Origin: an uncultured Chlamydiae bacterium
GTDB taxonomy: Bacteria > Chlamydiota > Chlamydiia > Chlamydiales > JAJFMB01
Reading direction: 5' to 3'
Assembly (NCBI GenBank): GCA_963696295.1
Contig: CAVOJR010000001.1
Coordinates: forward strand, 2,624,001-2,688,000
DNA: 64,000 nt
The translations under genes were made by a program, and so were the position numbers. This document shows positions 1 through 64,000 of the stretch, in pieces. The notes below the pieces were generated by a model, which worked only from the letters and a program-made list of their open reading frames with translations, had not been told where the DNA came from and did not search any database. Position 1 is the stretch's first letter. Each line of letters opens with the position of its first letter.

Positions 1-1182
1 TAAAAAGGTGGCGTAAATGGAGGCTACCACTTTTTTCCCTTCGAAGGCCAGACCTCCGCAAAAGGTGATGGAATGGGACTCGGCAATGCCGACATCGAAG
101 CCGCGGTCGGGGAATCTCTCTATAAATTCATCCAGGCAGGAGCCTGCCGACATGGCGGGGGTGACCACGACCAGATCGGGATCGCGCTCAGCCATTTTGA
201 TCAGGTGTTTGCCGAAAATTTTCGGGAAGCTAGGCTTGGGGTTTTGCGCAGGGAAAAATTTCCCCGTTTCGAGGTTGAAAGGTTTTGCGCCATGGTAAGA
301 GACGGGGTCTTGCACAGCTTTCTCCATCCCTTTCCCCTTCTTCGTGAGAACGTGGATTACGACTGGCCAGCTGGAGTCTTTCACCCCTTCTAAAACATCG
401 ATCAGCTTTTTGATATCATGCCCATCGACCGGTCCGATATAGGAAACCCCGTACTGTTCGAAGTAGGCCGCCGGGCTGACAAGGTTTTTTAGGGAGCCGG
501 TAATTTTTTGCCCCTGTTTTGACAAAAGCTCGCCGTAGGCCGGGATCTTGGAGACGAGCGTGTCGATTTCCTGATAAAGCTTATTCGTAGTGGGATTGCT
601 CAGCATCCGGCTCAATATGCCCGTAATGGCTCCCACGTTTTTTGAAATCGACATGGCGTTGTCATTGAGGATGATGATAAAGCGCTTCAAATGGCGCGAA
701 ATATTGTTGAGCGCTTCCAGCGACATCCCGCAGGTTAAAGTCGCATCGCCGATAATCGGAATGACGTAGTTTTGCCCCTGGTTCAAATCGCGGGCCCTGG
801 CCACTCCCAACGATAGGGAGAGGGCTGTGCCGGCATGTCCGGCGTGAAAGTGGTCGTATTCCGATTCGTCGGGATTCGTGAAGCCGCAAAATCCCTGATA
901 TTTCCACAGTTTGGGAAAAAGCTCATTGCGGCCCGTCAACAGCTTGTGCGTATAGGCCTGGTGGCCGACATCCCAAATCAGACGGTCTTTCGGGGAATCG
1001 AAGACAGTGTGCAGCGCCAGGGTAAGCTCTACCACCCCCAGATTGGAAGCCAGATGGCCGCCGTTTGCGGAGACGACTTCGATGATCCGTTTTCTCACTT
1101 CTTCCGCTAATTGCTCCAGCTCGGCAATGGATAAATGCTTAATGTCGTGAGGAGTTGTGATGGAGCCTAAGAGATCGCTCAT
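1..1182 (-). CDS. dxs: 1-deoxy-D-xylulose-5-phosphate synthase (5' part; runs off window start)
   Basis: Manual translation of minus strand from ATG at 1182: [58 protein letters not shown]...[11 protein letters not shown]-binding [16 protein letters not shown] motif further in. Confidence 0.96.
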
Positions 1183-1196
1183 GTAATTTCCAATAT

Positions 1197-1460
1197 TTAT
1201 GATTTGGAGGCGAATTCAAACTCTTGCAGGATAGGCTTATTTTCATCATCCGTGGCCAGTTCACCGCTTCTTTTTTTAGTGAGAAGTTCGATTTTGCGCT
1301 CGGCATCGCTTAAACGCTGCTGGCATAGATGGATTAGTTTATCTGCTTCTTCGTACAAAAGAATGGCGGCATCTAAGCTCGTTTGACCGGAATTCATCTT
1401 TTCCAAAATCTCCTCGAGCCTGGCAAAAGCCGTTTCAAAGTCAGTTTCTTTTTTACTCAT
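1197..1460 (-). CDS. xseB: Exodeoxyribonuclease VII small subunit
   Basis: [31 protein letters not shown] signature; downstream of xseA. Confidence 0.95.
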
Positions 1461-2934
1461 TTAATTCTCTTATTTCTGCTACCATTTTTCCATCAGCTAA
1501 TAGCGCTACAATCCCTTCGCCGACATTTACATCATGAATAGAAGTTATAACGGAATTTTTCTTTTCGGAAAAGAGAATACTATAACCTTTTTTCAAGAGA
1601 TGTTTAGGGTCGATAGATCCCAGTCTTTTGACAAGATTATCCAGACGCTCTTCTTTTAAGGCAAGCAGTCTTTCCCAGATCCTGTTAAGCTGCATCTGTT
1701 TGGCGGGCAATGAAAAAAGTTTTACACTGTTTTCCACTTTGAGGCTGGCTGCCCGGCCAATCAAAACCCTTTTCTCCTGCACCATTTTTCTGTTATTTAT
1801 CAGACGTGCTTGCAGGGCCTGGTCCATCCCTTTTTGCCAGTCGGTCAGCTTATTCCGATAATGGGCAAGCTGGAGAGTCGGCTTCAGGCTCGCCAAATGT
1901 TTATGCCGCATGGCCAGGAGCTGTTCTTTAAGCAAAAACTTTTGCTTCATGGTTTTATCGAGCTCGGCGCTCAACCCGTCGATCTTTTGCATCCAGGGCC
2001 CGAGAAGGGCGTAAGGGGAGAGGAACAGAGGCTGCTTCTTTAAACTGTTGAGCCGGCTTTGCCCGTTCCGCATCAGATGCTGCAGCGTTTGGGCCATGCG
2101 CTTTTGCGATTGTTCCAGATATTTTAGCTGCTGCTCTTTTTCTGCGATCACAATTTCGGCGGCGGCGGAGGGGGTCGGAGCTCTGACGTCGGCGACGTAG
2201 TCGGCAATGCAATGATCCGTTTCATGCCCGACCGCCGAGATGATGGGGATGGCGCTCCGGAAAATCGCCGCCGCCACGACCTCCTCATTAAACGCCCATA
2301 AATCTTCAATGCTCCCGCCGCCCCGGCCGACAATCAGCACATCGACGAGCTGATAGCGGTTCATTTCATCGATCGCCTGGGCTATCTCGGCCGCGGCGCC
2401 CTCTCCTTGAACTTTAACCGGGTAGAGGATCAGATGAAACCCGGAAAAGCGGCGGTTTAAAATATTGAGGATATCCTGGATGGCGGCGCCGGTCGGGCTG
2501 GTGACGACGCCGATTTTCTTAGGGAATTTAGGCAGGGGCTTTTTGTGCTTTTGGCTGAACCAGCCCAGTTTGTGCAGTTTGGCCTTTAACTCCTCCAATT
2601 TGAGCAGCAAATCTCCTAACCCCATAAGCTTTAGCTGCTTAATCACAATTTGGTATCGCCCGCCCGGTGGGTAGACGTTGAGTTCGCCGGTTGCGATAAT
2701 CTGATCGCCGTCTTTTAGCTTATTTTTTAACTGGAGGACATCCTGCCGAAACATGACCGCAGAAATTTGCGCGTGAGCATCTTTTAGGGAAAAGTAGAGA
2801 TGGCCGGAGGATTGCTGTTTGAAATTGCTCACTTCCCCTTGAAGCTGTACCATAGGGAAAGCCGACTCCAAATTGGCTTTGATTTTATGGGTGAGTTCGG
2901 AAACAGTGAGGACATTTTGATCATTCATATCCAA
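1453..2934 (-). CDS. xseA: Exodeoxyribonuclease VII large subunit
   Basis: [18 protein letters not shown]-fold, [29 protein letters not shown] motifs. Confidence 0.97.
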
Positions 2935-3007
2935 CCACGATAGGGAAAATTGTATTGAATTTCAAGTGTTGACAAAGTATCTTTAACAGAAAAAGCAGGA
3001 AAACGAC

Positions 3008-3766
3008 ATGACCCGGCCGGTAGTGATCACAGGTAATTGGAAAATGCACAAGACAATTGAGGAGGCGCTGGCTTTTGTCAAAGGTCTTATTCCAAAAGTG
3101 GCCGCCTCGCCTGTCAAGGTCTGTCTGGCGGTGCCCTTCACGGCCATCAAACCCGTGGCCGAACTGTTGCAGGGCACCAATATCGCTATCGGCGCGCAGA
3201 ATATGAACGACGCTTCCGAGGGGGCATTCACCGGCGAAGTGGCGGGGACTATGCTGAAGGAGGCCGGGGCTCAATTTGTGCTTTTAGGCCACTCGGAAAG
3301 ACGGCGCATCTTTCATGAATCCAACGCCTTCATCAACCGCAAAGTGAAGCGGGCTTTACAAGACGGCCTGCAGCCGGTCCTATGCATAGGAGAAACTCTG
3401 CAGGAACATGAAGCCGATCAGCGGGACGAGGTTTTGACCGCCCAGCTGACTGAGAGCCTGGAAGGGGTGACAGATGAGCAGCTCTCTTCGATGATTTTGG
3501 CGTATGAACCAGTGTGGGCGATCGGGACAAACCTCTCTGCGACCCCGGAGCAGGCCGAGAGCGCGCACCAATTTATCCGGTCATTGGTCGCCGCCAAGTG
3601 GAACGAAGAGACGGCAAACAGCCTGGTGATCCAGTACGGCGGCTCCGTGCAGCCTAAAAACGCAAAATCTTTACTTGAAAAATCCGATATAGACGGTCTT
3701 TTAGTTGGGGGAGCATCACTTAATCTTGATTTTTTTGCTCAAATAGTGAATGATAATTCTTTCTAA
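3008..3766 (+). CDS. tpiA: Triosephosphate isomerase
   Basis: GNWKMH, LGHSERR, AYEPVWAIGT, YGGSV, LVGGASL motifs. Confidence 0.98.
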   Translation: MTRPVVITGNWKMHKTIEEALAFVKGLIPKVAASPVKVCLAVPFTAIKPVAELLQGTNIAIGAQNMNDASEGAFTGEVAGTMLKEAGAQFVLLGHSERRRIFHESNAFINRKVKRALQDGLQPVLCIGETLQEHEADQRDEVLTAQLTESLEGVTDEQLSSMILAYEPVWAIGTNLSATPEQAESAHQFIRSLVAAKWNEETANSLVIQYGGSVQPKNAKSLLEKSDIDGLLVGGASLNLDFFAQIVNDNSF

Positions 3767-3781
3767 CAAGAGGTTAGCCTT

Positions 3782-4078
3782 ATGATGATGTTTCTCTATT
3801 TCACTTCGATTTTCTTTTTTTTACTGCTGTGCGTAGTCCTTTGTTTTGTCGTCCTGATCCAAGAGGGTAAAAGCGGCGGCGGCATCATGGGCATGGCCGG
3901 AGGCGATTCCAGCAATTCTCTTTTTGGCACCGCCACATCGGATGTCTTGAAAAAGTTCACCGGCTGGTTAATTTTCATATTTTTGGCATCCTGCGTGCTG
4001 CTCTCCCTGTGGACAGCCTCGCTCGGCCGCACATCCCAGCAAAACGCCAATCCGGCTTCTGTCGAAGAAGTGAGCTGA
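3782..4078 (+). CDS. secG: Preprotein translocase subunit SecG
   Basis: Two TM helices, VLIQEGKSGGG linker, follows tpiA as usual. Confidence 0.9.
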   Translation: MMMFLYFTSIFFFLLLCVVLCFVVLIQEGKSGGGIMGMAGGDSSNSLFGTATSDVLKKFTGWLIFIFLASCVLLSLWTASLGRTSQQNANPASVEEVS

Positions 4079-4094
4079 AGCCCAGCTTCTTCAG

Positions 4095-4274
4095 TTCCTC
4101 TTCCTAAGCCTACTTTGGAGCCTCGCTCGGCCGCACAGCAAAATGCCGGCTTATGAGGCGCTTCCTCTTCCTAAGGTGCGACTTTGGAGCCTCGCTCGGC
4201 CGCACAGCAAAATGCCGGCTTATGAGGCGCTTCCTCTTCCTAAGGTGCGACTTTGGAGCCTCGCTCGGCCGCAC
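4095..4274. repeat. 69-bp tandem repeat (~2.5 copies)
   Basis: ACTTTGGAGCCTCGCTCGGCCGCAC starts at 4112, 4181 and 4250; intervening sequence identical. Confidence 0.95.
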
Positions 4275-4287
4275 TTCCGAAGAAGCC

Positions 4288-4761
4288 CTATTTCTTCACT
4301 TCCTCACCCGTAAGAGCCCGCTTAAAGAGCGCGTCGAAGGAAAATAGCCCGGGTCCAAACGCTAACAGCACAAGCGTAGCGATTAAAAACGGAACAGGCG
4401 TCTGGCTTAAGAAGCCGGCAGGATCGGACAAAATGGCCTGGGAGGCTTTAAGATGCACTGTTGCCAGCGCCCCAATCAAAATAATGGAAAGGGGAATGGC
4501 GACGACCCGGGTGAGAAGTCCCAGGAAGAGAAAAATCCCGCCCAGGGTTTCTATCCAGGCGACGGCATGAGCGGCGTATAAAGCATGCGGAATGCCTTGA
4601 GCTGTGAAAAGTTCGACTAACTGGTTCATATTGCCAAGTTTTGACAGGCCCCCTTCGAAAAACTGCCAACCGAAGAACAGCCGCAATGCGAGCAGCAAGA
4701 ACGGCTGAATGATTTTACCTAACCAAATAAACACCATATAGGCTTTAGCTAAAGCTTTCAT
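4288..4761 (-). CDS. DoxX family membrane protein
   Basis: LLLALRLFFGWQFFEGGLSK, ETLGGIFLFLGLLTR, FGPGLFSFD; ATG at 4761 with AAGG upstream preferred over the longer TTG start. Confidence 0.9.
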   Translation of the reverse strand: MKALAKAYMVFIWLGKIIQPFLLLALRLFFGWQFFEGGLSKLGNMNQLVELFTAQGIPHALYAAHAVAWIETLGGIFLFLGLLTRVVAIPLSIILIGALATVHLKASQAILSDPAGFLSQTPVPFLIATLVLLAFGPGLFSFDALFKRALTGEEVKK

Positions 4762-4970
4762 AAAACCTTCCTTTAGAGCAAAAATCCGTCGGACGGACCT
4801 CTGCCTGTTTTTTACCCTTATAACATCACCATAAATTAAATATTTCAAAACATCAAGCGGTTTAAATAAAAATGAAATAAACGAAGTCATTATTAATAAA
4901 ATCTTTACACGGCCAATTTGCAAATATATATATATTGGTATATGTATAATGAGGGAAAAGGGAGATCGTC

Positions 4971-5240
4971 ATGAGAGTTAAGCCTGTAACTTATACCATT
5001 CCTGAACAGTTGGATGCTATTTTACACGCAAAGGTTGGCCGAGGCCGAATGAGTAAGTTTGTCACTCAAGCTTTATGGGATGCTTTAAGAAAAGAAGAGG
5101 AAGCTTTATTAATGGAGTTTCTTGAAGCGGATAAAGATCCTGGAAATATCGAGGCAAAACAAAGCTTTTCCGCGATTGAGGGAGGGGATTTCATTGGTTT
5201 AGAAGACTTTAATTTCGAAGAGCCTGAAAATGAAGAATGA
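4971..5240 (+). CDS. Putative antitoxin (ribbon-helix-helix-like N-terminus, acidic C-terminus)
   Basis: Small acidic ORF overlapping the downstream MazF-like toxin; VTYTIPEQLDAIL...SKFVTQAL RHH-like pattern. Confidence 0.7.
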   Translation: MRVKPVTYTIPEQLDAILHAKVGRGRMSKFVTQALWDALRKEEEALLMEFLEADKDPGNIEAKQSFSAIEGGDFIGLEDFNFEEPENEE

Positions 5241-5568
5241 TTTTCCGAAAAAAGGTGATATTTATTGGGTTCGATTAGATCCAACAGATGGAAATGAAAT
5301 TAATAAAACTCGTCCTTTGCTTGTTATTTCCAGCGATGTGGCTAATCGGTCTGAACTTATTGTCATTGCTCCTATCACTAGTCACGTAGAACGCATTTTT
5401 CCTAGAATTGAAATAAAAATTAATTTAAATGGAAAGCCTGGGAAAATCATGCCGAGACAGATGAGATCTATAGATAGAACAAAAAGGCTAGGAAAGAAGA
5501 TTGGTGCATTATCAGCAGAAGAAATGAAGCTCACCGATGAAGCAATACGTCTGATTTTAGGCTTATAG
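5230..5568 (+). CDS. Type II toxin, PemK/MazF family endoribonuclease
   Basis: KGDIYWVRLDPTDGNEINKTRPLLVIS and VIAPITS motifs. Confidence 0.92.
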   Translation: MKNDFPKKGDIYWVRLDPTDGNEINKTRPLLVISSDVANRSELIVIAPITSHVERIFPRIEIKINLNGKPGKIMPRQMRSIDRTKRLGKKIGALSAEEMKLTDEAIRLILGL

Positions 5569-5573
5569 CATTC

Positions 5574-5849
5574 TATACCCAAACAACTTGAAGAGTTGGT
5601 TTTGGTCTCGGTTTTATACCCAAACAACTTGAAGAGTTGGTTTTGGTCTTCGTCGGTTTTATACCCAAACAACTTGAAGAGTTGGTTTTGGTCTTCGTCG
5701 GTTTCATACCCAAACAACTGAAGAGTTGGTTTTGGTCTTCGTCGGTTTTACCTTCAATTTTTCGTCCTCACTCGTGCCTTGCCTACCGGCAATGGTCACT
5801 CGCTGCGGACACTTGTCCAATTCCCAACTCTTCAAGTTGTTTGGGTATA
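5574..5849. mobile_element. ERIC-like MITE with 26-bp terminal inverted repeats; left end present in four tandem copies
   Basis: TATACCCAAACAACTTGAAGAGTTGG at 5574, 5615, 5660 and degenerate at 5705; exact reverse complement at 5824-5849. Confidence 0.7.
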
Positions 5850-6069
5850 TTTCACCTGTTCTCGTTTTTATTTCACAGTATATTTGAAATATGGTAAAAT
5901 TGTTAAGATTTCATTGTGAAAATTGAGAAAATCAAAAAAAATAATATATTAATATTTTCTTAATACGGCCTTAACTTCCGTAGGCCACAATGAGCCCATG
6001 AATTTGCAAATGCCCTAAAATCAGGTTATTTGCTGGATTTATAAAAGTAAATTAACAAAGGACGAAAAA

Positions 6070-6822
6070 ATGTATAAGAAACTATTGTTAGGAGTTATTT
6101 GTGCAGGATTTTTAATGGGGCCTCTTTGTGCCGCTGAGGAAGAAAATGAAAAGGGTTCAAAGGTAGAAAGAGTGGGCTCCCTCGATGATATGCTCGCTGA
6201 TCGGGAAAAGCGCGCCGCTGAGGCAAATAAGGATGAGTCAACTTCTGAGGAATCAGCTTCTGAAAACAAAGAATCTGTTTCTGAAAAAGAAGGTTCCGAC
6301 GAAGAAAGAGTCACAAACGACATCAAGTTTATCAGAAGACACCCAGGCGCTGAACACCATGCTCTGCAAGTGACCTACTATGGTGATTTTGTGGAAATGG
6401 AAGATGGTTCGATCTGGGCCGTTAAGGAAATTGACCGCGCTAAAGTATTAGACTGGAGACCTTCAGATGTTATCGCTATCGCTCCTAACGTTTATTGGTT
6501 TTCCGATTGCCCTTTTTGCATGATCAACACGGCAACAGATGCAGTTGTAGAAGTTAAACTCTATGCCAATCCTTTGACCAATAGCCCCTATACCCTCAAT
6601 ATCGTCGATATAGACTATCGCTCATGCCGAGTCTATCTGAGCGATAACACCTATTGGATGCTGCCTGTTATGAATCGCGCCAAACTAAATGATTGGCTGA
6701 TCGGCGATTGCGTGATCGTAGGAACCAATATCGGTTTCTTTGCAGACGGCTACTATCCAGATTTGTTGCTGAATGTCTCAAAATCAGCAATTCCAAGCAT
6801 CCCAGGCAGATACTACCAATAA
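6070..6822 (+). CDS. Hypothetical exported protein (signal peptide, acidic linker, duplicated beta-rich repeat)
   Basis: MYKKLLLGVICAGFLMGPLCA signal-like; two similar segments VEMEDGSIW...DWRPSDVIAI and VYLSDNTYW...DWLIGDCVIV. Confidence 0.75.
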   Translation: MYKKLLLGVICAGFLMGPLCAAEEENEKGSKVERVGSLDDMLADREKRAAEANKDESTSEESASENKESVSEKEGSDEERVTNDIKFIRRHPGAEHHALQVTYYGDFVEMEDGSIWAVKEIDRAKVLDWRPSDVIAIAPNVYWFSDCPFCMINTATDAVVEVKLYANPLTNSPYTLNIVDIDYRSCRVYLSDNTYWMLPVMNRAKLNDWLIGDCVIVGTNIGFFADGYYPDLLLNVSKSAIPSIPGRYYQ

Positions 6823-6845
6823 CTAAAGAAACAGGAGATTTCAAA

Positions 6846-7445
6846 ATGTCATATTTTCCAGATCGCAATGCACCAAGAGAAGGGTTTAGACAAACTGGCG
6901 GTTTCGGCGCACAAGGCGCCGCAGCCGGAGGTTTCGGAGCGCAAGGTGCCGCAGCCGGAGGTTTCGGAGTGCAAGGCGTCCGAGGACCGACAGATGTCGT
7001 CATGGGCGGCAATAACACGAGACAAGCCACTTTTCAAGGCAGAACGGTGACTTTGATACTCGTCGGCAACGTGGAGCAGCAGTTCCGCAACTTGTTAGTT
7101 GGCGGAGTGACTGAAACTCTATTGTTGAATGCCCTCGCTGCTGTTGCGATTTTCGAGGTTGTAACTCCTAATTATGAGATTACTGCCCAGACTCTCAATC
7201 GCTTAACCCAGGTTATTAACTCTCAAGTTAGCGCAAGAACAACCCAAAGGGACGCCATGGAAAATATTTACCGGACTCCGGATAGATATTTGACTCGGCC
7301 GATGGGTGGTTTTGGCGGCGGCGCAAGAGAGCAGGTGCGCGATACCGTCATGGGATCGAATGCCCCCGTTTTTGGCGGCGGAAGAGAGCAGGTGCGCGAT
7401 GCGACGATGGGTAGACAAAATCCTACAAATCGCCAATTCTATTAA
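6846..7445 (+). CDS. Hypothetical Gly-rich repeat protein
   Basis: ATG at 6846 preceded by ACAGGAGA; GGFGAQGAAA x3 and FGGGxREQVRDxxMG x2; followed by a terminator. Confidence 0.7.
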   Translation: MSYFPDRNAPREGFRQTGGFGAQGAAAGGFGAQGAAAGGFGVQGVRGPTDVVMGGNNTRQATFQGRTVTLILVGNVEQQFRNLLVGGVTETLLLNALAAVAIFEVVTPNYEITAQTLNRLTQVINSQVSARTTQRDAMENIYRTPDRYLTRPMGGFGGGAREQVRDTVMGSNAPVFGGGREQVRDATMGRQNPTNRQFY

Positions 7446-7446
7446 T

Positions 7447-8388
7447 TTAAGTTTCTTTAAGAGCAGCTTGATAAAAGCTGCTCTTTTTTTTTGTCTCCCA
7501 CAAACCCAAAGCTCCCCTCCTGTTCAATGGAGTGCCGAAGAGCAGTTCCCGGTTCTTAAGGATCTCTTCAATCTTTTGTTCCGTCAAATAAATCCCAAGC
7601 CCCCTTTCAGGGGAAAATTCTGAAGCGGCCGCAATGGCTTTTCGCTGATTGTGAGGGCACACATCCTGACAGATGTCGCACCCGAAGATATAGCCCGGGT
7701 TTTTTGTGGCGATCTCTTGAGGGAGCTCTTTTTTTGATTCTATCAAGTGATAGGAGAGGCATTTGCGCGCGTCGAGCTGATAGGGGGAAACAAACGCTTG
7801 CGTCGGACAGGCGTCCAGGCATTTTTGGCAGGAGCCGCAGCGGGGCAGCCGTAAATTTGGGGCAACGGTTGTCGCAAACTCTAAAGTGGTGAAGAGTCCC
7901 GAAAGGAGCGTAAACGTGCCAAAACGGCGGTGGATGAGCAGCGTGTTTTTGCCGAACCAGCCAAGGCCGGCCTGAACCGCCAGGGCTTTTTCCAAGACGG
8001 GGGTTGAGTCGCTGAAGCCCTTTGCGATATTTATTTTTCCGCTCTTCTCCTCCAGCCACCGGATCATTTTTTTTAAGCGCTTATGGTGCACGTTGTGATA
8101 GTCGCGCCCGCGGGCATAAGAGGCAATCAGCCCTTTATCCGCCTGGAATTCCTCTTTTGGCTGTTTGTAGTAGCTGATGAAAATAACGGCCGTTTTTGCC
8201 CCGGGCAAGAGCTTTTCCGGATAACACCTGAGCTCATTTTCCATATAGGCCAAATCGCCCTGGTAGCTATTGTTCAGCCACTCCCGATAGGCGAGGATAT
8301 CTTCTTCGGGGATTATTGCCGAGGTGATGCCGACATCGTCAAACCCAAGCCTAAGCGCTTCGGCTTTCAGCTCTTCATTTGAGATCAT
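7447..8388 (-). CDS. queG: tRNA epoxyqueuosine(34) reductase QueG
   Basis: YARGRDYH, AGLGWFGKN, CGSCQKCLDACPT and GCDICQDVCPHN Fe-S motifs. Confidence 0.95.
   Translation of the reverse strand: MISNEELKAEALRLGFDDVGITSAIIPEEDILAYREWLNNSYQGDLAYMENELRCYPEKLLPGAKTAVIFISYYKQPKEEFQADKGLIASYARGRDYHNVHHKRLKKMIRWLEEKSGKINIAKGFSDSTPVLEKALAVQAGLGWFGKNTLLIHRRFGTFTLLSGLFTTLEFATTVAPNLRLPRCGSCQKCLDACPTQAFVSPYQLDARKCLSYHLIESKKELPQEIATKNPGYIFGCDICQDVCPHNQRKAIAAASEFSPERGLGIYLTEQKIEEILKNRELLFGTPLNRRGALGLWETKKKSSFYQAALKET
7459..7492 (+). terminator. Intrinsic terminator
   Basis: AAGAGCAGCTT-GATAA-AAGCTGCTCTT stem-loop followed by a T run, just after the 7445 stop. Confidence 0.85.
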
Positions 8389-8390
8389 TG

Positions 8391-9329
8391 TTAAGCCGGG
8401 CCGACCGGTTTGATGATTTGAGACATGAGCCGCTCCATGCGCGTCTGCCCTTTTTGAACCCCTTTGCCATGGGTGCCGTAGGAGACTTCATGCAGGTTTT
8501 CGATGGCGATGAAGGCGACCGGGTCCTCGCGATGAATCAGTTCCTTGAGCTCGGCGAGCTGCAAGCGCTCAGCGATGACATAGAGCACCTCCTGATCTTC
8601 GCCGGAATATCCCCCGCGCCCATAAAAGACGGTCAGGCCAAGGCCGATTTCGTGAATAATGCTGTCGGCAATGGCTTTTGATTTTTTGGAGATAATCAGC
8701 ATCGATTTGGTCTCATCCAAGCCGACGATCACCGCGTCCATCACTTTGATCACCACCATATAGGTGATGAGAGAGAGGATAGGAGGATGCCAGTCCTGGA
8801 AAACCAGTCCCGCTGCGCTAAAAATAAAGACGTTGCAAACTAGAACTACCTGGCCGACGGTGATGCCGGTGCGGCGGTTGACGATAATGCCTAAAATCTC
8901 CGTGCCATCCAAACAGCCGCCATAGCGGATTATCAGCCCGATTCCGATGCCTAATATGGCGCCGCCGATAACGACCACTTCCAAACTTTCGCCGATGAAT
9001 TCCAGCTCAAGCACATGCTGGAAGAGCAAAAGGGAGGCGGCAAAAACAATTACCGAGAAGAGCATATGGGCGACAAATACTTTTCCGAGCGAGCGATAGG
9101 CCAGATAAATAAAAGGGAGGTTGAAGAGAACGATAAAAAAGGAGATATAATTGACCCCGAAAATATTTCCCAAAATCATGGCGATACCGACAATGCCGCC
9201 GTCGATCAAGCGGTTGGGTATCAGGAAAACTTCAATGGCAAAAGCAAAAAGGAAAGCCCCTAAGCCCATAAAAAAATAGCTGAAGAGAATCGATGTAAGG
9301 GATTTTGTAGGGGGTTGGGACAAATGCAT
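8391..9329 (-). CDS. YitT family membrane protein
   Basis: PNRLIDGGIVGIA, GGCLDGTEI, C-terminal GRGGYSGE...DPVAFI (DUF2179-like). Confidence 0.9.
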   Translation of the reverse strand: MHLSQPPTKSLTSILFSYFFMGLGAFLFAFAIEVFLIPNRLIDGGIVGIAMILGNIFGVNYISFFIVLFNLPFIYLAYRSLGKVFVAHMLFSVIVFAASLLLFQHVLELEFIGESLEVVVIGGAILGIGIGLIIRYGGCLDGTEILGIIVNRRTGITVGQVVLVCNVFIFSAAGLVFQDWHPPILSLITYMVVIKVMDAVIVGLDETKSMLIISKKSKAIADSIIHEIGLGLTVFYGRGGYSGEDQEVLYVIAERLQLAELKELIHREDPVAFIAIENLHEVSYGTHGKGVQKGQTRMERLMSQIIKPVGPA

Positions 9330-9434
9330 AATGCTTACCCTTGATAAGATTGCCCATATACTAACAGAATTAAGGGAAAAAATCGATAGAAAAAACAGTT
9401 AATTTGCTACTCGATTTCTTTTTTAAAAGAAATT

Positions 9435-9508
9435 CGCGGGAGACGGGACTTGAACCCGCAACTTCCGACGTGACAGGCCGGTGCTCTAACCAATTGAACT
9501 ACTCCCGC
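9435..9508 (-). tRNA. tRNA-Asp(GTC)
   Basis: GCGGGAGTAGTTCAATTGGTTAGAGCACCGGCCT-GTC-ACGTCGGAAGTTGCGGGTTCAAGTCCCGTCTCCCGCG cloverleaf. Confidence 0.97.
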
Positions 9509-9522
9509 AAAAGAGTATTATT

Positions 9523-9595
9523 TGGGCGCAACAGGACTCGAACCTATGACCGCCTGTGTGTAAGACAGGAGCTCTACCAACTGAGCTATACGCCC
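9523..9595 (-). tRNA. tRNA-Val(TAC)
   Basis: GGGCGTATAGCTCAGTTGGTAGAGCTCCTGTCT-TAC-ACACAGGCGGTCATAGGTTCGAGTCCTGTTGCGCCCA. Confidence 0.97.
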
Positions 9596-9674
9596 GAAAT
9601 AAGCATTAAATGTATAGGGTGGCCGGATTTTTGACAAGCAAATTAACGCGCTTTTGTGATATTTTCTATTTCTT

Positions 9675-10115
9675 ATGAGAAAAATTGTGATTTTCATTGT
9701 CGGTTTGTTCCTGCTCACAGGATGCGGTGGGCGTTCTTTTGAGAATTTTCGTGGGCAAGGGGAGGGTATTACCCGTTCGCTTATTCAAGAGATGCAGAAG
9801 ATTCGCACGCGTGAGGAGCTGCTTGCGGCGGGCCCGGAATTAACGTCTCTTTTTTTAGAGCTTGCATCGGTGATGCAAAAAGCGAAGGCCTACCAATTGC
9901 AGCACCCCAAGGAGGAGGCGCCGCCGTTTACGGAATTCAATCACGCCTTGAGCGATCAGCTGCGCCAGGAGTTAAACCGGCTGTACGCGATAGATGGGGG
10001 AAGGGAGGTTATGGAGGGGTATCAGAGGGAGGGGTTAGAGGCGCTAAGAAGCGGGAGCATTACGAGCGGCACAAGCAGCACTAGCGGCACTGCAAGCAGT
10101 ACGAGCGTCGGGTAG
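9675..10115 (+). CDS. Hypothetical lipoprotein
   Basis: MRKIVIFIVGLFLLTGC lipobox; helical body; low-complexity Ser/Thr tail. Confidence 0.75.
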   Translation: MRKIVIFIVGLFLLTGCGGRSFENFRGQGEGITRSLIQEMQKIRTREELLAAGPELTSLFLELASVMQKAKAYQLQHPKEEAPPFTEFNHALSDQLRQELNRLYAIDGGREVMEGYQREGLEALRSGSITSGTSSTSGTASSTSVG

Positions 10116-10144
10116 AAGGCGAGGGGCGATCTTCTTTCGAAGGA

Positions 10145-10168
10145 GCGAGGGGGAACGTTCCCCCTCGC
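10145..10168. repeat. Perfect 24-bp palindrome
   Basis: GCGAGGGGGAAC|GTTCCCCCTCGC. Confidence 0.9.
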
Positions 10169-10245
10169 GCTCCCCCTGCTCCCGCCTTCAGGTAACGACC
10201 CCGGGTTTGTGTCGATTGTAACTTGTTGGGGGTGGGTTCATTACC

Positions 10246-10606
10246 TTCAGTTGGGGTATATTTTTCTTTAGAATGAAGCTTGGTTGGTTTGGAGCCGAGG
10301 GGGAAGGTTTATTCAGTTGGGGTATTTTTTTCTTTAGAAGGAAGCTTGGTTGGTTTGGGGGTAGGGGGGGGAGGTTTCTTCAGTTGGGGTATATTTTTCT
10401 TTAGAAGGAAGCTTGGTTGGTTTGGGGGTAGGGGGGAGGTTTCTTCAGTTGGAGTATATTTTTCTTTAGAAGGAAGCTTGGTTGGTTTGGGGGTAGGGGG
10501 AGGTTTCTTCAGTTGGGGTATATTTTTCTTTAGAAGGAAGCTTGGTTGGTTTGGGGGTAGGGGGGGAGGTTTCTTCAGTTGGGGTGTATTTTTTTTTAGA
10601 AAGAAG
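10246..10606. repeat. ~65-bp G/T-rich tandem repeat, ~5.5 copies
   Basis: TTCAGTTGG unit starts at 10246, 10312, 10379, 10444, 10508, 10574; length varies in the poly-G tract. Confidence 0.95.
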
Positions 10607-10635
10607 TCGGTGGCTAAATTTTTCTTTTGAAGTCT

Positions 10636-11424
10636 TTAAGAGGGAGTGTGAAACTGATTCTCAAAATGATCCCTTTTGTCTGCCAAATGCTCATGATCCG
10701 TCAACTCCCCCACATGGATCGGCACCGCCGTCATATACCCCTTCTGCAACCAAGCCACATCACTGTCCTGATGCTCCAGATACTCTTTCAACTTGACCCC
10801 AATCCAATAATACTCCCTCTCCATACCAGGATGCTTCCGCTTATCCGGATTCTCACCCCAGTACTGCTTCCCTTGCCGTGTAAATTTAAAACCTTTTATC
10901 GGCCCATGACTACTAGATGGGAAATTGACATTTAAGAATGTACCCTCAGGCATCGGATGATCCAATACATGCCTGACCACTTTCAAAATATGCCTTTCCG
11001 CCTCAGCATAGTTGGGATTTTCAAAGTCATAACAGGAAAAAGCTATGCCAGGTATATCATGCATCACTCCTTCTATAACTCCACCCACTGTCCCGCTATA
11101 AAGCACATTGCGGCCGGAATTGGCGCCGCGATTAATCCCCGATACAATCAAATCAGGGGGACTCTCCATCACATACGCCAACGCTAACTTGACGCAGTCC
11201 GCCGGTGTGCCGTTGACGCTATAAGCTCTAGCCTCTAAGGGCCAATTCACCTTCACTAAATTTAACGGGGTATGGCAGCTGACGCATAATCCAACTCCCG
11301 ATTGCTCATGTGCAGGCGCTGTAATCGTTACATTATAGAAATCTTTTAACGCATTCCAGAGATGGTAGATGCCAGGAGTCTGAATCCCGTCATCATTGGT
11401 GATTAATATATGGGGTTTTTTCAT
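10636..11424 (-). CDS. surE: 5'/3'-nucleotidase SurE
   Basis: ILITNDDGI, GTPADCV, SGINRGAN, YSGTVGG motifs. Confidence 0.97.
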   Translation of the reverse strand: MKKPHILITNDDGIQTPGIYHLWNALKDFYNVTITAPAHEQSGVGLCVSCHTPLNLVKVNWPLEARAYSVNGTPADCVKLALAYVMESPPDLIVSGINRGANSGRNVLYSGTVGGVIEGVMHDIPGIAFSCYDFENPNYAEAERHILKVVRHVLDHPMPEGTFLNVNFPSSSHGPIKGFKFTRQGKQYWGENPDKRKHPGMEREYYWIGVKLKEYLEHQDSDVAWLQKGYMTAVPIHVGELTDHEHLADKRDHFENQFHTPS

Positions 11425-11432
11425 AGATACTA

Positions 11433-12509
11433 TTATACCTCAAATGGCATTTGAAAATCAAACAAGAGTTGTTGATATTCTTCTTTTGAGAAATGGCTGG
11501 TGGTGATCCCAACCAGCCTTACTTTAATCCTGCCGGCTTCGGTCTTGTGCAATAAATGCCTGGCAAGGGCAAAAATAGTCTCTTTATCCTGAAACGGGTA
11601 ATCCAAAGTCCGTGATCTGGTCAGGGTTATAAAGTTAAAATAACGGAGTTTTAACGTGACAGTTTTGCAAAATAAATTTTTTTTCCTTAGGTCCTGTTCC
11701 AGCTCATCTGCCAGATCCTCCAGCACTTCATAGAGTGTGCCTATTTCGAGGATATCGGACTGAAAGGTCGTTTCAGTGCCGAGCGACTTTCTGATCCGGA
11801 GGGGGTTTACCGGCCGGTCGTCTTGACAATGGGCCATTTTGAAGAAAAAATGTCCGATTTTCCCAAAGTTTTTGATCAATTTTTCCAGGCCGGCTTCTTT
11901 CAGGTCTTTCCCGGTATGGATCCCTAAAGCGGCCATTTTCTCCTCGGTGACCTGCCCTATCCCGTGGAATTTTTTGATCGGCAGGGCGTCAATGAATTGG
12001 GGGGCTAGCTCGGGGGTGATGACGGTCAGGCCGTCCGGTTTTTGCCATTCGGAGGCGATTTTGGCGAGAAACTTGTTAAACGAGACTCCGGCCGAGGCTT
12101 TCAGTTCCAGCTCCCTGAAAATTTGATTTTTCAGCTCTTTTGCCAAGTGGGTGGCGGAATGGGCGTGGGTGACGTCGAGGTAGGCTTCATCAAGCGAGAG
12201 GGGCTCTATCAGGTCGGTGTGTTGCTTGAAAATGGTGCGGATTTGGCCGGATACGGCCGAGTAAACGGAAAATCTGGGTGTGATAAAGATTCCTGAGGGG
12301 CAGAGTTTATAGGCTTGTCTCGAGGGCATGGCTGAGCGCACGCCAAACTTGCGCGCTTCATAGGAGCAGGTAGCCACCACCCCTCTTTGATCGGGAGGGG
12401 AGCTGACGATGACCGGCTTGCCTCTCAAGTGGGGGTTGTCCCTCTGCTCGACTGAAGCGTAAAAGGCGTCCATGTCTACATGAATGATTTTTCTAGTAAA
12501 TGTACTCAT
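11433..12509 (-). CDS. dinB: DNA polymerase IV
   Basis: HVDMDAFYASVE, SYEARKFGV, SLDEAYLD, KPDG motifs. Confidence 0.96.
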   Translation of the reverse strand: MSTFTRKIIHVDMDAFYASVEQRDNPHLRGKPVIVSSPPDQRGVVATCSYEARKFGVRSAMPSRQAYKLCPSGIFITPRFSVYSAVSGQIRTIFKQHTDLIEPLSLDEAYLDVTHAHSATHLAKELKNQIFRELELKASAGVSFNKFLAKIASEWQKPDGLTVITPELAPQFIDALPIKKFHGIGQVTEEKMAALGIHTGKDLKEAGLEKLIKNFGKIGHFFFKMAHCQDDRPVNPLRIRKSLGTETTFQSDILEIGTLYEVLEDLADELEQDLRKKNLFCKTVTLKLRYFNFITLTRSRTLDYPFQDKETIFALARHLLHKTEAGRIKVRLVGITTSHFSKEEYQQLLFDFQMPFEV

Positions 12510-14307
12510 CGGCTATTTGACGTTTATCATATCCGTCTAAAACGTGAAAAGCTCGAATTTTGTTGATCTTGATCGGTGAGAGCTGGCCGATGGGCAAAAA
12601 GACGATTTTCTTACCGTAGCGGCTCGCGAAACTTTTGAAGGCCGTGCGCGGGGGCTTGCTCGCCACATAGACAATCAGGGGCTTTACGGCGTAATCGATG
12701 GCAGCCATCAACAGCACTTCCGGTTTGGAGCGGCATGTTTCGTAATCGGGATCTGACCAGACATCGAACAGGCGGCGGGGAGGGTATGACATCATAAAAC
12801 CCCCATACTCACAGCGGCTGATGCCCGGTCCTACCACATTGGCCTGGACCGAGGTGGCGTAAAAGGCCATATCCGATTCTTGCGTATGCTCCCCGAGCCA
12901 AGTCGTTTTCCAGGGGTATTTCTCATCGTATTTTTTCCCTTCTTCCTGGGAATCCTCGTCAAAAATGATCACAATCGAGCCGACCCCGCCGGGAGGTTTG
13001 CCCCGGACCTTGACATAGATTTTCTTTTCGTGCCAGTGGCGGATCGTTTCCCTTGTGTCAATGCCATCTTCAATGCTTGTGCTGAAAGGAACCGTTCGAG
13101 CGGCGTCATCGGTGAAAATTTGCGTCCCTTTCTTTTTTAAAAACTCGGCAAAACCTTCCACCACCAAATCTTCGGGAGGATAGGAGCAGATGGCAAAGGG
13201 GCCGGGAGGGGTGAAGCGGATTTGAGAGCGGTCTTTACCCCGCTTCCTGAAGCCAAAGGGCTTGCGGCTTTGCTCTTTGCGGTGGAAGCGGATGATTTTG
13301 CTTTTGCCCCAGACATCTTCGACGGTCAAGTTGAGCTCCTGGAGATTGTCGGTATTTTTCCGGTAGGGGTATTCGGTGGCGATATTCCAGACTTCATAGG
13401 CAAAATTGTGGTCGACGCATCCCTTGGAGGCGGATAGAATTTGGAACAGATCGGGCATGAGCTGGTGGTTGATCAGGGCGTAATTGCGCAGGAATTTCAT
13501 GATATTGCGATAATTGTAGCGGGGGAACGGGTTTCCGGTCGCTTGCACATATTTATCGGCTGCTTCATTGAGCAAATGGAGGATCAGTTTTTGCCTGTCG
13601 GGTAGTTTAGCCATCTCCTCACGTTCATTTTCATACTGGCAGGTCATCCAGGGAAATTCAGCCATCACTTCTCTGCAGGAGGCTTCCGACAAAGTACATA
13701 ATTGAACGCTTTCGCGGCTGACGGGGTTCAGAGTCGGAAAATGGTTTCTGTCGATAAGTTCCAAAATGCGCGCGATATGGGCCATGCCGCCGACGAACAA
13801 AACGGAATCGTGAAGAAGCGACAGCTCCTTCAGCCTCTTGGCCATATACATTTCCCGTTCGGCGTCGTGATGGGTTTTAATCACTCCGTGGGTGCGGCAA
13901 TGATTCTGATAGGCTTCGTAGAAGCTCTTAAGGCCAACCCTTTGAATCGCATAAGGATCTGGAATAGGTTCTCTGATATTGGGGTACTGGTCGACGTCCA
14001 GATCGATGCAATAGGCGGGAATGCCCCTTTCAAGAGCCGAGCGCAACCCCTCGAAAGCCGCTTCGCAGGGCTCGGCGAGATAAAACTGGGGAGCCCCCTG
14101 GGCGCTTTCCATCATCACAATGCTGATGTCGGGGAGCCTTGAGGCGGCGTGCAGCAATGGCAGTTGGATTGTTTCAGCGAGTTCAACAGCGACGCAGGCC
14201 GGTTTCAGCTCCAAAAAGGCAAGCCGGACTTGCGCCGCCATTTCCATATTGTAGTGGGTGACGGGAACGGCGTAGATGTTGTTCTTCTGAATGTAAAAAG
14301 GTTTCAT
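12493..14307 (-). CDS. Conserved hypothetical protein, likely partner of the adjacent AAA+ ATPase
   Basis: 604-aa ORF translationally coupled to the MoxR-like gene; VAVEL, REMYMA..L, VGGMAH motifs reminiscent of TraB/Tiki-like folds. Confidence 0.75.
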   Translation of the reverse strand: MKPFYIQKNNIYAVPVTHYNMEMAAQVRLAFLELKPACVAVELAETIQLPLLHAASRLPDISIVMMESAQGAPQFYLAEPCEAAFEGLRSALERGIPAYCIDLDVDQYPNIREPIPDPYAIQRVGLKSFYEAYQNHCRTHGVIKTHHDAEREMYMAKRLKELSLLHDSVLFVGGMAHIARILELIDRNHFPTLNPVSRESVQLCTLSEASCREVMAEFPWMTCQYENEREEMAKLPDRQKLILHLLNEAADKYVQATGNPFPRYNYRNIMKFLRNYALINHQLMPDLFQILSASKGCVDHNFAYEVWNIATEYPYRKNTDNLQELNLTVEDVWGKSKIIRFHRKEQSRKPFGFRKRGKDRSQIRFTPPGPFAICSYPPEDLVVEGFAEFLKKKGTQIFTDDAARTVPFSTSIEDGIDTRETIRHWHEKKIYVKVRGKPPGGVGSIVIIFDEDSQEEGKKYDEKYPWKTTWLGEHTQESDMAFYATSVQANVVGPGISRCEYGGFMMSYPPRRLFDVWSDPDYETCRSKPEVLLMAAIDYAVKPLIVYVASKPPRTAFKSFASRYGKKIVFLPIGQLSPIKINKIRAFHVLDGYDKRQIADEYIY

Positions 14308-15158
14308 GTCGCATACACTAGCGCTTCGTCGCCAAGGGTCATGACGATGGCCTGCCTAAGCAGATTATCGACCTGATTGTGGCCGGTATTTAAGCTTTTG
14401 ATTCTTTTGGCCGCATACCTTGCGATATTGATTCCGTCTCTGATCGTGTAATTTTCGTGGCTCATATGGGCGCGCTGCAAAAAGTTGACGATATAGTCCA
14501 TGATATAGTCATCGACGAAGGGGAGATTTTCGTGCAGGATGCGCCGCTCTTCGTCCGCTTCGGGGAAGTCGAGGTAAATCTGCGGCTGCAGGCGGCTGTG
14601 GATATATTCCGGGATTTCGAAAGTCGAGGCATCGTCGTTCATGGTGACGCAAATGCGGAAATCGTCATGCGCCGAAACTTTCAGGCCAGCGACGATCGAC
14701 TCGATGTAGCGCCTCGTATCCAAGAGGGGAGCTAGCGAGGCCCACGATTTTTCGCTCATCCGGTTTGCTTCGTCGAGGATGCAGACGCCCCCTTTGATCA
14801 TCGCGGTGACTAAAGCGGAGGCGACGTAGCGGATGCCCCCGTTTTTGTCGACGACAGGAGTGATAAGCAGGTCTTCAGGCCTTGTGTCCATCGTGCATTG
14901 AAAGATATAGACTTCCCGATGCAGTCTTTTGGCGGCGGCATAGGCCAAAGTGGTTTTGCCGACGCCCGGCTTTCCGATCAATCTCGGGTTTAAAGGGATA
15001 TCATCCGGGTCGATCACGAGCCAGGAAGCCAGCAGCTGGTCCATCACATCCTGCTGTCCAATCCATTCGAATTTGAGTTCATCCGGGAATCCAAGAGCCA
15101 GTTCGACCCCTTGGATAGTGATGCGGCTTTCATGTTCGTTCGGGTTTGGATTTCGCAT
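14304..15158 (-). CDS. MoxR/CbbQ-like AAA+ ATPase
   Basis: Walker A GKPGVGKT, Walker B ILDEANR, FRICVTMN sensor. Confidence 0.88.
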   Translation of the reverse strand: MRNPNPNEHESRITIQGVELALGFPDELKFEWIGQQDVMDQLLASWLVIDPDDIPLNPRLIGKPGVGKTTLAYAAAKRLHREVYIFQCTMDTRPEDLLITPVVDKNGGIRYVASALVTAMIKGGVCILDEANRMSEKSWASLAPLLDTRRYIESIVAGLKVSAHDDFRICVTMNDDASTFEIPEYIHSRLQPQIYLDFPEADEERRILHENLPFVDDYIMDYIVNFLQRAHMSHENYTIRDGINIARYAAKRIKSLNTGHNQVDNLLRQAIVMTLGDEALVYAT

Positions 15159-15209
15159 AAGTAGCTCCTGAAATTATATAGACAAATGATGATAGCACGC
15201 GGTCTAATT

Positions 15210-15950
15210 TCAGGGAACTACTGCTTTTTTTGAGCCGTATCTCAAACCGGCGTTGGCGATGTTTTCCCGGGCATTAGGATAGAGCTCTTCAATTTCACTC
15301 AGCAGCTGATCCACCTTTTTCCGCATCGAATTTTGTCCTACGGGGCATTGACAGGTGATGCGGCGGAACTGATGCTGGCCGGCGAAAGTGGCGATCTCTT
15401 TTTCTTCCACATAGATGAGCGGGCGGATAATGGTGATGCCGTAATCGGTCATTTCCAGTTTCGGCAAATTGCCGGCGAATTCCCCTTTGTGGAGCAGGTT
15501 CATCAAAATCGTCTGGGCGTTGTCGTCCCGGTGATGTCCGAAGGCCACGGTCGTCGCTCCCACTTCCCTGGCTGCCTCGAAGATTAAAGAGCGCCTTTTT
15601 CGCGAGCAGCTGTAGCATTCGAGCTTATCCAGGCTTTGGTCGGCGTGGCGGCGTAAATAGGGGACTTCCAATTCATCGCAGATGCTTTTCAGATAGTCCT
15701 GATTGAGTCCAGCTCCGCAGGAGAAGGCGCCGGACACATGAATGGCGAAAAGTTCGCAGTCGGGAAAGCCCCGGCCTAAAATGGCTTTCAGCATAAAGAG
15801 CAGAGTGAGGCTGTCTTTCCCGCCGCTTAGGGCGATGGCGAGTTTGGAGACTCCTTCGAGCATCTTAAAGTCAAATAAAGATTTCCTTATTTTGCTTTCG
15901 ATGAGTTTGCCAAGCTTTGTCCATGGGGGTCTGGCTACGGGCAGCTGCAT
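15210..15950 (-). CDS. ttcA: tRNA 2-thiocytidine biosynthesis protein TtcA family
   Basis: PP-loop SGGKDS, CYSC, GHHRDD, IIRPL, CQCP. Confidence 0.88.
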   Translation of the reverse strand: MQLPVARPPWTKLGKLIESKIRKSLFDFKMLEGVSKLAIALSGGKDSLTLLFMLKAILGRGFPDCELFAIHVSGAFSCGAGLNQDYLKSICDELEVPYLRRHADQSLDKLECYSCSRKRRSLIFEAAREVGATTVAFGHHRDDNAQTILMNLLHKGEFAGNLPKLEMTDYGITIIRPLIYVEEKEIATFAGQHQFRRITCQCPVGQNSMRKKVDQLLSEIEELYPNARENIANAGLRYGSKKAVVP

Positions 15951-16032
15951 AAAAGTCCTTTAAAAAAATGATAAGTTATTTTATACTTTGGTAACTCTAA
16001 AGTCAAGATGAACAAAGGTTTGAAAAAAAATT

Positions 16033-16260
16033 ATGTCAGAAAAAATTGGAAGAAACGATCCTTGTCCATGCGGATCGGGAAAAAAATATAAGCAGTGCTG
16101 CCTGGCGAAGAAGAAGATGGGATTGAAGGGGATGAATGTGAAGTGGCTGAGCAAGCCTCAGGACAAAACGCCTCCGAATTTGCTTGAAAGAACCTTCGGA
16201 AAGGCGATTGAGGGGACGAAAGAGAGCGAGTATGAACAAAAAAATGAGGCAAGTGAGTAA
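16033..16260 (+). CDS. SEC-C motif protein
   Basis: [18 protein letters not shown]. Confidence 0.9.
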
Positions 16261-16308
16261 AATACTTGTATCAAAATTTCCCATTTTGATATAACTTGCG
16301 CTTAATCG

Positions 16309-16381
<73 letters not shown>

Positions 16382-16389
16382 ACCCATCA

Positions 16390-16471
16390 GGGGGTGTCGC
16401 ATAGCGGCAATTGCAAGGGACTGTAAATCCCTCGACTTCGGTCTTCGCTGGTTCGAGTCCAGCCGCCCCCA
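16390..16471 (+). tRNA. tRNA-Tyr(GTA), integration target
   Basis: GGGGGTGTCGCATAGCGGCAATTGCAAGGGACT-GTA-AATCCCTCGACTTCGGTCTTCGCTGGTTCGAGTCCAGCCGCCCCCA, long variable arm. Confidence 0.97.
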
Positions 16472-16472
16472 A
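16419..16472 (+). repeat. attL core (3' part of tRNA-Tyr)
   Basis: GACTGTAAATCCCTCGACTTCGGTCTTCGCTGGTTCGAGTCCAGCCGCCCCCAA, identical to 34221-34274. Confidence 0.96.
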
Positions 16473-16755
16473 TCCCTTGATAAACTAAGACTTAAGACAC
16501 AAATAAGTTACCAGTTTTTCGTTCTAAAGTGTGGAAATTCCCCACTTTTTCCCCAATGACACACAACAAAACGCGACAAAGTACAAACCTTTCGGAATCG
16601 CATGTTGTTAGTAAGTTTCTATTTTAGTGTGGAAAAATTGGGGAAAACCACTATTCTTCCCCCCATTGAAACATGTTTTTACGAGACAAAATCTTTCAAC
16701 AAGCAAGGGAATCGTAATCCCTTGACCGTGTTTTTTTGAGGAAAAAGGAGAAGAA

Positions 16756-17814
16756 ATGGCTTCGATCAAAATGAAAAAAGATAAAGATGGAAAAGTGCGC
16801 TTTTATGTGCAAGTGCGCATAAAAGGGTATCCCCAGCAAAATGCGGCATTTACAAGAAAGACCGATGCTGAAAGGTGGATTCAACAAACTGAGGCCGCGA
16901 TCCGGGAGGGTCGCCACTTTAAGACAGTGGAAGCGAAAAAGCATAGCGTTGGCCAAATGATCGATCGCTACATCAGAGATGTTCTGCCTACCAAGAAAAG
17001 GTCGGAGAAAAAGCAAACATCACAGCTTAACTGGTGGAAGGAGCGGATCGGCCATTGCCTATTATCTGATGTGACGCCAGCATTGATCGCCGAGCAAAGA
17101 GATTTTTTGCTTAAGGGCAAGACTATGAGAGGCAGTATCAGGAGCTCATCCACAGTTGTGCGGTATATGGCAGCTCTTTCCCACTCCTTTTCGATTGCGA
17201 TGAGAGAATGGGGTTGGATAGAAGATTCACCCTGCCGGAAAGTTTCAAAGCCCAAAGAGCCTCGCGGAAGAGTTCGCTTCCTCAACGAAGAAGAGAGGAT
17301 TTCATTGCTCCAAGCTTGTCGAGATAGTGAGAATCCCTATCTTTTCATCATCGTGGTTTTGACGCTTTCATGCGGCTTTAGGCAAGCAGAAGTGATGAAT
17401 TTGAAATGGAGCGCTATCGACCTGCAAAGGGGGCGCATAGTGCTGCACGAAACTAAAAATGGCGAAATTCGACAAGCGCCACTCGCCGGACTTGCTCTTG
17501 AATTGGTTGCTGCACTAGATAAAGTTAGAAGAATCGATACCCAGCTGCTATTTCCTGGGAAGTTTCCTAAGAAACCCATCATTATCCGCACTGCGTGGCT
17601 AAATGCATTGAAAAAAGCAAACATCGAGGACTTTCGATTTCATGACTTACGCCATTCGACAGCAAGTTATTTAGCCATGAATGGCGCAACCTTAGCTGAA
17701 ATTGCCGAGGTGCTCGGACATAAGACCTTGGCGATGGTCAAAAGATACGCTCACATTTCGGATACTCACACCTCGAAAGTGGTAGCTGATATGAATCAAA
17801 AAATATTTGGATAA
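16756..17814 (+). CDS. Tyrosine recombinase/integrase
   Basis: Catalytic set intact: CGFRQAE (R), ETKNG (K), FHDLRH (HxxR), LGHK (H), KRYAH (Y). Confidence 0.96.
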   Translation: MASIKMKKDKDGKVRFYVQVRIKGYPQQNAAFTRKTDAERWIQQTEAAIREGRHFKTVEAKKHSVGQMIDRYIRDVLPTKKRSEKKQTSQLNWWKERIGHCLLSDVTPALIAEQRDFLLKGKTMRGSIRSSSTVVRYMAALSHSFSIAMREWGWIEDSPCRKVSKPKEPRGRVRFLNEEERISLLQACRDSENPYLFIIVVLTLSCGFRQAEVMNLKWSAIDLQRGRIVLHETKNGEIRQAPLAGLALELVAALDKVRRIDTQLLFPGKFPKKPIIIRTAWLNALKKANIEDFRFHDLRHSTASYLAMNGATLAEIAEVLGHKTLAMVKRYAHISDTHTSKVVADMNQKIFG

Positions 17815-18691
17815 AGAAATGGAAAGCAAATATTTACTGATACCTCCTTCGTTCAAAGAACTTTTGAATCTGGAATATATTGGGATTCACGAGGCTGCGT
17901 TCCTGCTTTGTGACTGGCCAACACATGAGGGTGAACATTACTTCCCAAATCCCATGGAGCCGTTTAACCCTAAGGAATATGACGGCCGATTTAACCTGAT
18001 TTTCAGCGAGCTGAATAATGCTGTCACCTATAGAGAACTTCACTGCAAAAGATATACTGCTATCCTCGGGGTAGCTTTAAGTGTGAGGCCATACGATGTG
18101 ATTATCTGGGCTCTTCTTAAGAATAAGATTTTGCCAAAACCACTTCAAGCGGTCCTTGGACTTTCCCAGATGCCAAGCTCTGACTTCAATAGATCACGGA
18201 ATGCCTTTATCAACAAAGTTATCTTCCAATGTCTTTTTGTATCAGCTGCAGACGATCAAAGAGAAGACTTGCGCTACTACATTGATCATCCTTGGCTGCA
18301 AAAGAGGGGCTATATGGATGAAATAGAAAAGAAAGCACTCAAGGGACATCTGTTTGAGGCAATCAATTTTAAAGCAGATAAAGGGGGAAAATTGTCGAAG
18401 TATCTGTTGTCGATCACCAGGCTTGAAGAGGTTTTGAATCCTTTGGGGGAATACAACATCCTGGCATTGAAATTACTTATTGAAATTGTCTGCAATTTTG
18501 TTTTGCTTAAAGAAGTGGAGTTCACTCAAGAATCATTTGCGAAGGAAATCCACAATTACTCTGTATGCGCCCCTTATTTCAAGGAAGCCCCGCCTATTTT
18601 ACACAGGATACTAGTGATGATTTGCAAGGAGTTTGTCTGGAAAAGTCCAGTCGTGTATCAACCTGAACATAAACGAAAATTGGAGGAATGA
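17807..18691 (+). CDS. Hypothetical protein coupled to the integrase
   Basis: 294-aa ORF overlapping the integrase stop; no recognisable motif. Confidence 0.65.
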   Translation: MDKEMESKYLLIPPSFKELLNLEYIGIHEAAFLLCDWPTHEGEHYFPNPMEPFNPKEYDGRFNLIFSELNNAVTYRELHCKRYTAILGVALSVRPYDVIIWALLKNKILPKPLQAVLGLSQMPSSDFNRSRNAFINKVIFQCLFVSAADDQREDLRYYIDHPWLQKRGYMDEIEKKALKGHLFEAINFKADKGGKLSKYLLSITRLEEVLNPLGEYNILALKLLIEIVCNFVLLKEVEFTQESFAKEIHNYSVCAPYFKEAPPILHRILVMICKEFVWKSPVVYQPEHKRKLEE

Positions 18692-18788
18692 TTTACCATG
18701 AGATGTCTATTCTTAGAAAGTTGCTGGGTGTTGTATTTTGTTTTGCAGAGCTTTGAATTGTTTCAGGGCTAAGAAAAGGAGAAGAAGA

Positions 18789-19010
18789 ATGACAGAAAAA
18801 AATAGATTTTTGACATGTGCGCAATGGGTTAAGGAGCATAGTTGGCCACCGGCTGGCGGCTTAAGACATTTGATTTTTTTTGCAGAACAAAATGGCTTCA
18901 GCAAAGTCATTCGGCGCGTTGGCCGGAGGGTGCTGATCAGTGAAAAAGACTTTTTTGAATGGATGGAAACAAGCAACCACGATAAGGAGCAATTATCCGC
19001 AATAAAGTAA
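18789..19010 (+). CDS. Excisionase/AlpA-like small DNA-binding protein
   Basis: RBS AAGGAG; SWPPAGGLRHLIF...IRRVGRRVLISEKDFFEWME winged-helix Xis-like pattern. Confidence 0.7.
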   Translation: MTEKNRFLTCAQWVKEHSWPPAGGLRHLIFFAEQNGFSKVIRRVGRRVLISEKDFFEWMETSNHDKEQLSAIK

Positions 19011-19123
19011 TAGGGAATACATTTTTTAGTTGAAAAAGATAAATATTTTCTTATGTAAAAAAATTGAAATTTGATAAAATATAATAATTTAATAAGGAGT
19101 GGTTCATGCAGGGTGATGCAGAG

Positions 19124-19161
19124 AAAAAAAAGCCATGAAGAAGTTACAGCTTCATCATGGC
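19124..19161 (-). terminator. Minus-strand intrinsic terminator
   Basis: Minus strand reads GCCATGATGAAG-CTGTAA-CTTCTTCATGGC-TTTTTTTT (11/12-bp stem plus T8). Confidence 0.65.
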
Positions 19162-19275
19162 GCGAAAAGATACCGAACGTATTCTTTCTCTGCCTCAGAT
19201 TAACATATTATAGCAATCGATTCAATTCGAATCATTACTCACCCCTGCATGGATCTCTTTTAAAAAGAGGTGACC

Positions 19276-19515
19276 ATGTCAACAGAAACCAATATTTTTC
19301 TTGATCGTCTCGAGAAGATTTCCCAAGAAAGGCCCTTTCTTACGAGCAAAGAGCTAGTGGAAGTGAGGGTTTTCGAAACCCTTCAAGATGCCCGAACAGC
19401 TAGGCTAAGCGGGCAAATTGCATTTTGGGAAATGTCCCCAAAATTTTTTGTCTGTCCCATTTCAGAAGTAGTTCGTTATTTGCTTGCGCGTCAAGGATAT
19501 AAGATCAATGAATAA
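19276..19515 (+). CDS. Small putative DNA-binding (excisionase-like) protein
   Basis: RBS AAGAGG; FLTSKELVEV...ARTARLSG...PISEVVRYL resembles HTH_17/Xis pattern. Confidence 0.55.
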   Translation: MSTETNIFLDRLEKISQERPFLTSKELVEVRVFETLQDARTARLSGQIAFWEMSPKFFVCPISEVVRYLLARQGYKINE

Positions 19516-19573
19516 GAGAAACATTTTGAGGCAATAAAAATGGCGCCCCTGGCGCCAAAGGAATATTTAACCG

Positions 19574-22251
19574 ATGATTGATCAAATCGTAAAGGAATTT
19601 GAAAAAAAAGTAAACGAAAATGGATATAATTATTTAAAAAAGCTTCATGATAATGCTAGAAATTTTCTACTGCAAAATGGAATTGAATATGATGGCGAAT
19701 TTTACGAAACGGCCGAAAATGAGATCATTAAGTTTAAGGTTCCACATCCCGAAAGCTCAAGAAAGCTAATTCAATGCTGGCTTAAGTGCTCATATCTTGA
19801 GCGCAAAAATGGAGATCCCGGCTTATGCATAACCTACGGTGCCTTCCACCCTACCCTACCGCAACATGACACAAAAACTTTTTGGATGGATGAAACCTTT
19901 CATCTTAGCGACGAGGAGCGGGCTGCTATTCAAGAGAGGCTGGCGATCAGTAGGCAAATGGCTGATGAGCGGGCAAAAGAGGAGAAAAAAATCGCCGATG
20001 CAAAAGCAGATTGGTGCGTCGAAAAATATCGAGGTGCCTCTCCACAAGGTCACAGTCCTTACTTTGACAGGAAAGGGATCACCCCGAGCGACATCCGATA
20101 TGAGGTTCGTCGCACTTATGCAGAGGATGGAACTGTTGCGGAAGAGACGATCGCTTTAATCCCCCTTAGGAATATTTCTGGAAAAATTCAAGGGCTTCAA
20201 GAGATTTACCCGACAAAAAGGCGCTTCGGTGATGATCCCAAGCCACGCGATAAAAACACCAATGGCACCTATACCTCCTGTTTCTTCACATTCGGCAAAA
20301 TCGAAGATGGCAAACCCATTTGCTTGGCCGAAGGCTATGCGACTGCAGGATCGATTTTCCAATCGATAAATACCACTACCCTAATGACAGTCTCCCGAGT
20401 CAACATTCAAAATGTCGTCAAGGCACTGAAACGGAAATATCCAAACAGCAATATCACCATATGCGCTGATGCCGACCCCGATGGTCTCAAAGATGCAACT
20501 GAGGCGGCGCGAAAGCTCAAATGCAAGTTAGCGGTGCCTAAATTCCCGGAAGGCAGAGACAAAGACGCGGAAGGAAATAGCCATAAAGATTTTAACGATT
20601 TGATGCTGGTGGCCGGCCGGGAAGAAGTTTCAAAACAAATTGAGGAAGCTGCCACCTTTGTAGAAGCCGAAATTGAAGGATCAAAGGTCCCAGAGATACG
20701 GCAAATTCCAGAGAATGGACTTCCTGTGATTAGGGTAACACCTGGCCAGCTCCATGTTATCGTGGACCTTTGCCAAACCGTTTTGCTCAATAACAGCCTG
20801 GGATTATTTCAACGAGGAGGTCAACTTGTCCGAATTATATCAGAAATTAATAAGCCTAAAAAAAATAAGCTCTTAGATAGGAACGGACGCGAAATTATTA
20901 AGCGTGACTCAGATTCACTATTAATTGCTGAAGTTGATCAAACATATCTAACTGAGTTACTGGGAAAATTTGCAAATTGGGCGACGTTTAACGCAAGAGC
21001 TGGAGAATGGTTTATCCGTGATCCATCCGAGAAGGCGGCAAAGACATTGCTTGCAAGAAGGGAATGGGATTTCCCGGTTTTGAGTGGGTTTATAAGAGCC
21101 CCTACGCTTCGTCCTGATGGAACAATACTGGATCGTGAAGGATATGATGAAGGAACAGGTTTATTTTTCGATGCGGGAGCCACTCAATTTGACCCCATCC
21201 CCGTTAACCCCAGCGAAGAAGACGCTCTTATTGCATTGTCGGTATTACAAGAACTACTTAAAGATTTTCCTTTTGAAAACGAAGAAAGTCAATCGGTCGC
21301 TTTATCCGCTATTTTGACCGGACTTGTGCGAAAATCGATTAGAACCGCACCTTTGCACGCATTTACCGCTCCAAAAATGGGAAGCGGTAAAAGTCTTCTA
21401 TGCGACGCGGTCGGCCTTATATGCACAGGCAGAAACAACAGCGTCCTTCCTCAGGCAAGCGATGAAGCAGAGGAAACCAAAAGACTTTTGGCGGTCCTTG
21501 CGGAAGGGGATCCTATTATTTGTTATGACAACGTTGAACGGCCAATTGAAAGCGCTGCCCTTTGTGCAGTATTGACTCAAGAGTTTTTCAAAAATAGAAT
21601 TTTAGGAAAAAGCAGCAATTTGACTGTGCCCACAAACGTACTCTTCATGGCCAACGGGAACAATTTAACTTTCGTTGGCGATATTTCAACAAGAGCTCTT
21701 CTTTGCAATCTTGATCCGCAATGTGAACGGCCAGAAGAACGATCATTTGTCATGGATTTGCGTGCACATATTTCTCAAAACCGGGCTTTATTTGTAAAAG
21801 CGGCTTTAACCATTCTGAGAGCTTACCATTGCGCAGGCAGACCACCCAGAATATTCCGCCATTCGGTCGGTTTGAACAATGGTCAGAATGGGTCAGGTCC
21901 AGTTTGGTTTGGCTGGGAATGAGGGATCCGTGTGCAACAAGAGAGCAAATAGAATGTGGTGATTTCGTTCGGCAGAAATTGGGAGATTTTCTTGCAGCTT
22001 GGTACGAACTTGTTGGCGACCTGAGTATCAAAACAAAAGACATCATCAGAAAAGTGGAGGGATCAGAAAACGAGTTTTTGAAAGAACATTTCAAAGATTT
22101 TGAAAAGAAAGATGGAAAAGTTTGCTCAATTAAATTGGGAGTCCATTTGAAAAAAATCAGCAAACGAATCGAAAACGGTTTTCGTCTTGAAAATAGCGGA
22201 AAATCACAAGGCTTTGATTTATGGAGGGTTAGAAAAATTGTGCTCAAATAA
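19574..22251 (+). pseudogene. TOPRIM primase fused to a P-loop helicase-like domain; frameshifted near 21845
   Basis: CLAEGYATA, ICADAD, DFND (TOPRIM); APKMGSGKS Walker A, CYDNV; C-terminus (QNIPPFGRFEQWSEWVRSSLVWLG) continues in another frame to 22251. Confidence 0.8.
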
Positions 22252-22255
22252 AAAG

Positions 22256-22463
22256 TATTACTTCTGTGAGGGTTGTGAGGGATGTGAGGGTCTGGCATCA
22301 GGTCTAGAGTGTTTAGCAAAAGAAAAAAAAGTGCGGACATGTTCGTTTTTTTATGTATTCTTTTCTTTAAAACGTGCATCTTTTTGTAAAAATTTTCCCG
22401 TGCTAAACACTCTGGACCTAACGTACAACCCTCACATCCCTCACAACCCTCACAGAAGTAATA
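22256..22463. promoter_or_regulatory. Putative replication origin: 63-bp inverted arms with 3+3 TGTGAGGGW iterons around an AT-rich core
   Basis: 22256-22318 vs 22401-22463 are reverse complements (outer 36 bp exact); immediately after the primase gene. Confidence 0.75.
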
Positions 22464-22502
22464 TGAAATATTTCAATTTTTAAACATAAAAAAGGACTTA
22501 AA

Positions 22503-22811
22503 ATGGAAATTCAAAATTTCAAGTTGATAAACAAGGGCTACGTGGTAGCTCGATTTGACCTGCACATCGCCGAATGGGGCGGCATGACCATCAAGGAATG
22601 CACGCTCTTTGACAAAAACGGCAGTAAATGGGTTGCACCGCCACAGCGCAGTTTTGAGGCTGAAGGCAAAAAAGGCTATGTGTCTCTAGTTACATTCAGG
22701 AAGGAAATTTTCGAGAAAATTCAGGCGAAAGCAATAGAGCTTTTGGAGCAGGAAATGTCGAGTCCTTTATCCCCAAAAAATCAAGATGAACAGTTGGAGC
22801 TTCCATTTTGA
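22503..22811 (+). CDS. SpoVG-like nucleic-acid-binding protein with SSB-like acidic tail
   Basis: VARFDL..GMTIKECTLFDKNGSKWVAPPQR pattern; ends QDEQLELPF. Confidence 0.6.
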   Translation: MEIQNFKLINKGYVVARFDLHIAEWGGMTIKECTLFDKNGSKWVAPPQRSFEAEGKKGYVSLVTFRKEIFEKIQAKAIELLEQEMSSPLSPKNQDEQLELPF

Positions 22812-24161
22812 AAATAAAACTGAACGCCAATATCGAAAATTCAGAAGCCGACGAAGAACTGCGCAGGCTCATCGTCAATGAAAACACCTTCGACAATCCC
22901 ATTTTCATTTCTAATGAGGAACAGGGGCGTTGGAACGGTGGCACGGAACCAACAATTAGAACGTATAAACGCGGAGACGATGGACGTTTGATACTGCCCC
23001 GTGGCTATGCGCGTACATTGCTGCTCCATTGTAAGGATCAGGAGATAAATCCTGAAATTGTCGATGAAAGAGTGACCACACCTCTTTCTTTTCCACCAGG
23101 ATTGAAAGGCGTGGAACTGCGTCCCTATCAAAACCGCTGTATCGAAGCGGCGATGAAATATGATCAAGGGCTTGTCGTTGTGCCAACGGGCGGTGGTAAA
23201 ACTCTTATCGCCCTCGAGTTAATTCGTTTGCGCCGCCAGAAAGCCATGGTAATCGTTCACCGGCGTGAGCTTTTAAAGCAATGGTGTGCTGTTATTGAGG
23301 AGCGCCTCGGTCTGAAAGCAGGTGTTATAGGTGAGGGGGAGTTTGATATAGGAGCCGAAATCTCGGTGGCGATGGTACAAACCCTAAATTCTTGTTCAGA
23401 TGAGACAAAAAAGATCGTAAATGATTTTGGTTTAATTATTTTGGATGAGGCCCATCACGCTCCAGCCTCCACCTTTTTTGATGTCATAGCTCAATTTCCG
23501 GCAAAATATCGTTACGGTGTCAGCGCAACGCCAACCCGTCGAGATTCTCTTGAGATGCTCATTTTCTACTCAATCGGGCCGATACTACAAGAAGTTACCC
23601 GCAGAGAAGTTGAAAGTGTTGGAGCAGTTGTTCCGGCAAAAATCCTCGTTCTCGACACAAAATTTAAGCCAAAGAGTTGTAATAGCTGGCATGAGTATAT
23701 GTCCATGCTTTCAGCAAATGGTGAAAGAAATAAGTTTATTGTCGATCTAGTTTGCAAAGATGATAAGCCGGTTTTGATCCTTTCCGATCGCGTGAGTCAT
23801 GTCGAGTTGATATCGGAATTTTTAAACAAACGAGGCATTGTCCATGTGGTCGCGCATGGGTCGCTTAAAGATCGCGATGACATCGTGCAGAGAATGAAAG
23901 AGTGCAGAATGACTGTTGCGACGGTCGGATTGCTCGGCGAGGGTGTCGATATTTCGCATTGGGAAAAGGTTATTCTAGCGTCCCCTTTTTTCTTCCGAAG
24001 TGAAGCTAATTCAAGCGATTGGTAGGGCGGTGAGGGCCGCGCCTGGGAAGACGGAAGCCACTATTTTTGATCTCAAAGATGACTGCGGCTTTGCCGGCGC
24101 GAGCTTTAAAAAGCGACACGAAATTTATCGAAAACATGGAATTAAAGTTTTTTTCAATTAA
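22808..24161 (+). pseudogene. Superfamily 2 DEAD/DEAH helicase, frameshifted in T6 at 23986-23991
   Basis: LRPYQ, PTGGGKT, DEAHH, SATP, GEGVD; motif VI (QAIGRAVR) lies in another frame ending TAA 24159-24161. Confidence 0.85.
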
Positions 24162-24170
24162 GGAACTAAC

Positions 24171-24656
24171 ATGGAAATAAAAATTAGAGAATTTTATCCG
24201 CTCGTGGTAGGCGACGGCCGTATATCAGGGACCATGCGCGTGCTTGTCGAAAATCTCGGGTTGGAATTGCTCGGCGTATTCATCACGAAGAACAAAAATG
24301 GCTGGATTGTACAGTTGCCTCAGCAGCGATCTCTCCATCATGTGACAGGAGATCCAGTCCGATTTCCCATCCTCAGCTTTGTCGATACCATAAAGCAAAA
24401 TGCTCTTGTGGGAGCCATTAGAAAGCAGGCTCCAGCCTTCATTGAGGCATGGATAAAAGCCAAAGGTCCCGGCTATGTCTTTAAGCAGAAAAAAACCGAC
24501 CTCACCAAAACAATTCCAACGAAAGAAAAACAGCAGCAACAAGAAAAGGCGCAGCCAGCCCTTGCAAATGCAACTGAGGGCAAGCAAATGGTCTCCAGCG
24601 CGTTATCAGGAGAGTGGAGGGATCCACCGAAAAAGAAAACCACAAAAAGGAGATAA
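24171..24656 (+). CDS. Second SpoVG-like protein with a basic low-complexity tail
   Basis: GLELLGVFITKNKNGWIVQLPQQR similar to the 22503 ORF. Confidence 0.55.
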   Translation: MEIKIREFYPLVVGDGRISGTMRVLVENLGLELLGVFITKNKNGWIVQLPQQRSLHHVTGDPVRFPILSFVDTIKQNALVGAIRKQAPAFIEAWIKAKGPGYVFKQKKTDLTKTIPTKEKQQQQEKAQPALANATEGKQMVSSALSGEWRDPPKKKTTKRR

Positions 24657-24658
24657 AA

Positions 24659-25414
24659 ATGTTTTTTGACTATGAATTGACAAATGTTGAAGAAAAAATG
24701 TTAACGGATATTGTTAGTAAAAACAATGTTAAGTCGAATAGGGCAAAAATAATCTTGCTTATGAGAGGAAAATATAGAAAAGGATTTAATCATGTAATAT
24801 CTAAACAATTAAGTTTGAGTGTTACTTATATTATGAATACAGTCCAAAAATTTCGAAAAAAAAGAATGGGAATATTCGAAACCGAGGGACCGGGTTCTGG
24901 AAGAAAACAAGGCTCTGTAAGAGTGAATGATGCAAAACTAATAGATCTATTCGAAAAAGGTATGACTCTTTCAGAAATTTCTAATGAAGTGGGATATGGT
25001 ATCTCTATAGTTAGCCGTAGATTTAAAAAATTGGGGATTAAACCAATAAGAAAAAGAAAAGTAGGAAGTAAATATAAAACGAAAAAAAATTATTACCATG
25101 TAACATGTCCAAATCGTTTGATTTCTATCCTTAATGAAGGATTAAAGCCAAATGAGCATAATGAAATATTTTTGTTCGACAATAAAAAAGACGCTTTAAA
25201 TATTGCAGTGAATCAATGTATTATTTTAAGCGATTATGCGCTCTTAAAAGTTAAATTATTTGAAGACATGTTAGAGGAAGATAATGTAGCTGAATTAATA
25301 ACTGGAAAACAATATTTATTGAAAAATGTTGCAATACCAAAAAAGCAAATTAAACTTGTTGATTGTTATAAAATATTTGATCTAGTAACCAGCAACAAAA
25401 GAGCTGCACGATGA
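24659..25414 (+). CDS. AT-rich HTH protein with a C-terminal ADP-ribosyltransferase/KptA-like motif
   Basis: RBS AGGAGA; RAKIILL...ISKQLSLS and GMTLSEISNEVG HTH-like segments; YYHVT...SILNEGLKP motif. Confidence 0.55.
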   Translation: MFFDYELTNVEEKMLTDIVSKNNVKSNRAKIILLMRGKYRKGFNHVISKQLSLSVTYIMNTVQKFRKKRMGIFETEGPGSGRKQGSVRVNDAKLIDLFEKGMTLSEISNEVGYGISIVSRRFKKLGIKPIRKRKVGSKYKTKKNYYHVTCPNRLISILNEGLKPNEHNEIFLFDNKKDALNIAVNQCIILSDYALLKVKLFEDMLEEDNVAELITGKQYLLKNVAIPKKQIKLVDCYKIFDLVTSNKRAAR

Positions 25415-25443
25415 GACAGCGAATAGAATAACTCTCCACAATA

Positions 25444-26019
25444 ATGATAAAGAATATGACTAAAACAATCCCGATCAAAGAGATAATGGACGACCTCCCC
25501 CTCACCCGGGAACAGGTGGCAGCCAAGATAAAGGAGATCGAAGACGATACGGCAGAATTATATGGTTCTATTGTCCGCGCCAGCGTCGATCAAACGCTTG
25601 CTTTAGTGCACGCCATTGGCGCAAAAAATCAACCCCGCCTCTTGCAGCATATTGTCGGTGAAATGGATAATGACATCCTGACGCGCCTTGAGAAAATAGC
25701 GATTGCCCTATCATGTGAGGAGGTGGAAAGTGTCAGCGAAATATTTAATCAGTCGTACGGCTTTCAGCCCCCTTCAGCAGAAACAATCGCCCAGGCCACC
25801 GAATTCCTCAAAAAAATTGTTTCTCTAGATGATGATCCTGAAGCAAAAGCACATCAACTGGCAGCTCATGCCCGGGATATATATTTCCTAGCGAGCGCCA
25901 TAGCTATCGCGAATCTCGGGGAAAATTATAGGCTGGCGACGTTCGATCGGATATGCCAATTGCCTTTAGGGGATATTCAGAAGATGATAAAACTTTTTGA
26001 CGAGCTTGTTGTAAAATGA
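25444..26019 (+). CDS. Hypothetical protein
   Basis: 191-aa helical acidic ORF in element orientation. Confidence 0.65.
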   Translation: MIKNMTKTIPIKEIMDDLPLTREQVAAKIKEIEDDTAELYGSIVRASVDQTLALVHAIGAKNQPRLLQHIVGEMDNDILTRLEKIAIALSCEEVESVSEIFNQSYGFQPPSAETIAQATEFLKKIVSLDDDPEAKAHQLAAHARDIYFLASAIAIANLGENYRLATFDRICQLPLGDIQKMIKLFDELVVK

Positions 26020-26059
26020 GAATAGCTTTACTATAAATAATTTAAACACAAAGGTTTTT

Positions 26060-26368
26060 ATGACGAAAAGAAAATCTATCGATAGTTTATTGCGCGAATT
26101 GAAATTCGCATCGGACGAATGCTGGCAAGCCAAACTTGCGACAAATGACGTAGCCAAGCGACACGCCCCGCTCTGTGCTCAAATTGTTGAGGTGCTAGGT
26201 GTTCCGGCTTTAATCAACCAACGGCTAGCGTTAAGGACAAAAGAGACAGATGGTCGTCCGGTCACTTCCGCTGATTTTTGGGAAAATGAGGACATGATCA
26301 TCGCTCTTTACGAGCACTACTTGGATGCGATCGAATTTGTAAAGGAGGGAGCTGATGGGAGCACCTAA
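26060..26368 (+). CDS. Hypothetical protein upstream of terminase
   Basis: 102-aa ORF overlapping the TerS start. Confidence 0.65.
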   Translation: MTKRKSIDSLLRELKFASDECWQAKLATNDVAKRHAPLCAQIVEVLGVPALINQRLALRTKETDGRPVTSADFWENEDMIIALYEHYLDAIEFVKEGADGST

Positions 26369-26795
26369 AGGGCATGCGCCCTATCCCGGTTGCGAAACAG
26401 GTGGAAGACCAAAGAAGTACACGCCGGAATTCATTGAATCTGAAGCTGATGCTCTCATTGAGTGGTTAAAGAAGGGGGATTTTATTTGGTTTGAACGGTT
26501 TGCGCTGCAGCGAGGTTATGATGCCAATTTATTAAGCCTTTGGGCTTCTGAAAATAAAAAGTTTTCGGGAGCGTATGAATTAGCTAAAACACATCAGAAG
26601 ATTTTGTTAATAGAAAAAGGTCTAAAGAAACAATATTGTTACAATATGGTTCAACTTTTATTAGGTCACCATTATCAGATATTCTCAAAGCAGGAGACGA
26701 AGCTTTCTGGAGATGCGCAGAACCCCCTTCAATTCATCCTCTCAAATATCGACGGCTCTACAAAGGACCTAGTGAATGACGTTGAAGCAGAGTGA
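26355..26795 (+). CDS. Terminase small subunit
   Basis: GGRPKKYTPEFIE N-terminus, FSGAYELAK, position directly upstream of and overlapping TerL; strong GGAGG RBS. Confidence 0.8.
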   Translation: MGAPKGHAPYPGCETGGRPKKYTPEFIESEADALIEWLKKGDFIWFERFALQRGYDANLLSLWASENKKFSGAYELAKTHQKILLIEKGLKKQYCYNMVQLLLGHHYQIFSKQETKLSGDAQNPLQFILSNIDGSTKDLVNDVEAE

Positions 26796-28299
26796 TATCC
26801 AGCTGGCCCAAAAGTGTCTTGCAGATCCGCTGTGGCGAATAAACCACTTGTACCACATAGTCGACAAGAGGGGTCAACAGGTAGTATTTCGACTTAATTG
26901 GGCGCAAGAAGAACTGTATAATAATATGTGGTTTTGCAATGTCATTTTAAAGGCACGTCAATTGGGAATATCGACTTTTATTTGTCTTTTATTTCTCGAT
27001 CGCTGCATTTTTAATTCCAATGTCTCCGCCGGGATCATCGCCCACACCCTAGAGGACGGGCAGCAGATGTTTCGTAGAGTAAAGCACGCCTATGATTGCT
27101 TGCCTGCAGAAATCCGCGCCCTGGTCACGGCCGACAATGACACGGCGGGGATGCTCAAGTTCTCCAATGGATCCTCACTACGTGTTGCGACATCCCTCCG
27201 CTCTTCAACAGTGCAATATTTGCACGTTAGCGAATTTGCGAAGATTTGCAGCCGCTACCCGGAAAAGGCAAGGGAGGTCATGACCGGCGCGCTCAATACG
27301 ATCAGTAGCGACCAGTATGTTTTCGTCGAATCGACGGCGGAAGGTCGCGAGGGGTCTTTTTTCGACATGGTACAGCGGGCTAGGGCACTTCAGGAATCTG
27401 GTGAGAGGCTCACTTCGTTGGACTATAAATTTTTCTTCTTCCCTTGGCATCGCTGCCCTGAGTACACGCTACGAGATAACGTCATCATACCCCCGGAAAC
27501 AGCTAAATACTTCGAGGAATTGGAGGCTAAGGGGATCCGTCTTTGGCCCGCACAAAAACATTGGTACGTTAAAAAACAGGAGACACAACAATCGGATATG
27601 ATGCGGGAGTATCCATCCGATCCCGACGAGTCCTTCCACACCTCCCTTGAAGGCGCGTACTATTCCCGGCAATTGATGCAGGCGAGGACCGAGAAGCGCA
27701 TCTGTTTTCTGCCTCATGACCCGAATTTGCCCGTGTCTACCTCTTGGGATTTGGGCTTCGGCGACTCTACGAGCATTTGGTTTTTCCAGATTTACGAAAA
27801 AGAGATCCGGTTTATCGAGTACTATGAGAACAGCGGTGAGCCGCTTACTTTTTACCTCAAACTGCTTCAAGATCGGCCGTATCAATACCACAAGCATTTA
27901 GTGCCGCATGACGCTGGTGTGCATGAATTTAGTACCGGCCTATCACGTGTGGAGGTGGCGAGGAAACTTGGTTTCACCTTTACGAAGGTGCCTGATATTG
28001 GCTTGGACTCGGGCATCGATGCGGTCAGGAATGTGCTTTCGCGCTGCTTCTTTGACAAAGAGAAGTGTGCCGGAGGGATCAAGTGCTTGGAGTCATATCG
28101 CAGGGCCTGGAATGATGCTCATGGCTGTTGGTCCAGCAAACCGCATCATGACAAATTCTCCCATGGGGCCGATGCTTTTCGCATGATGGCAGTGGGGCTT
28201 CGCTTGGTCGAGAGGAGCATGAGCTATGATCAGTCAGATGGCGGGCGCACGCTTGGCTACACACCATATCCCGGCGGAAAACCGAAATCGATTTTCTGA
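26776..28299 (+). CDS. Terminase large subunit
   Basis: ILKARQLGISTF (Walker A), YLHVSEFA (Walker B), ESTAEG (motif C), SWDLGFGDSTSIWF and SHGADAF (RNase H-like nuclease). Confidence 0.93.
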   Translation: MTLKQSDIQLAQKCLADPLWRINHLYHIVDKRGQQVVFRLNWAQEELYNNMWFCNVILKARQLGISTFICLLFLDRCIFNSNVSAGIIAHTLEDGQQMFRRVKHAYDCLPAEIRALVTADNDTAGMLKFSNGSSLRVATSLRSSTVQYLHVSEFAKICSRYPEKAREVMTGALNTISSDQYVFVESTAEGREGSFFDMVQRARALQESGERLTSLDYKFFFFPWHRCPEYTLRDNVIIPPETAKYFEELEAKGIRLWPAQKHWYVKKQETQQSDMMREYPSDPDESFHTSLEGAYYSRQLMQARTEKRICFLPHDPNLPVSTSWDLGFGDSTSIWFFQIYEKEIRFIEYYENSGEPLTFYLKLLQDRPYQYHKHLVPHDAGVHEFSTGLSRVEVARKLGFTFTKVPDIGLDSGIDAVRNVLSRCFFDKEKCAGGIKCLESYRRAWNDAHGCWSSKPHHDKFSHGADAFRMMAVGLRLVERSMSYDQSDGGRTLGYTPYPGGKPKSIF

Positions 28300-28408
28300 T
28301 CCTACAGGAACAGTATTAATCAAAAATAATTCGTTTTTTCCTATGAAAATGCCTCAAAATATAGTAAAATTAAGGATTTAATTCATCTGTTTTTTTTGGA
28401 GTTAAATC

Positions 28409-29485
28409 ATGGTCCAAGTTTTGCCATCACGAGAACAAAGCTTTCTACAATCCTTATTCGGAGGCGCGGCAGCCGGAGCGGAGGCGACGGGCAAAATGCT
28501 TCCACAGTTGCAGCAGATGCAACAGCAGAAACAGCGGGCGCAGGACTACAGCAAAGCCCTTGGAGGCATCGAAAAGATCTACGCCAACCCCGATTTGACC
28601 GAGCAACAAAAGCTGATTTCAGCCTATAAAGAGCTCGGCTCACACCCAGAACTTGCGCCGCACCTGGGTAGCCAGCTGACACGGGCAGGAGCTCAGCAAG
28701 AGAGTTTCAAAGACAAGCTGATGAAACAGCAGCAATTGGATCAGTCCTTCCAGAAGATTCAGCAAATGTACGCCGATCCCAACCTCACCGACGAGCAGAA
28801 GGTTTTCGGGGTCTATCAAGAGCTTGCGCAGAATCCTACCTTGGCCGCCAGTCTGACCAGTGCCATGCAGAAACCGGCAAAGACCCGCGGCGAAGACATA
28901 GCAGGCCAGCAGTATGCCCGGGGCTACGATGCGATAGTTTCCGGTGATACTTCTGCCCTCAACGAAGTCCTGCACGATCCGGAAACATCCTACGCCGTAA
29001 AAAGGCAGCTTACCGACCTTCGCGACAAGTATGAGACCCGAAAAGGGGTGCAGTCCAGGGAGCTTCGACAACGTCAGTCGATGGTCCAAAAAAGCTACAA
29101 GCAAGCCATTGAGGCTCAGAAAAAGATTTTGGACAATGTCTATACCGACGACAAAGAGAAGCCAGCGATTAGGAAAGAGATCAAGCGCCTGGAAGCCCTG
29201 GAAAAACATGATTTGAAGAAACTGACCAAGAACCCCGACAGTTACCCCTCCCTCGCCCTCTGGAACAATCTGGATCCCGACTACTTTCCTGAAGAGACCG
29301 AAGAAGAAGAGGAGCTCTTCACAGAAAGAGAGCAACCAGCTGAGGAGAAAAGCGATGTCGATGAGCGCGTCGAGTTTTTGAATGGGACTTTTCCCCCTCT
29401 TCAGTTCAAGGGTAAGAAAAAGCAGGACAAATCAGGCAGAGTATATGAATCGGACGGTAAGACATGGCGACTAGTACAAGGATAG
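28409..29485 (+). CDS. Gln-rich protein resembling a podophage internal virion/ejection protein
   Basis: Gly/Ala N-terminus, Q-rich helices, internal duplication (IYANPDLTEQQK / MYADPNLTDEQK), C-terminal GRVYESDGKTW; lies upstream of a giant LPD38-like gene. Confidence 0.55.
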   Translation: MVQVLPSREQSFLQSLFGGAAAGAEATGKMLPQLQQMQQQKQRAQDYSKALGGIEKIYANPDLTEQQKLISAYKELGSHPELAPHLGSQLTRAGAQQESFKDKLMKQQQLDQSFQKIQQMYADPNLTDEQKVFGVYQELAQNPTLAASLTSAMQKPAKTRGEDIAGQQYARGYDAIVSGDTSALNEVLHDPETSYAVKRQLTDLRDKYETRKGVQSRELRQRQSMVQKSYKQAIEAQKKILDNVYTDDKEKPAIRKEIKRLEALEKHDLKKLTKNPDSYPSLALWNNLDPDYFPEETEEEEELFTEREQPAEEKSDVDERVEFLNGTFPPLQFKGKKKQDKSGRVYESDGKTWRLVQG

Positions 29486-32400
29486 GGTTGGATGAGTTCA
29501 CGGACCTATCCGATGAATTCACCGATTTTGAACCAACTCCACAGGCAAAACCACAATTTTCCATGGAAAAAGGTGGTAAAGCATCACGTTTTGCCAATGA
29601 ATTTACGGACTTTTCCGACGAATTCAGCGATATTGAGTCAAATGAGCCAAATGAGTCAATCGCTAAGCGGGCAGCGCACACCCCCTACGACGTGCCGGAG
29701 CTTACTCCTGAGCAGACAAAGAAGATGTCGCCGGCAGAGCGGCTACAATATGTGAAAGACTTGGCTACCGAGCGGGAATACAGACAGAGCAAAGGGGTGA
29801 CTAAGGGTCTTTTATCCGGCGCAACCCTTGGCCTATCTGAGAAGATTCCAGGACTTGCCCCGGAAGAAGGTGACTTTCTTATGGGCTTCGGTGAATTTAT
29901 GGGGAGTGCCCTTCCAATTAGCAAGCTTTACAGCGTCCTTGGCGGCCCCTTGGTCAAACTGGCTGCAAAGAGCCCTAAGTATGCCAATGCCCTCCAATCT
30001 CTCGCCCGCATGACCGGCTTTGGTTTAACCGGCGCGACGTATGAAGGTGCCAAGGAGACCATTAAGACCGGCGAAGTGCCGTCCCCCGATGAGCTGGTCA
30101 AGTATGGCGCGCAGTGGGCTGCCTTTGATGGAGCGCTTCAGCTATTGGGTAAAGCAGCCGCCCCCTTTCTCAACAAAATGAAGAGTGTGGCTGAAACCAA
30201 TAAGATCCCCGAGCGAGAAGTGCTGAATACCGTGATGGACAGCTTGGCCGATCGCAAGATCAGCATTGAAGAGGATCCAGCAGCAGCGATAAAAGCGGCC
30301 GAGGACATCCTTGCCGACTACCCCCGCAAGATGCAATCGGCAAGGGAGGAGCGCATCTCCGCCTTGAAGGCCAAAGAGGCCGAAGCCGAAGCCAAGATCA
30401 CCGAGCCTTTCAAGCAAAAGATTGAGAATGTGGAAGGGCAGCAAAAGCATGTGATTGAAGGGCGCAAAGAAGAGGTGAAAAGGGCCGAGGAATCCTTTGA
30501 TAAAAAAAGAGAACAGCTACAAGAAAGATCCACAGACCTTGACAGGGAAATAGACACTAAGCTGGAGACCTTTGCCGAAAAGGAAGAGGCAATCACCTCC
30601 CAGTTTGAATCGCAAAAAGAGCAGCAGATCGACAAACTTCGCAAGCAGTCCGAAAAGGAGCTTTCCGCTAAGACCCGCGACATTGAGAAGACGATCACCA
30701 CCTTGGAAAAAGAAATTGATAAGCGCAAAGCGAAGTCTGTGAAAGAAGTGGCGGCCGTCGAATCCCAAATTGTGAAAGCCAAGGAAAAGGGGCAGCCCAC
30801 AAAGCGCCTTGAGAACGCAAAAGACTCCCTGCAAAACAAAGCTGACAGGCACATTGAATCTCTGCAAAGTGCAATAGACAAACAGCAGCAGCGCATCGAT
30901 GTCTTCAGGGATAAAGCAGCCGCGGCCCTGGAAACAAAGATTGATAAAATAGCCGCCAAGGACCTCCCTTCCTCTGCCCTGGCTCCCATCGAAAAGGGGA
31001 TGAACACCCTTGAGAAGGAGATCGCCAAGAAAAAGAAGATCATTGCCGACTCAGAAACACAGCTGGCTAAAGAGAAAAACCTCAAAATCGCCGAACTTAA
31101 AAAAGACGCAGAGGCCAAGCTGAAGCAGCTGGAAGGTAAGAAGGGGGAGATCGAAGCCAAACAGGCTGAACGCTTGAAATTACAGCGCGCTAAAGTATAC
31201 CGCGAGCGCCACCCCGAGATCAAAGTGACTGCCGGCAAAAAACTCCCGGCTGTACGTGCCCAGGCCGTCACCGAGCCCATTATCGAAACTACCGGCAAAG
31301 GTGCAGCTGAGCGCATCGAGCATCCGAAAAAGGGAATCGATAAGATCATCGAGAAGATGAATAATTTCGTTCAGGCAGCCAAAACCCCTAAGCAGAGCTT
31401 AAAGCGCCTTGGAGAGGGAATAAACGAGGCTGTGTTCAATGCTTTGGCCCCGCTTGAGAAAGCCGAAGCGGGAGTGCCCGTTCCTGAACGCGTTTCGACC
31501 AAAATTAAGCTTGCCCAATCCGTTGCATCTGAGATTGACTCCGTGCTTGAGAATGGCATCTTCAGCAACCTCACCGGCAAGTTTGAGCATGGCGGCTTAA
31601 AGGAAGCCTATGGCGATCTGACTTGGAAAAAGCTGTCAAAGGGCCTCAAGGAAGGGGAATTCAGTCTTGAGGATCTCGATGCCTACCGCACCTCTAAAAT
31701 TGCCCTGAAGCGCCAATCTGAGGGCAAGAAAACGGGGATAGACACTAAGAAATCTGTCCAAGATATCGCCCGGCTAAAGAGCAAATACGAGCCCATTGAC
31801 AAACGGATCCGCGATTTCCAGAAAGCGACACTGGTCACCTACGGCAAGGATCTACTCGGCAAGGACCTGATTGCCGATTGGAACAAAGACTACTACAGCC
31901 CCCTTTATCGCATCATGGAAGAAGGCAAGGATGCCATACTTTCCGCCGGATCTCTCAAGCCAAAGCAACCATTCAAAAAGATGGTTGGCAGTGAGCGCAA
32001 GATAATCCCTCCCTCTGAAAGTGACCCCTACAATGCCGCTCTCTTGATCCGCAATGCCCGCAAGAATGATGCAGTGCTGCAATACCGCGATCTTGTGCTT
32101 AAGGGTGAGCTGCCCGGCAGGATAAAGGCTGCCAAAGTGGATCCGGTTCCAGCCTATGTCCTCGACGAGCTTGGAATCGATTCCGACATGAAGAATCTGG
32201 CAGAAGCCCTCTACAACCAGACGCGCACCGACGCTTTTACCCCTGAAGTGAACACCCTTCGCGGCTGGAAAGACGGCAAGCCCTTCCTCATCGAAGTGCC
32301 GGAAGATATATACAAAGTTTTTTCAACGCTGGCCCCGCAGGACCGATCCGGACTTGCGCAGATATTCAGCACCACCAACAGGCTCTTTTCCCGCGGCATA

Positions 32401-33903
32401 TCGATGGCACCGCGCAAGTTTGTCTCCATCATGAGCCGGGACGCCCTCTCTTCACTGGTCTACTCAAAGACAGGCAGCAACCCTCTCAGTGTTGTGGAGG
32501 CCCTCTCTGACATTCACAAAGCAAGCCCCGTCTATAAGGAGTTTCTTGCTATGGGCGGCGACGTGTATGCCTCCCGCCTGGCTGAGCGCATCGACCGGGC
32601 CAAGAAGATCGAGGACCTGATCACCCCCGGCAAAGAGGGCATACTGGTGCCTTTCGAGAAGATGGGCGACTACCTTCGCAAATATAGCGAGAGTCTCGGC
32701 GATATATCCCTGGCAGTTCCGCTTGGCGAGTACAAAAGGGCGCTTGCCAAGTATGGCAGTACACCGGAAGGGCGCATCATGGCAGCGATGGAGGCCCGTC
32801 GCGTCACCTATGACCCTACCCGAAAAGGGGGCAGCAAGATAGTCCGGGACATTGGAAATTTCGTGCCGTTTTGGAATGTCAGCCTTCAAGACATGTCCAT
32901 GCTCGGGCGCAACCTGGACACGCCATCAGCCTGGGCGAAGGGGATCGTCGCTATTTCCACCCCTACTCTTCTCCTGAAAATGGCCAACGAAAACAACCCA
33001 GACTATCAGGATCTGAATGCCGTGGACAAAGCCGCTTTCTGGCACCTCTACTTCGGCGACAAGCATTTGCGCGTCCCGATCCCCTGGCTGCTTGGAACGA
33101 CCTTTAAAGTGGCAGCTGAGGGTTTCTATGAGACTGTACAGGATATGAGGAACAAGGGCGATAAGAGGGCAGCAGAGGCATGGAAAGGGCTGTACAGCAA
33201 CTTTACTGAGAACCTGTCTGGCTCACTCCCCCCTATCGCTAAAGCATACATAGAAACAGCAACAGGCAAATCCCCGATGTCGCCATTATCAGCGATTTTG
33301 GGCACGGAAAGCCGCGCTCCCGACGTCATTCCCCGCCGCCTGGAAAACCTTCCTGCAAAGTACCAGGTCACCGCTAAGACAAGCCAGCTGGCAAGGCAGT
33401 TTGGCGATCTGTGGGGTGTTTCCCCTGTCAAACTGGAGCGGATGATCAAGAACTTCGGCGGCAATGTGGCAACGGATCTGCTTGCCCTGACCGATGAGAT
33501 CGCCTACTTCAGCGGCATGGCCGAGGATGAAAGACCGGAGCAAAGAGAGGCCAATTATCTCCTGCTCGGCAACTTTGTGTCGAACAGCCCCACCTCAAGA
33601 ACGAAGTACGCTAATGAGTTCTACAGCTTATTGAATGAAGCCCGAGAGAGCAAGGCAGCGGAAAGGTTGATCAAAAGCAAAGGCATCATAGATCCTGAAT
33701 TGAATGAAATCCAATACCGTGGCACTCCTCTTTTCAAATACAACAGCGAAATTTCGAAGCTATTTAAGGCGATGCGCGCAGCAGAGGAAAACAAAGCCCT
33801 GTCAGGTGCAGAGAAAAAAGAGAAACTGGATGGCTATCAGGTTAAGATCAATGCCCTCTACAAAAAGGCCGTTGAGCAAGCTCGCAAAGCTGCAAAGGAT
33901 TAA
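29464..33903 (+). CDS. Large ejection-protein-like polypeptide with long coiled coil and LPD38-like C-terminal domain
   Basis: 1479 aa; N-terminal DEFTD repeats, Gly/Ala membrane-like segment, K/E coiled coil, FVPFWN..LQ / NPDYQDL..VDK..FWH / RVPIPWLLG / SPVKLER pattern recalled for LPD38. Confidence 0.7.
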   Translation: MATSTRIGLDEFTDLSDEFTDFEPTPQAKPQFSMEKGGKASRFANEFTDFSDEFSDIESNEPNESIAKRAAHTPYDVPELTPEQTKKMSPAERLQYVKDLATEREYRQSKGVTKGLLSGATLGLSEKIPGLAPEEGDFLMGFGEFMGSALPISKLYSVLGGPLVKLAAKSPKYANALQSLARMTGFGLTGATYEGAKETIKTGEVPSPDELVKYGAQWAAFDGALQLLGKAAAPFLNKMKSVAETNKIPEREVLNTVMDSLADRKISIEEDPAAAIKAAEDILADYPRKMQSAREERISALKAKEAEAEAKITEPFKQKIENVEGQQKHVIEGRKEEVKRAEESFDKKREQLQERSTDLDREIDTKLETFAEKEEAITSQFESQKEQQIDKLRKQSEKELSAKTRDIEKTITTLEKEIDKRKAKSVKEVAAVESQIVKAKEKGQPTKRLENAKDSLQNKADRHIESLQSAIDKQQQRIDVFRDKAAAALETKIDKIAAKDLPSSALAPIEKGMNTLEKEIAKKKKIIADSETQLAKEKNLKIAELKKDAEAKLKQLEGKKGEIEAKQAERLKLQRAKVYRERHPEIKVTAGKKLPAVRAQAVTEPIIETTGKGAAERIEHPKKGIDKIIEKMNNFVQAAKTPKQSLKRLGEGINEAVFNALAPLEKAEAGVPVPERVSTKIKLAQSVASEIDSVLENGIFSNLTGKFEHGGLKEAYGDLTWKKLSKGLKEGEFSLEDLDAYRTSKIALKRQSEGKKTGIDTKKSVQDIARLKSKYEPIDKRIRDFQKATLVTYGKDLLGKDLIADWNKDYYSPLYRIMEEGKDAILSAGSLKPKQPFKKMVGSERKIIPPSESDPYNAALLIRNARKNDAVLQYRDLVLKGELPGRIKAAKVDPVPAYVLDELGIDSDMKNLAEALYNQTRTDAFTPEVNTLRGWKDGKPFLIEVPEDIYKVFSTLAPQDRSGLAQIFSTTNRLFSRGISMAPRKFVSIMSRDALSSLVYSKTGSNPLSVVEALSDIHKASPVYKEFLAMGGDVYASRLAERIDRAKKIEDLITPGKEGILVPFEKMGDYLRKYSESLGDISLAVPLGEYKRALAKYGSTPEGRIMAAMEARRVTYDPTRKGGSKIVRDIGNFVPFWNVSLQDMSMLGRNLDTPSAWAKGIVAISTPTLLLKMANENNPDYQDLNAVDKAAFWHLYFGDKHLRVPIPWLLGTTFKVAAEGFYETVQDMRNKGDKRAAEAWKGLYSNFTENLSGSLPPIAKAYIETATGKSPMSPLSAILGTESRAPDVIPRRLENLPAKYQVTAKTSQLARQFGDLWGVSPVKLERMIKNFGGNVATDLLALTDEIAYFSGMAEDERPEQREANYLLLGNFVSNSPTSRTKYANEFYSLLNEARESKAAERLIKSKGIIDPELNEIQYRGTPLFKYNSEISKLFKAMRAAEENKALSGAEKKEKLDGYQVKINALYKKAVEQARKAAKD

Positions 33904-34220
33904 AACTCCCAGCCACAGGATCGTTTTACAAATCCAAAAGAGATCATTGAGGCAGCAGCATAACTCCATCTTCCCAACAATGAATCAAGCATTTCGCCTA
34001 CAGACATATTTTGGCCGATAAAATGGCCGATATCTGGCTGCCCTGGCCAATAATACCGCACGATCTCGAGGAAGTCACAGAGCTTTTCCCCAAAAATTCC
34101 CCACTCAAGTGGGACAGTTTGCGACAAATGAAAAAAAACGACAAATGATAAATTTATCTAAACAATTAATCGTATTGTTGTTATGATTCGCGTAATGTTG
34201 TGCTAAATTGGGTTTTGGAA

Positions 34221-34274
34221 GACTGTAAATCCCTCGACTTCGGTCTTCGCTGGTTCGAGTCCAGCCGCCCCCAA
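34221..34274 (+). repeat. attR core (duplicated 3' part of tRNA-Tyr)
   Basis: Exact 54-bp copy of 16419-16472; 5' half of the tRNA absent. Confidence 0.96.
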
Positions 34275-34460
34275 CTCTCTTAGAATCAATAACTTACAAG
34301 AAGTTGTTAACCAGAAGAAAATTGTGGTAAGCGCTTTTTGTCCAACCACTCTCCAACTTTTTCAAGTTGTCAAGACAGGCCTTAAATGGGAAAAGTCAGG
34401 GTTATTAATGATGAAGTCGATCTATATGCAGTTTTTCTTTAAGTTATCAAGGGCATAAAA

Positions 34461-34916
34461 ATGGATGTAGCTTCGGGCTTGGCAGCAATTCAAGGAGCAA
34501 TGACTTGCCTTAAGGCCATTTCTGCTGCATTAAAGACGGTCAAAGAAATTGATCAAAAACTTGCTCTTCTCGGCGTGCGTGAGCAGCTCGTAGAGCTCCA
34601 AGAGCGCTTATTAGATGCAAAAGACTATACCAGTGACTTAATAAGCCAAAATCAAGAATTGCGTCAACAACTTACCATTAAAGAAGAGATCCAACACCAG
34701 GAAGACGGTAACATTTTGTGGCGCGTTGTAGATGGACAAAATAAGGGGCCATATTGTTCTACTTGCTACGGTGCTGAAAGTAAGCTAATTTCCTTAAGTG
34801 GAAATAAGCCGGGTGCATGGCATTGCCCAAAGTGTCAAAATCATTTTCACACTCGACAGTGGAGCGAAGAACAAACGCGAATGTATGAGCAGCTCACTCG
34901 ACGGCATTATCGTTAG
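34461..34916 (+). CDS. Hypothetical coiled-coil protein with C-terminal zinc ribbon
   Basis: YCSTC...HCPKC. Confidence 0.75.
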   Translation: MDVASGLAAIQGAMTCLKAISAALKTVKEIDQKLALLGVREQLVELQERLLDAKDYTSDLISQNQELRQQLTIKEEIQHQEDGNILWRVVDGQNKGPYCSTCYGAESKLISLSGNKPGAWHCPKCQNHFHTRQWSEEQTRMYEQLTRRHYR

Positions 34917-34970
34917 TCTATGGTAAAAGTTGTTTACTTAAGAGATTGCTGTCTCAGATACGTATCTTCA

Positions 34971-36122
34971 TTAGCGCTTTAGTCGGTTAATAGGTATTGC
35001 ATTCTGAATTTTTTTGAATTCTTCAAGAATTCTTTTTTCTTCTTCAGCTGAAGGTCGTGCTCCTGCTTTGGGCGGTTTTGGTCTCATCCTTTTTTTCCAT
35101 ATTTTAGAAGTATGACATCCTTGTAAGACCGGTGGGTATTGGCCGTACTTTAAGTGAAATTCTTCTAATTGTTCATTTGAAAGAGTGTTAAAAAAATTTT
35201 CGAGGAGGTAGGAGTCATTTTTCAATTGAGACAAAGATATGAAACTTTGATTTTTTCTTAAGAAGAATGGAGCGATTTTTCTTAGCTCTTTATCGCCTGA
35301 GGTAAAAACCATAGAAAAGGGAAGGTAATAAACATATTGGATATCAAGATGAGTTTTTGATTTTTTTCCTTTTTTTATTAATTCAAAACTTATCCCAAGA
35401 ATATAGAAGAGATTGACCTTGTAGAAATAAATAGAGTATGGGGCAAATATATCAAGTGGCGGACATCCTTTAGCTTTCCAACGAAGCAGCGTAGGTTGTA
35501 TATGTTCTGGCCTTAGGATGAAATTTGCTGCATTTAACAAAAGTTGTTGTGGGCCAATTTTAGCGAAGAGATCGTCAATCCAATAAATTAACTCGTCTAG
35601 CGATTTAAATTTTGGAAAATCGATGAGATCTCCTGCAACGTCTTTGCAAAGCCAATCTAAATCAACCTCGCTATCGATTTTTCGATGCTCTCTACCTGTT
35701 TCAATATCATCTTCTTTAAAGATATTATCACCCCAGTTTCTTAGCAAAGTGACTTCCGGAGGTTCGTCTAAAACCCACCCCTTACTCCCATCTTCAGTTA
35801 CACAATATGTGCCACCTTCAAAAGGTAAACTCCCATCCATCGGAACGAACTCTCCCATCAAATTGTTGTAAGCCAGTTTTTCTGCAGAAGGAATTAGATG
35901 TACTGGACCAAAGGTTGATTTAGCAGCAAGAAGGCTAACTTTTTTCTTAAGATCCTCAAGATCTTCCTCCTTTTTTCCAAGCATAGAAGATAACTCCCTA
36001 AGCAAAATAGGCGTTATCACATGTGAGTAATATCGACGTAAAGAGTTGTATTCTTTAAAACTAAGACCTTGAATAGTCGATTTGTCCATCTGTGTGAATG
36101 GCCCCATGAAATTTAACTCCAA
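34971..36122 (-). CDS. Hypothetical protein, possibly PIN-like nuclease
   Basis: 383-aa AT-rich ORF; MDKS near N-terminus and DIQYVYYLPFSMVFTSGDK near C-terminus. Confidence 0.6.
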   Translation of the reverse strand: MELNFMGPFTQMDKSTIQGLSFKEYNSLRRYYSHVITPILLRELSSMLGKKEEDLEDLKKKVSLLAAKSTFGPVHLIPSAEKLAYNNLMGEFVPMDGSLPFEGGTYCVTEDGSKGWVLDEPPEVTLLRNWGDNIFKEDDIETGREHRKIDSEVDLDWLCKDVAGDLIDFPKFKSLDELIYWIDDLFAKIGPQQLLLNAANFILRPEHIQPTLLRWKAKGCPPLDIFAPYSIYFYKVNLFYILGISFELIKKGKKSKTHLDIQYVYYLPFSMVFTSGDKELRKIAPFFLRKNQSFISLSQLKNDSYLLENFFNTLSNEQLEEFHLKYGQYPPVLQGCHTSKIWKKRMRPKPPKAGARPSAEEEKRILEEFKKIQNAIPINRLKR

Positions 36123-36197
36123 TGATTTTTCTTGTTTTGCAACCGCTTATAATTTATAACATATGATATAATAAATATCTTGATGAAAGGCAAGCTG

Positions 36198-36497
36198 ATG
36201 TTCCAATTTACAGACATGTCAAATTCAGAAGAGCAAATTGCTCAACATGTGCTCGAAATTCGACTTGAAATGGGTCTTACACAAGAGCAGTTCGCAGCAA
36301 AACTTGGTGTTTCTTTTCCTACCGTAAATCGCTGGGAAAACAAAAAAACAAAACCTTCTCCTCTTGCTATTCAGAAGCTACAAAAGTTTCTATCAGCTCT
36401 GAAGAAAAAGAAGAATGCTTCCCAGGAGAGTATGGAAGAAATAGAGGCGAGTGATGCGCCACAACACACAAAAATTGTAAATAAGGCTACAGTATGA
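36198..36497 (+). CDS. XRE-family HTH regulator
   Basis: MGLTQEQFAAKLGVSFPTVNRWENKKTKP. Confidence 0.9.
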   Translation: MFQFTDMSNSEEQIAQHVLEIRLEMGLTQEQFAAKLGVSFPTVNRWENKKTKPSPLAIQKLQKFLSALKKKKNASQESMEEIEASDAPQHTKIVNKATV

Positions 36498-38136
36498 CCG
36501 CGCTACCTATTAATATTGATGAGCTACTGAGAGGACAGATTGTTGAATGGGAACGTCTTGAGTTCAAAAAAGGATGGAATCCCGAAGAAATCATTCACAC
36601 CATTTGCGCTTTTGCAAATGACATCAACAATTGGGGTGGGGGTTATCTAATTATAGGAATAGAGGAGGATAAAGGCCAGCCGATTTTTCCGCCAATAGGC
36701 ATATCAGCCAATAAAATAGACGAAATTCAAAAAGAGCTTGTCAACTTAAGTTATAGGCTGCGTCCAAATTATCATCCAATAGTTGCGCCTGTCGTTTTTC
36801 AAGAAAAAATGATTCTGTTGATCTGGTGTCCTGGCGGTCAAACGCGACCTTATCAAGCTCCTGATACTTTAGGTAAGAATGCACCTTATTCTTATTTCAT
36901 AAGGCGCAATTCTACAACTGTAAAGGCTCAGACAAAAGATGTTCAACGACTTCATGAAATGGCAAATCAAGTGCCTTTTGACGATCGAATTTGCCATCAA
37001 GCTAGCCTGAAAGATCTTCAGGTAGGTCTCATTAAAGACTTTTTGAGAGACGTGAAGAGCGACCTCATATCAGAAGTTGATAAGATTGCTCTTGAGCAGC
37101 TCTGTCGTCAAATGCAGATTGTGCAGGGACCAGAGGAATATCTTAAACCATTAAATATTGGTCTAATGATGTTCAATAATAATCCAGAGCAATTTTTTCC
37201 CTATGCTCGGATTGAAATCGTTGATTTCCATGACGAAGTAGGCGATAGCTTTTCTGAAAAGATTTTCAAAGGACCCATCCATATTCAGCTTAGAGAGGCA
37301 TTGAGATATCTTCAGTCGATGTTTATCAAGGAGGAGATTCGTAAAAGACCTGATCGTGCCGAAGCTGATCGATTTTATAACTATCCTTACGTTGCCTTAG
37401 AAGAGGCTTTAGCTAATGCTGTCTATCATAAAGACTATGCCCAAAGAGAACCGATTGAAATCAGCATTAGGCCAGATCGTATTGAAATTTTATCATTTCC
37501 AGGTCCATTACCTCCCTTGAAAATTGAAGATTTAAATAAAGGATCTGCCCACGTTCGGACTTATAGGAATCGGCGAATTGGAGACTTTCTTAAAGAGCTT
37601 CATCTGACTGAAGGGCGTTGCACTGGAGTGCCCAAAATTCATAAAGCTATGGAGGCAAATGGGTCGCCTCCGGCAATTTTTGAAACAGATGAAGAGTCTC
37701 ATTACTTTCTTACGGTTTTGCCTATTCATCCCGAAGCAGGAAGAAGAGCAACAGCTGCAAGTCAAAACACACCGGTAGAGGAGCAAACACACCCGTATAC
37801 CGGTGTGTTTGGTACCGAAACACACCCGTATACCGGTGTGTTTCCAATAGAAACCTTGCCACAAGAGCTTACAAATGTTAATTAATAAATTTAATAAACG
37901 CTCTAGTATAAAAGACTTACGTTTATTAATTCAAAAACTCTGTGCATGGCAACCACTAACAGCTCAGCAATTAGTAGAATCTTCTGAAAAGAAAAGATAA
38001 AAAACACTTCGTTAGAAGCCATCTTACGCCAATGATTAAAGAAGGGACGCTAAAATACTTATTTCCCGAAGATGAGGACTCTCCTAATCAAGCATATACC
38101 TGTGAAAAAGGAGATGGCGATGAAGGCTCAAAATAA
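36494..38136 (+). pseudogene. Schlafen/AlbA_2 plus ATPase (HATPase_c_4-like) protein; C-terminal winged helix detached by two frameshifts
   Basis: EWERLEFKKG, ICAFAN, EALANAVYHKDY, YRNRRIGDFLKEL, EGRCTG; ORF stops at 37885 but LCAWQPLTAQQL and HLTPMIKEG..KYLFPE..SPNQAY follow in other frames. Confidence 0.8.
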
Positions 38137-38556
38137 ACTAATTTTGCACATTCTTCAAAAGGATCTGACAGGTAGATGGCTTCCTGTTTGCGTCAAAGGA
38201 AGCTATTGCGGAAAGACGAGCTATTCGCGAAATGATTATTGGGTGTAAAGATCTATCGCGTCATTTTGAGAAATAAGCAGAGAAAAGGAATGGTCTCTAT
38301 AAACAAGTTATGAAATTGGCAAAGGCTCGTAATCATGATTATTTCTTAATATAAGTCGATTTCATCATGTCTTTCACGCTTTTTTGACTAATCTTCCTTG
38401 AAAGAGTAATCCTGATTGAAAAATAATCCTGCATTCGAAATGCATATTGTTCCAAAAAAATATAAAAAATTTGGTGAACTTAAATTAAGTTTTATATCTT
38501 GTTGTTAATTTTCTTTTGATCTATACTTCCATTTTTATTAAAATGGTGAATTTAAA

Positions 38557-39609
38557 ATGATAAAGTTGTTGTTTATTTTTTTGACAACTATTTCTTTTGT
38601 TTCTTCTGTAGAATTGCCAAAGTATAGAATGATCGACCTAGGATTATTTGGAATAGATGAGAGTTGTGCTATTTCAATCAACGAAAAGGGACAGATTTTA
38701 GGAAGATGTGAAGAAGGAGGTTGTTCTTTCGTATTTATATGGGATAAATTTAATGGTCTTAAATTAATTGATTTACCTGAAGGATGTGAATATTGGGGAT
38801 TCAAGTTTAATAACAAAGGACAAATAGCAGGAATAGTTCGTTCAGATTCTATTTTTAGGGTTTTTCTTTGGGATCCTAATTTAGGTTTATGGGAGGTTGA
38901 AACTTCAAAGAATAACATATATTTAGCTGCACTTAATGATCAAGGACAAATTTTATTCAATGTAGATGAGCAAATGATTTTTTTTGACCATGGGAAGAAA
39001 ACCAACTTAACAACTCTATTTAAAAAACAAGTACCTGGGCAGTGGAATTCATGTTTTCCTGTTGCTCTTAACAATTATGGTCATGTAGCTTTCAATACCA
39101 GTATATCCAATTCGAACCAACACCATCTAGGATGTAGATCATTTTTATGGAAGGATGACTCGTTCAAAACGGTTGTTTCAGAAAATGAATGGAAAACTTT
39201 AGTAAACATAAAGTGTGTAGATAATGATGTAAACGTCGTGTGTATGGATGACGAAGGGAACATGATTTTAACTCTTTATTCGTATCTAGGAGGTGGTTCA
39301 TTTGCACATTTGCAATACTTTATTAGTCCATCTAGAAATGTTAATTTTTCTTGTCAAGGGTGTTACTGTATAAGAAACGGTCTTCCTATTGCAATAGATT
39401 GTTTGCATGGAAAATTAAAAAAAGACAATCAAGATAAATTATACATTTCAAAAGGTCTTCAAATCAAAAAATTGTTGAAGGATGAGTATCCATATTACAA
39501 TGTCTCTTCTGCTGATGTATCAGATCAAAATTCTAAGGGATATGTGGTAGGACAGATTGACACGATGTTTCCAGGAAGACATGCTTTTTTAGCAATTCCT
39601 GAAGAATAA
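38557..39609 (+). CDS. Exported HAF-repeat-like (beta-propeller) protein
   Basis: Signal peptide; repeated IDLG / INEKGQI / NNKGQIAG / LNDQGQI / NSKGYVVG; ends RHAFL. Confidence 0.75.
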   Translation: MIKLLFIFLTTISFVSSVELPKYRMIDLGLFGIDESCAISINEKGQILGRCEEGGCSFVFIWDKFNGLKLIDLPEGCEYWGFKFNNKGQIAGIVRSDSIFRVFLWDPNLGLWEVETSKNNIYLAALNDQGQILFNVDEQMIFFDHGKKTNLTTLFKKQVPGQWNSCFPVALNNYGHVAFNTSISNSNQHHLGCRSFLWKDDSFKTVVSENEWKTLVNIKCVDNDVNVVCMDDEGNMILTLYSYLGGGSFAHLQYFISPSRNVNFSCQGCYCIRNGLPIAIDCLHGKLKKDNQDKLYISKGLQIKKLLKDEYPYYNVSSADVSDQNSKGYVVGQIDTMFPGRHAFLAIPEE

Positions 39610-39673
39610 AGGGGAATAGTGCTTTAGTCAGCAATGCTATTTATTATTGAAAAAATTTAATATATATAAAATA

Positions 39674-40186
39674 ATGCCATCTCCATCAATCAAAACCATA
39701 AGAGATCTAATATTTTATCAATATTCCAAAATAATAGCTGATTCTGTTGGATTGTCTAAAACAGGATCTACCAAGAGCGAATATTTTAGCTTTGTTATGG
39801 ATCGTGTAAATAAGCTACGTAGTGGTGAAATTAATATGAGCACTATATCTCGGGAAATAAAAATGCAAATCCTCTCAGAACAAAAGTGCTGTGAATATTG
39901 TGGTAAATTAGATGGGTTATCTTGGGATCATCTCATACCCCGAAGTAAAGAAGGTCCTGACGATGTTGAGAATTTGGTTTTATGTTGTCGGAGCTGCAAT
40001 TCCTCTAAAGGTAATAGAGGGCTTTACGCTTGGTTTGGGATTAAAAATAAAGACAATTTCCCAAGGATTGTCGCAGGTAAGTATCTAAAGCTTCTTTATG
40101 ATCTCCATAATGAACGAGGAACCCTAGATGCTCGTGATCTAAATGGGGATGGAAAACTTGATGTTTTAGATCTGGAAATTTACTAA
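39674..40186 (+). CDS. HNH endonuclease
   Basis: CEYCG..DHLIPRSKEG..ENLVLCCRSCNSSKG. Confidence 0.9.
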   Translation: MPSPSIKTIRDLIFYQYSKIIADSVGLSKTGSTKSEYFSFVMDRVNKLRSGEINMSTISREIKMQILSEQKCCEYCGKLDGLSWDHLIPRSKEGPDDVENLVLCCRSCNSSKGNRGLYAWFGIKNKDNFPRIVAGKYLKLLYDLHNERGTLDARDLNGDGKLDVLDLEIY

Positions 40187-40380
40187 TAAGTTGCAAGTGT
40201 ATTTTAAATTAATAATTTTATTGATATAAGTGTTTAATAATGCTCTTTCCATGGAATAATGGGCCGGAGAATGAGGACTATAATCCGGTTGTGTTTGATC
40301 AAGATAGAATCCTTATTCGCTGGGGGCGTTTTTATGAACAGCGATTGAGCAAACACTAACTCACAATACTCGAGGTAATC

Positions 40381-40971
40381 ATGAAAATTTTCGCTAGTAT
40401 GATTTTATGTATGTCATATTGTATTCCTTTACAAGCAGATTGTAGATGGTCTGAATTAGAGAATGGAAAGATTTGTATTTCTTCTCATCTTGAGAGGTTA
40501 ACAAATGGAAGGAAGGATTCAACATTCATTATATTAAAAATGTGGTTAAGCAAAGATGGTAAAATGAACGTCAAACTTGATAAAATAGAGGCTATCTGGT
40601 TTTCGGTTCATGGCTCGCCGGGTGATAAATGCGCTTTTATTACGGTAGGCGATAACGCTGGCGGACTCATTAATGGTGCTAAAGTAGAAGAAGCAAAGGT
40701 GACTTATCTTGGGTGCATTATTGAAATTGATTTTCCCTCTCAATGGCCTGGATGCTATTCAAATACAAAGATTATTGCAAAACGAAAAGGAAAGGATAGA
40801 GAAAATAATATCAAAGGAGAGTACGAGTGCGATGTAGTAATTTCATATAGAGAAAGTTTATCTCATGAAGATGTAGACGGAAAAATTCAGCTAGAAGTTG
40901 GAAAAAAAAGCAACGAACATGAATATAGACCGATAGAGACTTTGATACTCCCTAGTTTAAAAGTCATATAA
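40381..40971 (+). CDS. Hypothetical exported protein
   Basis: GAGG RBS, signal-like N-terminus, AT-rich. Confidence 0.65.
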   Translation: MKIFASMILCMSYCIPLQADCRWSELENGKICISSHLERLTNGRKDSTFIILKMWLSKDGKMNVKLDKIEAIWFSVHGSPGDKCAFITVGDNAGGLINGAKVEEAKVTYLGCIIEIDFPSQWPGCYSNTKIIAKRKGKDRENNIKGEYECDVVISYRESLSHEDVDGKIQLEVGKKSNEHEYRPIETLILPSLKVI

Positions 40972-41263
40972 AATTTTCAAAATCGCATTTACGCAAATTT
41001 TACGCACTAGACTTCATAAAGTGATTTAGAGTTAAAAGACGTAAAAGGCGGCGTGTTGGCACCAGGATTAGCAACAAAAAAAGGGTCCGGTAATTGTGAA
41101 ATTGCAGCTGCTAGACTAGTCAAATTACCATCAGATAATTTTGTTGCTGCCTGATTTGGAGGAACATGATGCCGACATGCAGTAGCAGGAGTAAGATAGT
41201 ATATTTTTGAAATGATATTTGTGATGCCGTTTCTCAGGAAGTTTATTTTTTCTTGCTCTTTTT

Positions 41264-43723
41264 CTACCCCGCAATCGCCTGCCTAAAATCATCCATAGTC
41301 ACATGACCAAGCGAATGGCTGCCGGCCTCTTCAAGGCTGATATTCGCTTGATCCAAACGCTCCAATGCGTAGGAGGAAGCTTCTTTGACTATCCCTTCAA
41401 TATCTGCGCCGGAGTAACCTTCAGTTAAGTTGGCTAATTGCTCGAGATTGAAGTCCGGCAGCACATTCGCTTCTTTCAACCCTTTGGTATGAATGGCGAA
41501 AATCTCCTTTCTCCCTTGCAAGCCGGGAAGGGCCAGTTCCAGATGCAGCTCAATCCGTCCCGGACGCAAGAGGGCCTTGTCGATTATATCGGGCCTGTTC
41601 GTCATGATGATCACAAAAATATTATCGAGCTGTTGCAATCCATCGAGTTTGCCCAAAAACTGGTTCACCCAGGAATTGTACCAGGGATGTTCGCTCCCCT
41701 CTTGACGGGTGCCCAAGATCGATTCCGCCTCGTCGATAACCACGACATACATCCCTTCTTTCCCTTTTTTCTTTGCTTCCTCAGCGGATTGGAAGAGAGC
41801 GCGGATCTTCTCTTCAGTAGCCCCAATAAATTTATTGGTCAATTCGGAGGCGTTAAGCAACTGAAACCGCTCTCCTTCCCCGCAGCCAAAAACTTTGCCG
41901 ATATTCCGCGCCAGGGTCGTCTTCCCGGTTCACGGAGGACCGTACAGCATCATCCCCTTGATCGGTTTAAGCCCTCTTTTCTCAAACTCCTTTTTTGAGG
42001 GGCCCCCGCGAGAGGATCACCTTGTGCAAAAGGGTTTTCAATTGCTCTGATATACCCCCGACGACCTCTTCCAGCTTAGTGATATCCATTTGTTCCGCGG
42101 CTTGCGCCAACAAAAGCTGATCGTCCATATCAAACTCTATCTTTGTTTCAGCGGTAATTTCCCCGATAATTCCATACTTTTGTCCAGCAGGCTTTGTCTC
42201 AAAGTCCGTCTTTTTGGCTTCCAGAGTAAGGTTGATTTTCTTGAAGTTAGCATCCAGGCAAGTGATGGAAATCCGCTGATTGCTGAAGATTTTACCTTGC
42301 AAAGCTTTCCTGGCCTCTTTCTCAAGAGCCTTCTTTGAAAAAGTGAATGGCTCCTTGAAAAATCATGCTGACTCGACTTTCAAGGTCAGCTTGAGGACTT
42401 TATACATTGACGAGTCATCGACAATATAAACTTTCTCTTTTTTGCTGCTGACACTAAGATCTGTTGCCTCGAGAATTTGGCCATAGGAATTGGAATTTCC
42501 ATCGCAATCGAGATTTTGGACGCGCAGAAAGAATACGCTCGTGGAGAGCGTCACGGAAATGCCTTGCTTACGCACCAGTTTTTTCTGCAGAAGATACTCC
42601 TTCAGTTCTTTGACCGGGAGCCAGGCTATTTTGTCACCTTTTTTCTCCTCCGGCATCCCTTCAATCTCCATTTCCATGCTTTTGGCTGGGGCTTCTCCTT
42701 TGCATAAGAGGAGATGCATCTGCAAGTTCGGGGCTATTTCTACACTATAATTGGCCCCCCCTTTAAGTTGGTACGATTTGTGATACGCCTTCTTCTCACC
42801 GTTTTTGTTTACATCTAGGACTTTTTGAACTTTGATATCAAGCTCCTTTCCGTGCCATTTTGCGGCAAATACTTCCCTTTTGCAAAAGGGGCCTGCTCTC
42901 AGAGCATTAGAGATTAATTCCCGAATTTCAACCGAATCAATCACTAAAGAGGGCACATAGGGTTTCTGGAAAATTTTGTCGATCTGTTTGGAATTGACCA
43001 AAAGTTTTATCTTCTGATTTTCGTTTATTTCGTAGGTGCGATCATAAATCGCTAAATTCTTTTCCGTTTGGAAATCCAGATCCGTTTCTTCAGTCAAACG
43101 GCAAAAAAGGCCTGAATTAGCCGGCTCCCAATTTGTGAGCTTTGCAAGGAACTTCCATTTCTTGTAAGGGAATACAAGGGTATGCCCCTTTGAGTAAATC
43201 TGCTCATTATTCTTCAGATAAACGCCTGTTTTATTTCATGCAGAGGAAGGGATACTTGCCCCTCTTCGTTATTTTCGAGCAGGGTCAGGCTGAAATGAGC
43301 CTTTGTCGCCAAGGGAAAATCTGCAAAAGCTTTCATCACAGGATTTGCCAAAATAGAACGATTCTGATTAAACATGAAAATGCCTTTTGCGACCTCGTCT
43401 ACCTGGCGCAAAGAGAGCAGAAGGGTGCCCGGGGGGATCGAATCGACCCCTTGAATGGGATAGATGTGATCGGCCAGCCGGATCCATTTGGCTTGACAAT
43501 TAGCGAGGTCTTGAGAGGGCATTCCCACGCAATTTAAATCCCCCCAATCCGATTCAGCCGAGATGGCGATGCGGGCGATTTTTGACACCCCATCTTCCGC
43601 TATTTCCTGTTTGATAGGGTTGACATTGTCATCAAACGAACGTTTCTCACTGACATTCATGCTGTAAGCTCCGAATAAAAAAGATGAAACAATACTCTGC
43701 AAAGCTATTTTTTGCAATGACAA
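41264..43723 (-). pseudogene. NSF/Sec18-like AAA+ ATPase pseudogene
   Basis: Four collinear fragments; KGMMLYGPP*TGKTTLAR with TGA at 41930-41932, IDEAE, VNQFLGKLDGLQQLDNIFVIIMTNRPDIIDKALLRPGR, IFAIHT, YSGADIEG. Confidence 0.85.
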
Positions 43724-43777
43724 GCCTTTTATTCAACCAGTTGCAAAAAAGGGGGTTTTTGATTACAATTGTAAACT

Positions 43778-44545
43778 ATGAATCAAAATATTCTAAGCAT
43801 CCTTTGCGATCCAGGCAGCCATCGATCTTTAACTGAACAGAATGGAAGCCTAATCGGAGAAGATCAAGTTTATCCCATTGTTGGAGGCATTCCCATCTTT
43901 TTAAAAGAAGGCGATGTTACCGGCGATAACGAAAAGTATCAAAAGTTTTATGATAAAGTGGGTCGCTTTACGGGTTCTGTATTTTGGTTTATCTGCCGCC
44001 TTTTTCGATGGGATATGGTTTCCCAAAGAAAAAATTTGTTGTCTGATTTGCAGGTGAAACCCGGTGACAGAGTGCTGGAAACATCGATTGGCGCTGGAGC
44101 CAATATTCCCGCGCTCGATCCCCTCGCATGCTATGTTGGAGTCGATATTTCTATGGGCATGCTCAGGGCTTGCCAAAAATATCACCTCCTTCAGCCTTAT
44201 AATTTACAGCTCATTCAGGCTAATGCCGAATTTTTACCGTTTAAAGATGATTCTTTCGATGTGGTTTTTCATTTTGGGGGAATTAATTTTTTTAATGATA
44301 AAAGCCGGGCAATAAGAGAAATGATCCGCGTCGCCAAGCCGGGTGCAATGATTCTGATTGGCGATGAGACTCAAAAGCATGTGGATTCCTGGTATAAAAA
44401 AGTTCCATTCATAAAGCGGTATTTTAAAGATGTAGAACCTGTTGCCATACCGATAGATCTGATTCCCTCAAACATGCATAATCTAAAAGTTGATTATAAA
44501 TGGGATGATTCGATGTATGTCATCACCTTCAATAAACCAGCTTAG
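43778..44545 (+). CDS. SAM-dependent methyltransferase with Trm112-like N-terminus
   Basis: ILCDP...YPIVGGIPIF; VLETSIGAG, VDIS, LPFKDDSFD, EMIRVAKPG. Confidence 0.85.
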   Translation: MNQNILSILCDPGSHRSLTEQNGSLIGEDQVYPIVGGIPIFLKEGDVTGDNEKYQKFYDKVGRFTGSVFWFICRLFRWDMVSQRKNLLSDLQVKPGDRVLETSIGAGANIPALDPLACYVGVDISMGMLRACQKYHLLQPYNLQLIQANAEFLPFKDDSFDVVFHFGGINFFNDKSRAIREMIRVAKPGAMILIGDETQKHVDSWYKKVPFIKRYFKDVEPVAIPIDLIPSNMHNLKVDYKWDDSMYVITFNKPA

Positions 44546-44560
44546 CACCGAGAGGTTTCT

Positions 44561-45499
44561 ATGAATTACGATGTCGTCGTTATCGGGGCCGGGCCGGTCG
44601 GGATAGCTACTGCCTGCTCCATCAAAGCCGTCAACAATTCCATCCAAATTTGCGTGCTTGATAAACTCGCGAGGAGAGAGCGACATCATGAGGTGTTGGT
44701 TAAGGCGGATACCATAGAGAAAATTCAATATGTGCTTAGCGAGGCTCAGAAAAATTATTTCTCTGCCAATGACAATGTGGACCGCTTAATGGGCGTTATC
44801 CGGAACTGGAAGGATCGTGTTATTCCAATAAGCAAAATTGAAGCGGATTTAGCCGGTGAGGCTCGCCGGATGGGTGTTAAAGTCTTGCGCGGTAAAGAGT
44901 ATGAGGTTGGAGAAGCATTGCTGGATTCTGAAGGATTGGAAAGAATTTTTAGCGCAGCCAAAGTGATCATCGGAGCTGACGGCCCGGATAGTGTTGTGCG
45001 TAGAGTGGTTATGCCGGTTGATGTCAAAAAAGGCCATGCGGTCGCACTAAGTTATAAGACAGAAGGAGGGGCATCGCATATTTTGCAAGTTTCTGTGAAA
45101 AAAGAGACATTTGACGCCTTATGCCTGAAGAACTCCTGGACGCTTGAGGAGCTTAGAGCTGAAGAGGAACAGAATATCAAAGAGATTTATCAGCGGCTTC
45201 AAGCTTATACCAATGGCATGAAAGCGAGGATGATACAATGTTTGGAAGAGAAAGTGTCTACGCTGGAGATGAGCATTTTTCGCAGTGAGCCCTGCGCTAT
45301 GTTTTACCGGGGCAAGTGGGTGCTCCTTGTCGGGGATGCGGAATCAAGGGCGGCCTTGGGAAATGGATTTAGTAAAGGATTAAGAGGGGCTGCCGCATGC
45401 GCTAACACTGTAACCACTTTTTTTTCACCAAATTATGTGGATGAGACCCTTTTCAAAGAGCACAAGCAAATCATGAAGCGCATTTTCGAGGAATCATAA
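44561..45499 (+). CDS. FAD-dependent oxidoreductase/monooxygenase-like protein
   Basis: VIGAGPVG, IIGADGPDSVVR, LLVGDA motifs. Confidence 0.75.
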   Translation: MNYDVVVIGAGPVGIATACSIKAVNNSIQICVLDKLARRERHHEVLVKADTIEKIQYVLSEAQKNYFSANDNVDRLMGVIRNWKDRVIPISKIEADLAGEARRMGVKVLRGKEYEVGEALLDSEGLERIFSAAKVIIGADGPDSVVRRVVMPVDVKKGHAVALSYKTEGGASHILQVSVKKETFDALCLKNSWTLEELRAEEEQNIKEIYQRLQAYTNGMKARMIQCLEEKVSTLEMSIFRSEPCAMFYRGKWVLLVGDAESRAALGNGFSKGLRGAAACANTVTTFFSPNYVDETLFKEHKQIMKRIFEES

Positions 45500-45557
45500 G
45501 GCTTGAGAAATTTTTAATGAACGGTTATTTTAGCAGGACATATTTTTAGGTGTATCT

Positions 45558-46004
45558 ATGAGAATTCTATTATTTTTAGTATTAACATCTCCTCTTGCCG
45601 CTGTCCTGACGCCCGCTCTTAAGACAGAATTGGTCCAGGAAGCCGCTTTGGCCCGGAAGAATGCTTACGCCCCCTATTCCCAATACCTGGTTGGCGCGGC
45701 TCTTTTGACAAAATCGGGAAAAATCTACAAGGGCTGCAATGTGGAAAATGCCTCTTACGGCCTGTGCAATTGCGCAGAGCGGACGGCTATTTTTAAAGCC
45801 GTTTCCGAAGGGGAAACGGATTTTGCAGCTATTGCTCTTGTCACAAGAGATGGAGGGATGCCTTGCGGCGCCTGCCGGCAAGTGTTGAATGAATTCGGAC
45901 CCAAAATGGTTGTGCTTGCAGCCGATGAACATGGAGTGATTCATCGGGAATACACGTTGGATCAGCTTTTACCAAACTCTTTTGGCCCTGCCAATTTGGA
46001 TTAA
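45558..46004 (+). CDS. cdd: Cytidine deaminase
   Basis: AYAPYS, GCNVENASYG, CAERTA, PCGACRQ. Confidence 0.95.
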   Translation: MRILLFLVLTSPLAAVLTPALKTELVQEAALARKNAYAPYSQYLVGAALLTKSGKIYKGCNVENASYGLCNCAERTAIFKAVSEGETDFAAIALVTRDGGMPCGACRQVLNEFGPKMVVLAADEHGVIHREYTLDQLLPNSFGPANLD

Positions 46005-46005
46005 T

Positions 46006-46626
46006 ATGGTTCAAATTGCGGCCACCTCAGATTTTCACGGTGAGCTTCCGGAGATACCTGATTGCGATTTGCTGCTGCTCGCGGGCGATATGTGCCCGGA
46101 TGGGCCCCCATTGATGCAGGCGAAATGGCTCGATGGGCCTTTCCGGAACTGGTTAGAGACTATCCCTGCCAAAGAGGTGGTGATGGTGGCGGGAAACCAC
46201 GATCTGATCTATGAGAAGGACAAGAATTTGGTGCCTAAAGGCTTAAGATGCCATTATTTGGAAGACAGCTCGGTGGAATTGTACGGATTGACCATCTACG
46301 GCACTCCCTGGCAGCTCCCCTTTTGGGGTTCGTTTAACCTCAATGAGGAGGCCCTGGCAGAAAAATATCGCCTGATTCCCCCTAAAGTGGATATTTTGAT
46401 CAGCCATTCCCCTCCTTACTGTATTGCAGATCTGGTTGAAGAATCCATTCACACAGGGTCTGTTTCCTTAAGGAAGAAAGTGTTTGAAGTCAAACCCAAG
46501 TTCTTTGTCTGCGGCCATATCCACTCGGCTTTTGGGGTATACAAGATCAATGATATCGTATTTGCCAATGTGAGCCTGCTGAATGACGATATGATAGCCG
46601 CCAATCCGCCCGTCGTTCTAGCTTGA
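46006..46626 (+). CDS. Metallophosphoesterase (calcineurin-like)
   Basis: SDFHG, AGD, GNHD, SHSPP, GHIH. Confidence 0.92.
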   Translation: MVQIAATSDFHGELPEIPDCDLLLLAGDMCPDGPPLMQAKWLDGPFRNWLETIPAKEVVMVAGNHDLIYEKDKNLVPKGLRCHYLEDSSVELYGLTIYGTPWQLPFWGSFNLNEEALAEKYRLIPPKVDILISHSPPYCIADLVEESIHTGSVSLRKKVFEVKPKFFVCGHIHSAFGVYKINDIVFANVSLLNDDMIAANPPVVLA

Positions 46627-47661
46627 AACGGAAAAGCATTTTTCGGCATTTTCGAGGATGCGGTTAATGGTATCGGGATTAACCTTCAGTTCATCCTCGC
46701 CAAACTCGTAGACGCCGCCTAAAATAAGCCGGTCGTTCCAGGGATAGATGAAAACAAAATAATTATTGTCAACTTCTTGAAAGAACAAATAGTCAATCTC
46801 CTCCTGGTGTTTGAAATAGATTATTTGTCCGCGCGCCGGAATGAATTCCTGATCCTGGAAAAGATTCATCGAACCTATGCTGAGGCAATTTATGATAGTA
46901 GGCTCTTCCAGGTTGAGGATCTCTTCCAGATTTTCAAAATGGCATTGCTGCCAGATGACTCCCTTATCTTTGACTTTGGCGTTCAAGTCTTCAAGAAAGA
47001 ATTTCCCGTTCAATCCCACCTCGTAGACTCTTTGGCAATTTTTAATCGTTCCATTATCGAAGTGGAGGATGACTTCGTCCCCTGCTTTTTTTTGTCTACA
47101 GCTATAAGCGGTGATGAGCTTCACGCCGGCAAACTCAGGCGTATCGGTTGTGCTTTTCAGAAAACGGATTTCCGAAGTTTCCAGCAACTGTTGATGCAGC
47201 TTTTTCTTCTCTTCAGGAAGATCTTTTGGCAAGGAAAGGGGGCTCCAGATCCCGGCGGCAACATTTGAGGTCAGATAGGGATTCCAGTTATCGGCATAAA
47301 GATGCACATCATAGCCTTGCTCTAAGAGATCGTAAGCCGCGGCCAATCCAACCACACCCGCCCCCAATACGGCTACACTTTTGGATGAGGGCTTTTCCTG
47401 ATTCAATAGGTCAAGCACTTGTTCTGCGCCGCCAAAGGCGAGAGTCAGCCCCGATCCTCCATAGCCATAATTATGTATAATCAGCTTATCCTGAATCTTT
47501 TCCGCTTCTATACGGACTCCGCTCTTTCTAAACGGGCGGATCCCCACATTGGTTCCGATGATATTATCCCGGGATATGTTCGGCGTTTTGAGAAATACAT
47601 GCTCGGCGCTGAAAAGCGAGAAACAAAAAAGAGAGGCGAAACAAATCCGGTAAAACATCAA
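46618..47661 (-). CDS. D-amino-acid oxidase family flavoprotein, circularly permuted, signal peptide-like N-terminus
   Basis: VGIRPFR and HNYGYGGSGLTL precede VAVLGAGVVG; TSNVAAG, PARGQ. Confidence 0.85.
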   Translation of the reverse strand: MMFYRICFASLFCFSLFSAEHVFLKTPNISRDNIIGTNVGIRPFRKSGVRIEAEKIQDKLIIHNYGYGGSGLTLAFGGAEQVLDLLNQEKPSSKSVAVLGAGVVGLAAAYDLLEQGYDVHLYADNWNPYLTSNVAAGIWSPLSLPKDLPEEKKKLHQQLLETSEIRFLKSTTDTPEFAGVKLITAYSCRQKKAGDEVILHFDNGTIKNCQRVYEVGLNGKFFLEDLNAKVKDKGVIWQQCHFENLEEILNLEEPTIINCLSIGSMNLFQDQEFIPARGQIIYFKHQEEIDYLFFQEVDNNYFVFIYPWNDRLILGGVYEFGEDELKVNPDTINRILENAEKCFSVSS

Positions 47662-47945
47662 AGACTCCTTCAGGGATTATTTTCAGAGAACTTTACGCCT
47701 GATTGCCATTTTCATTCAAATGCTTTTTAACAAAGGCGCGGTCGTATTTCAGCGAAGGATTTTCAGAGCTGTTTTTACCTTATTGCCAATCCGGAAATTT
47801 TCAGCTGTTCGTAATAACAAATATACCCAACCAACTCTTCAAGTTTTAGCGGCAGTTTGTGCTACTTAGAGACATGATATTTTTCTGCTAATATCATAAC
47901 GGATTGAACTCATAAATTTATTAGTCAATTGGCTGAATTCCAAGG

Positions 47946-48458
47946 CTATACTTTAGGTAATTTAGAAATGTAATAAACCAAAGCCAATAGATTTACTCCT
48001 ACCAATCCTGCCAATGCCAGCTTTCGGTAAGTTTTCGATGAAGAAGAACCGGCTGCAGGCTTAAATGAAACAGCCCGTTGAACGGAAGCGGCAAGGGCTT
48101 TAAGGGTGGCTCCGGCAGAGTCTAGACCGTTCATGATGTTGGTGTAGATTCTACTTCTTAAGCTTTTTTTATTATCATCAGGAATGCTGTTATTGTTGTT
48201 ACTGTTGTTGGCGTGGTCATAATTATTATTGTTGGCGTGGTCACAATTATTATTGTTGGCGTGGTCACAATTATTATTGTTGGCGTGGTCACAATTATTA
48301 TTGTTGTTTTTGCCTGTGTAGTGTCCGTCCTCTAGATTATTGTTGTTGTAAAAACCTGTGTCCTGCCCTTTTTGCTTTTTTACGAGAAGCTTCTCATGAT
48401 AATGTCCCGCCGCTTGCTGGTTTTCAAAACGCGCGACTTTTGATGTAACGTTACCCAT
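47946..48458 (-). CDS. Asn-rich repeat protein with C-terminal TM helix
   Basis: AAGGAAGG RBS; MGNVTSK start; NNNNCDHA x4; LALAGLVGVNLLALVYYI. Confidence 0.7.
   Translation of the reverse strand: MGNVTSKVARFENQQAAGHYHEKLLVKKQKGQDTGFYNNNNLEDGHYTGKNNNNNCDHANNNNCDHANNNNCDHANNNNYDHANNSNNNNSIPDDNKKSLRSRIYTNIMNGLDSAGATLKALAASVQRAVSFKPAAGSSSSKTYRKLALAGLVGVNLLALVYYISKLPKV
48207..48302. repeat. 24-bp coding tandem repeat x4
   Basis: GTTGGCGTGGTCACAATTATTATT units at 48207, 48231, 48255, 48279. Confidence 0.95.
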
Positions 48459-48547
48459 AAACCCTTCCTTTTTATTATTATTAATATGTTGTCATTATAT
48501 TAATAAATTTTAAATTTTATATTAAACTTATATTAAGATTGTGTAAA

Positions 48548-49153
48548 TTATTTGATATAATTATAGATACTCGCACGGGAGGTGCTTAATTTTTGAGCGA
48601 TGAAAGGAGCCGCGTTTTTATAATTGAATATCCCTTTGCGATAAAGATGCTGCACCAGCTCTTTTTTTTGATCCCGGTTGAGGCGGCTGAGCAGCAAGCG
48701 GTTTTCCTCCAGGTATTGCTGGATCAGGGCGGTCGCCTGGCTTTCCAGCTGGCCGCCAAAGAGTTCTATGGGATTTTCCGCGCCTTCTTTAATACCCAGG
48801 AACAATTCCAACAAACGGTGCCCCTCTTGAAAGGCGCTGACATCCACATTGATGCAGATCAAGCCGACCGGCTTTCCCTTTTCATTTCTTATTGTGATCG
48901 AAGTGCACTTGAGAGGACGCCCGTCATGGTTTTGTTTGTAGTAGGGTGTAAAATAGGCGGGAAACTCCTCGGCGCTGATTTTCAGTTCTTTTAGCGGCGA
49001 GGCCTCTCCCACTTTCCTTTGCGAAATAGGATGGTAGAGGGCCACAATTTCCCCTTTTTCCAGATCGTGGACGGCGGCTTCAGCGAAGGGATGAAAAAGC
49101 TCCACAATCGCTTTTAACATGGGTTCATACTGGGAGAAGTGAGATTTTTCCAT
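48548..49153 (-). CDS. YheO/DauR-like PAS-HTH regulator
   Basis: EAAVHDL, DGRPLKCTSITIR..G.ICINVD, LYRKGIF..KNA...IA..L..SRASIYNYI. Confidence 0.9.
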   Translation of the reverse strand: MEKSHFSQYEPMLKAIVELFHPFAEAAVHDLEKGEIVALYHPISQRKVGEASPLKELKISAEEFPAYFTPYYKQNHDGRPLKCTSITIRNEKGKPVGLICINVDVSAFQEGHRLLELFLGIKEGAENPIELFGGQLESQATALIQQYLEENRLLLSRLNRDQKKELVQHLYRKGIFNYKNAAPFIAQKLSTSRASIYNYIK

Positions 49154-49199
49154 AAGCCTCTATTTTACAAAAACATTGGATAATTGTACACTTGGGAAT

Positions 49200-50372
49200 A
49201 TGGATGTAGAAAGAGCGCGAAGAGAAACACCCGGCTGCCGGCACGTTTTGCACTTCAATAATGCCGGAGCCGCCCTGATCCCTCAACCTGTCCTGGAGGC
49301 TGTCACCCAATATCAGCTGCTCGAGGCAGAAAGAGGGGGTTATGAAGCCGCGGCCATCGAAGAGGCGAAAATCAAAAACTTCTATCAGGCGGCGGCCAAA
49401 CTGCTGAACGCTCAGCCAAATGAGATCGCCTTTCTGGAAAATGCCACACGCGCCTGGGACATGGCTTTTTATAGCCTGGAATTTAAGCCGGGCGACCGGA
49501 TCTTGACCGCGCAAGCGGAGTATGCCAGCAATTACATCGCCTTTTTGCAGGTGGCGAAGCGCACCGGAGCGGAAATTGGGGTCATACCCAATGATGAGCA
49601 GGGGCAGCTTTCTCTATCCGCTTTGGAAAAGAGTATTGACGCCAGGGTTAAGCTGATTGCGATCACGCATGTGCCTACCCAAGGCGGTTTGATCAACCCG
49701 GCTGAAGAAGTGGGAAAAATAGCCAATCAGGCCGGCATTTTTTATCTGCTCGATGCCACTCAATCGACGGGGCAGCTTCCCATTGATGTCAAAAAGATCG
49801 GCTGCGATGCGCTTTGCGCCACCGGGCGAAAATATCTCCGGGGACCGCGCGGAACGGGATTTTTGTATGTGAAGCAAAGCGTGCTTGAAAACATGGAACC
49901 CCCTTTTTTGGACCTGCATGCCGCCCAATGGACGGAGAAGAACGCCTACACCATTATGCCGGATGGACGGCGGTTTGAAACCTGGGAGACGAGCTATGCT
50001 AATAAAATCGGGCTCGCCGCCGCTATCGATTACGCCCTATCCTTCGGCATTGAGGCTATTTGGGCCCGCATCCAGCACCTCGCCGCTGAGCTTCGCGCCA
50101 GGCTTTCAGCCGTACGGGGAGTTACATTGAGGGATTTGGGACGGCATAAGTGCGGCATCGTGACCTTCACTCTGGATGGGTGGGACCCGAAGGAGCTTTG
50201 TCTCGCGTTGCGAAAAAGAGATATCAACGTGTCGGTGTCATGGCAGGAATACGCGAAATTGGACTTTGAGGCGCGCGGCCTTTCCAAGCTGGTGCGAGCC
50301 TCCGTCCATTATTATAACACTCTCGAGGAAATTGAGCGGTTTTGCCAATTTTTATTGACAAATGCCCCTTAA
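49200..50372 (+). CDS. Class V PLP-dependent aminotransferase / cysteine desulfurase-like enzyme
   Basis: HFNNAGA, LDATQSTGQ, ATGRKYLRGPRGTG, VRASVHYYNT. Confidence 0.9.
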   Translation: MDVERARRETPGCRHVLHFNNAGAALIPQPVLEAVTQYQLLEAERGGYEAAAIEEAKIKNFYQAAAKLLNAQPNEIAFLENATRAWDMAFYSLEFKPGDRILTAQAEYASNYIAFLQVAKRTGAEIGVIPNDEQGQLSLSALEKSIDARVKLIAITHVPTQGGLINPAEEVGKIANQAGIFYLLDATQSTGQLPIDVKKIGCDALCATGRKYLRGPRGTGFLYVKQSVLENMEPPFLDLHAAQWTEKNAYTIMPDGRRFETWETSYANKIGLAAAIDYALSFGIEAIWARIQHLAAELRARLSAVRGVTLRDLGRHKCGIVTFTLDGWDPKELCLALRKRDINVSVSWQEYAKLDFEARGLSKLVRASVHYYNTLEEIERFCQFLLTNAP

Positions 50373-50391
50373 ATTTTAACAATCGTGAGAT

Positions 50392-52158
50392 ATGGAAACA
50401 GAAGATTACGATCTCCTCGTGCTGGGCAGCGGCGAGGGGGGTAAGTTTATCGCCTGGACACTCGCAAAAAAAGGGCAGAAGGTCGCCGTCATTGAGCGAA
50501 AATACATCGGCGGTTCCTGCCCGAACATTGCCTGCCTTCCGAGCAAAAATTTCATTCAGAGCGCCAAAGTCGCTTCTTACTTTCTCCGCAGCGAAGAGTT
50601 TGGAATTACCAAGGACAACTGGAAAATCGATATGCAGGCCGTGCGGGAACGGAAGCGCAAAATGGTCGCGGGTCTCGTCGACATGCACCTCGATCTCTAC
50701 AAAAAAAGCGGAGCCGAGCTGATCGTCGGATCGGGCAGCTTTGTCGCGCCTAAAACGATCGAGGTGGCTTTACCTGACGGAGCGAAGCGCCGTCTGGTCG
50801 GAAAACAAGTCGTCATCAATACAGGCAGCCGCTCGAAAATCGACAATACGCCCGGCCTGGCTGAGGCGAATCCGCTGACCCACATTGAAGCCTTGGAGCT
50901 GGCCAGGATTCCCGAACATCTGCTGATCATCGGCGGCGGCTACATAGGCCTTGAGTTTGCGCAAGCGATGCGCCGGCTCGGCAGCCGGGTGACTCTTGTG
51001 GAGCGGAACGACCGCCTGGCCCACCGGGAAGATCCGGACATTTCGGAAGCTTTGCAAGAGCTTTGCCAAGACGAGGGAATCGGCGTGGTCACAAATGCTA
51101 AAATTGTGCGGGTCGAGGGAAAGTCAGGGGATGCGGTCACTCTTCACCTAAATGGCGGCACTACCCTGAAAGGCACTCATCTTCTGGTTGCCGGAGGCAG
51201 GACGGCCAACACTCAAGGCATTGGTCTTGAGCTGGCCGGGGTAGAAGTCACCGACAAGGGTTTTGTCAAAGTCAATGAGCGGCTGGAAACAACCGCGCCG
51301 CAAGTTTTTGCGATGGGCGATTGCGCCGGAAGCCCCCACTTTACCCATATTTCCTTTGACGATTTCCGCATAGTCAGGGACAATCTGGCCGGAGGCAGAA
51401 GAGTGACTACGGGGAGGCAAGTTCCCTTTTGCCTGTTCACAGACCCGGAGTTTGCCCGCGTCGGACTTAGCGAAACCGAGGCGAAAAAGCAGGGTATTGC
51501 CTATCGGCTGGCAAAGATCCCAATGAGTGATGTGCTCCGCACCCGGACCCTATCGGAGACGAGAGGTTTCATGAAAGCGCTCATCGATGCAAACAGCGAT
51601 CGCATTCTCGGCTTCACCGTTTTTGGGGCGGAGGCGGGAGAAATCATCGCCGCTGTCCAGGTCGCTATGCTAGCCGGTCTGCCCTATACGGCTTTGCGCG
51701 ACGCGATCTTTACCCATCCTACTATGCTGGAGGGGCTTATCCCTCTCTTTTCCTCACTGCAGCCTTTAAAGCCGGATGAAAACGGCATCGCTTCCCTTCC
51801 AAGCCCCTACTCTTACAGCGCTACAGTATCTAAGCTGAAAACAGCCATTGAAAGCAAAGGGTTGACTCTTTTTGCAGAAATCGATCATGCCGCCGGGGCT
51901 AAAGAGTCAGGTTTGCAGATGCAGCCGGCTCTCGTACTTATCTTTGGCACGGCAAAAGCCGGCACTCCTCTCATGGCGGCAAATCCGCTGCTCGCCCTCG
52001 ATCTTCCCCTCAAAGTCCTGATTTGGGAAGATAGCGATAAGAAAGTTTCCGTGAGTTACAACTCCCCTCAATTCCTGGCCGCGCGCTATGCGATCCCGGC
52101 AGGCCTGTTGAAAAATATTTCCGGCGTGGAAGGGCTTGTCAAAACGGCGCTTGCTTAA
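50392..52158 (+). CDS. Pyridine nucleotide-disulfide oxidoreductase (RclA/MerA-like) fused to DUF302-like domain
   Basis: GGSCPNIACLPSK, GGGYIGLE, HPTMLE; tail with FAEIDHAAGA, LIFG..KAGTPLM, LDLPLKVLIWED. Confidence 0.88.
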   Translation: METEDYDLLVLGSGEGGKFIAWTLAKKGQKVAVIERKYIGGSCPNIACLPSKNFIQSAKVASYFLRSEEFGITKDNWKIDMQAVRERKRKMVAGLVDMHLDLYKKSGAELIVGSGSFVAPKTIEVALPDGAKRRLVGKQVVINTGSRSKIDNTPGLAEANPLTHIEALELARIPEHLLIIGGGYIGLEFAQAMRRLGSRVTLVERNDRLAHREDPDISEALQELCQDEGIGVVTNAKIVRVEGKSGDAVTLHLNGGTTLKGTHLLVAGGRTANTQGIGLELAGVEVTDKGFVKVNERLETTAPQVFAMGDCAGSPHFTHISFDDFRIVRDNLAGGRRVTTGRQVPFCLFTDPEFARVGLSETEAKKQGIAYRLAKIPMSDVLRTRTLSETRGFMKALIDANSDRILGFTVFGAEAGEIIAAVQVAMLAGLPYTALRDAIFTHPTMLEGLIPLFSSLQPLKPDENGIASLPSPYSYSATVSKLKTAIESKGLTLFAEIDHAAGAKESGLQMQPALVLIFGTAKAGTPLMAANPLLALDLPLKVLIWEDSDKKVSVSYNSPQFLAARYAIPAGLLKNISGVEGLVKTALA

Positions 52159-52610
52159 ATTTGGAGCAGCTCTTTAATTTCTTCCATTAATTTTTGGGTG
52201 TCCTGGATTGTTTTGGGAACGACAAAAATCGTGTCGTCACCCGCAATAGTCCCCAATATTCCCGTCGCAATTTGATTGTAATCGAGCAGGCGGGCTACCA
52301 TGGATGCCGATCCCGGACTGGTAAAGATCACGACCATGGCTTCATTTGACATCACATTAAAAATCAAATCTTTCAGAGGTGTGTTCATCGAAGGGGGAGC
52401 CGGCTCCCTTGCCAGGGAATAAACCGCTTGTCCCTTTTCATTGACTACCTTGACCGCCCCGATCTTCCGCAGCAGCCTGGAAGCCTTCGACTGGTTGATA
52501 TCATAGCCGAGCTGTTCTAAAGCCGAGCAAATATCCTCCTGTGTGCTGGCCTTTCGACCCATCAACAGCAGGCGCAGCGCGGAAATCAGATTTTGAGCGT
52601 CTTTAGCCAT
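52155..52610 (-). CDS. argR: Arginine repressor
   Basis: TQEDI..L...G..INQSKASR, GTIAGDDTIFV. Confidence 0.93.
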   Translation of the reverse strand: MAKDAQNLISALRLLLMGRKASTQEDICSALEQLGYDINQSKASRLLRKIGAVKVVNEKGQAVYSLAREPAPPSMNTPLKDLIFNVMSNEAMVVIFTSPGSASMVARLLDYNQIATGILGTIAGDDTIFVVPKTIQDTQKLMEEIKELLQI

Positions 52611-52723
52611 GATCCATCCTTTGCCGCATGTTACCAAACACGTAAATTTAAAGACAATAATAATTTAATTGAAATAAATTCTAAAAAATAGTATAATTAC
52701 ATTATTAACTAGAGGGGTTTATT

Positions 52724-53239
52724 ATGATTTCGTTTCATGGTGGATATCAGGAACTTCCCAAAGATGTGGCTTCAGATGAATTCGATTTGACGACACTCGA
52801 CCAATATTTTGAGGAATGGAAAAAGAAGGCCGCCTCCAAAAATATTAATATCGATGGTTACACATACTTTTATTTGGCAGCAAAGGCTGGCGGAGAAGCG
52901 TTGCGCGATCCTAAAACACTGCGTCTGCCCAAAGCCACCTTCGAAAATCAGAAGAAAGTGCGCACCATGGTGGTGAACAACATCATATACAGAATCGCCC
53001 TGAGCGAGATCGAGGAAACGGAAAAAGCGGCCTTGGCCGACCCCCGTTTCAAAAAATTGAGCTCTGAGATAAAAGATGATGCCAAGTACTTACGCAGGAT
53101 GCTTTCACCGAAGCCCTCGGCAGATGAACCCGATCGGTTAGCTGAACATCCCATTGTGGCGGAAAGCCGCTATTACAGAATGAACAGCGAACTTAAGCGT
53201 ATAACCGAGAAAGTGCTGGACAAAATTTCCGGCGTTTAA
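52724..53239 (+). CDS. Hypothetical protein
   Basis: 171-aa ORF with GAGG RBS and AT-rich upstream promoter-like region. Confidence 0.65.
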   Translation: MISFHGGYQELPKDVASDEFDLTTLDQYFEEWKKKAASKNINIDGYTYFYLAAKAGGEALRDPKTLRLPKATFENQKKVRTMVVNNIIYRIALSEIEETEKAALADPRFKKLSSEIKDDAKYLRRMLSPKPSADEPDRLAEHPIVAESRYYRMNSELKRITEKVLDKISGV

Positions 53240-53297
53240 GGCCGTTCTATAGGTTAGCGTTGTAGACAAAAAGATGTCTTCACGCTAACATCCGGTT

Positions 53298-54674
53298 ATG
53301 ATGAGTAACTTCAATACATTGAGCGAAGCGGCAATCACTCAGGAAAATATCCATGACTATGTCGAACAGCTGAACACCCTGCCCGTGCGCGATCTGGTCG
53401 ATCTGATCGAACACTATTCGTATGGAAAAAGGTTGTTGATTTTCAACGCCTTATCCCAAGAAAAGGCTGTGCGTGTTTTCGAATACCTCTCTCCTCCCAT
53501 TCAGAAGGGAATTTTGCTTGCGATGCCCTCGGAGCGTGTGGCCTATCTGCTGAACTTTATGTCCCCCGACGACCGCACAGCGCTCCTGCAGGAACTGCCC
53601 GATGATCTCAAAAATCAGCTGCTCAAGTATTTATCGCCCGTCGAAAGAGCGATGACCACAAAACTTCTCGGCTATCCCGAGAATAGCGTGGGAAGGCTGA
53701 TGACCCCCGACTACCTGGCCATCAAAATGGATTGGACGGTGCGGGAGGTTTTGGATTACATCAGGGAGAAGGGGCGGGACAGCGAGACGATCAACGTCAT
53801 CTATGCTGTGGATGATCAAGGCGTTTTGCTCGATGATTTTAATATTCGCGAATTCTTATTTGCATCGTTAGATACTAAGGTTAAGGATCTCGCCGACAAT
53901 AAGTTTATATGTTTGCGGGTAGATGAGGATGAAGAGACCGCTGTGAGCCTTTTCAGAAAACATGAGCGCGTCGCTTTACCGGTTGTGGATGCGAAAGGGG
54001 TTCTGCTCGGAATCGTTACCTTTGACGACATTATGGCTGTCGCTGTACGGGAAGACACTGAGGATATGCAGAAAATCGGGGGTGTCGCCGCCTTAAACCG
54101 CCCCTATATGGAAGTCCCTCTTTTTACCTTATTCCGCAAGAGGATAGGGTGGTTGGTGATTCTATTCGTGGGAGAGATGTTTACGGCCACAGCCTTAGGG
54201 TATTTTGAAGATGAGATTTCCAAAGCCGTGGTGCTGGCCCTCTTTCTTCCCCTGATCATTTCCAGCGGCGGTAATGCCGGGTCGCAGGCGTCGACTTTGA
54301 TTATTCGCGCGATGGCTCTTGGAGAAGTAAAGCTCAGGGATTGGTGGAGAGTGATGCGGCGGGAACTTATCTGCGGCCTTTTGTTAGGGGTGGCCTTAGG
54401 ACTCATAGGCTTTTTCCGCATCGCCTTGTGGAGTCTATTCTCCACCATGTACGGCGCTCATTCTTTTCTAGTGGCTGTCACGATATTTTTGGCCCTGATC
54501 GGCGTGGTGTTGTGGGGCTCGCTGATGGGTTCGATGCTGCCATTGATCTTAAAGAAGTGCGGGTTGGATCCCGCGGTCTCTTCCGCCCCCTTTGTGGCCA
54601 CCCTGGTGGATGTGACCGGGCTTGTGATCTATTTTACGATAGCGATTTTTGTCTTACACGGGACATTGCTTTAA
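53298..54674 (+). CDS. mgtE: Magnesium transporter MgtE
   Basis: MSPDDR, CBS pair, GGNAGSQ, DPAVSSAPFVATLVDVTG. Confidence 0.96.
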   Translation: MMSNFNTLSEAAITQENIHDYVEQLNTLPVRDLVDLIEHYSYGKRLLIFNALSQEKAVRVFEYLSPPIQKGILLAMPSERVAYLLNFMSPDDRTALLQELPDDLKNQLLKYLSPVERAMTTKLLGYPENSVGRLMTPDYLAIKMDWTVREVLDYIREKGRDSETINVIYAVDDQGVLLDDFNIREFLFASLDTKVKDLADNKFICLRVDEDEETAVSLFRKHERVALPVVDAKGVLLGIVTFDDIMAVAVREDTEDMQKIGGVAALNRPYMEVPLFTLFRKRIGWLVILFVGEMFTATALGYFEDEISKAVVLALFLPLIISSGGNAGSQASTLIIRAMALGEVKLRDWWRVMRRELICGLLLGVALGLIGFFRIALWSLFSTMYGAHSFLVAVTIFLALIGVVLWGSLMGSMLPLILKKCGLDPAVSSAPFVATLVDVTGLVIYFTIAIFVLHGTLL

Positions 54675-54675
54675 A

Positions 54676-55005
54676 ATGGTTGAGAAGAAACCTTTATCTA
54701 AGCGCTTATTTTATAAGCGGTTAAGAAATAGTGTGATTGCCGGGTCGGCTATTATGCTGCTTTCGCTTGGCGCCGGGATGCTGGGTTACCACCATTATGA
54801 AAAAATGACGTGGATCGACGCCTATGTCAATGCCGCGATGATATTATCGGGAATGGGGCCTGTGGGTAATTTACAAACTGATGGGGGCAAAATCTTCGCC
54901 GGATCCTATGCTCTTTTTAGCGGGATCATTTTTCTGGTAGCAGCGGCTGTCGTATTCGCTCCGGTCCTGCATCATTTCGTTCGTCAGTTCAATCTAGAGG
55001 AATAG
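54676..55005 (+). CDS. Small membrane protein with ion-channel-like 2TM segment
   Basis: GMLGYHHYEKMTWIDAYVNAAMILSGMGP..GKIFAGSYALFSG. Confidence 0.75.
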   Translation: MVEKKPLSKRLFYKRLRNSVIAGSAIMLLSLGAGMLGYHHYEKMTWIDAYVNAAMILSGMGPVGNLQTDGGKIFAGSYALFSGIIFLVAAAVVFAPVLHHFVRQFNLEE

Positions 55006-55113
55006 ATTGAATATCAACAAGATGTAAAATAGATACTAAATAATTTAATATTATGCAATAATTAACTTCAGTAGTCGATGTTGGCTGCTTTTTTGTAATA
55101 AAAGGAGTTATTC

Positions 55114-55491
55114 ATGAATAAACTAATATATATTTGTTTTCTTAGTTTGCCTGTCCTTACGTTTGCCTGCGGGGGAAGCAACAGCAACAATATGAGCCAG
55201 AACAATATTGCAGCTCAGCCATATGTGGCAGATGAAACGACTAAACCTTTAAGCGATGACGATTTAAGAGATAAAATTAAAGACAAGCTGGCTACGGGCT
55301 GGTTCGGCAAAACCTTCAGCGATGTCGACGTAGATGTGATCGACGGCGTTGTGACTATCAGCGGTACGGTGGAAACCGATCAAGACAAACAGGATGTGGA
55401 AAAGAAAGTAAAAGAATTTCCTGAAGTGAGTAAAGTGAACAATCAATTGCAAGTCGCCCCAGCGAAAACACCTGCTACAAGCAACGCTTAA
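55114..55491 (+). CDS. BON domain lipoprotein
   Basis: LTFAC lipobox; DVDVIDGVVTISGTV...VSKVNNQLQV. Confidence 0.88.
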   Translation: MNKLIYICFLSLPVLTFACGGSNSNNMSQNNIAAQPYVADETTKPLSDDDLRDKIKDKLATGWFGKTFSDVDVDVIDGVVTISGTVETDQDKQDVEKKVKEFPEVSKVNNQLQVAPAKTPATSNA

Positions 55492-55494
55492 CGT

Positions 55495-55872
55495 TCAAGG
55501 ATCGCAGCAAGCCCTTTTGCTGCGATCTCTATCCCTCTTGACCTTCTGCACCATTTTTTCCATCTCTTCCAGCTCTTCATCCGACAGCTCCGATTCTATA
55601 AGATGGCTCAGCAGAACGGAAGGTTTGATTCCAAAGAATTTTTTTAGCTTTATCAGGAATGTAGGGGAATTCGAACCCAGCCAATAGGTATACTGAAGGC
55701 CGGTTTTTTCTCTTTCCAGCTGCTTTTTGGCCGCCAGCCGGCTCATCACCGTCATAACAGTATTATAACTGCCTCCCAAGGCAGCATGGACTTCTTTTAC
55801 GGTTTTCCTTTCACCGGTTCTCAGGAAGTGCAGAATTTCTGCTTCCAATTCTCCAAAAGCTCGTTTCGTCAT
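55495..55872 (-). CDS. BlaI/MecI/CopY family repressor
   Basis: FGELEAEIL, TVKEV, YNTVMTVMSRL..K. Confidence 0.88.
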   Translation of the reverse strand: MTKRAFGELEAEILHFLRTGERKTVKEVHAALGGSYNTVMTVMSRLAAKKQLEREKTGLQYTYWLGSNSPTFLIKLKKFFGIKPSVLLSHLIESELSDEELEEMEKMVQKVKRDRDRSKRACCDP

Positions 55873-55921
55873 AGGGGGATACTACTACAAACGTAGTGGC
55901 AAAGCAAGTAAAATATATTAG

Positions 55922-55951
55922 TTGACACTATCTTAAAAATATTGTTATTAA
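55922..55951 (+). promoter_or_regulatory. Putative sigma70-type promoter of the nuo operon
   Basis: TTGACA at 55922 and TG-T-TATTAA at 55943-55951, upstream of GGAGG RBS of nuoA. Confidence 0.5.
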
Positions 55952-55977
55952 AGGTACTTTAGCAAACTTTCGGAGGC

Positions 55978-56340
55978 ATGGCTTTGTCAAGCTTACTTTC
56001 AGTGTATGTTTACTTGGGGTTGGTTCTGCTGGTCACCTTGATCGTCTTAGGCGTTTCCTCATTATATTCTTCAGCAAAATCGACTAAGATCAAGTACCTG
56101 CCTTACGAATCGGGCATTCAAACCAAAACGCATCTGCTTCAGGAGCGCTTCCCGATGCGACACTATCTGGTCGCTTTGCTGTTTCTGGTTTTCGATATCG
56201 AAGTGATTTTTCTCTATCCCTGGGCCGTCATTGGAAAAGCGATCGGCCCATTTGCTTTTTATGAGATGCTTTTTTTCTTAATCGCGATTTTGATTGGATT
56301 TGCCTACATTTGGCGTAAAGGAGGATTGGAATGGGAGTGA
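55978..56340 (+). CDS. nuoA: NADH-quinone oxidoreductase subunit A
   Basis: [28 protein letters not shown]. Confidence 0.96.
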
Positions 56341-56843
56341 CACCGCAAGAAAGAACCCCTTTTTTGTTTGCTCCATTAGAGATGCTGATCAACTGGGCGC
56401 GCGAAAGCTCCCTTTGGCCGGCTCAGTTTGGCCTCGCCTGCTGCGCGATCGAGATGATGTCGACAGCCGCCAGCCGCTACGACGTCTCCCGCTTTGGCAT
56501 GGAGGTGTTCCGCGCCTCGCCCCGACAAAGCGATGTGATGATCGTCGCCGGACGGGTCAGTCAAAAGATGGCGCCCGCCTTAAGAACTATCTACGACCAG
56601 ATGCTGGAACCCAAGTGGGTGGTGGCGATGGGAGACTGCGCATCGAGCGGCGGCATTTACAATAACTACGCTATTGTGCAAGGGGTCGATAAGATTGTCC
56701 CTGTGGATGTTTACGTTGCCGGCTGCCCGCCCCGCCCTGAAGCCTTGCTGGATGGTTTGATCATGCTCCAGCAGAAAATTAAGACCGAGCAACCTCTCGC
56801 AGATTTGTGGAGCAAAAAAAAGAGGGAATATGAAAACGGTTGA
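56331..56843 (+). CDS. nuoB: NADH-quinone oxidoreductase subunit B
   Basis: [23 protein letters not shown]. Confidence 0.97.
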
Positions 56844-57384
56844 AGCGGTAGAGGCCTACAAAAAAGTGGGCGCTTTGATTTCTGAGAAAGAGATGTATGG
56901 CGAAATCACCATCGAGGTGGCCAAAGAGGATTTGCTTAAGGCGCTCAACTTTTTCAGAAAAGAGTATGAAGTGTTAATGGATTTGACCGGAGTCGATTAT
57001 CTCGCTCCGAAAAAAAGCACCAAAGTCGTTTACTGGCTGCAAAACCCGACGAACTTCGAGCGTTTGCGCGTTGTGGTTTTTGCCGACCGCGATGAAATGC
57101 TGCCCTCGGCGACAGGGCTTTGGAATGGGGCCGACTGGTATGAGAGGGAGCTTTATGATTTATTCGGGGTGAGATTTCACGGCCATCCCGATCTGAAGCG
57201 GATTTTGATGCCGGATGACTGGATAGGCCATCCTTTGCGCCGCGACTACGCGCTGACCGAGGAACCGGTGGAGTTCAAACATGGCGTGCAGCCCAAAGTG
57301 CCTTCTGAAATTATCCCCAATGTGCGCAGTGAAAATTGTTTTAACCAGCTAGGAACTTATGCCAAAAGCCATCAAAAACCTTGA
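56830..57384 (+). CDS. nuoC: NADH-quinone oxidoreductase subunit C
   Basis: [40 protein letters not shown]. Confidence 0.96.
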
Positions 57385-58564
57385 TAAGCTAGGAATTACA
57401 GGCGATGTCATGGAGCTCAATCTTGGGCCTCAGCACCCTTCGACGCACGGTGTTTTGCGGATCAAGCTTCGCCTCGACGGAGAGCTGATCCTTTCGGCCG
57501 AGCCTGTCATCGGCTACCTGCACACCGGCATTGAAAAAGAGTGCGAGACAAGAACGTATCATCAAATTTTTACCCTCGTCGACCGCCTCGATTACTTGTC
57601 GGGACCGGCCGAAGAGCAGGCTTATGCGCAGACAGTAGAAAAGCTCATGGGCATTGAAGTGCCCGAGCGGGCCCAGACGATCCGGCTCATCCTTTTGGAG
57701 CTGGCCCGTATTTCCAGCCACTTGATTTGGGTCGGAACGAGCGCGCTTGAGCTGAACATGTCATCCGTTTATATGTACTGCTTCGCCGAGCGGGAAAAAA
57801 TCCTCGACCTTTTCGAGGCGCTCTCCGGAGCCAGGATGTTTCCCTCCTACTGGCGGATCGGCGGACTGCATCGCGATTTGAATCCCGAGTTTGAAGCCCG
57901 CACAAAAGCCTTTTTGAAAAGCTTTCCCGCTACCTGGAAAGATCTGAACAATTTGTTGACCAATAATTACGTCTGGTGCGAGCGCTTAAAGGATGTTGCG
58001 ATCATCGATAAAGAGCTTTGCCACCAGTATATGTGCACAGGGCCCGTTATCCGCGGCGCCGGCGTCCCTTACGATATCCGCAAAGTTTATCCCTATCTTG
58101 GTTATGAAAATTACCGCTTTGATGTGCCGACCTATCCGGAAGGGGATTCTTACGCCCGTTATCTGGTGCGCATGGAAGAGATGCTCCAAAGCGCTTCGCT
58201 CGTCCAGCAGGGATTGGATAAATTAACCCCGGGTCCCATTATCACAAAGGACCGGAAAGTCGCTTTGCCCCCGCGCGCGGAGCTTGCGCGCAGCATGGAA
58301 GCGGTGATCCATCAATTCAAGTTAGTCAGCGAAGGACTCCATCCTCCGGCCGGCGAGCTTTACACCTGTGTGGAATCCGCCCGCGGCGAGCTCGGGTATT
58401 ATCTCGTCAGCGATGGAGGCAACCGCCCCCACCGGCTGCGCGTGCGTTCCCCCTCTTTCCCTCACGTTGAGGTGTTGAAAGAGGTGATACCGGGACATAT
58501 TTTATCAGACGTAATCGTAGCGATCGCCAGTGTCGATCCCATATTAGGAGACGTAGATCGCTGA
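57359..58564 (+). CDS. nuoD: NADH-quinone oxidoreductase subunit D
   Basis: GPQHPSTHGVLR, DRLDY, ESARGE, GDVDR. Confidence 0.97.
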   Translation: MPKAIKNLDKLGITGDVMELNLGPQHPSTHGVLRIKLRLDGELILSAEPVIGYLHTGIEKECETRTYHQIFTLVDRLDYLSGPAEEQAYAQTVEKLMGIEVPERAQTIRLILLELARISSHLIWVGTSALELNMSSVYMYCFAEREKILDLFEALSGARMFPSYWRIGGLHRDLNPEFEARTKAFLKSFPATWKDLNNLLTNNYVWCERLKDVAIIDKELCHQYMCTGPVIRGAGVPYDIRKVYPYLGYENYRFDVPTYPEGDSYARYLVRMEEMLQSASLVQQGLDKLTPGPIITKDRKVALPPRAELARSMEAVIHQFKLVSEGLHPPAGELYTCVESARGELGYYLVSDGGNRPHRLRVRSPSFPHVEVLKEVIPGHILSDVIVAIASVDPILGDVDR

Positions 58565-59070
58565 TGCTTAGTGAAAAATCAAAAAAAGCCATTTTGGAAT
58601 TGCAGAAACGATATCCGGAAAAGCGTTCGGCGCTGATACCGGCCCTGCACCTCGCTCAAGCGGAAAAAGGGTATTTGCCAAGTGAAATACAAAACGAGGT
58701 GGCAGAGCTTTTTGACATTGCCCTCAATGAAGTGCATAGCGTTGTCACTTTTTACGATATGTTTCATGAGGAACCGGTCGGAAAGCACATCGTGCATATC
58801 TGCAAGAACGCCTCCTGCATGCTGCGGGGAGGGGATGAGCTCATGGCCGCCCTTTGCCAAAAATTGCGCGTTCCCCCTGGAGGCACTACGGCTGATGGAG
58901 AATTTACGGTGATTCCAAGCGAGTGTTTGGCCAGCTGCGATTTGGCGCCCATGATGCTGGTTGATGATAAGGTCGTCGGTCCTGTGAAGCCTGAGGATCT
59001 CGAGAAAATTTTAGAGACCGCAAAAAAAGGTCCCGGACACCCGGCTCCGGTGGAGGTGGATCATGGCTGA
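58564..59070 (+). CDS. nuoE: NADH-quinone oxidoreductase subunit E
   Basis: VTFYDMF, CKNASC, ECLASC. Confidence 0.96.
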   Translation: MLSEKSKKAILELQKRYPEKRSALIPALHLAQAEKGYLPSEIQNEVAELFDIALNEVHSVVTFYDMFHEEPVGKHIVHICKNASCMLRGGDELMAALCQKLRVPPGGTTADGEFTVIPSECLASCDLAPMMLVDDKVVGPVKPEDLEKILETAKKGPGHPAPVEVDHG

Positions 59071-60349
59071 GAAGCGCATTTTGATGGCTCATACCGACAA
59101 CCCACGCCAGTTTGACATAGACACCTACGAAAAGAATGGAGGCTATCAGGCCCTCCGCAAAGCGATTCCCCATATAGCCCCGGAAACCCTCAAGGAGATG
59201 GTCAAACAGTCGGAACTGCGCGGGCGCGGGGGCGCCGGCTTTTCTACCGGCATGAAGTGGGGCTTTCTGCCAAAAGATCCCTCCCTTCCCAAATATCTGG
59301 TCTGCAATTGCGACGAGAGCGAGCCCGGCACTTTCAAAGATCATCTTATTATCATGAAAGATCCCCATCAGCTGATTGAGGGGATGATAATATCAAGTTA
59401 CGCGATCGGAGCCAAGCAGGCCTTTATCTACTGCCGCGGTGAGTTTTATGCCGGAATTGCCAGTTTGCGCGCGGCTGTCAAACAGGCCAAAGAGCGAGGG
59501 TTATTAGGATCTTTAGATCTTGTCGTTCATCCGGGAGCCGGCGCCTATATCGCCGGCGAGGAAACCGCCCTCTTAAACTCCCTGGAAGGGTATCGCGCCA
59601 CGCCCCGCATGAAGCCCCCCTTTCCGGCAGTCTCTGGTCTTTATGGGATGCCGACGATCATCAACAATGTCGAGACCCTTTGCAACGTCGTGCATATCGT
59701 CAATATGGGGGTAGAGGCTTACAAAGCGATAGGCAAGCCGAAAAATACCGGCACAAAAATCTTTCAGCTCAGCGGGCATATCCAAAAACCCGGATGTTAT
59801 GAGTTTCCCTTGGGCGTGACTCTCCGCGAAGTGTTTGAGACAGCCGGCGGGATGCTGCCCGGCCGCAAATTTAAGGCCTGTTATCCCGGAGGCTCTTCCT
59901 GCGCCCTGTTGACAGCCAAGGACATCGATATCTCGATGGATTTTGAGACGCTGATGGCGCGCGGGACCGCCCTTGGCACCGCTTCGATCATCGTCATGGA
60001 CGATTCGGCCGACATGGTCAAGGTGGCTCACCGGCTGATGCAGTTTTATCAGAATGAATCGTGCGGCAAATGCACCCCTTGCCGCGAAGGGACCCGCTGG
60101 ATGGTGCAGGTGCTCGCAAGGATTGAAGCGGGAAAAGGCACTTATGACGATCTCGACGTGATCGACCAGGTGTGCACCTCGATGGCCGCCACCTCCTTTT
60201 GCCCTTTAGCGGTAGGCGCGGCGCCCCCTGTCATCAGCGCGGTGAAAGAATTTAGGGAGGAGTTTGAAGCCTACATCCGGCGAAATCCCGATCCTGACCG
60301 GCGGCCGGAGATGAAAATAGTTTATCCTTATTTGAGAGTGACGAAATGA
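59063..60349 (+). CDS. nuoF: NADH-quinone oxidoreductase subunit F
   Basis: RGRGGAGF, DESEPGTFKD, ESCGKCTPCREG. Confidence 0.97.
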   Translation: MAEKRILMAHTDNPRQFDIDTYEKNGGYQALRKAIPHIAPETLKEMVKQSELRGRGGAGFSTGMKWGFLPKDPSLPKYLVCNCDESEPGTFKDHLIIMKDPHQLIEGMIISSYAIGAKQAFIYCRGEFYAGIASLRAAVKQAKERGLLGSLDLVVHPGAGAYIAGEETALLNSLEGYRATPRMKPPFPAVSGLYGMPTIINNVETLCNVVHIVNMGVEAYKAIGKPKNTGTKIFQLSGHIQKPGCYEFPLGVTLREVFETAGGMLPGRKFKACYPGGSSCALLTAKDIDISMDFETLMARGTALGTASIIVMDDSADMVKVAHRLMQFYQNESCGKCTPCREGTRWMVQVLARIEAGKGTYDDLDVIDQVCTSMAATSFCPLAVGAAPPVISAVKEFREEFEAYIRRNPDPDRRPEMKIVYPYLRVTK

Positions 60350-62619
60350 TCCATTTAACTATCGACGGAAAAGAGATCACTGTCCCAAAAGGGACAACCG
60401 TATTCAAAGCCGCACAACAACTCGGCGTGGAAATTCCGGTTTTTTGCTACCAGGACCGCATGCCTCCCTTTGGCGCCTGCCGCGTCTGTCTGGTTGAAGT
60501 GGATAAAATGGGAAAGCTGCAGACCTCCTGCTCCCTTGAGGCGACCGAAGGGATGGTCGTTAAAACAGAAAGCGCTCTTGCGAAAGAGGGGCGGAATAAC
60601 ATTATCGAATTTTTGCTGATCAACCATCCGCTCGATTGCCCCATCTGCGATCGGGGCGGCGAGTGCCCTCTGCAGGAACACACCATGGAAGCCGGACGGG
60701 GGAGCAGCCGCTTTTATGAAGAGAAGCGCCATTTTAAAAAGCCGATTCCGCTTGGGTCCGTGCTGATGCTGGACCGGGAGCGGTGTATCACTTGCGCCCG
60801 GTGCACCCGCTTTGGCGATCTGGTCGCCGGCGATCATGCCCTTGAGTTTATCGACCGCGGCTATAGATCCGAAGTAGGAACGCCGGGCGGCCGGCCGGTC
60901 GAATCGAAATTTATCGGCAATACGATCATGATCTGCCCTGTAGGAGCCCTGACCAGCCAGGTTTACCGCTTCCGCGCGCGCCCCTGGGATAACGATTCAA
61001 GCCCAAGCACGTGTACCTTATGTCCGGTCGGCTGCAGCCTCATGCTCGATTCGCGGGACGGGGAAATCGTCCGCACGCGGGCGCAGGAAAACCGGGAAGT
61101 GAATGACATATGGCTTTGCGACAAAGGGTGGTTTGGCTATGAGTTTACCGATCATCAAAACCGCTTGCAGCAGCCCTACGTTCGCAAAAACAACGAATTG
61201 CAGCCGGCCACCTGGGATGAGGCGCTTTCGCTGGTGGCTGAGAAAATTTTAGAGACGAAGCGCGAAGGCAAGATAGCTGCTTTTGGCGGAAATCCGCTGA
61301 CCTTGGAAGAGAATTTCCTCTTCCAGAAGCTCTACCGGACCGGGGCCGGGGTGAATAATCTCGATCACCGGATCGGGATGCCGCTCCATACTTTAGACGA
61401 GGAGGGGCTGTCCGCAGGGATGGAGATGACCATCGGTGAGACTGAAGACCTCTCTTTTGCTCTTTTGCTCGGCCTCGATATCACCGAGGAATTTCCGGTG
61501 GTGTGGCTTCGCTTGAAGCAGGCGATCAATAAAGGCGCGAGAGTCCAATTTATCGGACATTTCGCCCCCGAAGTCGCTCCCCATCTAGCCAAGACCCTTA
61601 TCCATCCTCCCGGAAAAGAATTGGAGAGCATCAGAGAGTGGGCTCAATCCCTCGAGAGCTCGCAAAAAGGGGCCGTCTTTATCGGAAGGCAGTATTTGTC
61701 CATGCCGAACCGCAAGGGGATTTTGGCTGAACTCATGCATTTGAGAGAAAGATTCCCCAATTTGAAACTCAATATTATGGAAGGGCAGGGCAATAGCATG
61801 GGCGCCAGGCTCGCCGGGATGCATCCGGAGCTTGGGGCAGATGGCGTGCGATTAAGGCAGCCGGGGCTTAACTATTTAGAAGTGCTTCAGAGCGCTGCGG
61901 CCGGCGGTTGGGGCCTGCTGCACGTAGCAGGAGCGGATCCTGCCAAAAAATGCCCAAAACTTTGGGAAAAAGCGCGCGCCAACCTCGATTTCCTGGTCGT
62001 TCAGGATCTTTTTTTGACAGAGACAGCCAGACAGGCCGATGTCGTGCTGCCGACGCTCGCGTATGTAGAAAAATCGGGCTCGTTTATCAATATTGAAGGG
62101 CGCGTGCAGCCGCTGAATCCCGGGAAAAAGATCCCTGACAATCTCTTATCCGACGGGCAGATTTTTGAAATCCTCGCAAAAAGGCTCAACCTTCCCGATT
62201 TTGCAAGACAAGGCGAATTTAGCGGAAAAAGGGAATGGAGCATGCCTCGCGGGGAAGTAAAAGAGGCCAAGTCAAAGAGCGATGCTTTCGCAGCCACCTT
62301 CGCCGCCGCTCTCTTTGACCGCGGCGTCCGGATGAAGCACAACCCCCATGTCAAACAACTGGCGAAAGAGCCGTTCATCCGCCTGCACCCTCTCGAGGGG
62401 AACAGACTGGGGATTCAAAATGGAGATAAAGTCCATTTAAGCGCAAACGGAGGGGAGATAAGCGCCAAAGTCAAGCTTGATGAGCGGGTGGCCGAAAAGA
62501 CCGTTGTTTTGCCCCTTGGCTTTGAGCAAGTGCCGGTTCAGGAGCTGGCGCCGGATTTGCTAAACGGATTTCCGGTTGAAATAAAGAAAGACTTGGAAAA
62601 CAGATTTTTATTGATGTAG
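60346..62619 (+). CDS. nuoG: NADH-quinone oxidoreductase subunit G
   Basis: GACRVCLVE, HPLDCPICDRGGECPLQ, CITCARC, CTLCPVGC. Confidence 0.96.
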   Translation: MIHLTIDGKEITVPKGTTVFKAAQQLGVEIPVFCYQDRMPPFGACRVCLVEVDKMGKLQTSCSLEATEGMVVKTESALAKEGRNNIIEFLLINHPLDCPICDRGGECPLQEHTMEAGRGSSRFYEEKRHFKKPIPLGSVLMLDRERCITCARCTRFGDLVAGDHALEFIDRGYRSEVGTPGGRPVESKFIGNTIMICPVGALTSQVYRFRARPWDNDSSPSTCTLCPVGCSLMLDSRDGEIVRTRAQENREVNDIWLCDKGWFGYEFTDHQNRLQQPYVRKNNELQPATWDEALSLVAEKILETKREGKIAAFGGNPLTLEENFLFQKLYRTGAGVNNLDHRIGMPLHTLDEEGLSAGMEMTIGETEDLSFALLLGLDITEEFPVVWLRLKQAINKGARVQFIGHFAPEVAPHLAKTLIHPPGKELESIREWAQSLESSQKGAVFIGRQYLSMPNRKGILAELMHLRERFPNLKLNIMEGQGNSMGARLAGMHPELGADGVRLRQPGLNYLEVLQSAAAGGWGLLHVAGADPAKKCPKLWEKARANLDFLVVQDLFLTETARQADVVLPTLAYVEKSGSFINIEGRVQPLNPGKKIPDNLLSDGQIFEILAKRLNLPDFARQGEFSGKREWSMPRGEVKEAKSKSDAFAATFAAALFDRGVRMKHNPHVKQLAKEPFIRLHPLEGNRLGIQNGDKVHLSANGGEISAKVKLDERVAEKTVVLPLGFEQVPVQELAPDLLNGFPVEIKKDLENRFLLM

Positions 62620-62630
62620 GTTGAAATATA

Positions 62631-63608
62631 GTGGACGTTATTATTGCTCTCATTAAAGGATTAGTCTTGATCGGGGTGCTCTTTGGCGCCGCGGCTTACA
62701 TGACCCTCTGCGAAAGAGTGGTCATGGCGTGGATGCAGCTTCGCTTAGGCCCGAACCGCGTCGGTCCGTTGGGGCTGCTGCAACCCATCGCCGATGGGAT
62801 TAAGCTTCTTTGCAAAGAGGGCTTTCAGCCGGCCGGCGTGGAGAAATTCACCTATTGGCTCGCTCCCGGAATTTCCCTTTTTGTCGCCCTGTTTGTTTTT
62901 GTGCTGATTCCCGTGGGCGGAACGGTGCAGATCTTCGGGCGCCCGGTCACTCTGCAGATCGCCGATCTCAATTCAGGCATACTATTTCTTCTGGCTTGTT
63001 CATCCTTAGGTGTTTATGGGATTGTGTTGGCGGGCTGGGGTTCGAACAACCGCTACTCTCTCTTAGGGGGCTTACGGGGGACGGCGCAGATGATCAGCTA
63101 CGAAATCCCCATGGGGATCTCGCTGCTCACAGTCGTGCTCGCCGCCGGGACTTTAAGCTTATCAAAAATCGTTGACGCTCAAACCAATCATTGGTTCATA
63201 TGGACCAACCCAATCAGCTTTATCATCTACCTGATCTCCGCTTTTGCCGAAACCAACCGCTCTCCATTCGATCTGCCCGAAGCGGAACATGAGCTGACAG
63301 GGGGGTATCACACCGAATACGGGGGATTGAAGTTCGCCGTCTTTTTCCTCGCCGAATATGTGAATATCCTGGCCGTCTCATCCATTGCGGTCACCCTCTT
63401 CTTTGGAGGGTGGCATGGACCCTGGGATCTGCCCGTAGTGTGGTTCGTTTTGAAGGTGGCGCTTTTTGTCTTCTTCTTTATTTGGGTGAGGGCCACCATG
63501 GCGCGCTTCCGCTACGATCAGCTGATGAGCTTTGGCTGGAAAGTGTTGATCCCCATAGCTATCGCTAATTTGATTATCACCGCATTTTTTAGACTAGGAG
63601 TGAAATGA
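62631..63608 (+). CDS. nuoH: NADH-quinone oxidoreductase subunit H
   Basis: [41 protein letters not shown]. Confidence 0.97.
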
Positions 63609-64000
63609 AAAAGCAGTTCTACAGAGTCTTGTCGGTATTCAGCGGCCTTTTCATCGTCTTCAAGTACCTCTTTAAGAGGCCGGTGACCATCCGCTATCCC
63701 GAAGAAAAACGAAAGCTGCCCATGCGTTCCCGCGGGCGCCACTATCTGACGAAGTGGGAAGATGGACAGGAGCGGTGCGTCGGCTGCGAACTTTGCGCGA
63801 TCGTCTGCCCGTCTCAGGCAATCTATGTGAAACCGGCCCAAAACGATCCTCAAGCCCCTCACTCCCACGGCGAGCGCTATGCCTCCGACTTCCAGATCAA
63901 TATGCTGCGCTGCATTTACTGCGGCTACTGCGAGGAAGCCTGCCCAACCGGAGCCATTATCCTCAGCAATGAGTATGAGCTCTCGGGCTACTCCCGCGAA
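63605..64000 (+). CDS. nuoI: NADH-quinone oxidoreductase subunit I (runs off window end)
   Basis: ATG 63605; TIRYPEE, RCVGCELCAIVCP, RCIYCGYCEEACP. Confidence 0.95.
   Translation, partial: MKKQFYRVLSVFSGLFIVFKYLFKRPVTIRYPEEKRKLPMRSRGRHYLTKWEDGQERCVGCELCAIVCPSQAIYVKPAQNDPQAPHSHGERYASDFQINMLRCIYCGYCEEACPTGAIILSNEYELSGYSRE

Follow-up and report, generated by a model that had tools for sequence, protein, structure and literature searches.

Classical PICIs/SaPIs are islands of ~10–18 kb at tRNA genes or att sites, which possess an integrase, a primase-replicase, an origin and the small terminase subunit (TerS), and redirect packaging into the capsids of a helper phage. Two reports, in their available text, list terL among the core components that distinguish the cfPICI (PMC10085698; bioRxiv 10.1101/2022.09.08.507074). 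The Pseudomonas satellite AH14b (16.8 kb) is described as being packaged by headful, as multimers, in the full-size heads of its 55-kb helper AH14a (PMC4936722). A proteomic analysis reportedly detected an LPD38 protein of the podophage phi24B in virions, and an ejection role was proposed for it (bioRxiv 10.64898/2026.04.10.717836). In chlamydiae, the island PnaK_GI2 of Protochlamydia naegleriophila, located directly downstream of tRNA-Thr, is reported to carry a putative large terminase subunit (TerL) (PMC5010888), and a phage terminase is reported on two chlamydial plasmids (PMC7846284).

Boundaries and host of the element

The window, that is, the whole 64,000-nt stretch of DNA that was analysed, derives from the 3.43-Mb genome of an uncultured chlamydia and contains an element integrated into tRNA-Tyr(gta) (16390–16471, forward strand, ARAGORN). 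The 3′ part of this tRNA gene constitutes the attL repeat (16419–16472), which comprises the first 54 nt of a direct repeat and recurs exactly as attR (34221–34274) at a spacing of 17,802 bp. The 23-nt core of the repeat occurs at these two sites only, both in the window (0 expected in 100 shuffles) and in the whole genome, so that repeat comparison, shuffles and the genome-wide core search all confirm the predicted boundaries. In the genome, four nucleotide transporters of the TLC type exceed the curated cut-off, which is consistent with a chlamydial host. As a separate observation, the listed genomes of one genus of the host's order (g5, 25 sampled) measure 1.0–1.2 Mb in 1–10 contigs.

Integration and replication genes

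All genes of the element lie on the forward strand. The first encodes a tyrosine integrase of 352 aa (16756–17814; PF00589 1.4e-29, phrog_1 5e-62), which is 57–62% identical to the integrases of two related elements in the chlamydial genomes G389 and G089, and these matches confirm the original prediction for this gene. Beside it lies a 294-aa ORF (17807–18691) that belongs to no Pfam or PHROGs family and for which an Atlas search gave nothing useful; it shows weak similarity, 23% over 217 aa, with the same-position ORF of element A, a decayed element riddled with IS elements. Three small ORFs of 90, 77 and 81 aa (18738–19515) had been called Xis-like, a designation that finds no counterpart in Pfam or PHROGs, and the 90-aa ORF has same-position homologues in G389, G089 and L160.

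A Toprim/D5-type primase (19574–22251) is split into an ORF of 782 aa (19574–21922; Toprim_3 4e-7, phrog_29234 3.4e-94 and also phrog_2249) and a stretch of the last ~140 residues in another frame (21829–22251), positions 349–721 of phrog_29234 matching the first ORF and 721–861 the second. It is followed by an ori-like inverted repeat (22256–22463), the two 71-nt arms of which (22256–22326 and 22393–22463) are 86% complementary and carry the 9-bp iterons TGTGAGGGT (three copies) and ACAACCCTC (3.3 copies). Downstream of a 102-aa ORF common to related phages (22503–22811; tblastn, L012 29% and L098 36%), an SF2 (ResIII/DEAD) helicase is encoded at 22808–24161. Its main ORF (22808–24025; ResIII 9.5e-27, phrog_16 1e-68) is broken after a T6/C4 run near 23983–23994, so that the C-terminal ~57 aa lie in another frame, and the helicase of L088, an 18,458-bp metagenome contig, aligns to it in two frames. 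The predicted primase, origin and helicase are accordingly present, as judged from the profiles and the iteron arms, but the primase and the helicase are not intact; because both are frame-broken, the window copy may be impaired or mis-assembled. The next ORF, of 161 aa (24171–24656), is conserved in related elements and phages (L088, element A, L164, L012, G285 and G150), and three further ORFs of 266, 191 and 102 aa (24614–26368) have no Pfam or PHROGs family, the 266-aa ORF showing a weak HTH only (HTH_AraC 0.0028).

Terminase and LPD38 genes

The terminase of the element consists of a TerS of 146 aa (26355–26795; phrog_3064 4e-6) and a TerL of 507 aa (26776–28299; phrog_2 3e-32, phrog_2472 1.3e-87). 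Both assignments of the original prediction are confirmed by these profiles, and that of TerS also by its L088 homologue (45% identical), which matches PF16677 GP3_package at 3.9e-8. TerL has 83 relatives in IMG/VR, and a motif alignment shows that it retains all motifs that do not vary among portal-bearing phages, with intact ATPase and nuclease motifs; the same holds for 7/7 aligned element copies, the pairwise identity of which is just 51–72%. In the tree, the element TerLs form a near-exclusive clade nested among portal-bearing ~40-kb phages, and the nearest relatives all possess a portal of ~700 aa.

The two large genes predicted downstream of TerL are both present. The 358-aa Gln-rich protein (28409–29485) belongs to no family, and its AlphaFold2 model is almost all helix, with neither HK97 nor portal features. 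No significant match came from a fold search, in which a chain of a cyanophage pre-ejectosome was the best PDB row (E 0.18), or from profile comparison by hhalign with the same-position phage gene (E 0.12). Its 19 homologues are all located on contigs of at most 22.4 kb, and the protein is specific to the ~18-kb elements. The LPD38 assignment of the 1479-aa protein (29464–33903) is borne out by PF18857 (7.2e-22), the domain occupying residues 1179–1362 with 78.8 bits against a curated cut-off of 27; Pfam finds LPD38 only and no recognisable enzymatic domain. The protein is composed of an N-terminal Gly-rich hydrophobic region, a variable coiled coil and a conserved C-terminal domain of ~870 aa that contains LPD38. 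Among 48 close LPD38 homologues, 12 reside on contigs of 16.7–22.4 kb and 17 on contigs of 37.7–42.4 kb, and 12 of the 13 rows of the 18-kb class group together, with an SH-aLRT support of 99, in a single clade lying within the 40-kb rows. Based on the LPD38-domain literature and the gene position in related phages, the 1479-aa protein may be ejection-like, as originally labelled; the fold comparison adds nothing to this label, since a structure model of the LPD38 domain (pTM 0.74), like that of the 358-aa protein, matches no solved fold.

Absence of head, tail and lysis genes

Pfam and PHROGs (20 ORFs), purpose-built profiles and the structure models of two ORFs (the 358-aa protein and the LPD38 domain) revealed no portal, capsid, tail or lysis gene; nor was a recognisable scaffold gene found in the element, or a match to a head-tail adaptor/connector or a capsid protease among the 20 ORFs in Pfam and PHROGs. 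The purpose-built profiles for portal, capsid and scaffold, derived from 8–11 related phages, were run against all 1,137 six-frame ORFs of six elements, and every match had E > 0.1. As a positive control, phage loci outside the training set received 1e-37 to 1e-81 with the portal and capsid profiles; the scaffold profile, which found nothing on such loci, is uncontrolled. With this proviso for the scaffold, the predicted absence of portal, capsid, scaffold, tail and lysis ORFs is upheld. A complete tailed prophage (Caudoviricetes) was rejected as a classification on the absence of portal, HK97-fold capsid and tail genes by profiles and models.

Related elements in the phylum

L088 encodes a helicase, a primase-C, TerS, TerL (72% identical), a 358-like gene (48–52%), an LPD38 protein (72%), ParA and HNH, with no integrase, portal or capsid found. 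Weaker versions of the TerS-TerL-358-LPD38 block are present in three other chlamydial genomes: G389 has the same gene order in an element inserted in tRNA-Asn and bounded by 50-bp repeats at a spacing of 24,076 bp, and it also carries a toxin-antitoxin pair; in G323 the block, with a split TerL, is located on a plasmid-like contig of the ParA/UPF0137 kind; and in G089 the element adjoins tRNA-Asn with only a TerL stub left. Furthermore, a tRNA-Leu gene of the host genome harbours a second element, which is bounded by 62-nt repeats at a spacing of 17,198 bp. The TerL of this element is unrelated to that of the window (Terminase_6N, phrog_2 1.8e-43) and is followed by a 940-aa protein. The first 37 aa of this protein share 78% identity with the 358-aa protein, and its next ~320 aa resemble the N-terminus of phage LPD38 proteins. 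The block is therefore not a one-off deletion, as L088, G389, G323, G089, L164 and the second element all lack a portal-capsid-tail block after TerL; relatives with a 358-like gene and a large protein were counted in this test of the TerL-to-358 interval.

Relatives of the window TerL were found in 62 of the 401 sampled genomes of the phylum (about 15%), and 13 of the 14 loci inspected are islands without a portal, mostly adjoining tRNA genes. The tRNA targets of the elements comprise Tyr, Leu, Asn, Met, Ser, Phe and Lys, and some elements keep exact repeats. In the majority of the 13 TerS-TerL islands, TerL is followed by ordinary cargo instead of the 358/LPD38 pair, and many related islands have, at this place, genes such as those for methyltransferase-like proteins, ATPases (phrog_12316) and a kinase. 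For this reason, the delivery-protein part of the model presented below is limited to a subset of the islands.

Related phages and the search for a helper

Homologues of both the TerL and the LPD38 protein of the window are encoded by complete podophage-like genomes of ~40 kb. One of these, G001 (40,286 bp, direct terminal repeats, CheckV 100% complete), encodes a TerL and an LPD38 protein that are 48% and 43% identical to those of the window, respectively, the LPD38 gene being located between the tail genes and the tail-fibre genes. A similar block of TerS, TerL, portal, scaffold, capsid and tail genes lies in a 137-kb contig of G285, the flanking genes of which are 48–70% identical to chromosomal genes of the host. 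This ~40-kb podophage-like prophage is located in a genuine chlamydial contig, and possible helpers exist in the phylum in this form. A helper prophage elsewhere in the host genome, as envisaged by the original prediction, was searched for by TerL, PF05065, portal profile and tblastn, and none was found: the genome contains just two TerL genes, both in capsid-less elements, no PF05065 capsid, no portal of the related phage group, and no tblastn match to portal, capsid and tail proteins from nine related loci. Because none is resident, the helper must come from outside. The ratio of element to phage size, 17.8/40.3 = 0.44, is above the ~0.35 of P4/P2 and SaPI1/80alpha, and size alone gives no proof of small-capsid packaging.

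Proposed mechanism and alternative explanations

The locus had been read either as a satellite or as a reduced or domesticated prophage. A satellite is favoured over a one-off deletion because the relatives lack the portal block and the TerL and LPD38 clades are nested among portal-bearing phages. With moderate confidence, the element is assigned as an integrative phage satellite, belonging to a family common in environmental chlamydiae and possessing a new hijacking gene set, and it probably spreads inside the shells of an externally supplied tailed phage. For packaging, LPD38 delivery and the identity of the helper, we infer the following course. When a tailed phage with homologous TerL and LPD38 genes, from the podophage-like lineage of ~40 kb, infects the cell, the element would excise and replicate. 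TerS would then pick out the element DNA, and TerL could dock on the portal of the helper and fill the helper-made heads by headful. The 358-aa and LPD38 proteins may be built into these heads as internal (ejection-type) proteins and would enter the next cell together with the DNA.

Tentatively, and at close to even chances, it is further proposed that environmental chlamydiae hold a widespread, undescribed class of satellites with a full terminase motor and no head genes, a sub-lineage of which brings its own internal/ejection proteins and borrows shell and tail from a helper podophage. If this is true, the sub-lineage replaces the DNA-loading and DNA-delivery parts of its helper, and these intracellular bacteria, while residing in their protist hosts, must be infected by podophage-like viruses of ~40 kb; to our knowledge, no such virus-host system has been characterised.

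An unlikely, although the best surviving, alternative is that the elements are defective prophage remnants, in which the portal-to-tail block was lost once and the terminase and LPD38 genes are decaying leftovers, spread by the integrase or passively. The broken primase and helicase of the window copy, the decay of element A and of the TerL genes of G323 and G089, and the lack of a helper in the host genome would all fit such remnants. Simple decay is, however, difficult to reconcile with the retention of the invariant TerL motifs in all seven aligned copies despite 51–72% identity, with the use of many different tRNA targets and the exact repeats retained at some of them, with the existence of free ~18-kb contigs, one with ParA, and with the convergence of two unrelated TerL families on this architecture within a single genome.

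The cargo after TerL in many related islands is defence-like, and G389 carries its toxin-antitoxin pair; it could hence be supposed that the islands serve defence, with TerS/TerL, joined in some copies by the homologues of virion proteins, sabotaging the packaging or assembly of an invading phage, whether or not the island is transduced. Interference with helper packaging is indeed described for known satellites (PMC11417361, PMC10085698, PMC9618062). Since interference and transfer coexist in known satellites, and since a motif-intact full motor, an own origin and clustering at ~18 kb exceed the needs of a decoy, this explanation is regarded as rather improbable. Finally, a complete small virus with capsid, portal and tail too divergent to recognise (candidates being the 294-, 266-, 191- and 161-aa ORFs and the 358-aa protein) is very unlikely: although seven ORFs of at least 100 aa lack a family, ~18-kb contigs recur like complete genomes and the models cover two ORFs only, the no-family ORFs apart from the 161-aa ORF are not conserved between the window and L088, the 294-aa ORF is located in the integrase module, the helical 358-aa model speaks against a capsid or portal fold, and no ORF fits the portal of ~300 aa or more that TerL-dependent packaging requires and that all nearest TerL relatives possess at ~700 aa.

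Comparison with known systems

The satellite proposed here resembles PnaK_GI2 and the "phage group" genes of chlamydial plasmids, by description only, in placing TerL on a chlamydial island or plasmid; in the available text of those reports, the genes appear as island or phage-origin genes, without a satellite reading, a family or a link to LPD38. The 1479-aa protein shares the PF18857 domain with gp47 of phi24B and gp69 of the Bcep22-like phage JC1, and its G001 homologue lies among tail and internal-virion genes. In contrast to proteins of the gp47/gp69 type, which are described as having 2,800–4,600 aa and enzymatic domains in complete phages, it consists of 1,479 aa with none recognisable and is encoded by a capsid-less element. 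The polyvalent proteins of Iyer et al. 2017 reportedly fuse several effector or enzymatic domains in one polypeptide, whereas LPD38 is the sole Pfam domain here.

Like AH14b as described, the element is integrative, of similar size, equipped with an integrase and a primase, and free of structural genes, and AH14b may serve as a precedent for ~2.2 copies of the 17.8-kb element filling a 40-kb head. On the other hand, the account of AH14b states that its authors found no terminase and that its helper is a co-resident prophage, whereas the window element has a full terminase and no resident helper. Neither the P4-like set of Psu, Sid, Delta, Eps and AlpA nor an AlpA, Stl, MerR or Cpm-type gene gave a Pfam/PHROGs match in the 20 ORFs; divergent P4-like versions could escape such profiles, and the small ORFs match no family. 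The element shows tRNA/att integration and an origin as in PICIs, and of the components used by SatelliteFinder for the SaPI type it has the integrase, the primase-replicase (here frame-broken) and TerS. Contrary to classical PICIs/SaPIs, which take TerL from the helper, it encodes both TerL and an LPD38 virion-type protein. With cf-PICIs, as far as these are described in the available text, it has in common an integrative lifestyle, its own TerS and TerL, an integrase and a primase. Unlike cf-PICIs, which have their own capsid, protease, portal and head-tail connector genes and take nothing but tails from the helper, it has none of these head genes and adds the LPD38 internal-virion-type protein.

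Integration Site and Replication Module

The element is integrated in a tRNA gene with intact repeats and possesses an autonomous replication module, and on balance it is probably best read as a phage satellite. In the window, ARAGORN placed a tRNA-Thr gene beside tRNA-Tyr(gta, 16390-16471), and a repeat consisting of the end of tRNA-Tyr plus one flanking base occupies 16419-16472 and 34221-34274, which bears out the original prediction of an exact attL/attR pair, the same 54 nt being present at both ends with a spacing of 17,802 bp. A 23-nt core of this repeat occurs at only two sites in the window (0 expected in 100 shuffles) and nowhere else in the 3.43-Mb, two-contig genome. A third att copy or a tandem element downstream was ruled out, because the core with up to three mismatches still gave two sites only.

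Every long ORF between the repeats lies on the + strand. Searches with Pfam and PHROGs identified a full-length tyrosine integrase, a Toprim/D5-type primase, and an SF2 helicase; the primase and helicase were expected from the outset and are present, but both are frame-broken in this copy. The primase runs on in a second frame, where 21829-22251 aligns with the following segment of the PHROG profile hit by the first frame, and the final ~57 residues of the helicase are shifted to another frame past a T6/C4 run. These frame changes may be real lesions or assembly errors, and this copy of the element may be impaired. An inverted repeat with iterons at 22256-22463 is consistent with the predicted replication origin. 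Three small ORFs described earlier as Xis-like matched no family in Pfam or PHROGs, and an Atlas search returned no named neighbour of the 294-aa ORF. The GC content of the element is a mosaic, with 0.38-0.46 from integrase to TerS and 0.49-0.56 over the TerL-to-LPD38 part (genome mean, 0.47), which suggests that the packaging and delivery module has a history different from that of the replication module.

The right flank (34.3-64 kb) contains no phage genes; it holds housekeeping genes and a low-GC patch (0.32-0.41) that starts straight after attR (34300-41000). Within this patch lie an XRE-type HTH protein (36180-36497), a Schlafen/AlbA_2 protein with HATPase_c_4 (36494-37885), and an HNH endonuclease (39647-40186), and the patch may be a defence-type islet or the leftover of an older insertion at the same tRNA. 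Islands with TerS and TerL in two other chlamydial genomes (L160, G195:C5; L162, G277:C3) adjoin the same tRNA-Thr(tgt)/tRNA-Tyr(gta) pair as in the window, and the integrase of one of them shares 59% identity with the window's; this site may be a recurrent hotspot.

Terminase and Putative Delivery Proteins

TerL is clearly recognized (phrog_2, 3e-32; phrog_2472, 1.3e-87), and TerS is weakly detected but supported (phrog_3064, 4e-6), its homolog in L088, an 18,458-bp metagenome contig with the same TerS-TerL-358-LPD38 block, matching GP3_package at 3.9e-8. In a motif alignment, every motif that is invariant in phage TerLs is also kept by the element TerL, and the terminase, as judged from its sequence, is complete and motif-intact.

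In Pfam and PHROGs, the 358-aa ORF (28409-29485) belongs to no family, and the 1479-aa ORF (29464-33903) carries an LPD38 domain at 7.2e-22. An AlphaFold2 model of the 358-aa protein, built on a 20-row alignment with pLDDT 72 and pTM 0.35, consists of helices along its whole length, apart from a disordered acidic segment and a small beta unit at the C-terminus. Structure searches with this model gave no significant neighbour (E 0.18 at best in the PDB and 0.01 in BFVD, TM <0.2); the top PDB row, a cyanophage pre-ejectosome chain at E 0.18, is only a hint. Homology of the 358-aa protein to the phage gene just upstream of LPD38 was considered and is unsupported (hhalign probability 0.5%, E 0.12). 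Its family counts 19 members besides the window protein, none of them on a contig longer than 22.4 kb.

The conserved C-terminal 880 residues of the LPD38 protein gave a confident model (pLDDT 76, pTM 0.74), for which Foldseek found no fold match (best E 0.24) and VIA-align aligned terminal helices only (Z <8); a PDB profile search with the protein returned coiled-coil noise only. The LPD38 protein is nevertheless predicted to be of virion type. The available text of one study restricts LPD38 to phage-type polyvalent proteins (PMC5512222), and that of a preprint describes phi24B gp47, which contains LPD38 and was detected in virions, as a proposed ejection protein (bioRxiv 10.64898/2026.04.10.717836).

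Related Phages and Two Size Classes

IMG/VR contains 83 relatives of TerL at 30-56% identity. In the 12 loci examined, an ORF of 546-733 aa lies right after TerL; it is a portal in all four annotated loci, and a major capsid protein was recognized downstream in two of the four (L002 and L007). These phage relatives therefore have, after TerL, the block that is missing from the element. A TerL tree (FastTree, midpoint root, branch supports not shown) places 14 portal-less chlamydial copies (those of 13 islands and of G389), the window, and L088 in one group with a single portal-bearing phage, the 41-kb L012, which has TerS (44%) and one small ORF in common with the window.

The 358/LPD38 pair was found in none of 86 TerL-related IMG/VR loci by tblastn (1e-4). 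A scan of viral contigs for the pair with a single protein gave nothing, and the same scan with an alignment gave two ~40-kb records. LPD38 was detected in two of five TerL-related viral records, distantly (25% identity) and inside ~3,000-aa proteins, and was absent from G402, the closest of the five. The LPD38 protein has 48 close homologs (46-80% identity), which, classed by the longest contig seen for each as a mere proxy of element size, comprise 12 in an "18-kb" class (16.7-22.4 kb), 17 in a "40-kb" class (37.7-42.4 kb), and 19 others on mostly shorter contigs. A quick maximum-likelihood tree (C-terminal domain, midpoint root) unites 12 of the 13 "18-kb" rows, among them the window, in one clade (SH-aLRT 99), which contains no "40-kb" row and is nested among "40-kb" rows; one 18.9-kb row falls elsewhere.

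L088, the sole 18-kb contig read gene by gene (17,532 bp examined), is collinear with the window from helicase through LPD38 (identities: TerL 72%, 358-like gene 48-52%, LPD38 72%), possesses ParA and HNH genes in place of the integrase, and has no portal or capsid gene. Among the longer relatives, the podophage-like genome G001 (40,286 bp, direct terminal repeats, CheckV 100% complete) encodes portal and capsid proteins as well as a TerL 48% identical to that of the window. Upstream of the LPD38 homolog of G001 are a tail-like gene (900 aa) and then three small genes, and tail-fibre and K1-lyase-like genes come after it; T7-like podophages carry their internal-virion (ejection) protein genes at such a position.

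Distribution in the Phylum

TerL relatives occur in 62 of 401 sampled chlamydial genomes and in none of the 30 genomes of family f4 (most 1.0-1.2 Mb). Among 14 full-length TerL loci inspected, 13 lack a portal according to a purpose-built profile, and PHROGs searches of the submitted downstream ORFs of these 13 islands found no head or tail families. TerS lies upstream of TerL in 12 of the 13; within the examined stretch, ten carry an integrase homolog, which in nine cases adjoins a tRNA gene. The 14th locus, on contig G015:C46, has a portal. A 358-like gene together with a 767-aa protein is found in only one of these islands (L164).

In a 400-genome sample, the LPD38 domain occurs in three other genomes at 26-28% identity. 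The element of G389 occupies tRNA-Asn, with its 50-bp repeats spaced 24,076 bp apart, and has the order integrase, primase, helicase, TerS, TerL (60%), toxin-antitoxin pair, invertase, 358-like gene, LPD38, and ankyrin cargo. G089 has the block beside tRNA-Asn, with only a stub of TerL. In G323, the TerS-TerL-358-like-LPD38 block with a split TerL lies on a plasmid-like contig (G323:C24, 32.8 kb) with ParA and UPF0137 (L117 11978-13713; PF03677, 1.1e-52), which looks like a plasmid backbone. A DNA-invertase-type serine recombinase (phrog_125, up to 8e-70) is located just upstream of the 358-like gene in G389 (L115 12489-13046) and G323 (L117 2840-3442). Eukaryote-like cargo, namely two ankyrin-repeat proteins and a RING-finger protein, was observed in related elements (L116 1911-3731 in G389; L118 14587-15339 in G089), which therefore could move host-interaction genes between chlamydiae.

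Other Elements in the Same Genome

Only two TerL genes exist in the genome. The second lies in an element at tRNA-Leu(taa) (G000:C1:2157070-2174329; L105 2070-19329), bounded by 62-nt repeats 17,198 bp apart, with genes for an integrase, an integrase-like protein, DnaB, an SF2 helicase, SSB, a resolvase, and an excisionase-type HTH protein, and with no portal or capsid gene. Its TerL belongs to a different family (Terminase_6N), so that one genome holds two unrelated motors within the same architecture. Directly after this TerL is a 940-aa protein that matches the 358-aa protein at 78% identity over its first 37 residues and, over the following ~320, is similar to the N-terminal part of LPD38 proteins of phages. 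Also noted were three exact tandem copies of a 22-bp unit (L105 7806-7871), and the resolvase (L105 17985-18662) matches phrog_95 (1e-49) and phrog_125 (2.7e-39). A third, decayed relative without TerL at tRNA-Thr(cgt) (G000:C1, about 1,466,000-1,474,200; L106) retains an integrase (47% identical), a helicase (49%), and a 161-like ORF, has an ankyrin-repeat ORF nearby, and is riddled with IS elements (several transposases).

Candidate Helpers

When every ORF of nine related loci was run by tblastn against the element's own genome, the only matches were to genes of the elements themselves, and neither a PF05065 capsid nor a portal of the related group was detected there; a phrog_1357 capsid search gave no match, its control being silent too. 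Across the phylum, the portal profile matches 12 of 400 genomes. In G285, a 137-kb contig contains a G001-like block of podophage type (G285:C1, about 53,500-76,000; L174-L176) with TerS, a TerL that an interruption of ~3 kb divides, portal and capsid proteins 41% and 43% identical to those of G001, a scaffold, and tail genes in G001 order. In the stretch read, genes on one flank are 48-70% identical to chromosomal genes of the element's own genome, and the block represents the prophage of a tailed phage within a chlamydial genome. In G150, a portal and a capsid gene adjoin a TerL that shares 40% identity with the TerL of the second element, and in G252 a single contig of ~40 kb encodes TerL, portal, and capsid. 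An exogenous podophage-like helper, for which such prophages are candidates only, is plausible. The one contig among the 14 inspected TerL loci with a portal beside TerL (G015:C46; 20 kb, 61% GC, from a 160-contig assembly) was set aside as a chlamydial phage, as it may be mis-binned.

Possible Mechanism and Alternatives

A possible satellite cycle can be proposed. On helper infection, the element would excise and replicate, and its DNA would be packaged into helper procapsids by a TerS-directed, TerL-driven headful mechanism, and a TerS of the P22 gp3 type suggests that packaging is of the pac kind. Both the 358-aa protein and the LPD38 protein would enter the heads as internal proteins and pass with the DNA into the next cell. 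Elements of 17.2-18.5 kb amount to 0.43-0.46 of 40.3 kb, a size that would allow either ~2.2 copies per full head or one copy per smaller head. The satellite/helper size ratio is roughly 0.35 for P4/P2 and SaPI1/80alpha, and small-capsid (T=4) packaging as a deduction from size was dropped because 0.44 of 40 kb exceeds this value. Packaging of Pseudomonas AH14b as trimers, which parallels the option of several copies per full head, is described in the available text on that element (PMC4936722).

Three other explanations were weighed. The broken primase and helicase frames could belong to a decaying remnant lineage, to be set against a motif-intact terminase. The gene set recurs in independent elements with clade structure, and the one-off deletion considered in the original prediction is very unlikely. 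The element could instead be an interference island; post-TerL genes in the islands are mostly cargo (methyltransferase-like proteins, ATPases, an ABC transporter, and acetyltransferases). Weakest is a virus with unrecognized capsid genes: none of the 20 element ORFs matches portal, capsid, scaffold, protease, tail, or lysis families in Pfam or PHROGs, and profiles for portal, capsid, and scaffold, built from 8-11 TerL-related phages, gave nothing better than E 0.15 when run against the six-frame translations of six elements (1,137 ORFs). Phage loci outside the training set were hit by the portal and capsid profiles at 1e-37 to 1e-81; the scaffold profile was silent on the elements, the 358-aa protein included, and equally silent on control loci. 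The predicted lack of recognizable portal, capsid, tail, and lysis genes thus stands, with positive controls for portal and capsid.

If the satellite reading is correct, it would represent a third satellite strategy, a complete motor without head genes and, in some lineages, with its own ejection-type proteins, and the terminase-portal interface and internal virion proteins could themselves be hijacked. It bears on the open question of DNA exchange among obligate intracellular bacteria, and the islands together with the G001-like prophage of G285 suggest that environmental chlamydiae are subject to tailed phages and to transduction mediated by satellites.

Comparison with Known Systems

To our knowledge, known satellite families either borrow the helper TerL (PICI, P4, PLE, marine VEIMEs, and tycheposons) or encode a whole head module (cfPICI). 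No match was found in the open-access literature searched for a satellite with TerL but without capsid genes. In the available text of two chlamydial studies, an island adjoining tRNA-Thr with a putative TerL (PMC5010888) and phage genes on plasmids (PMC7846284) are reported without a satellite reading, and the well-characterized chlamydial phages are microviruses only (PMC5010888). New here are the LPD38/358 pair, the ~40-kb phage relatives, the two size classes and nested clades, the second element with an unrelated TerL, and the candidate helper-type prophages in chlamydial contigs. Marine VEIMEs and tycheposons, as far as the available text describes them, carry small terminase subunits or a capsid gene, and the VEIME paper counts the large terminase subunit among functions presumably supplied by the helper. 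AH14b, in the text available on it, is described as lacking a terminase (PMC4936722), in contrast to the full terminase of the window element. Among the four families of SatelliteFinder, terL marks cfPICI, and PICIs are described with TerS only (PMC10085698; bioRxiv 10.1101/2022.09.08.507074, available text). The window element thus differs from PICIs in possessing both TerS and TerL, and from cfPICI, which encodes capsid, portal, and connectors besides terL, in carrying its terminase without these.
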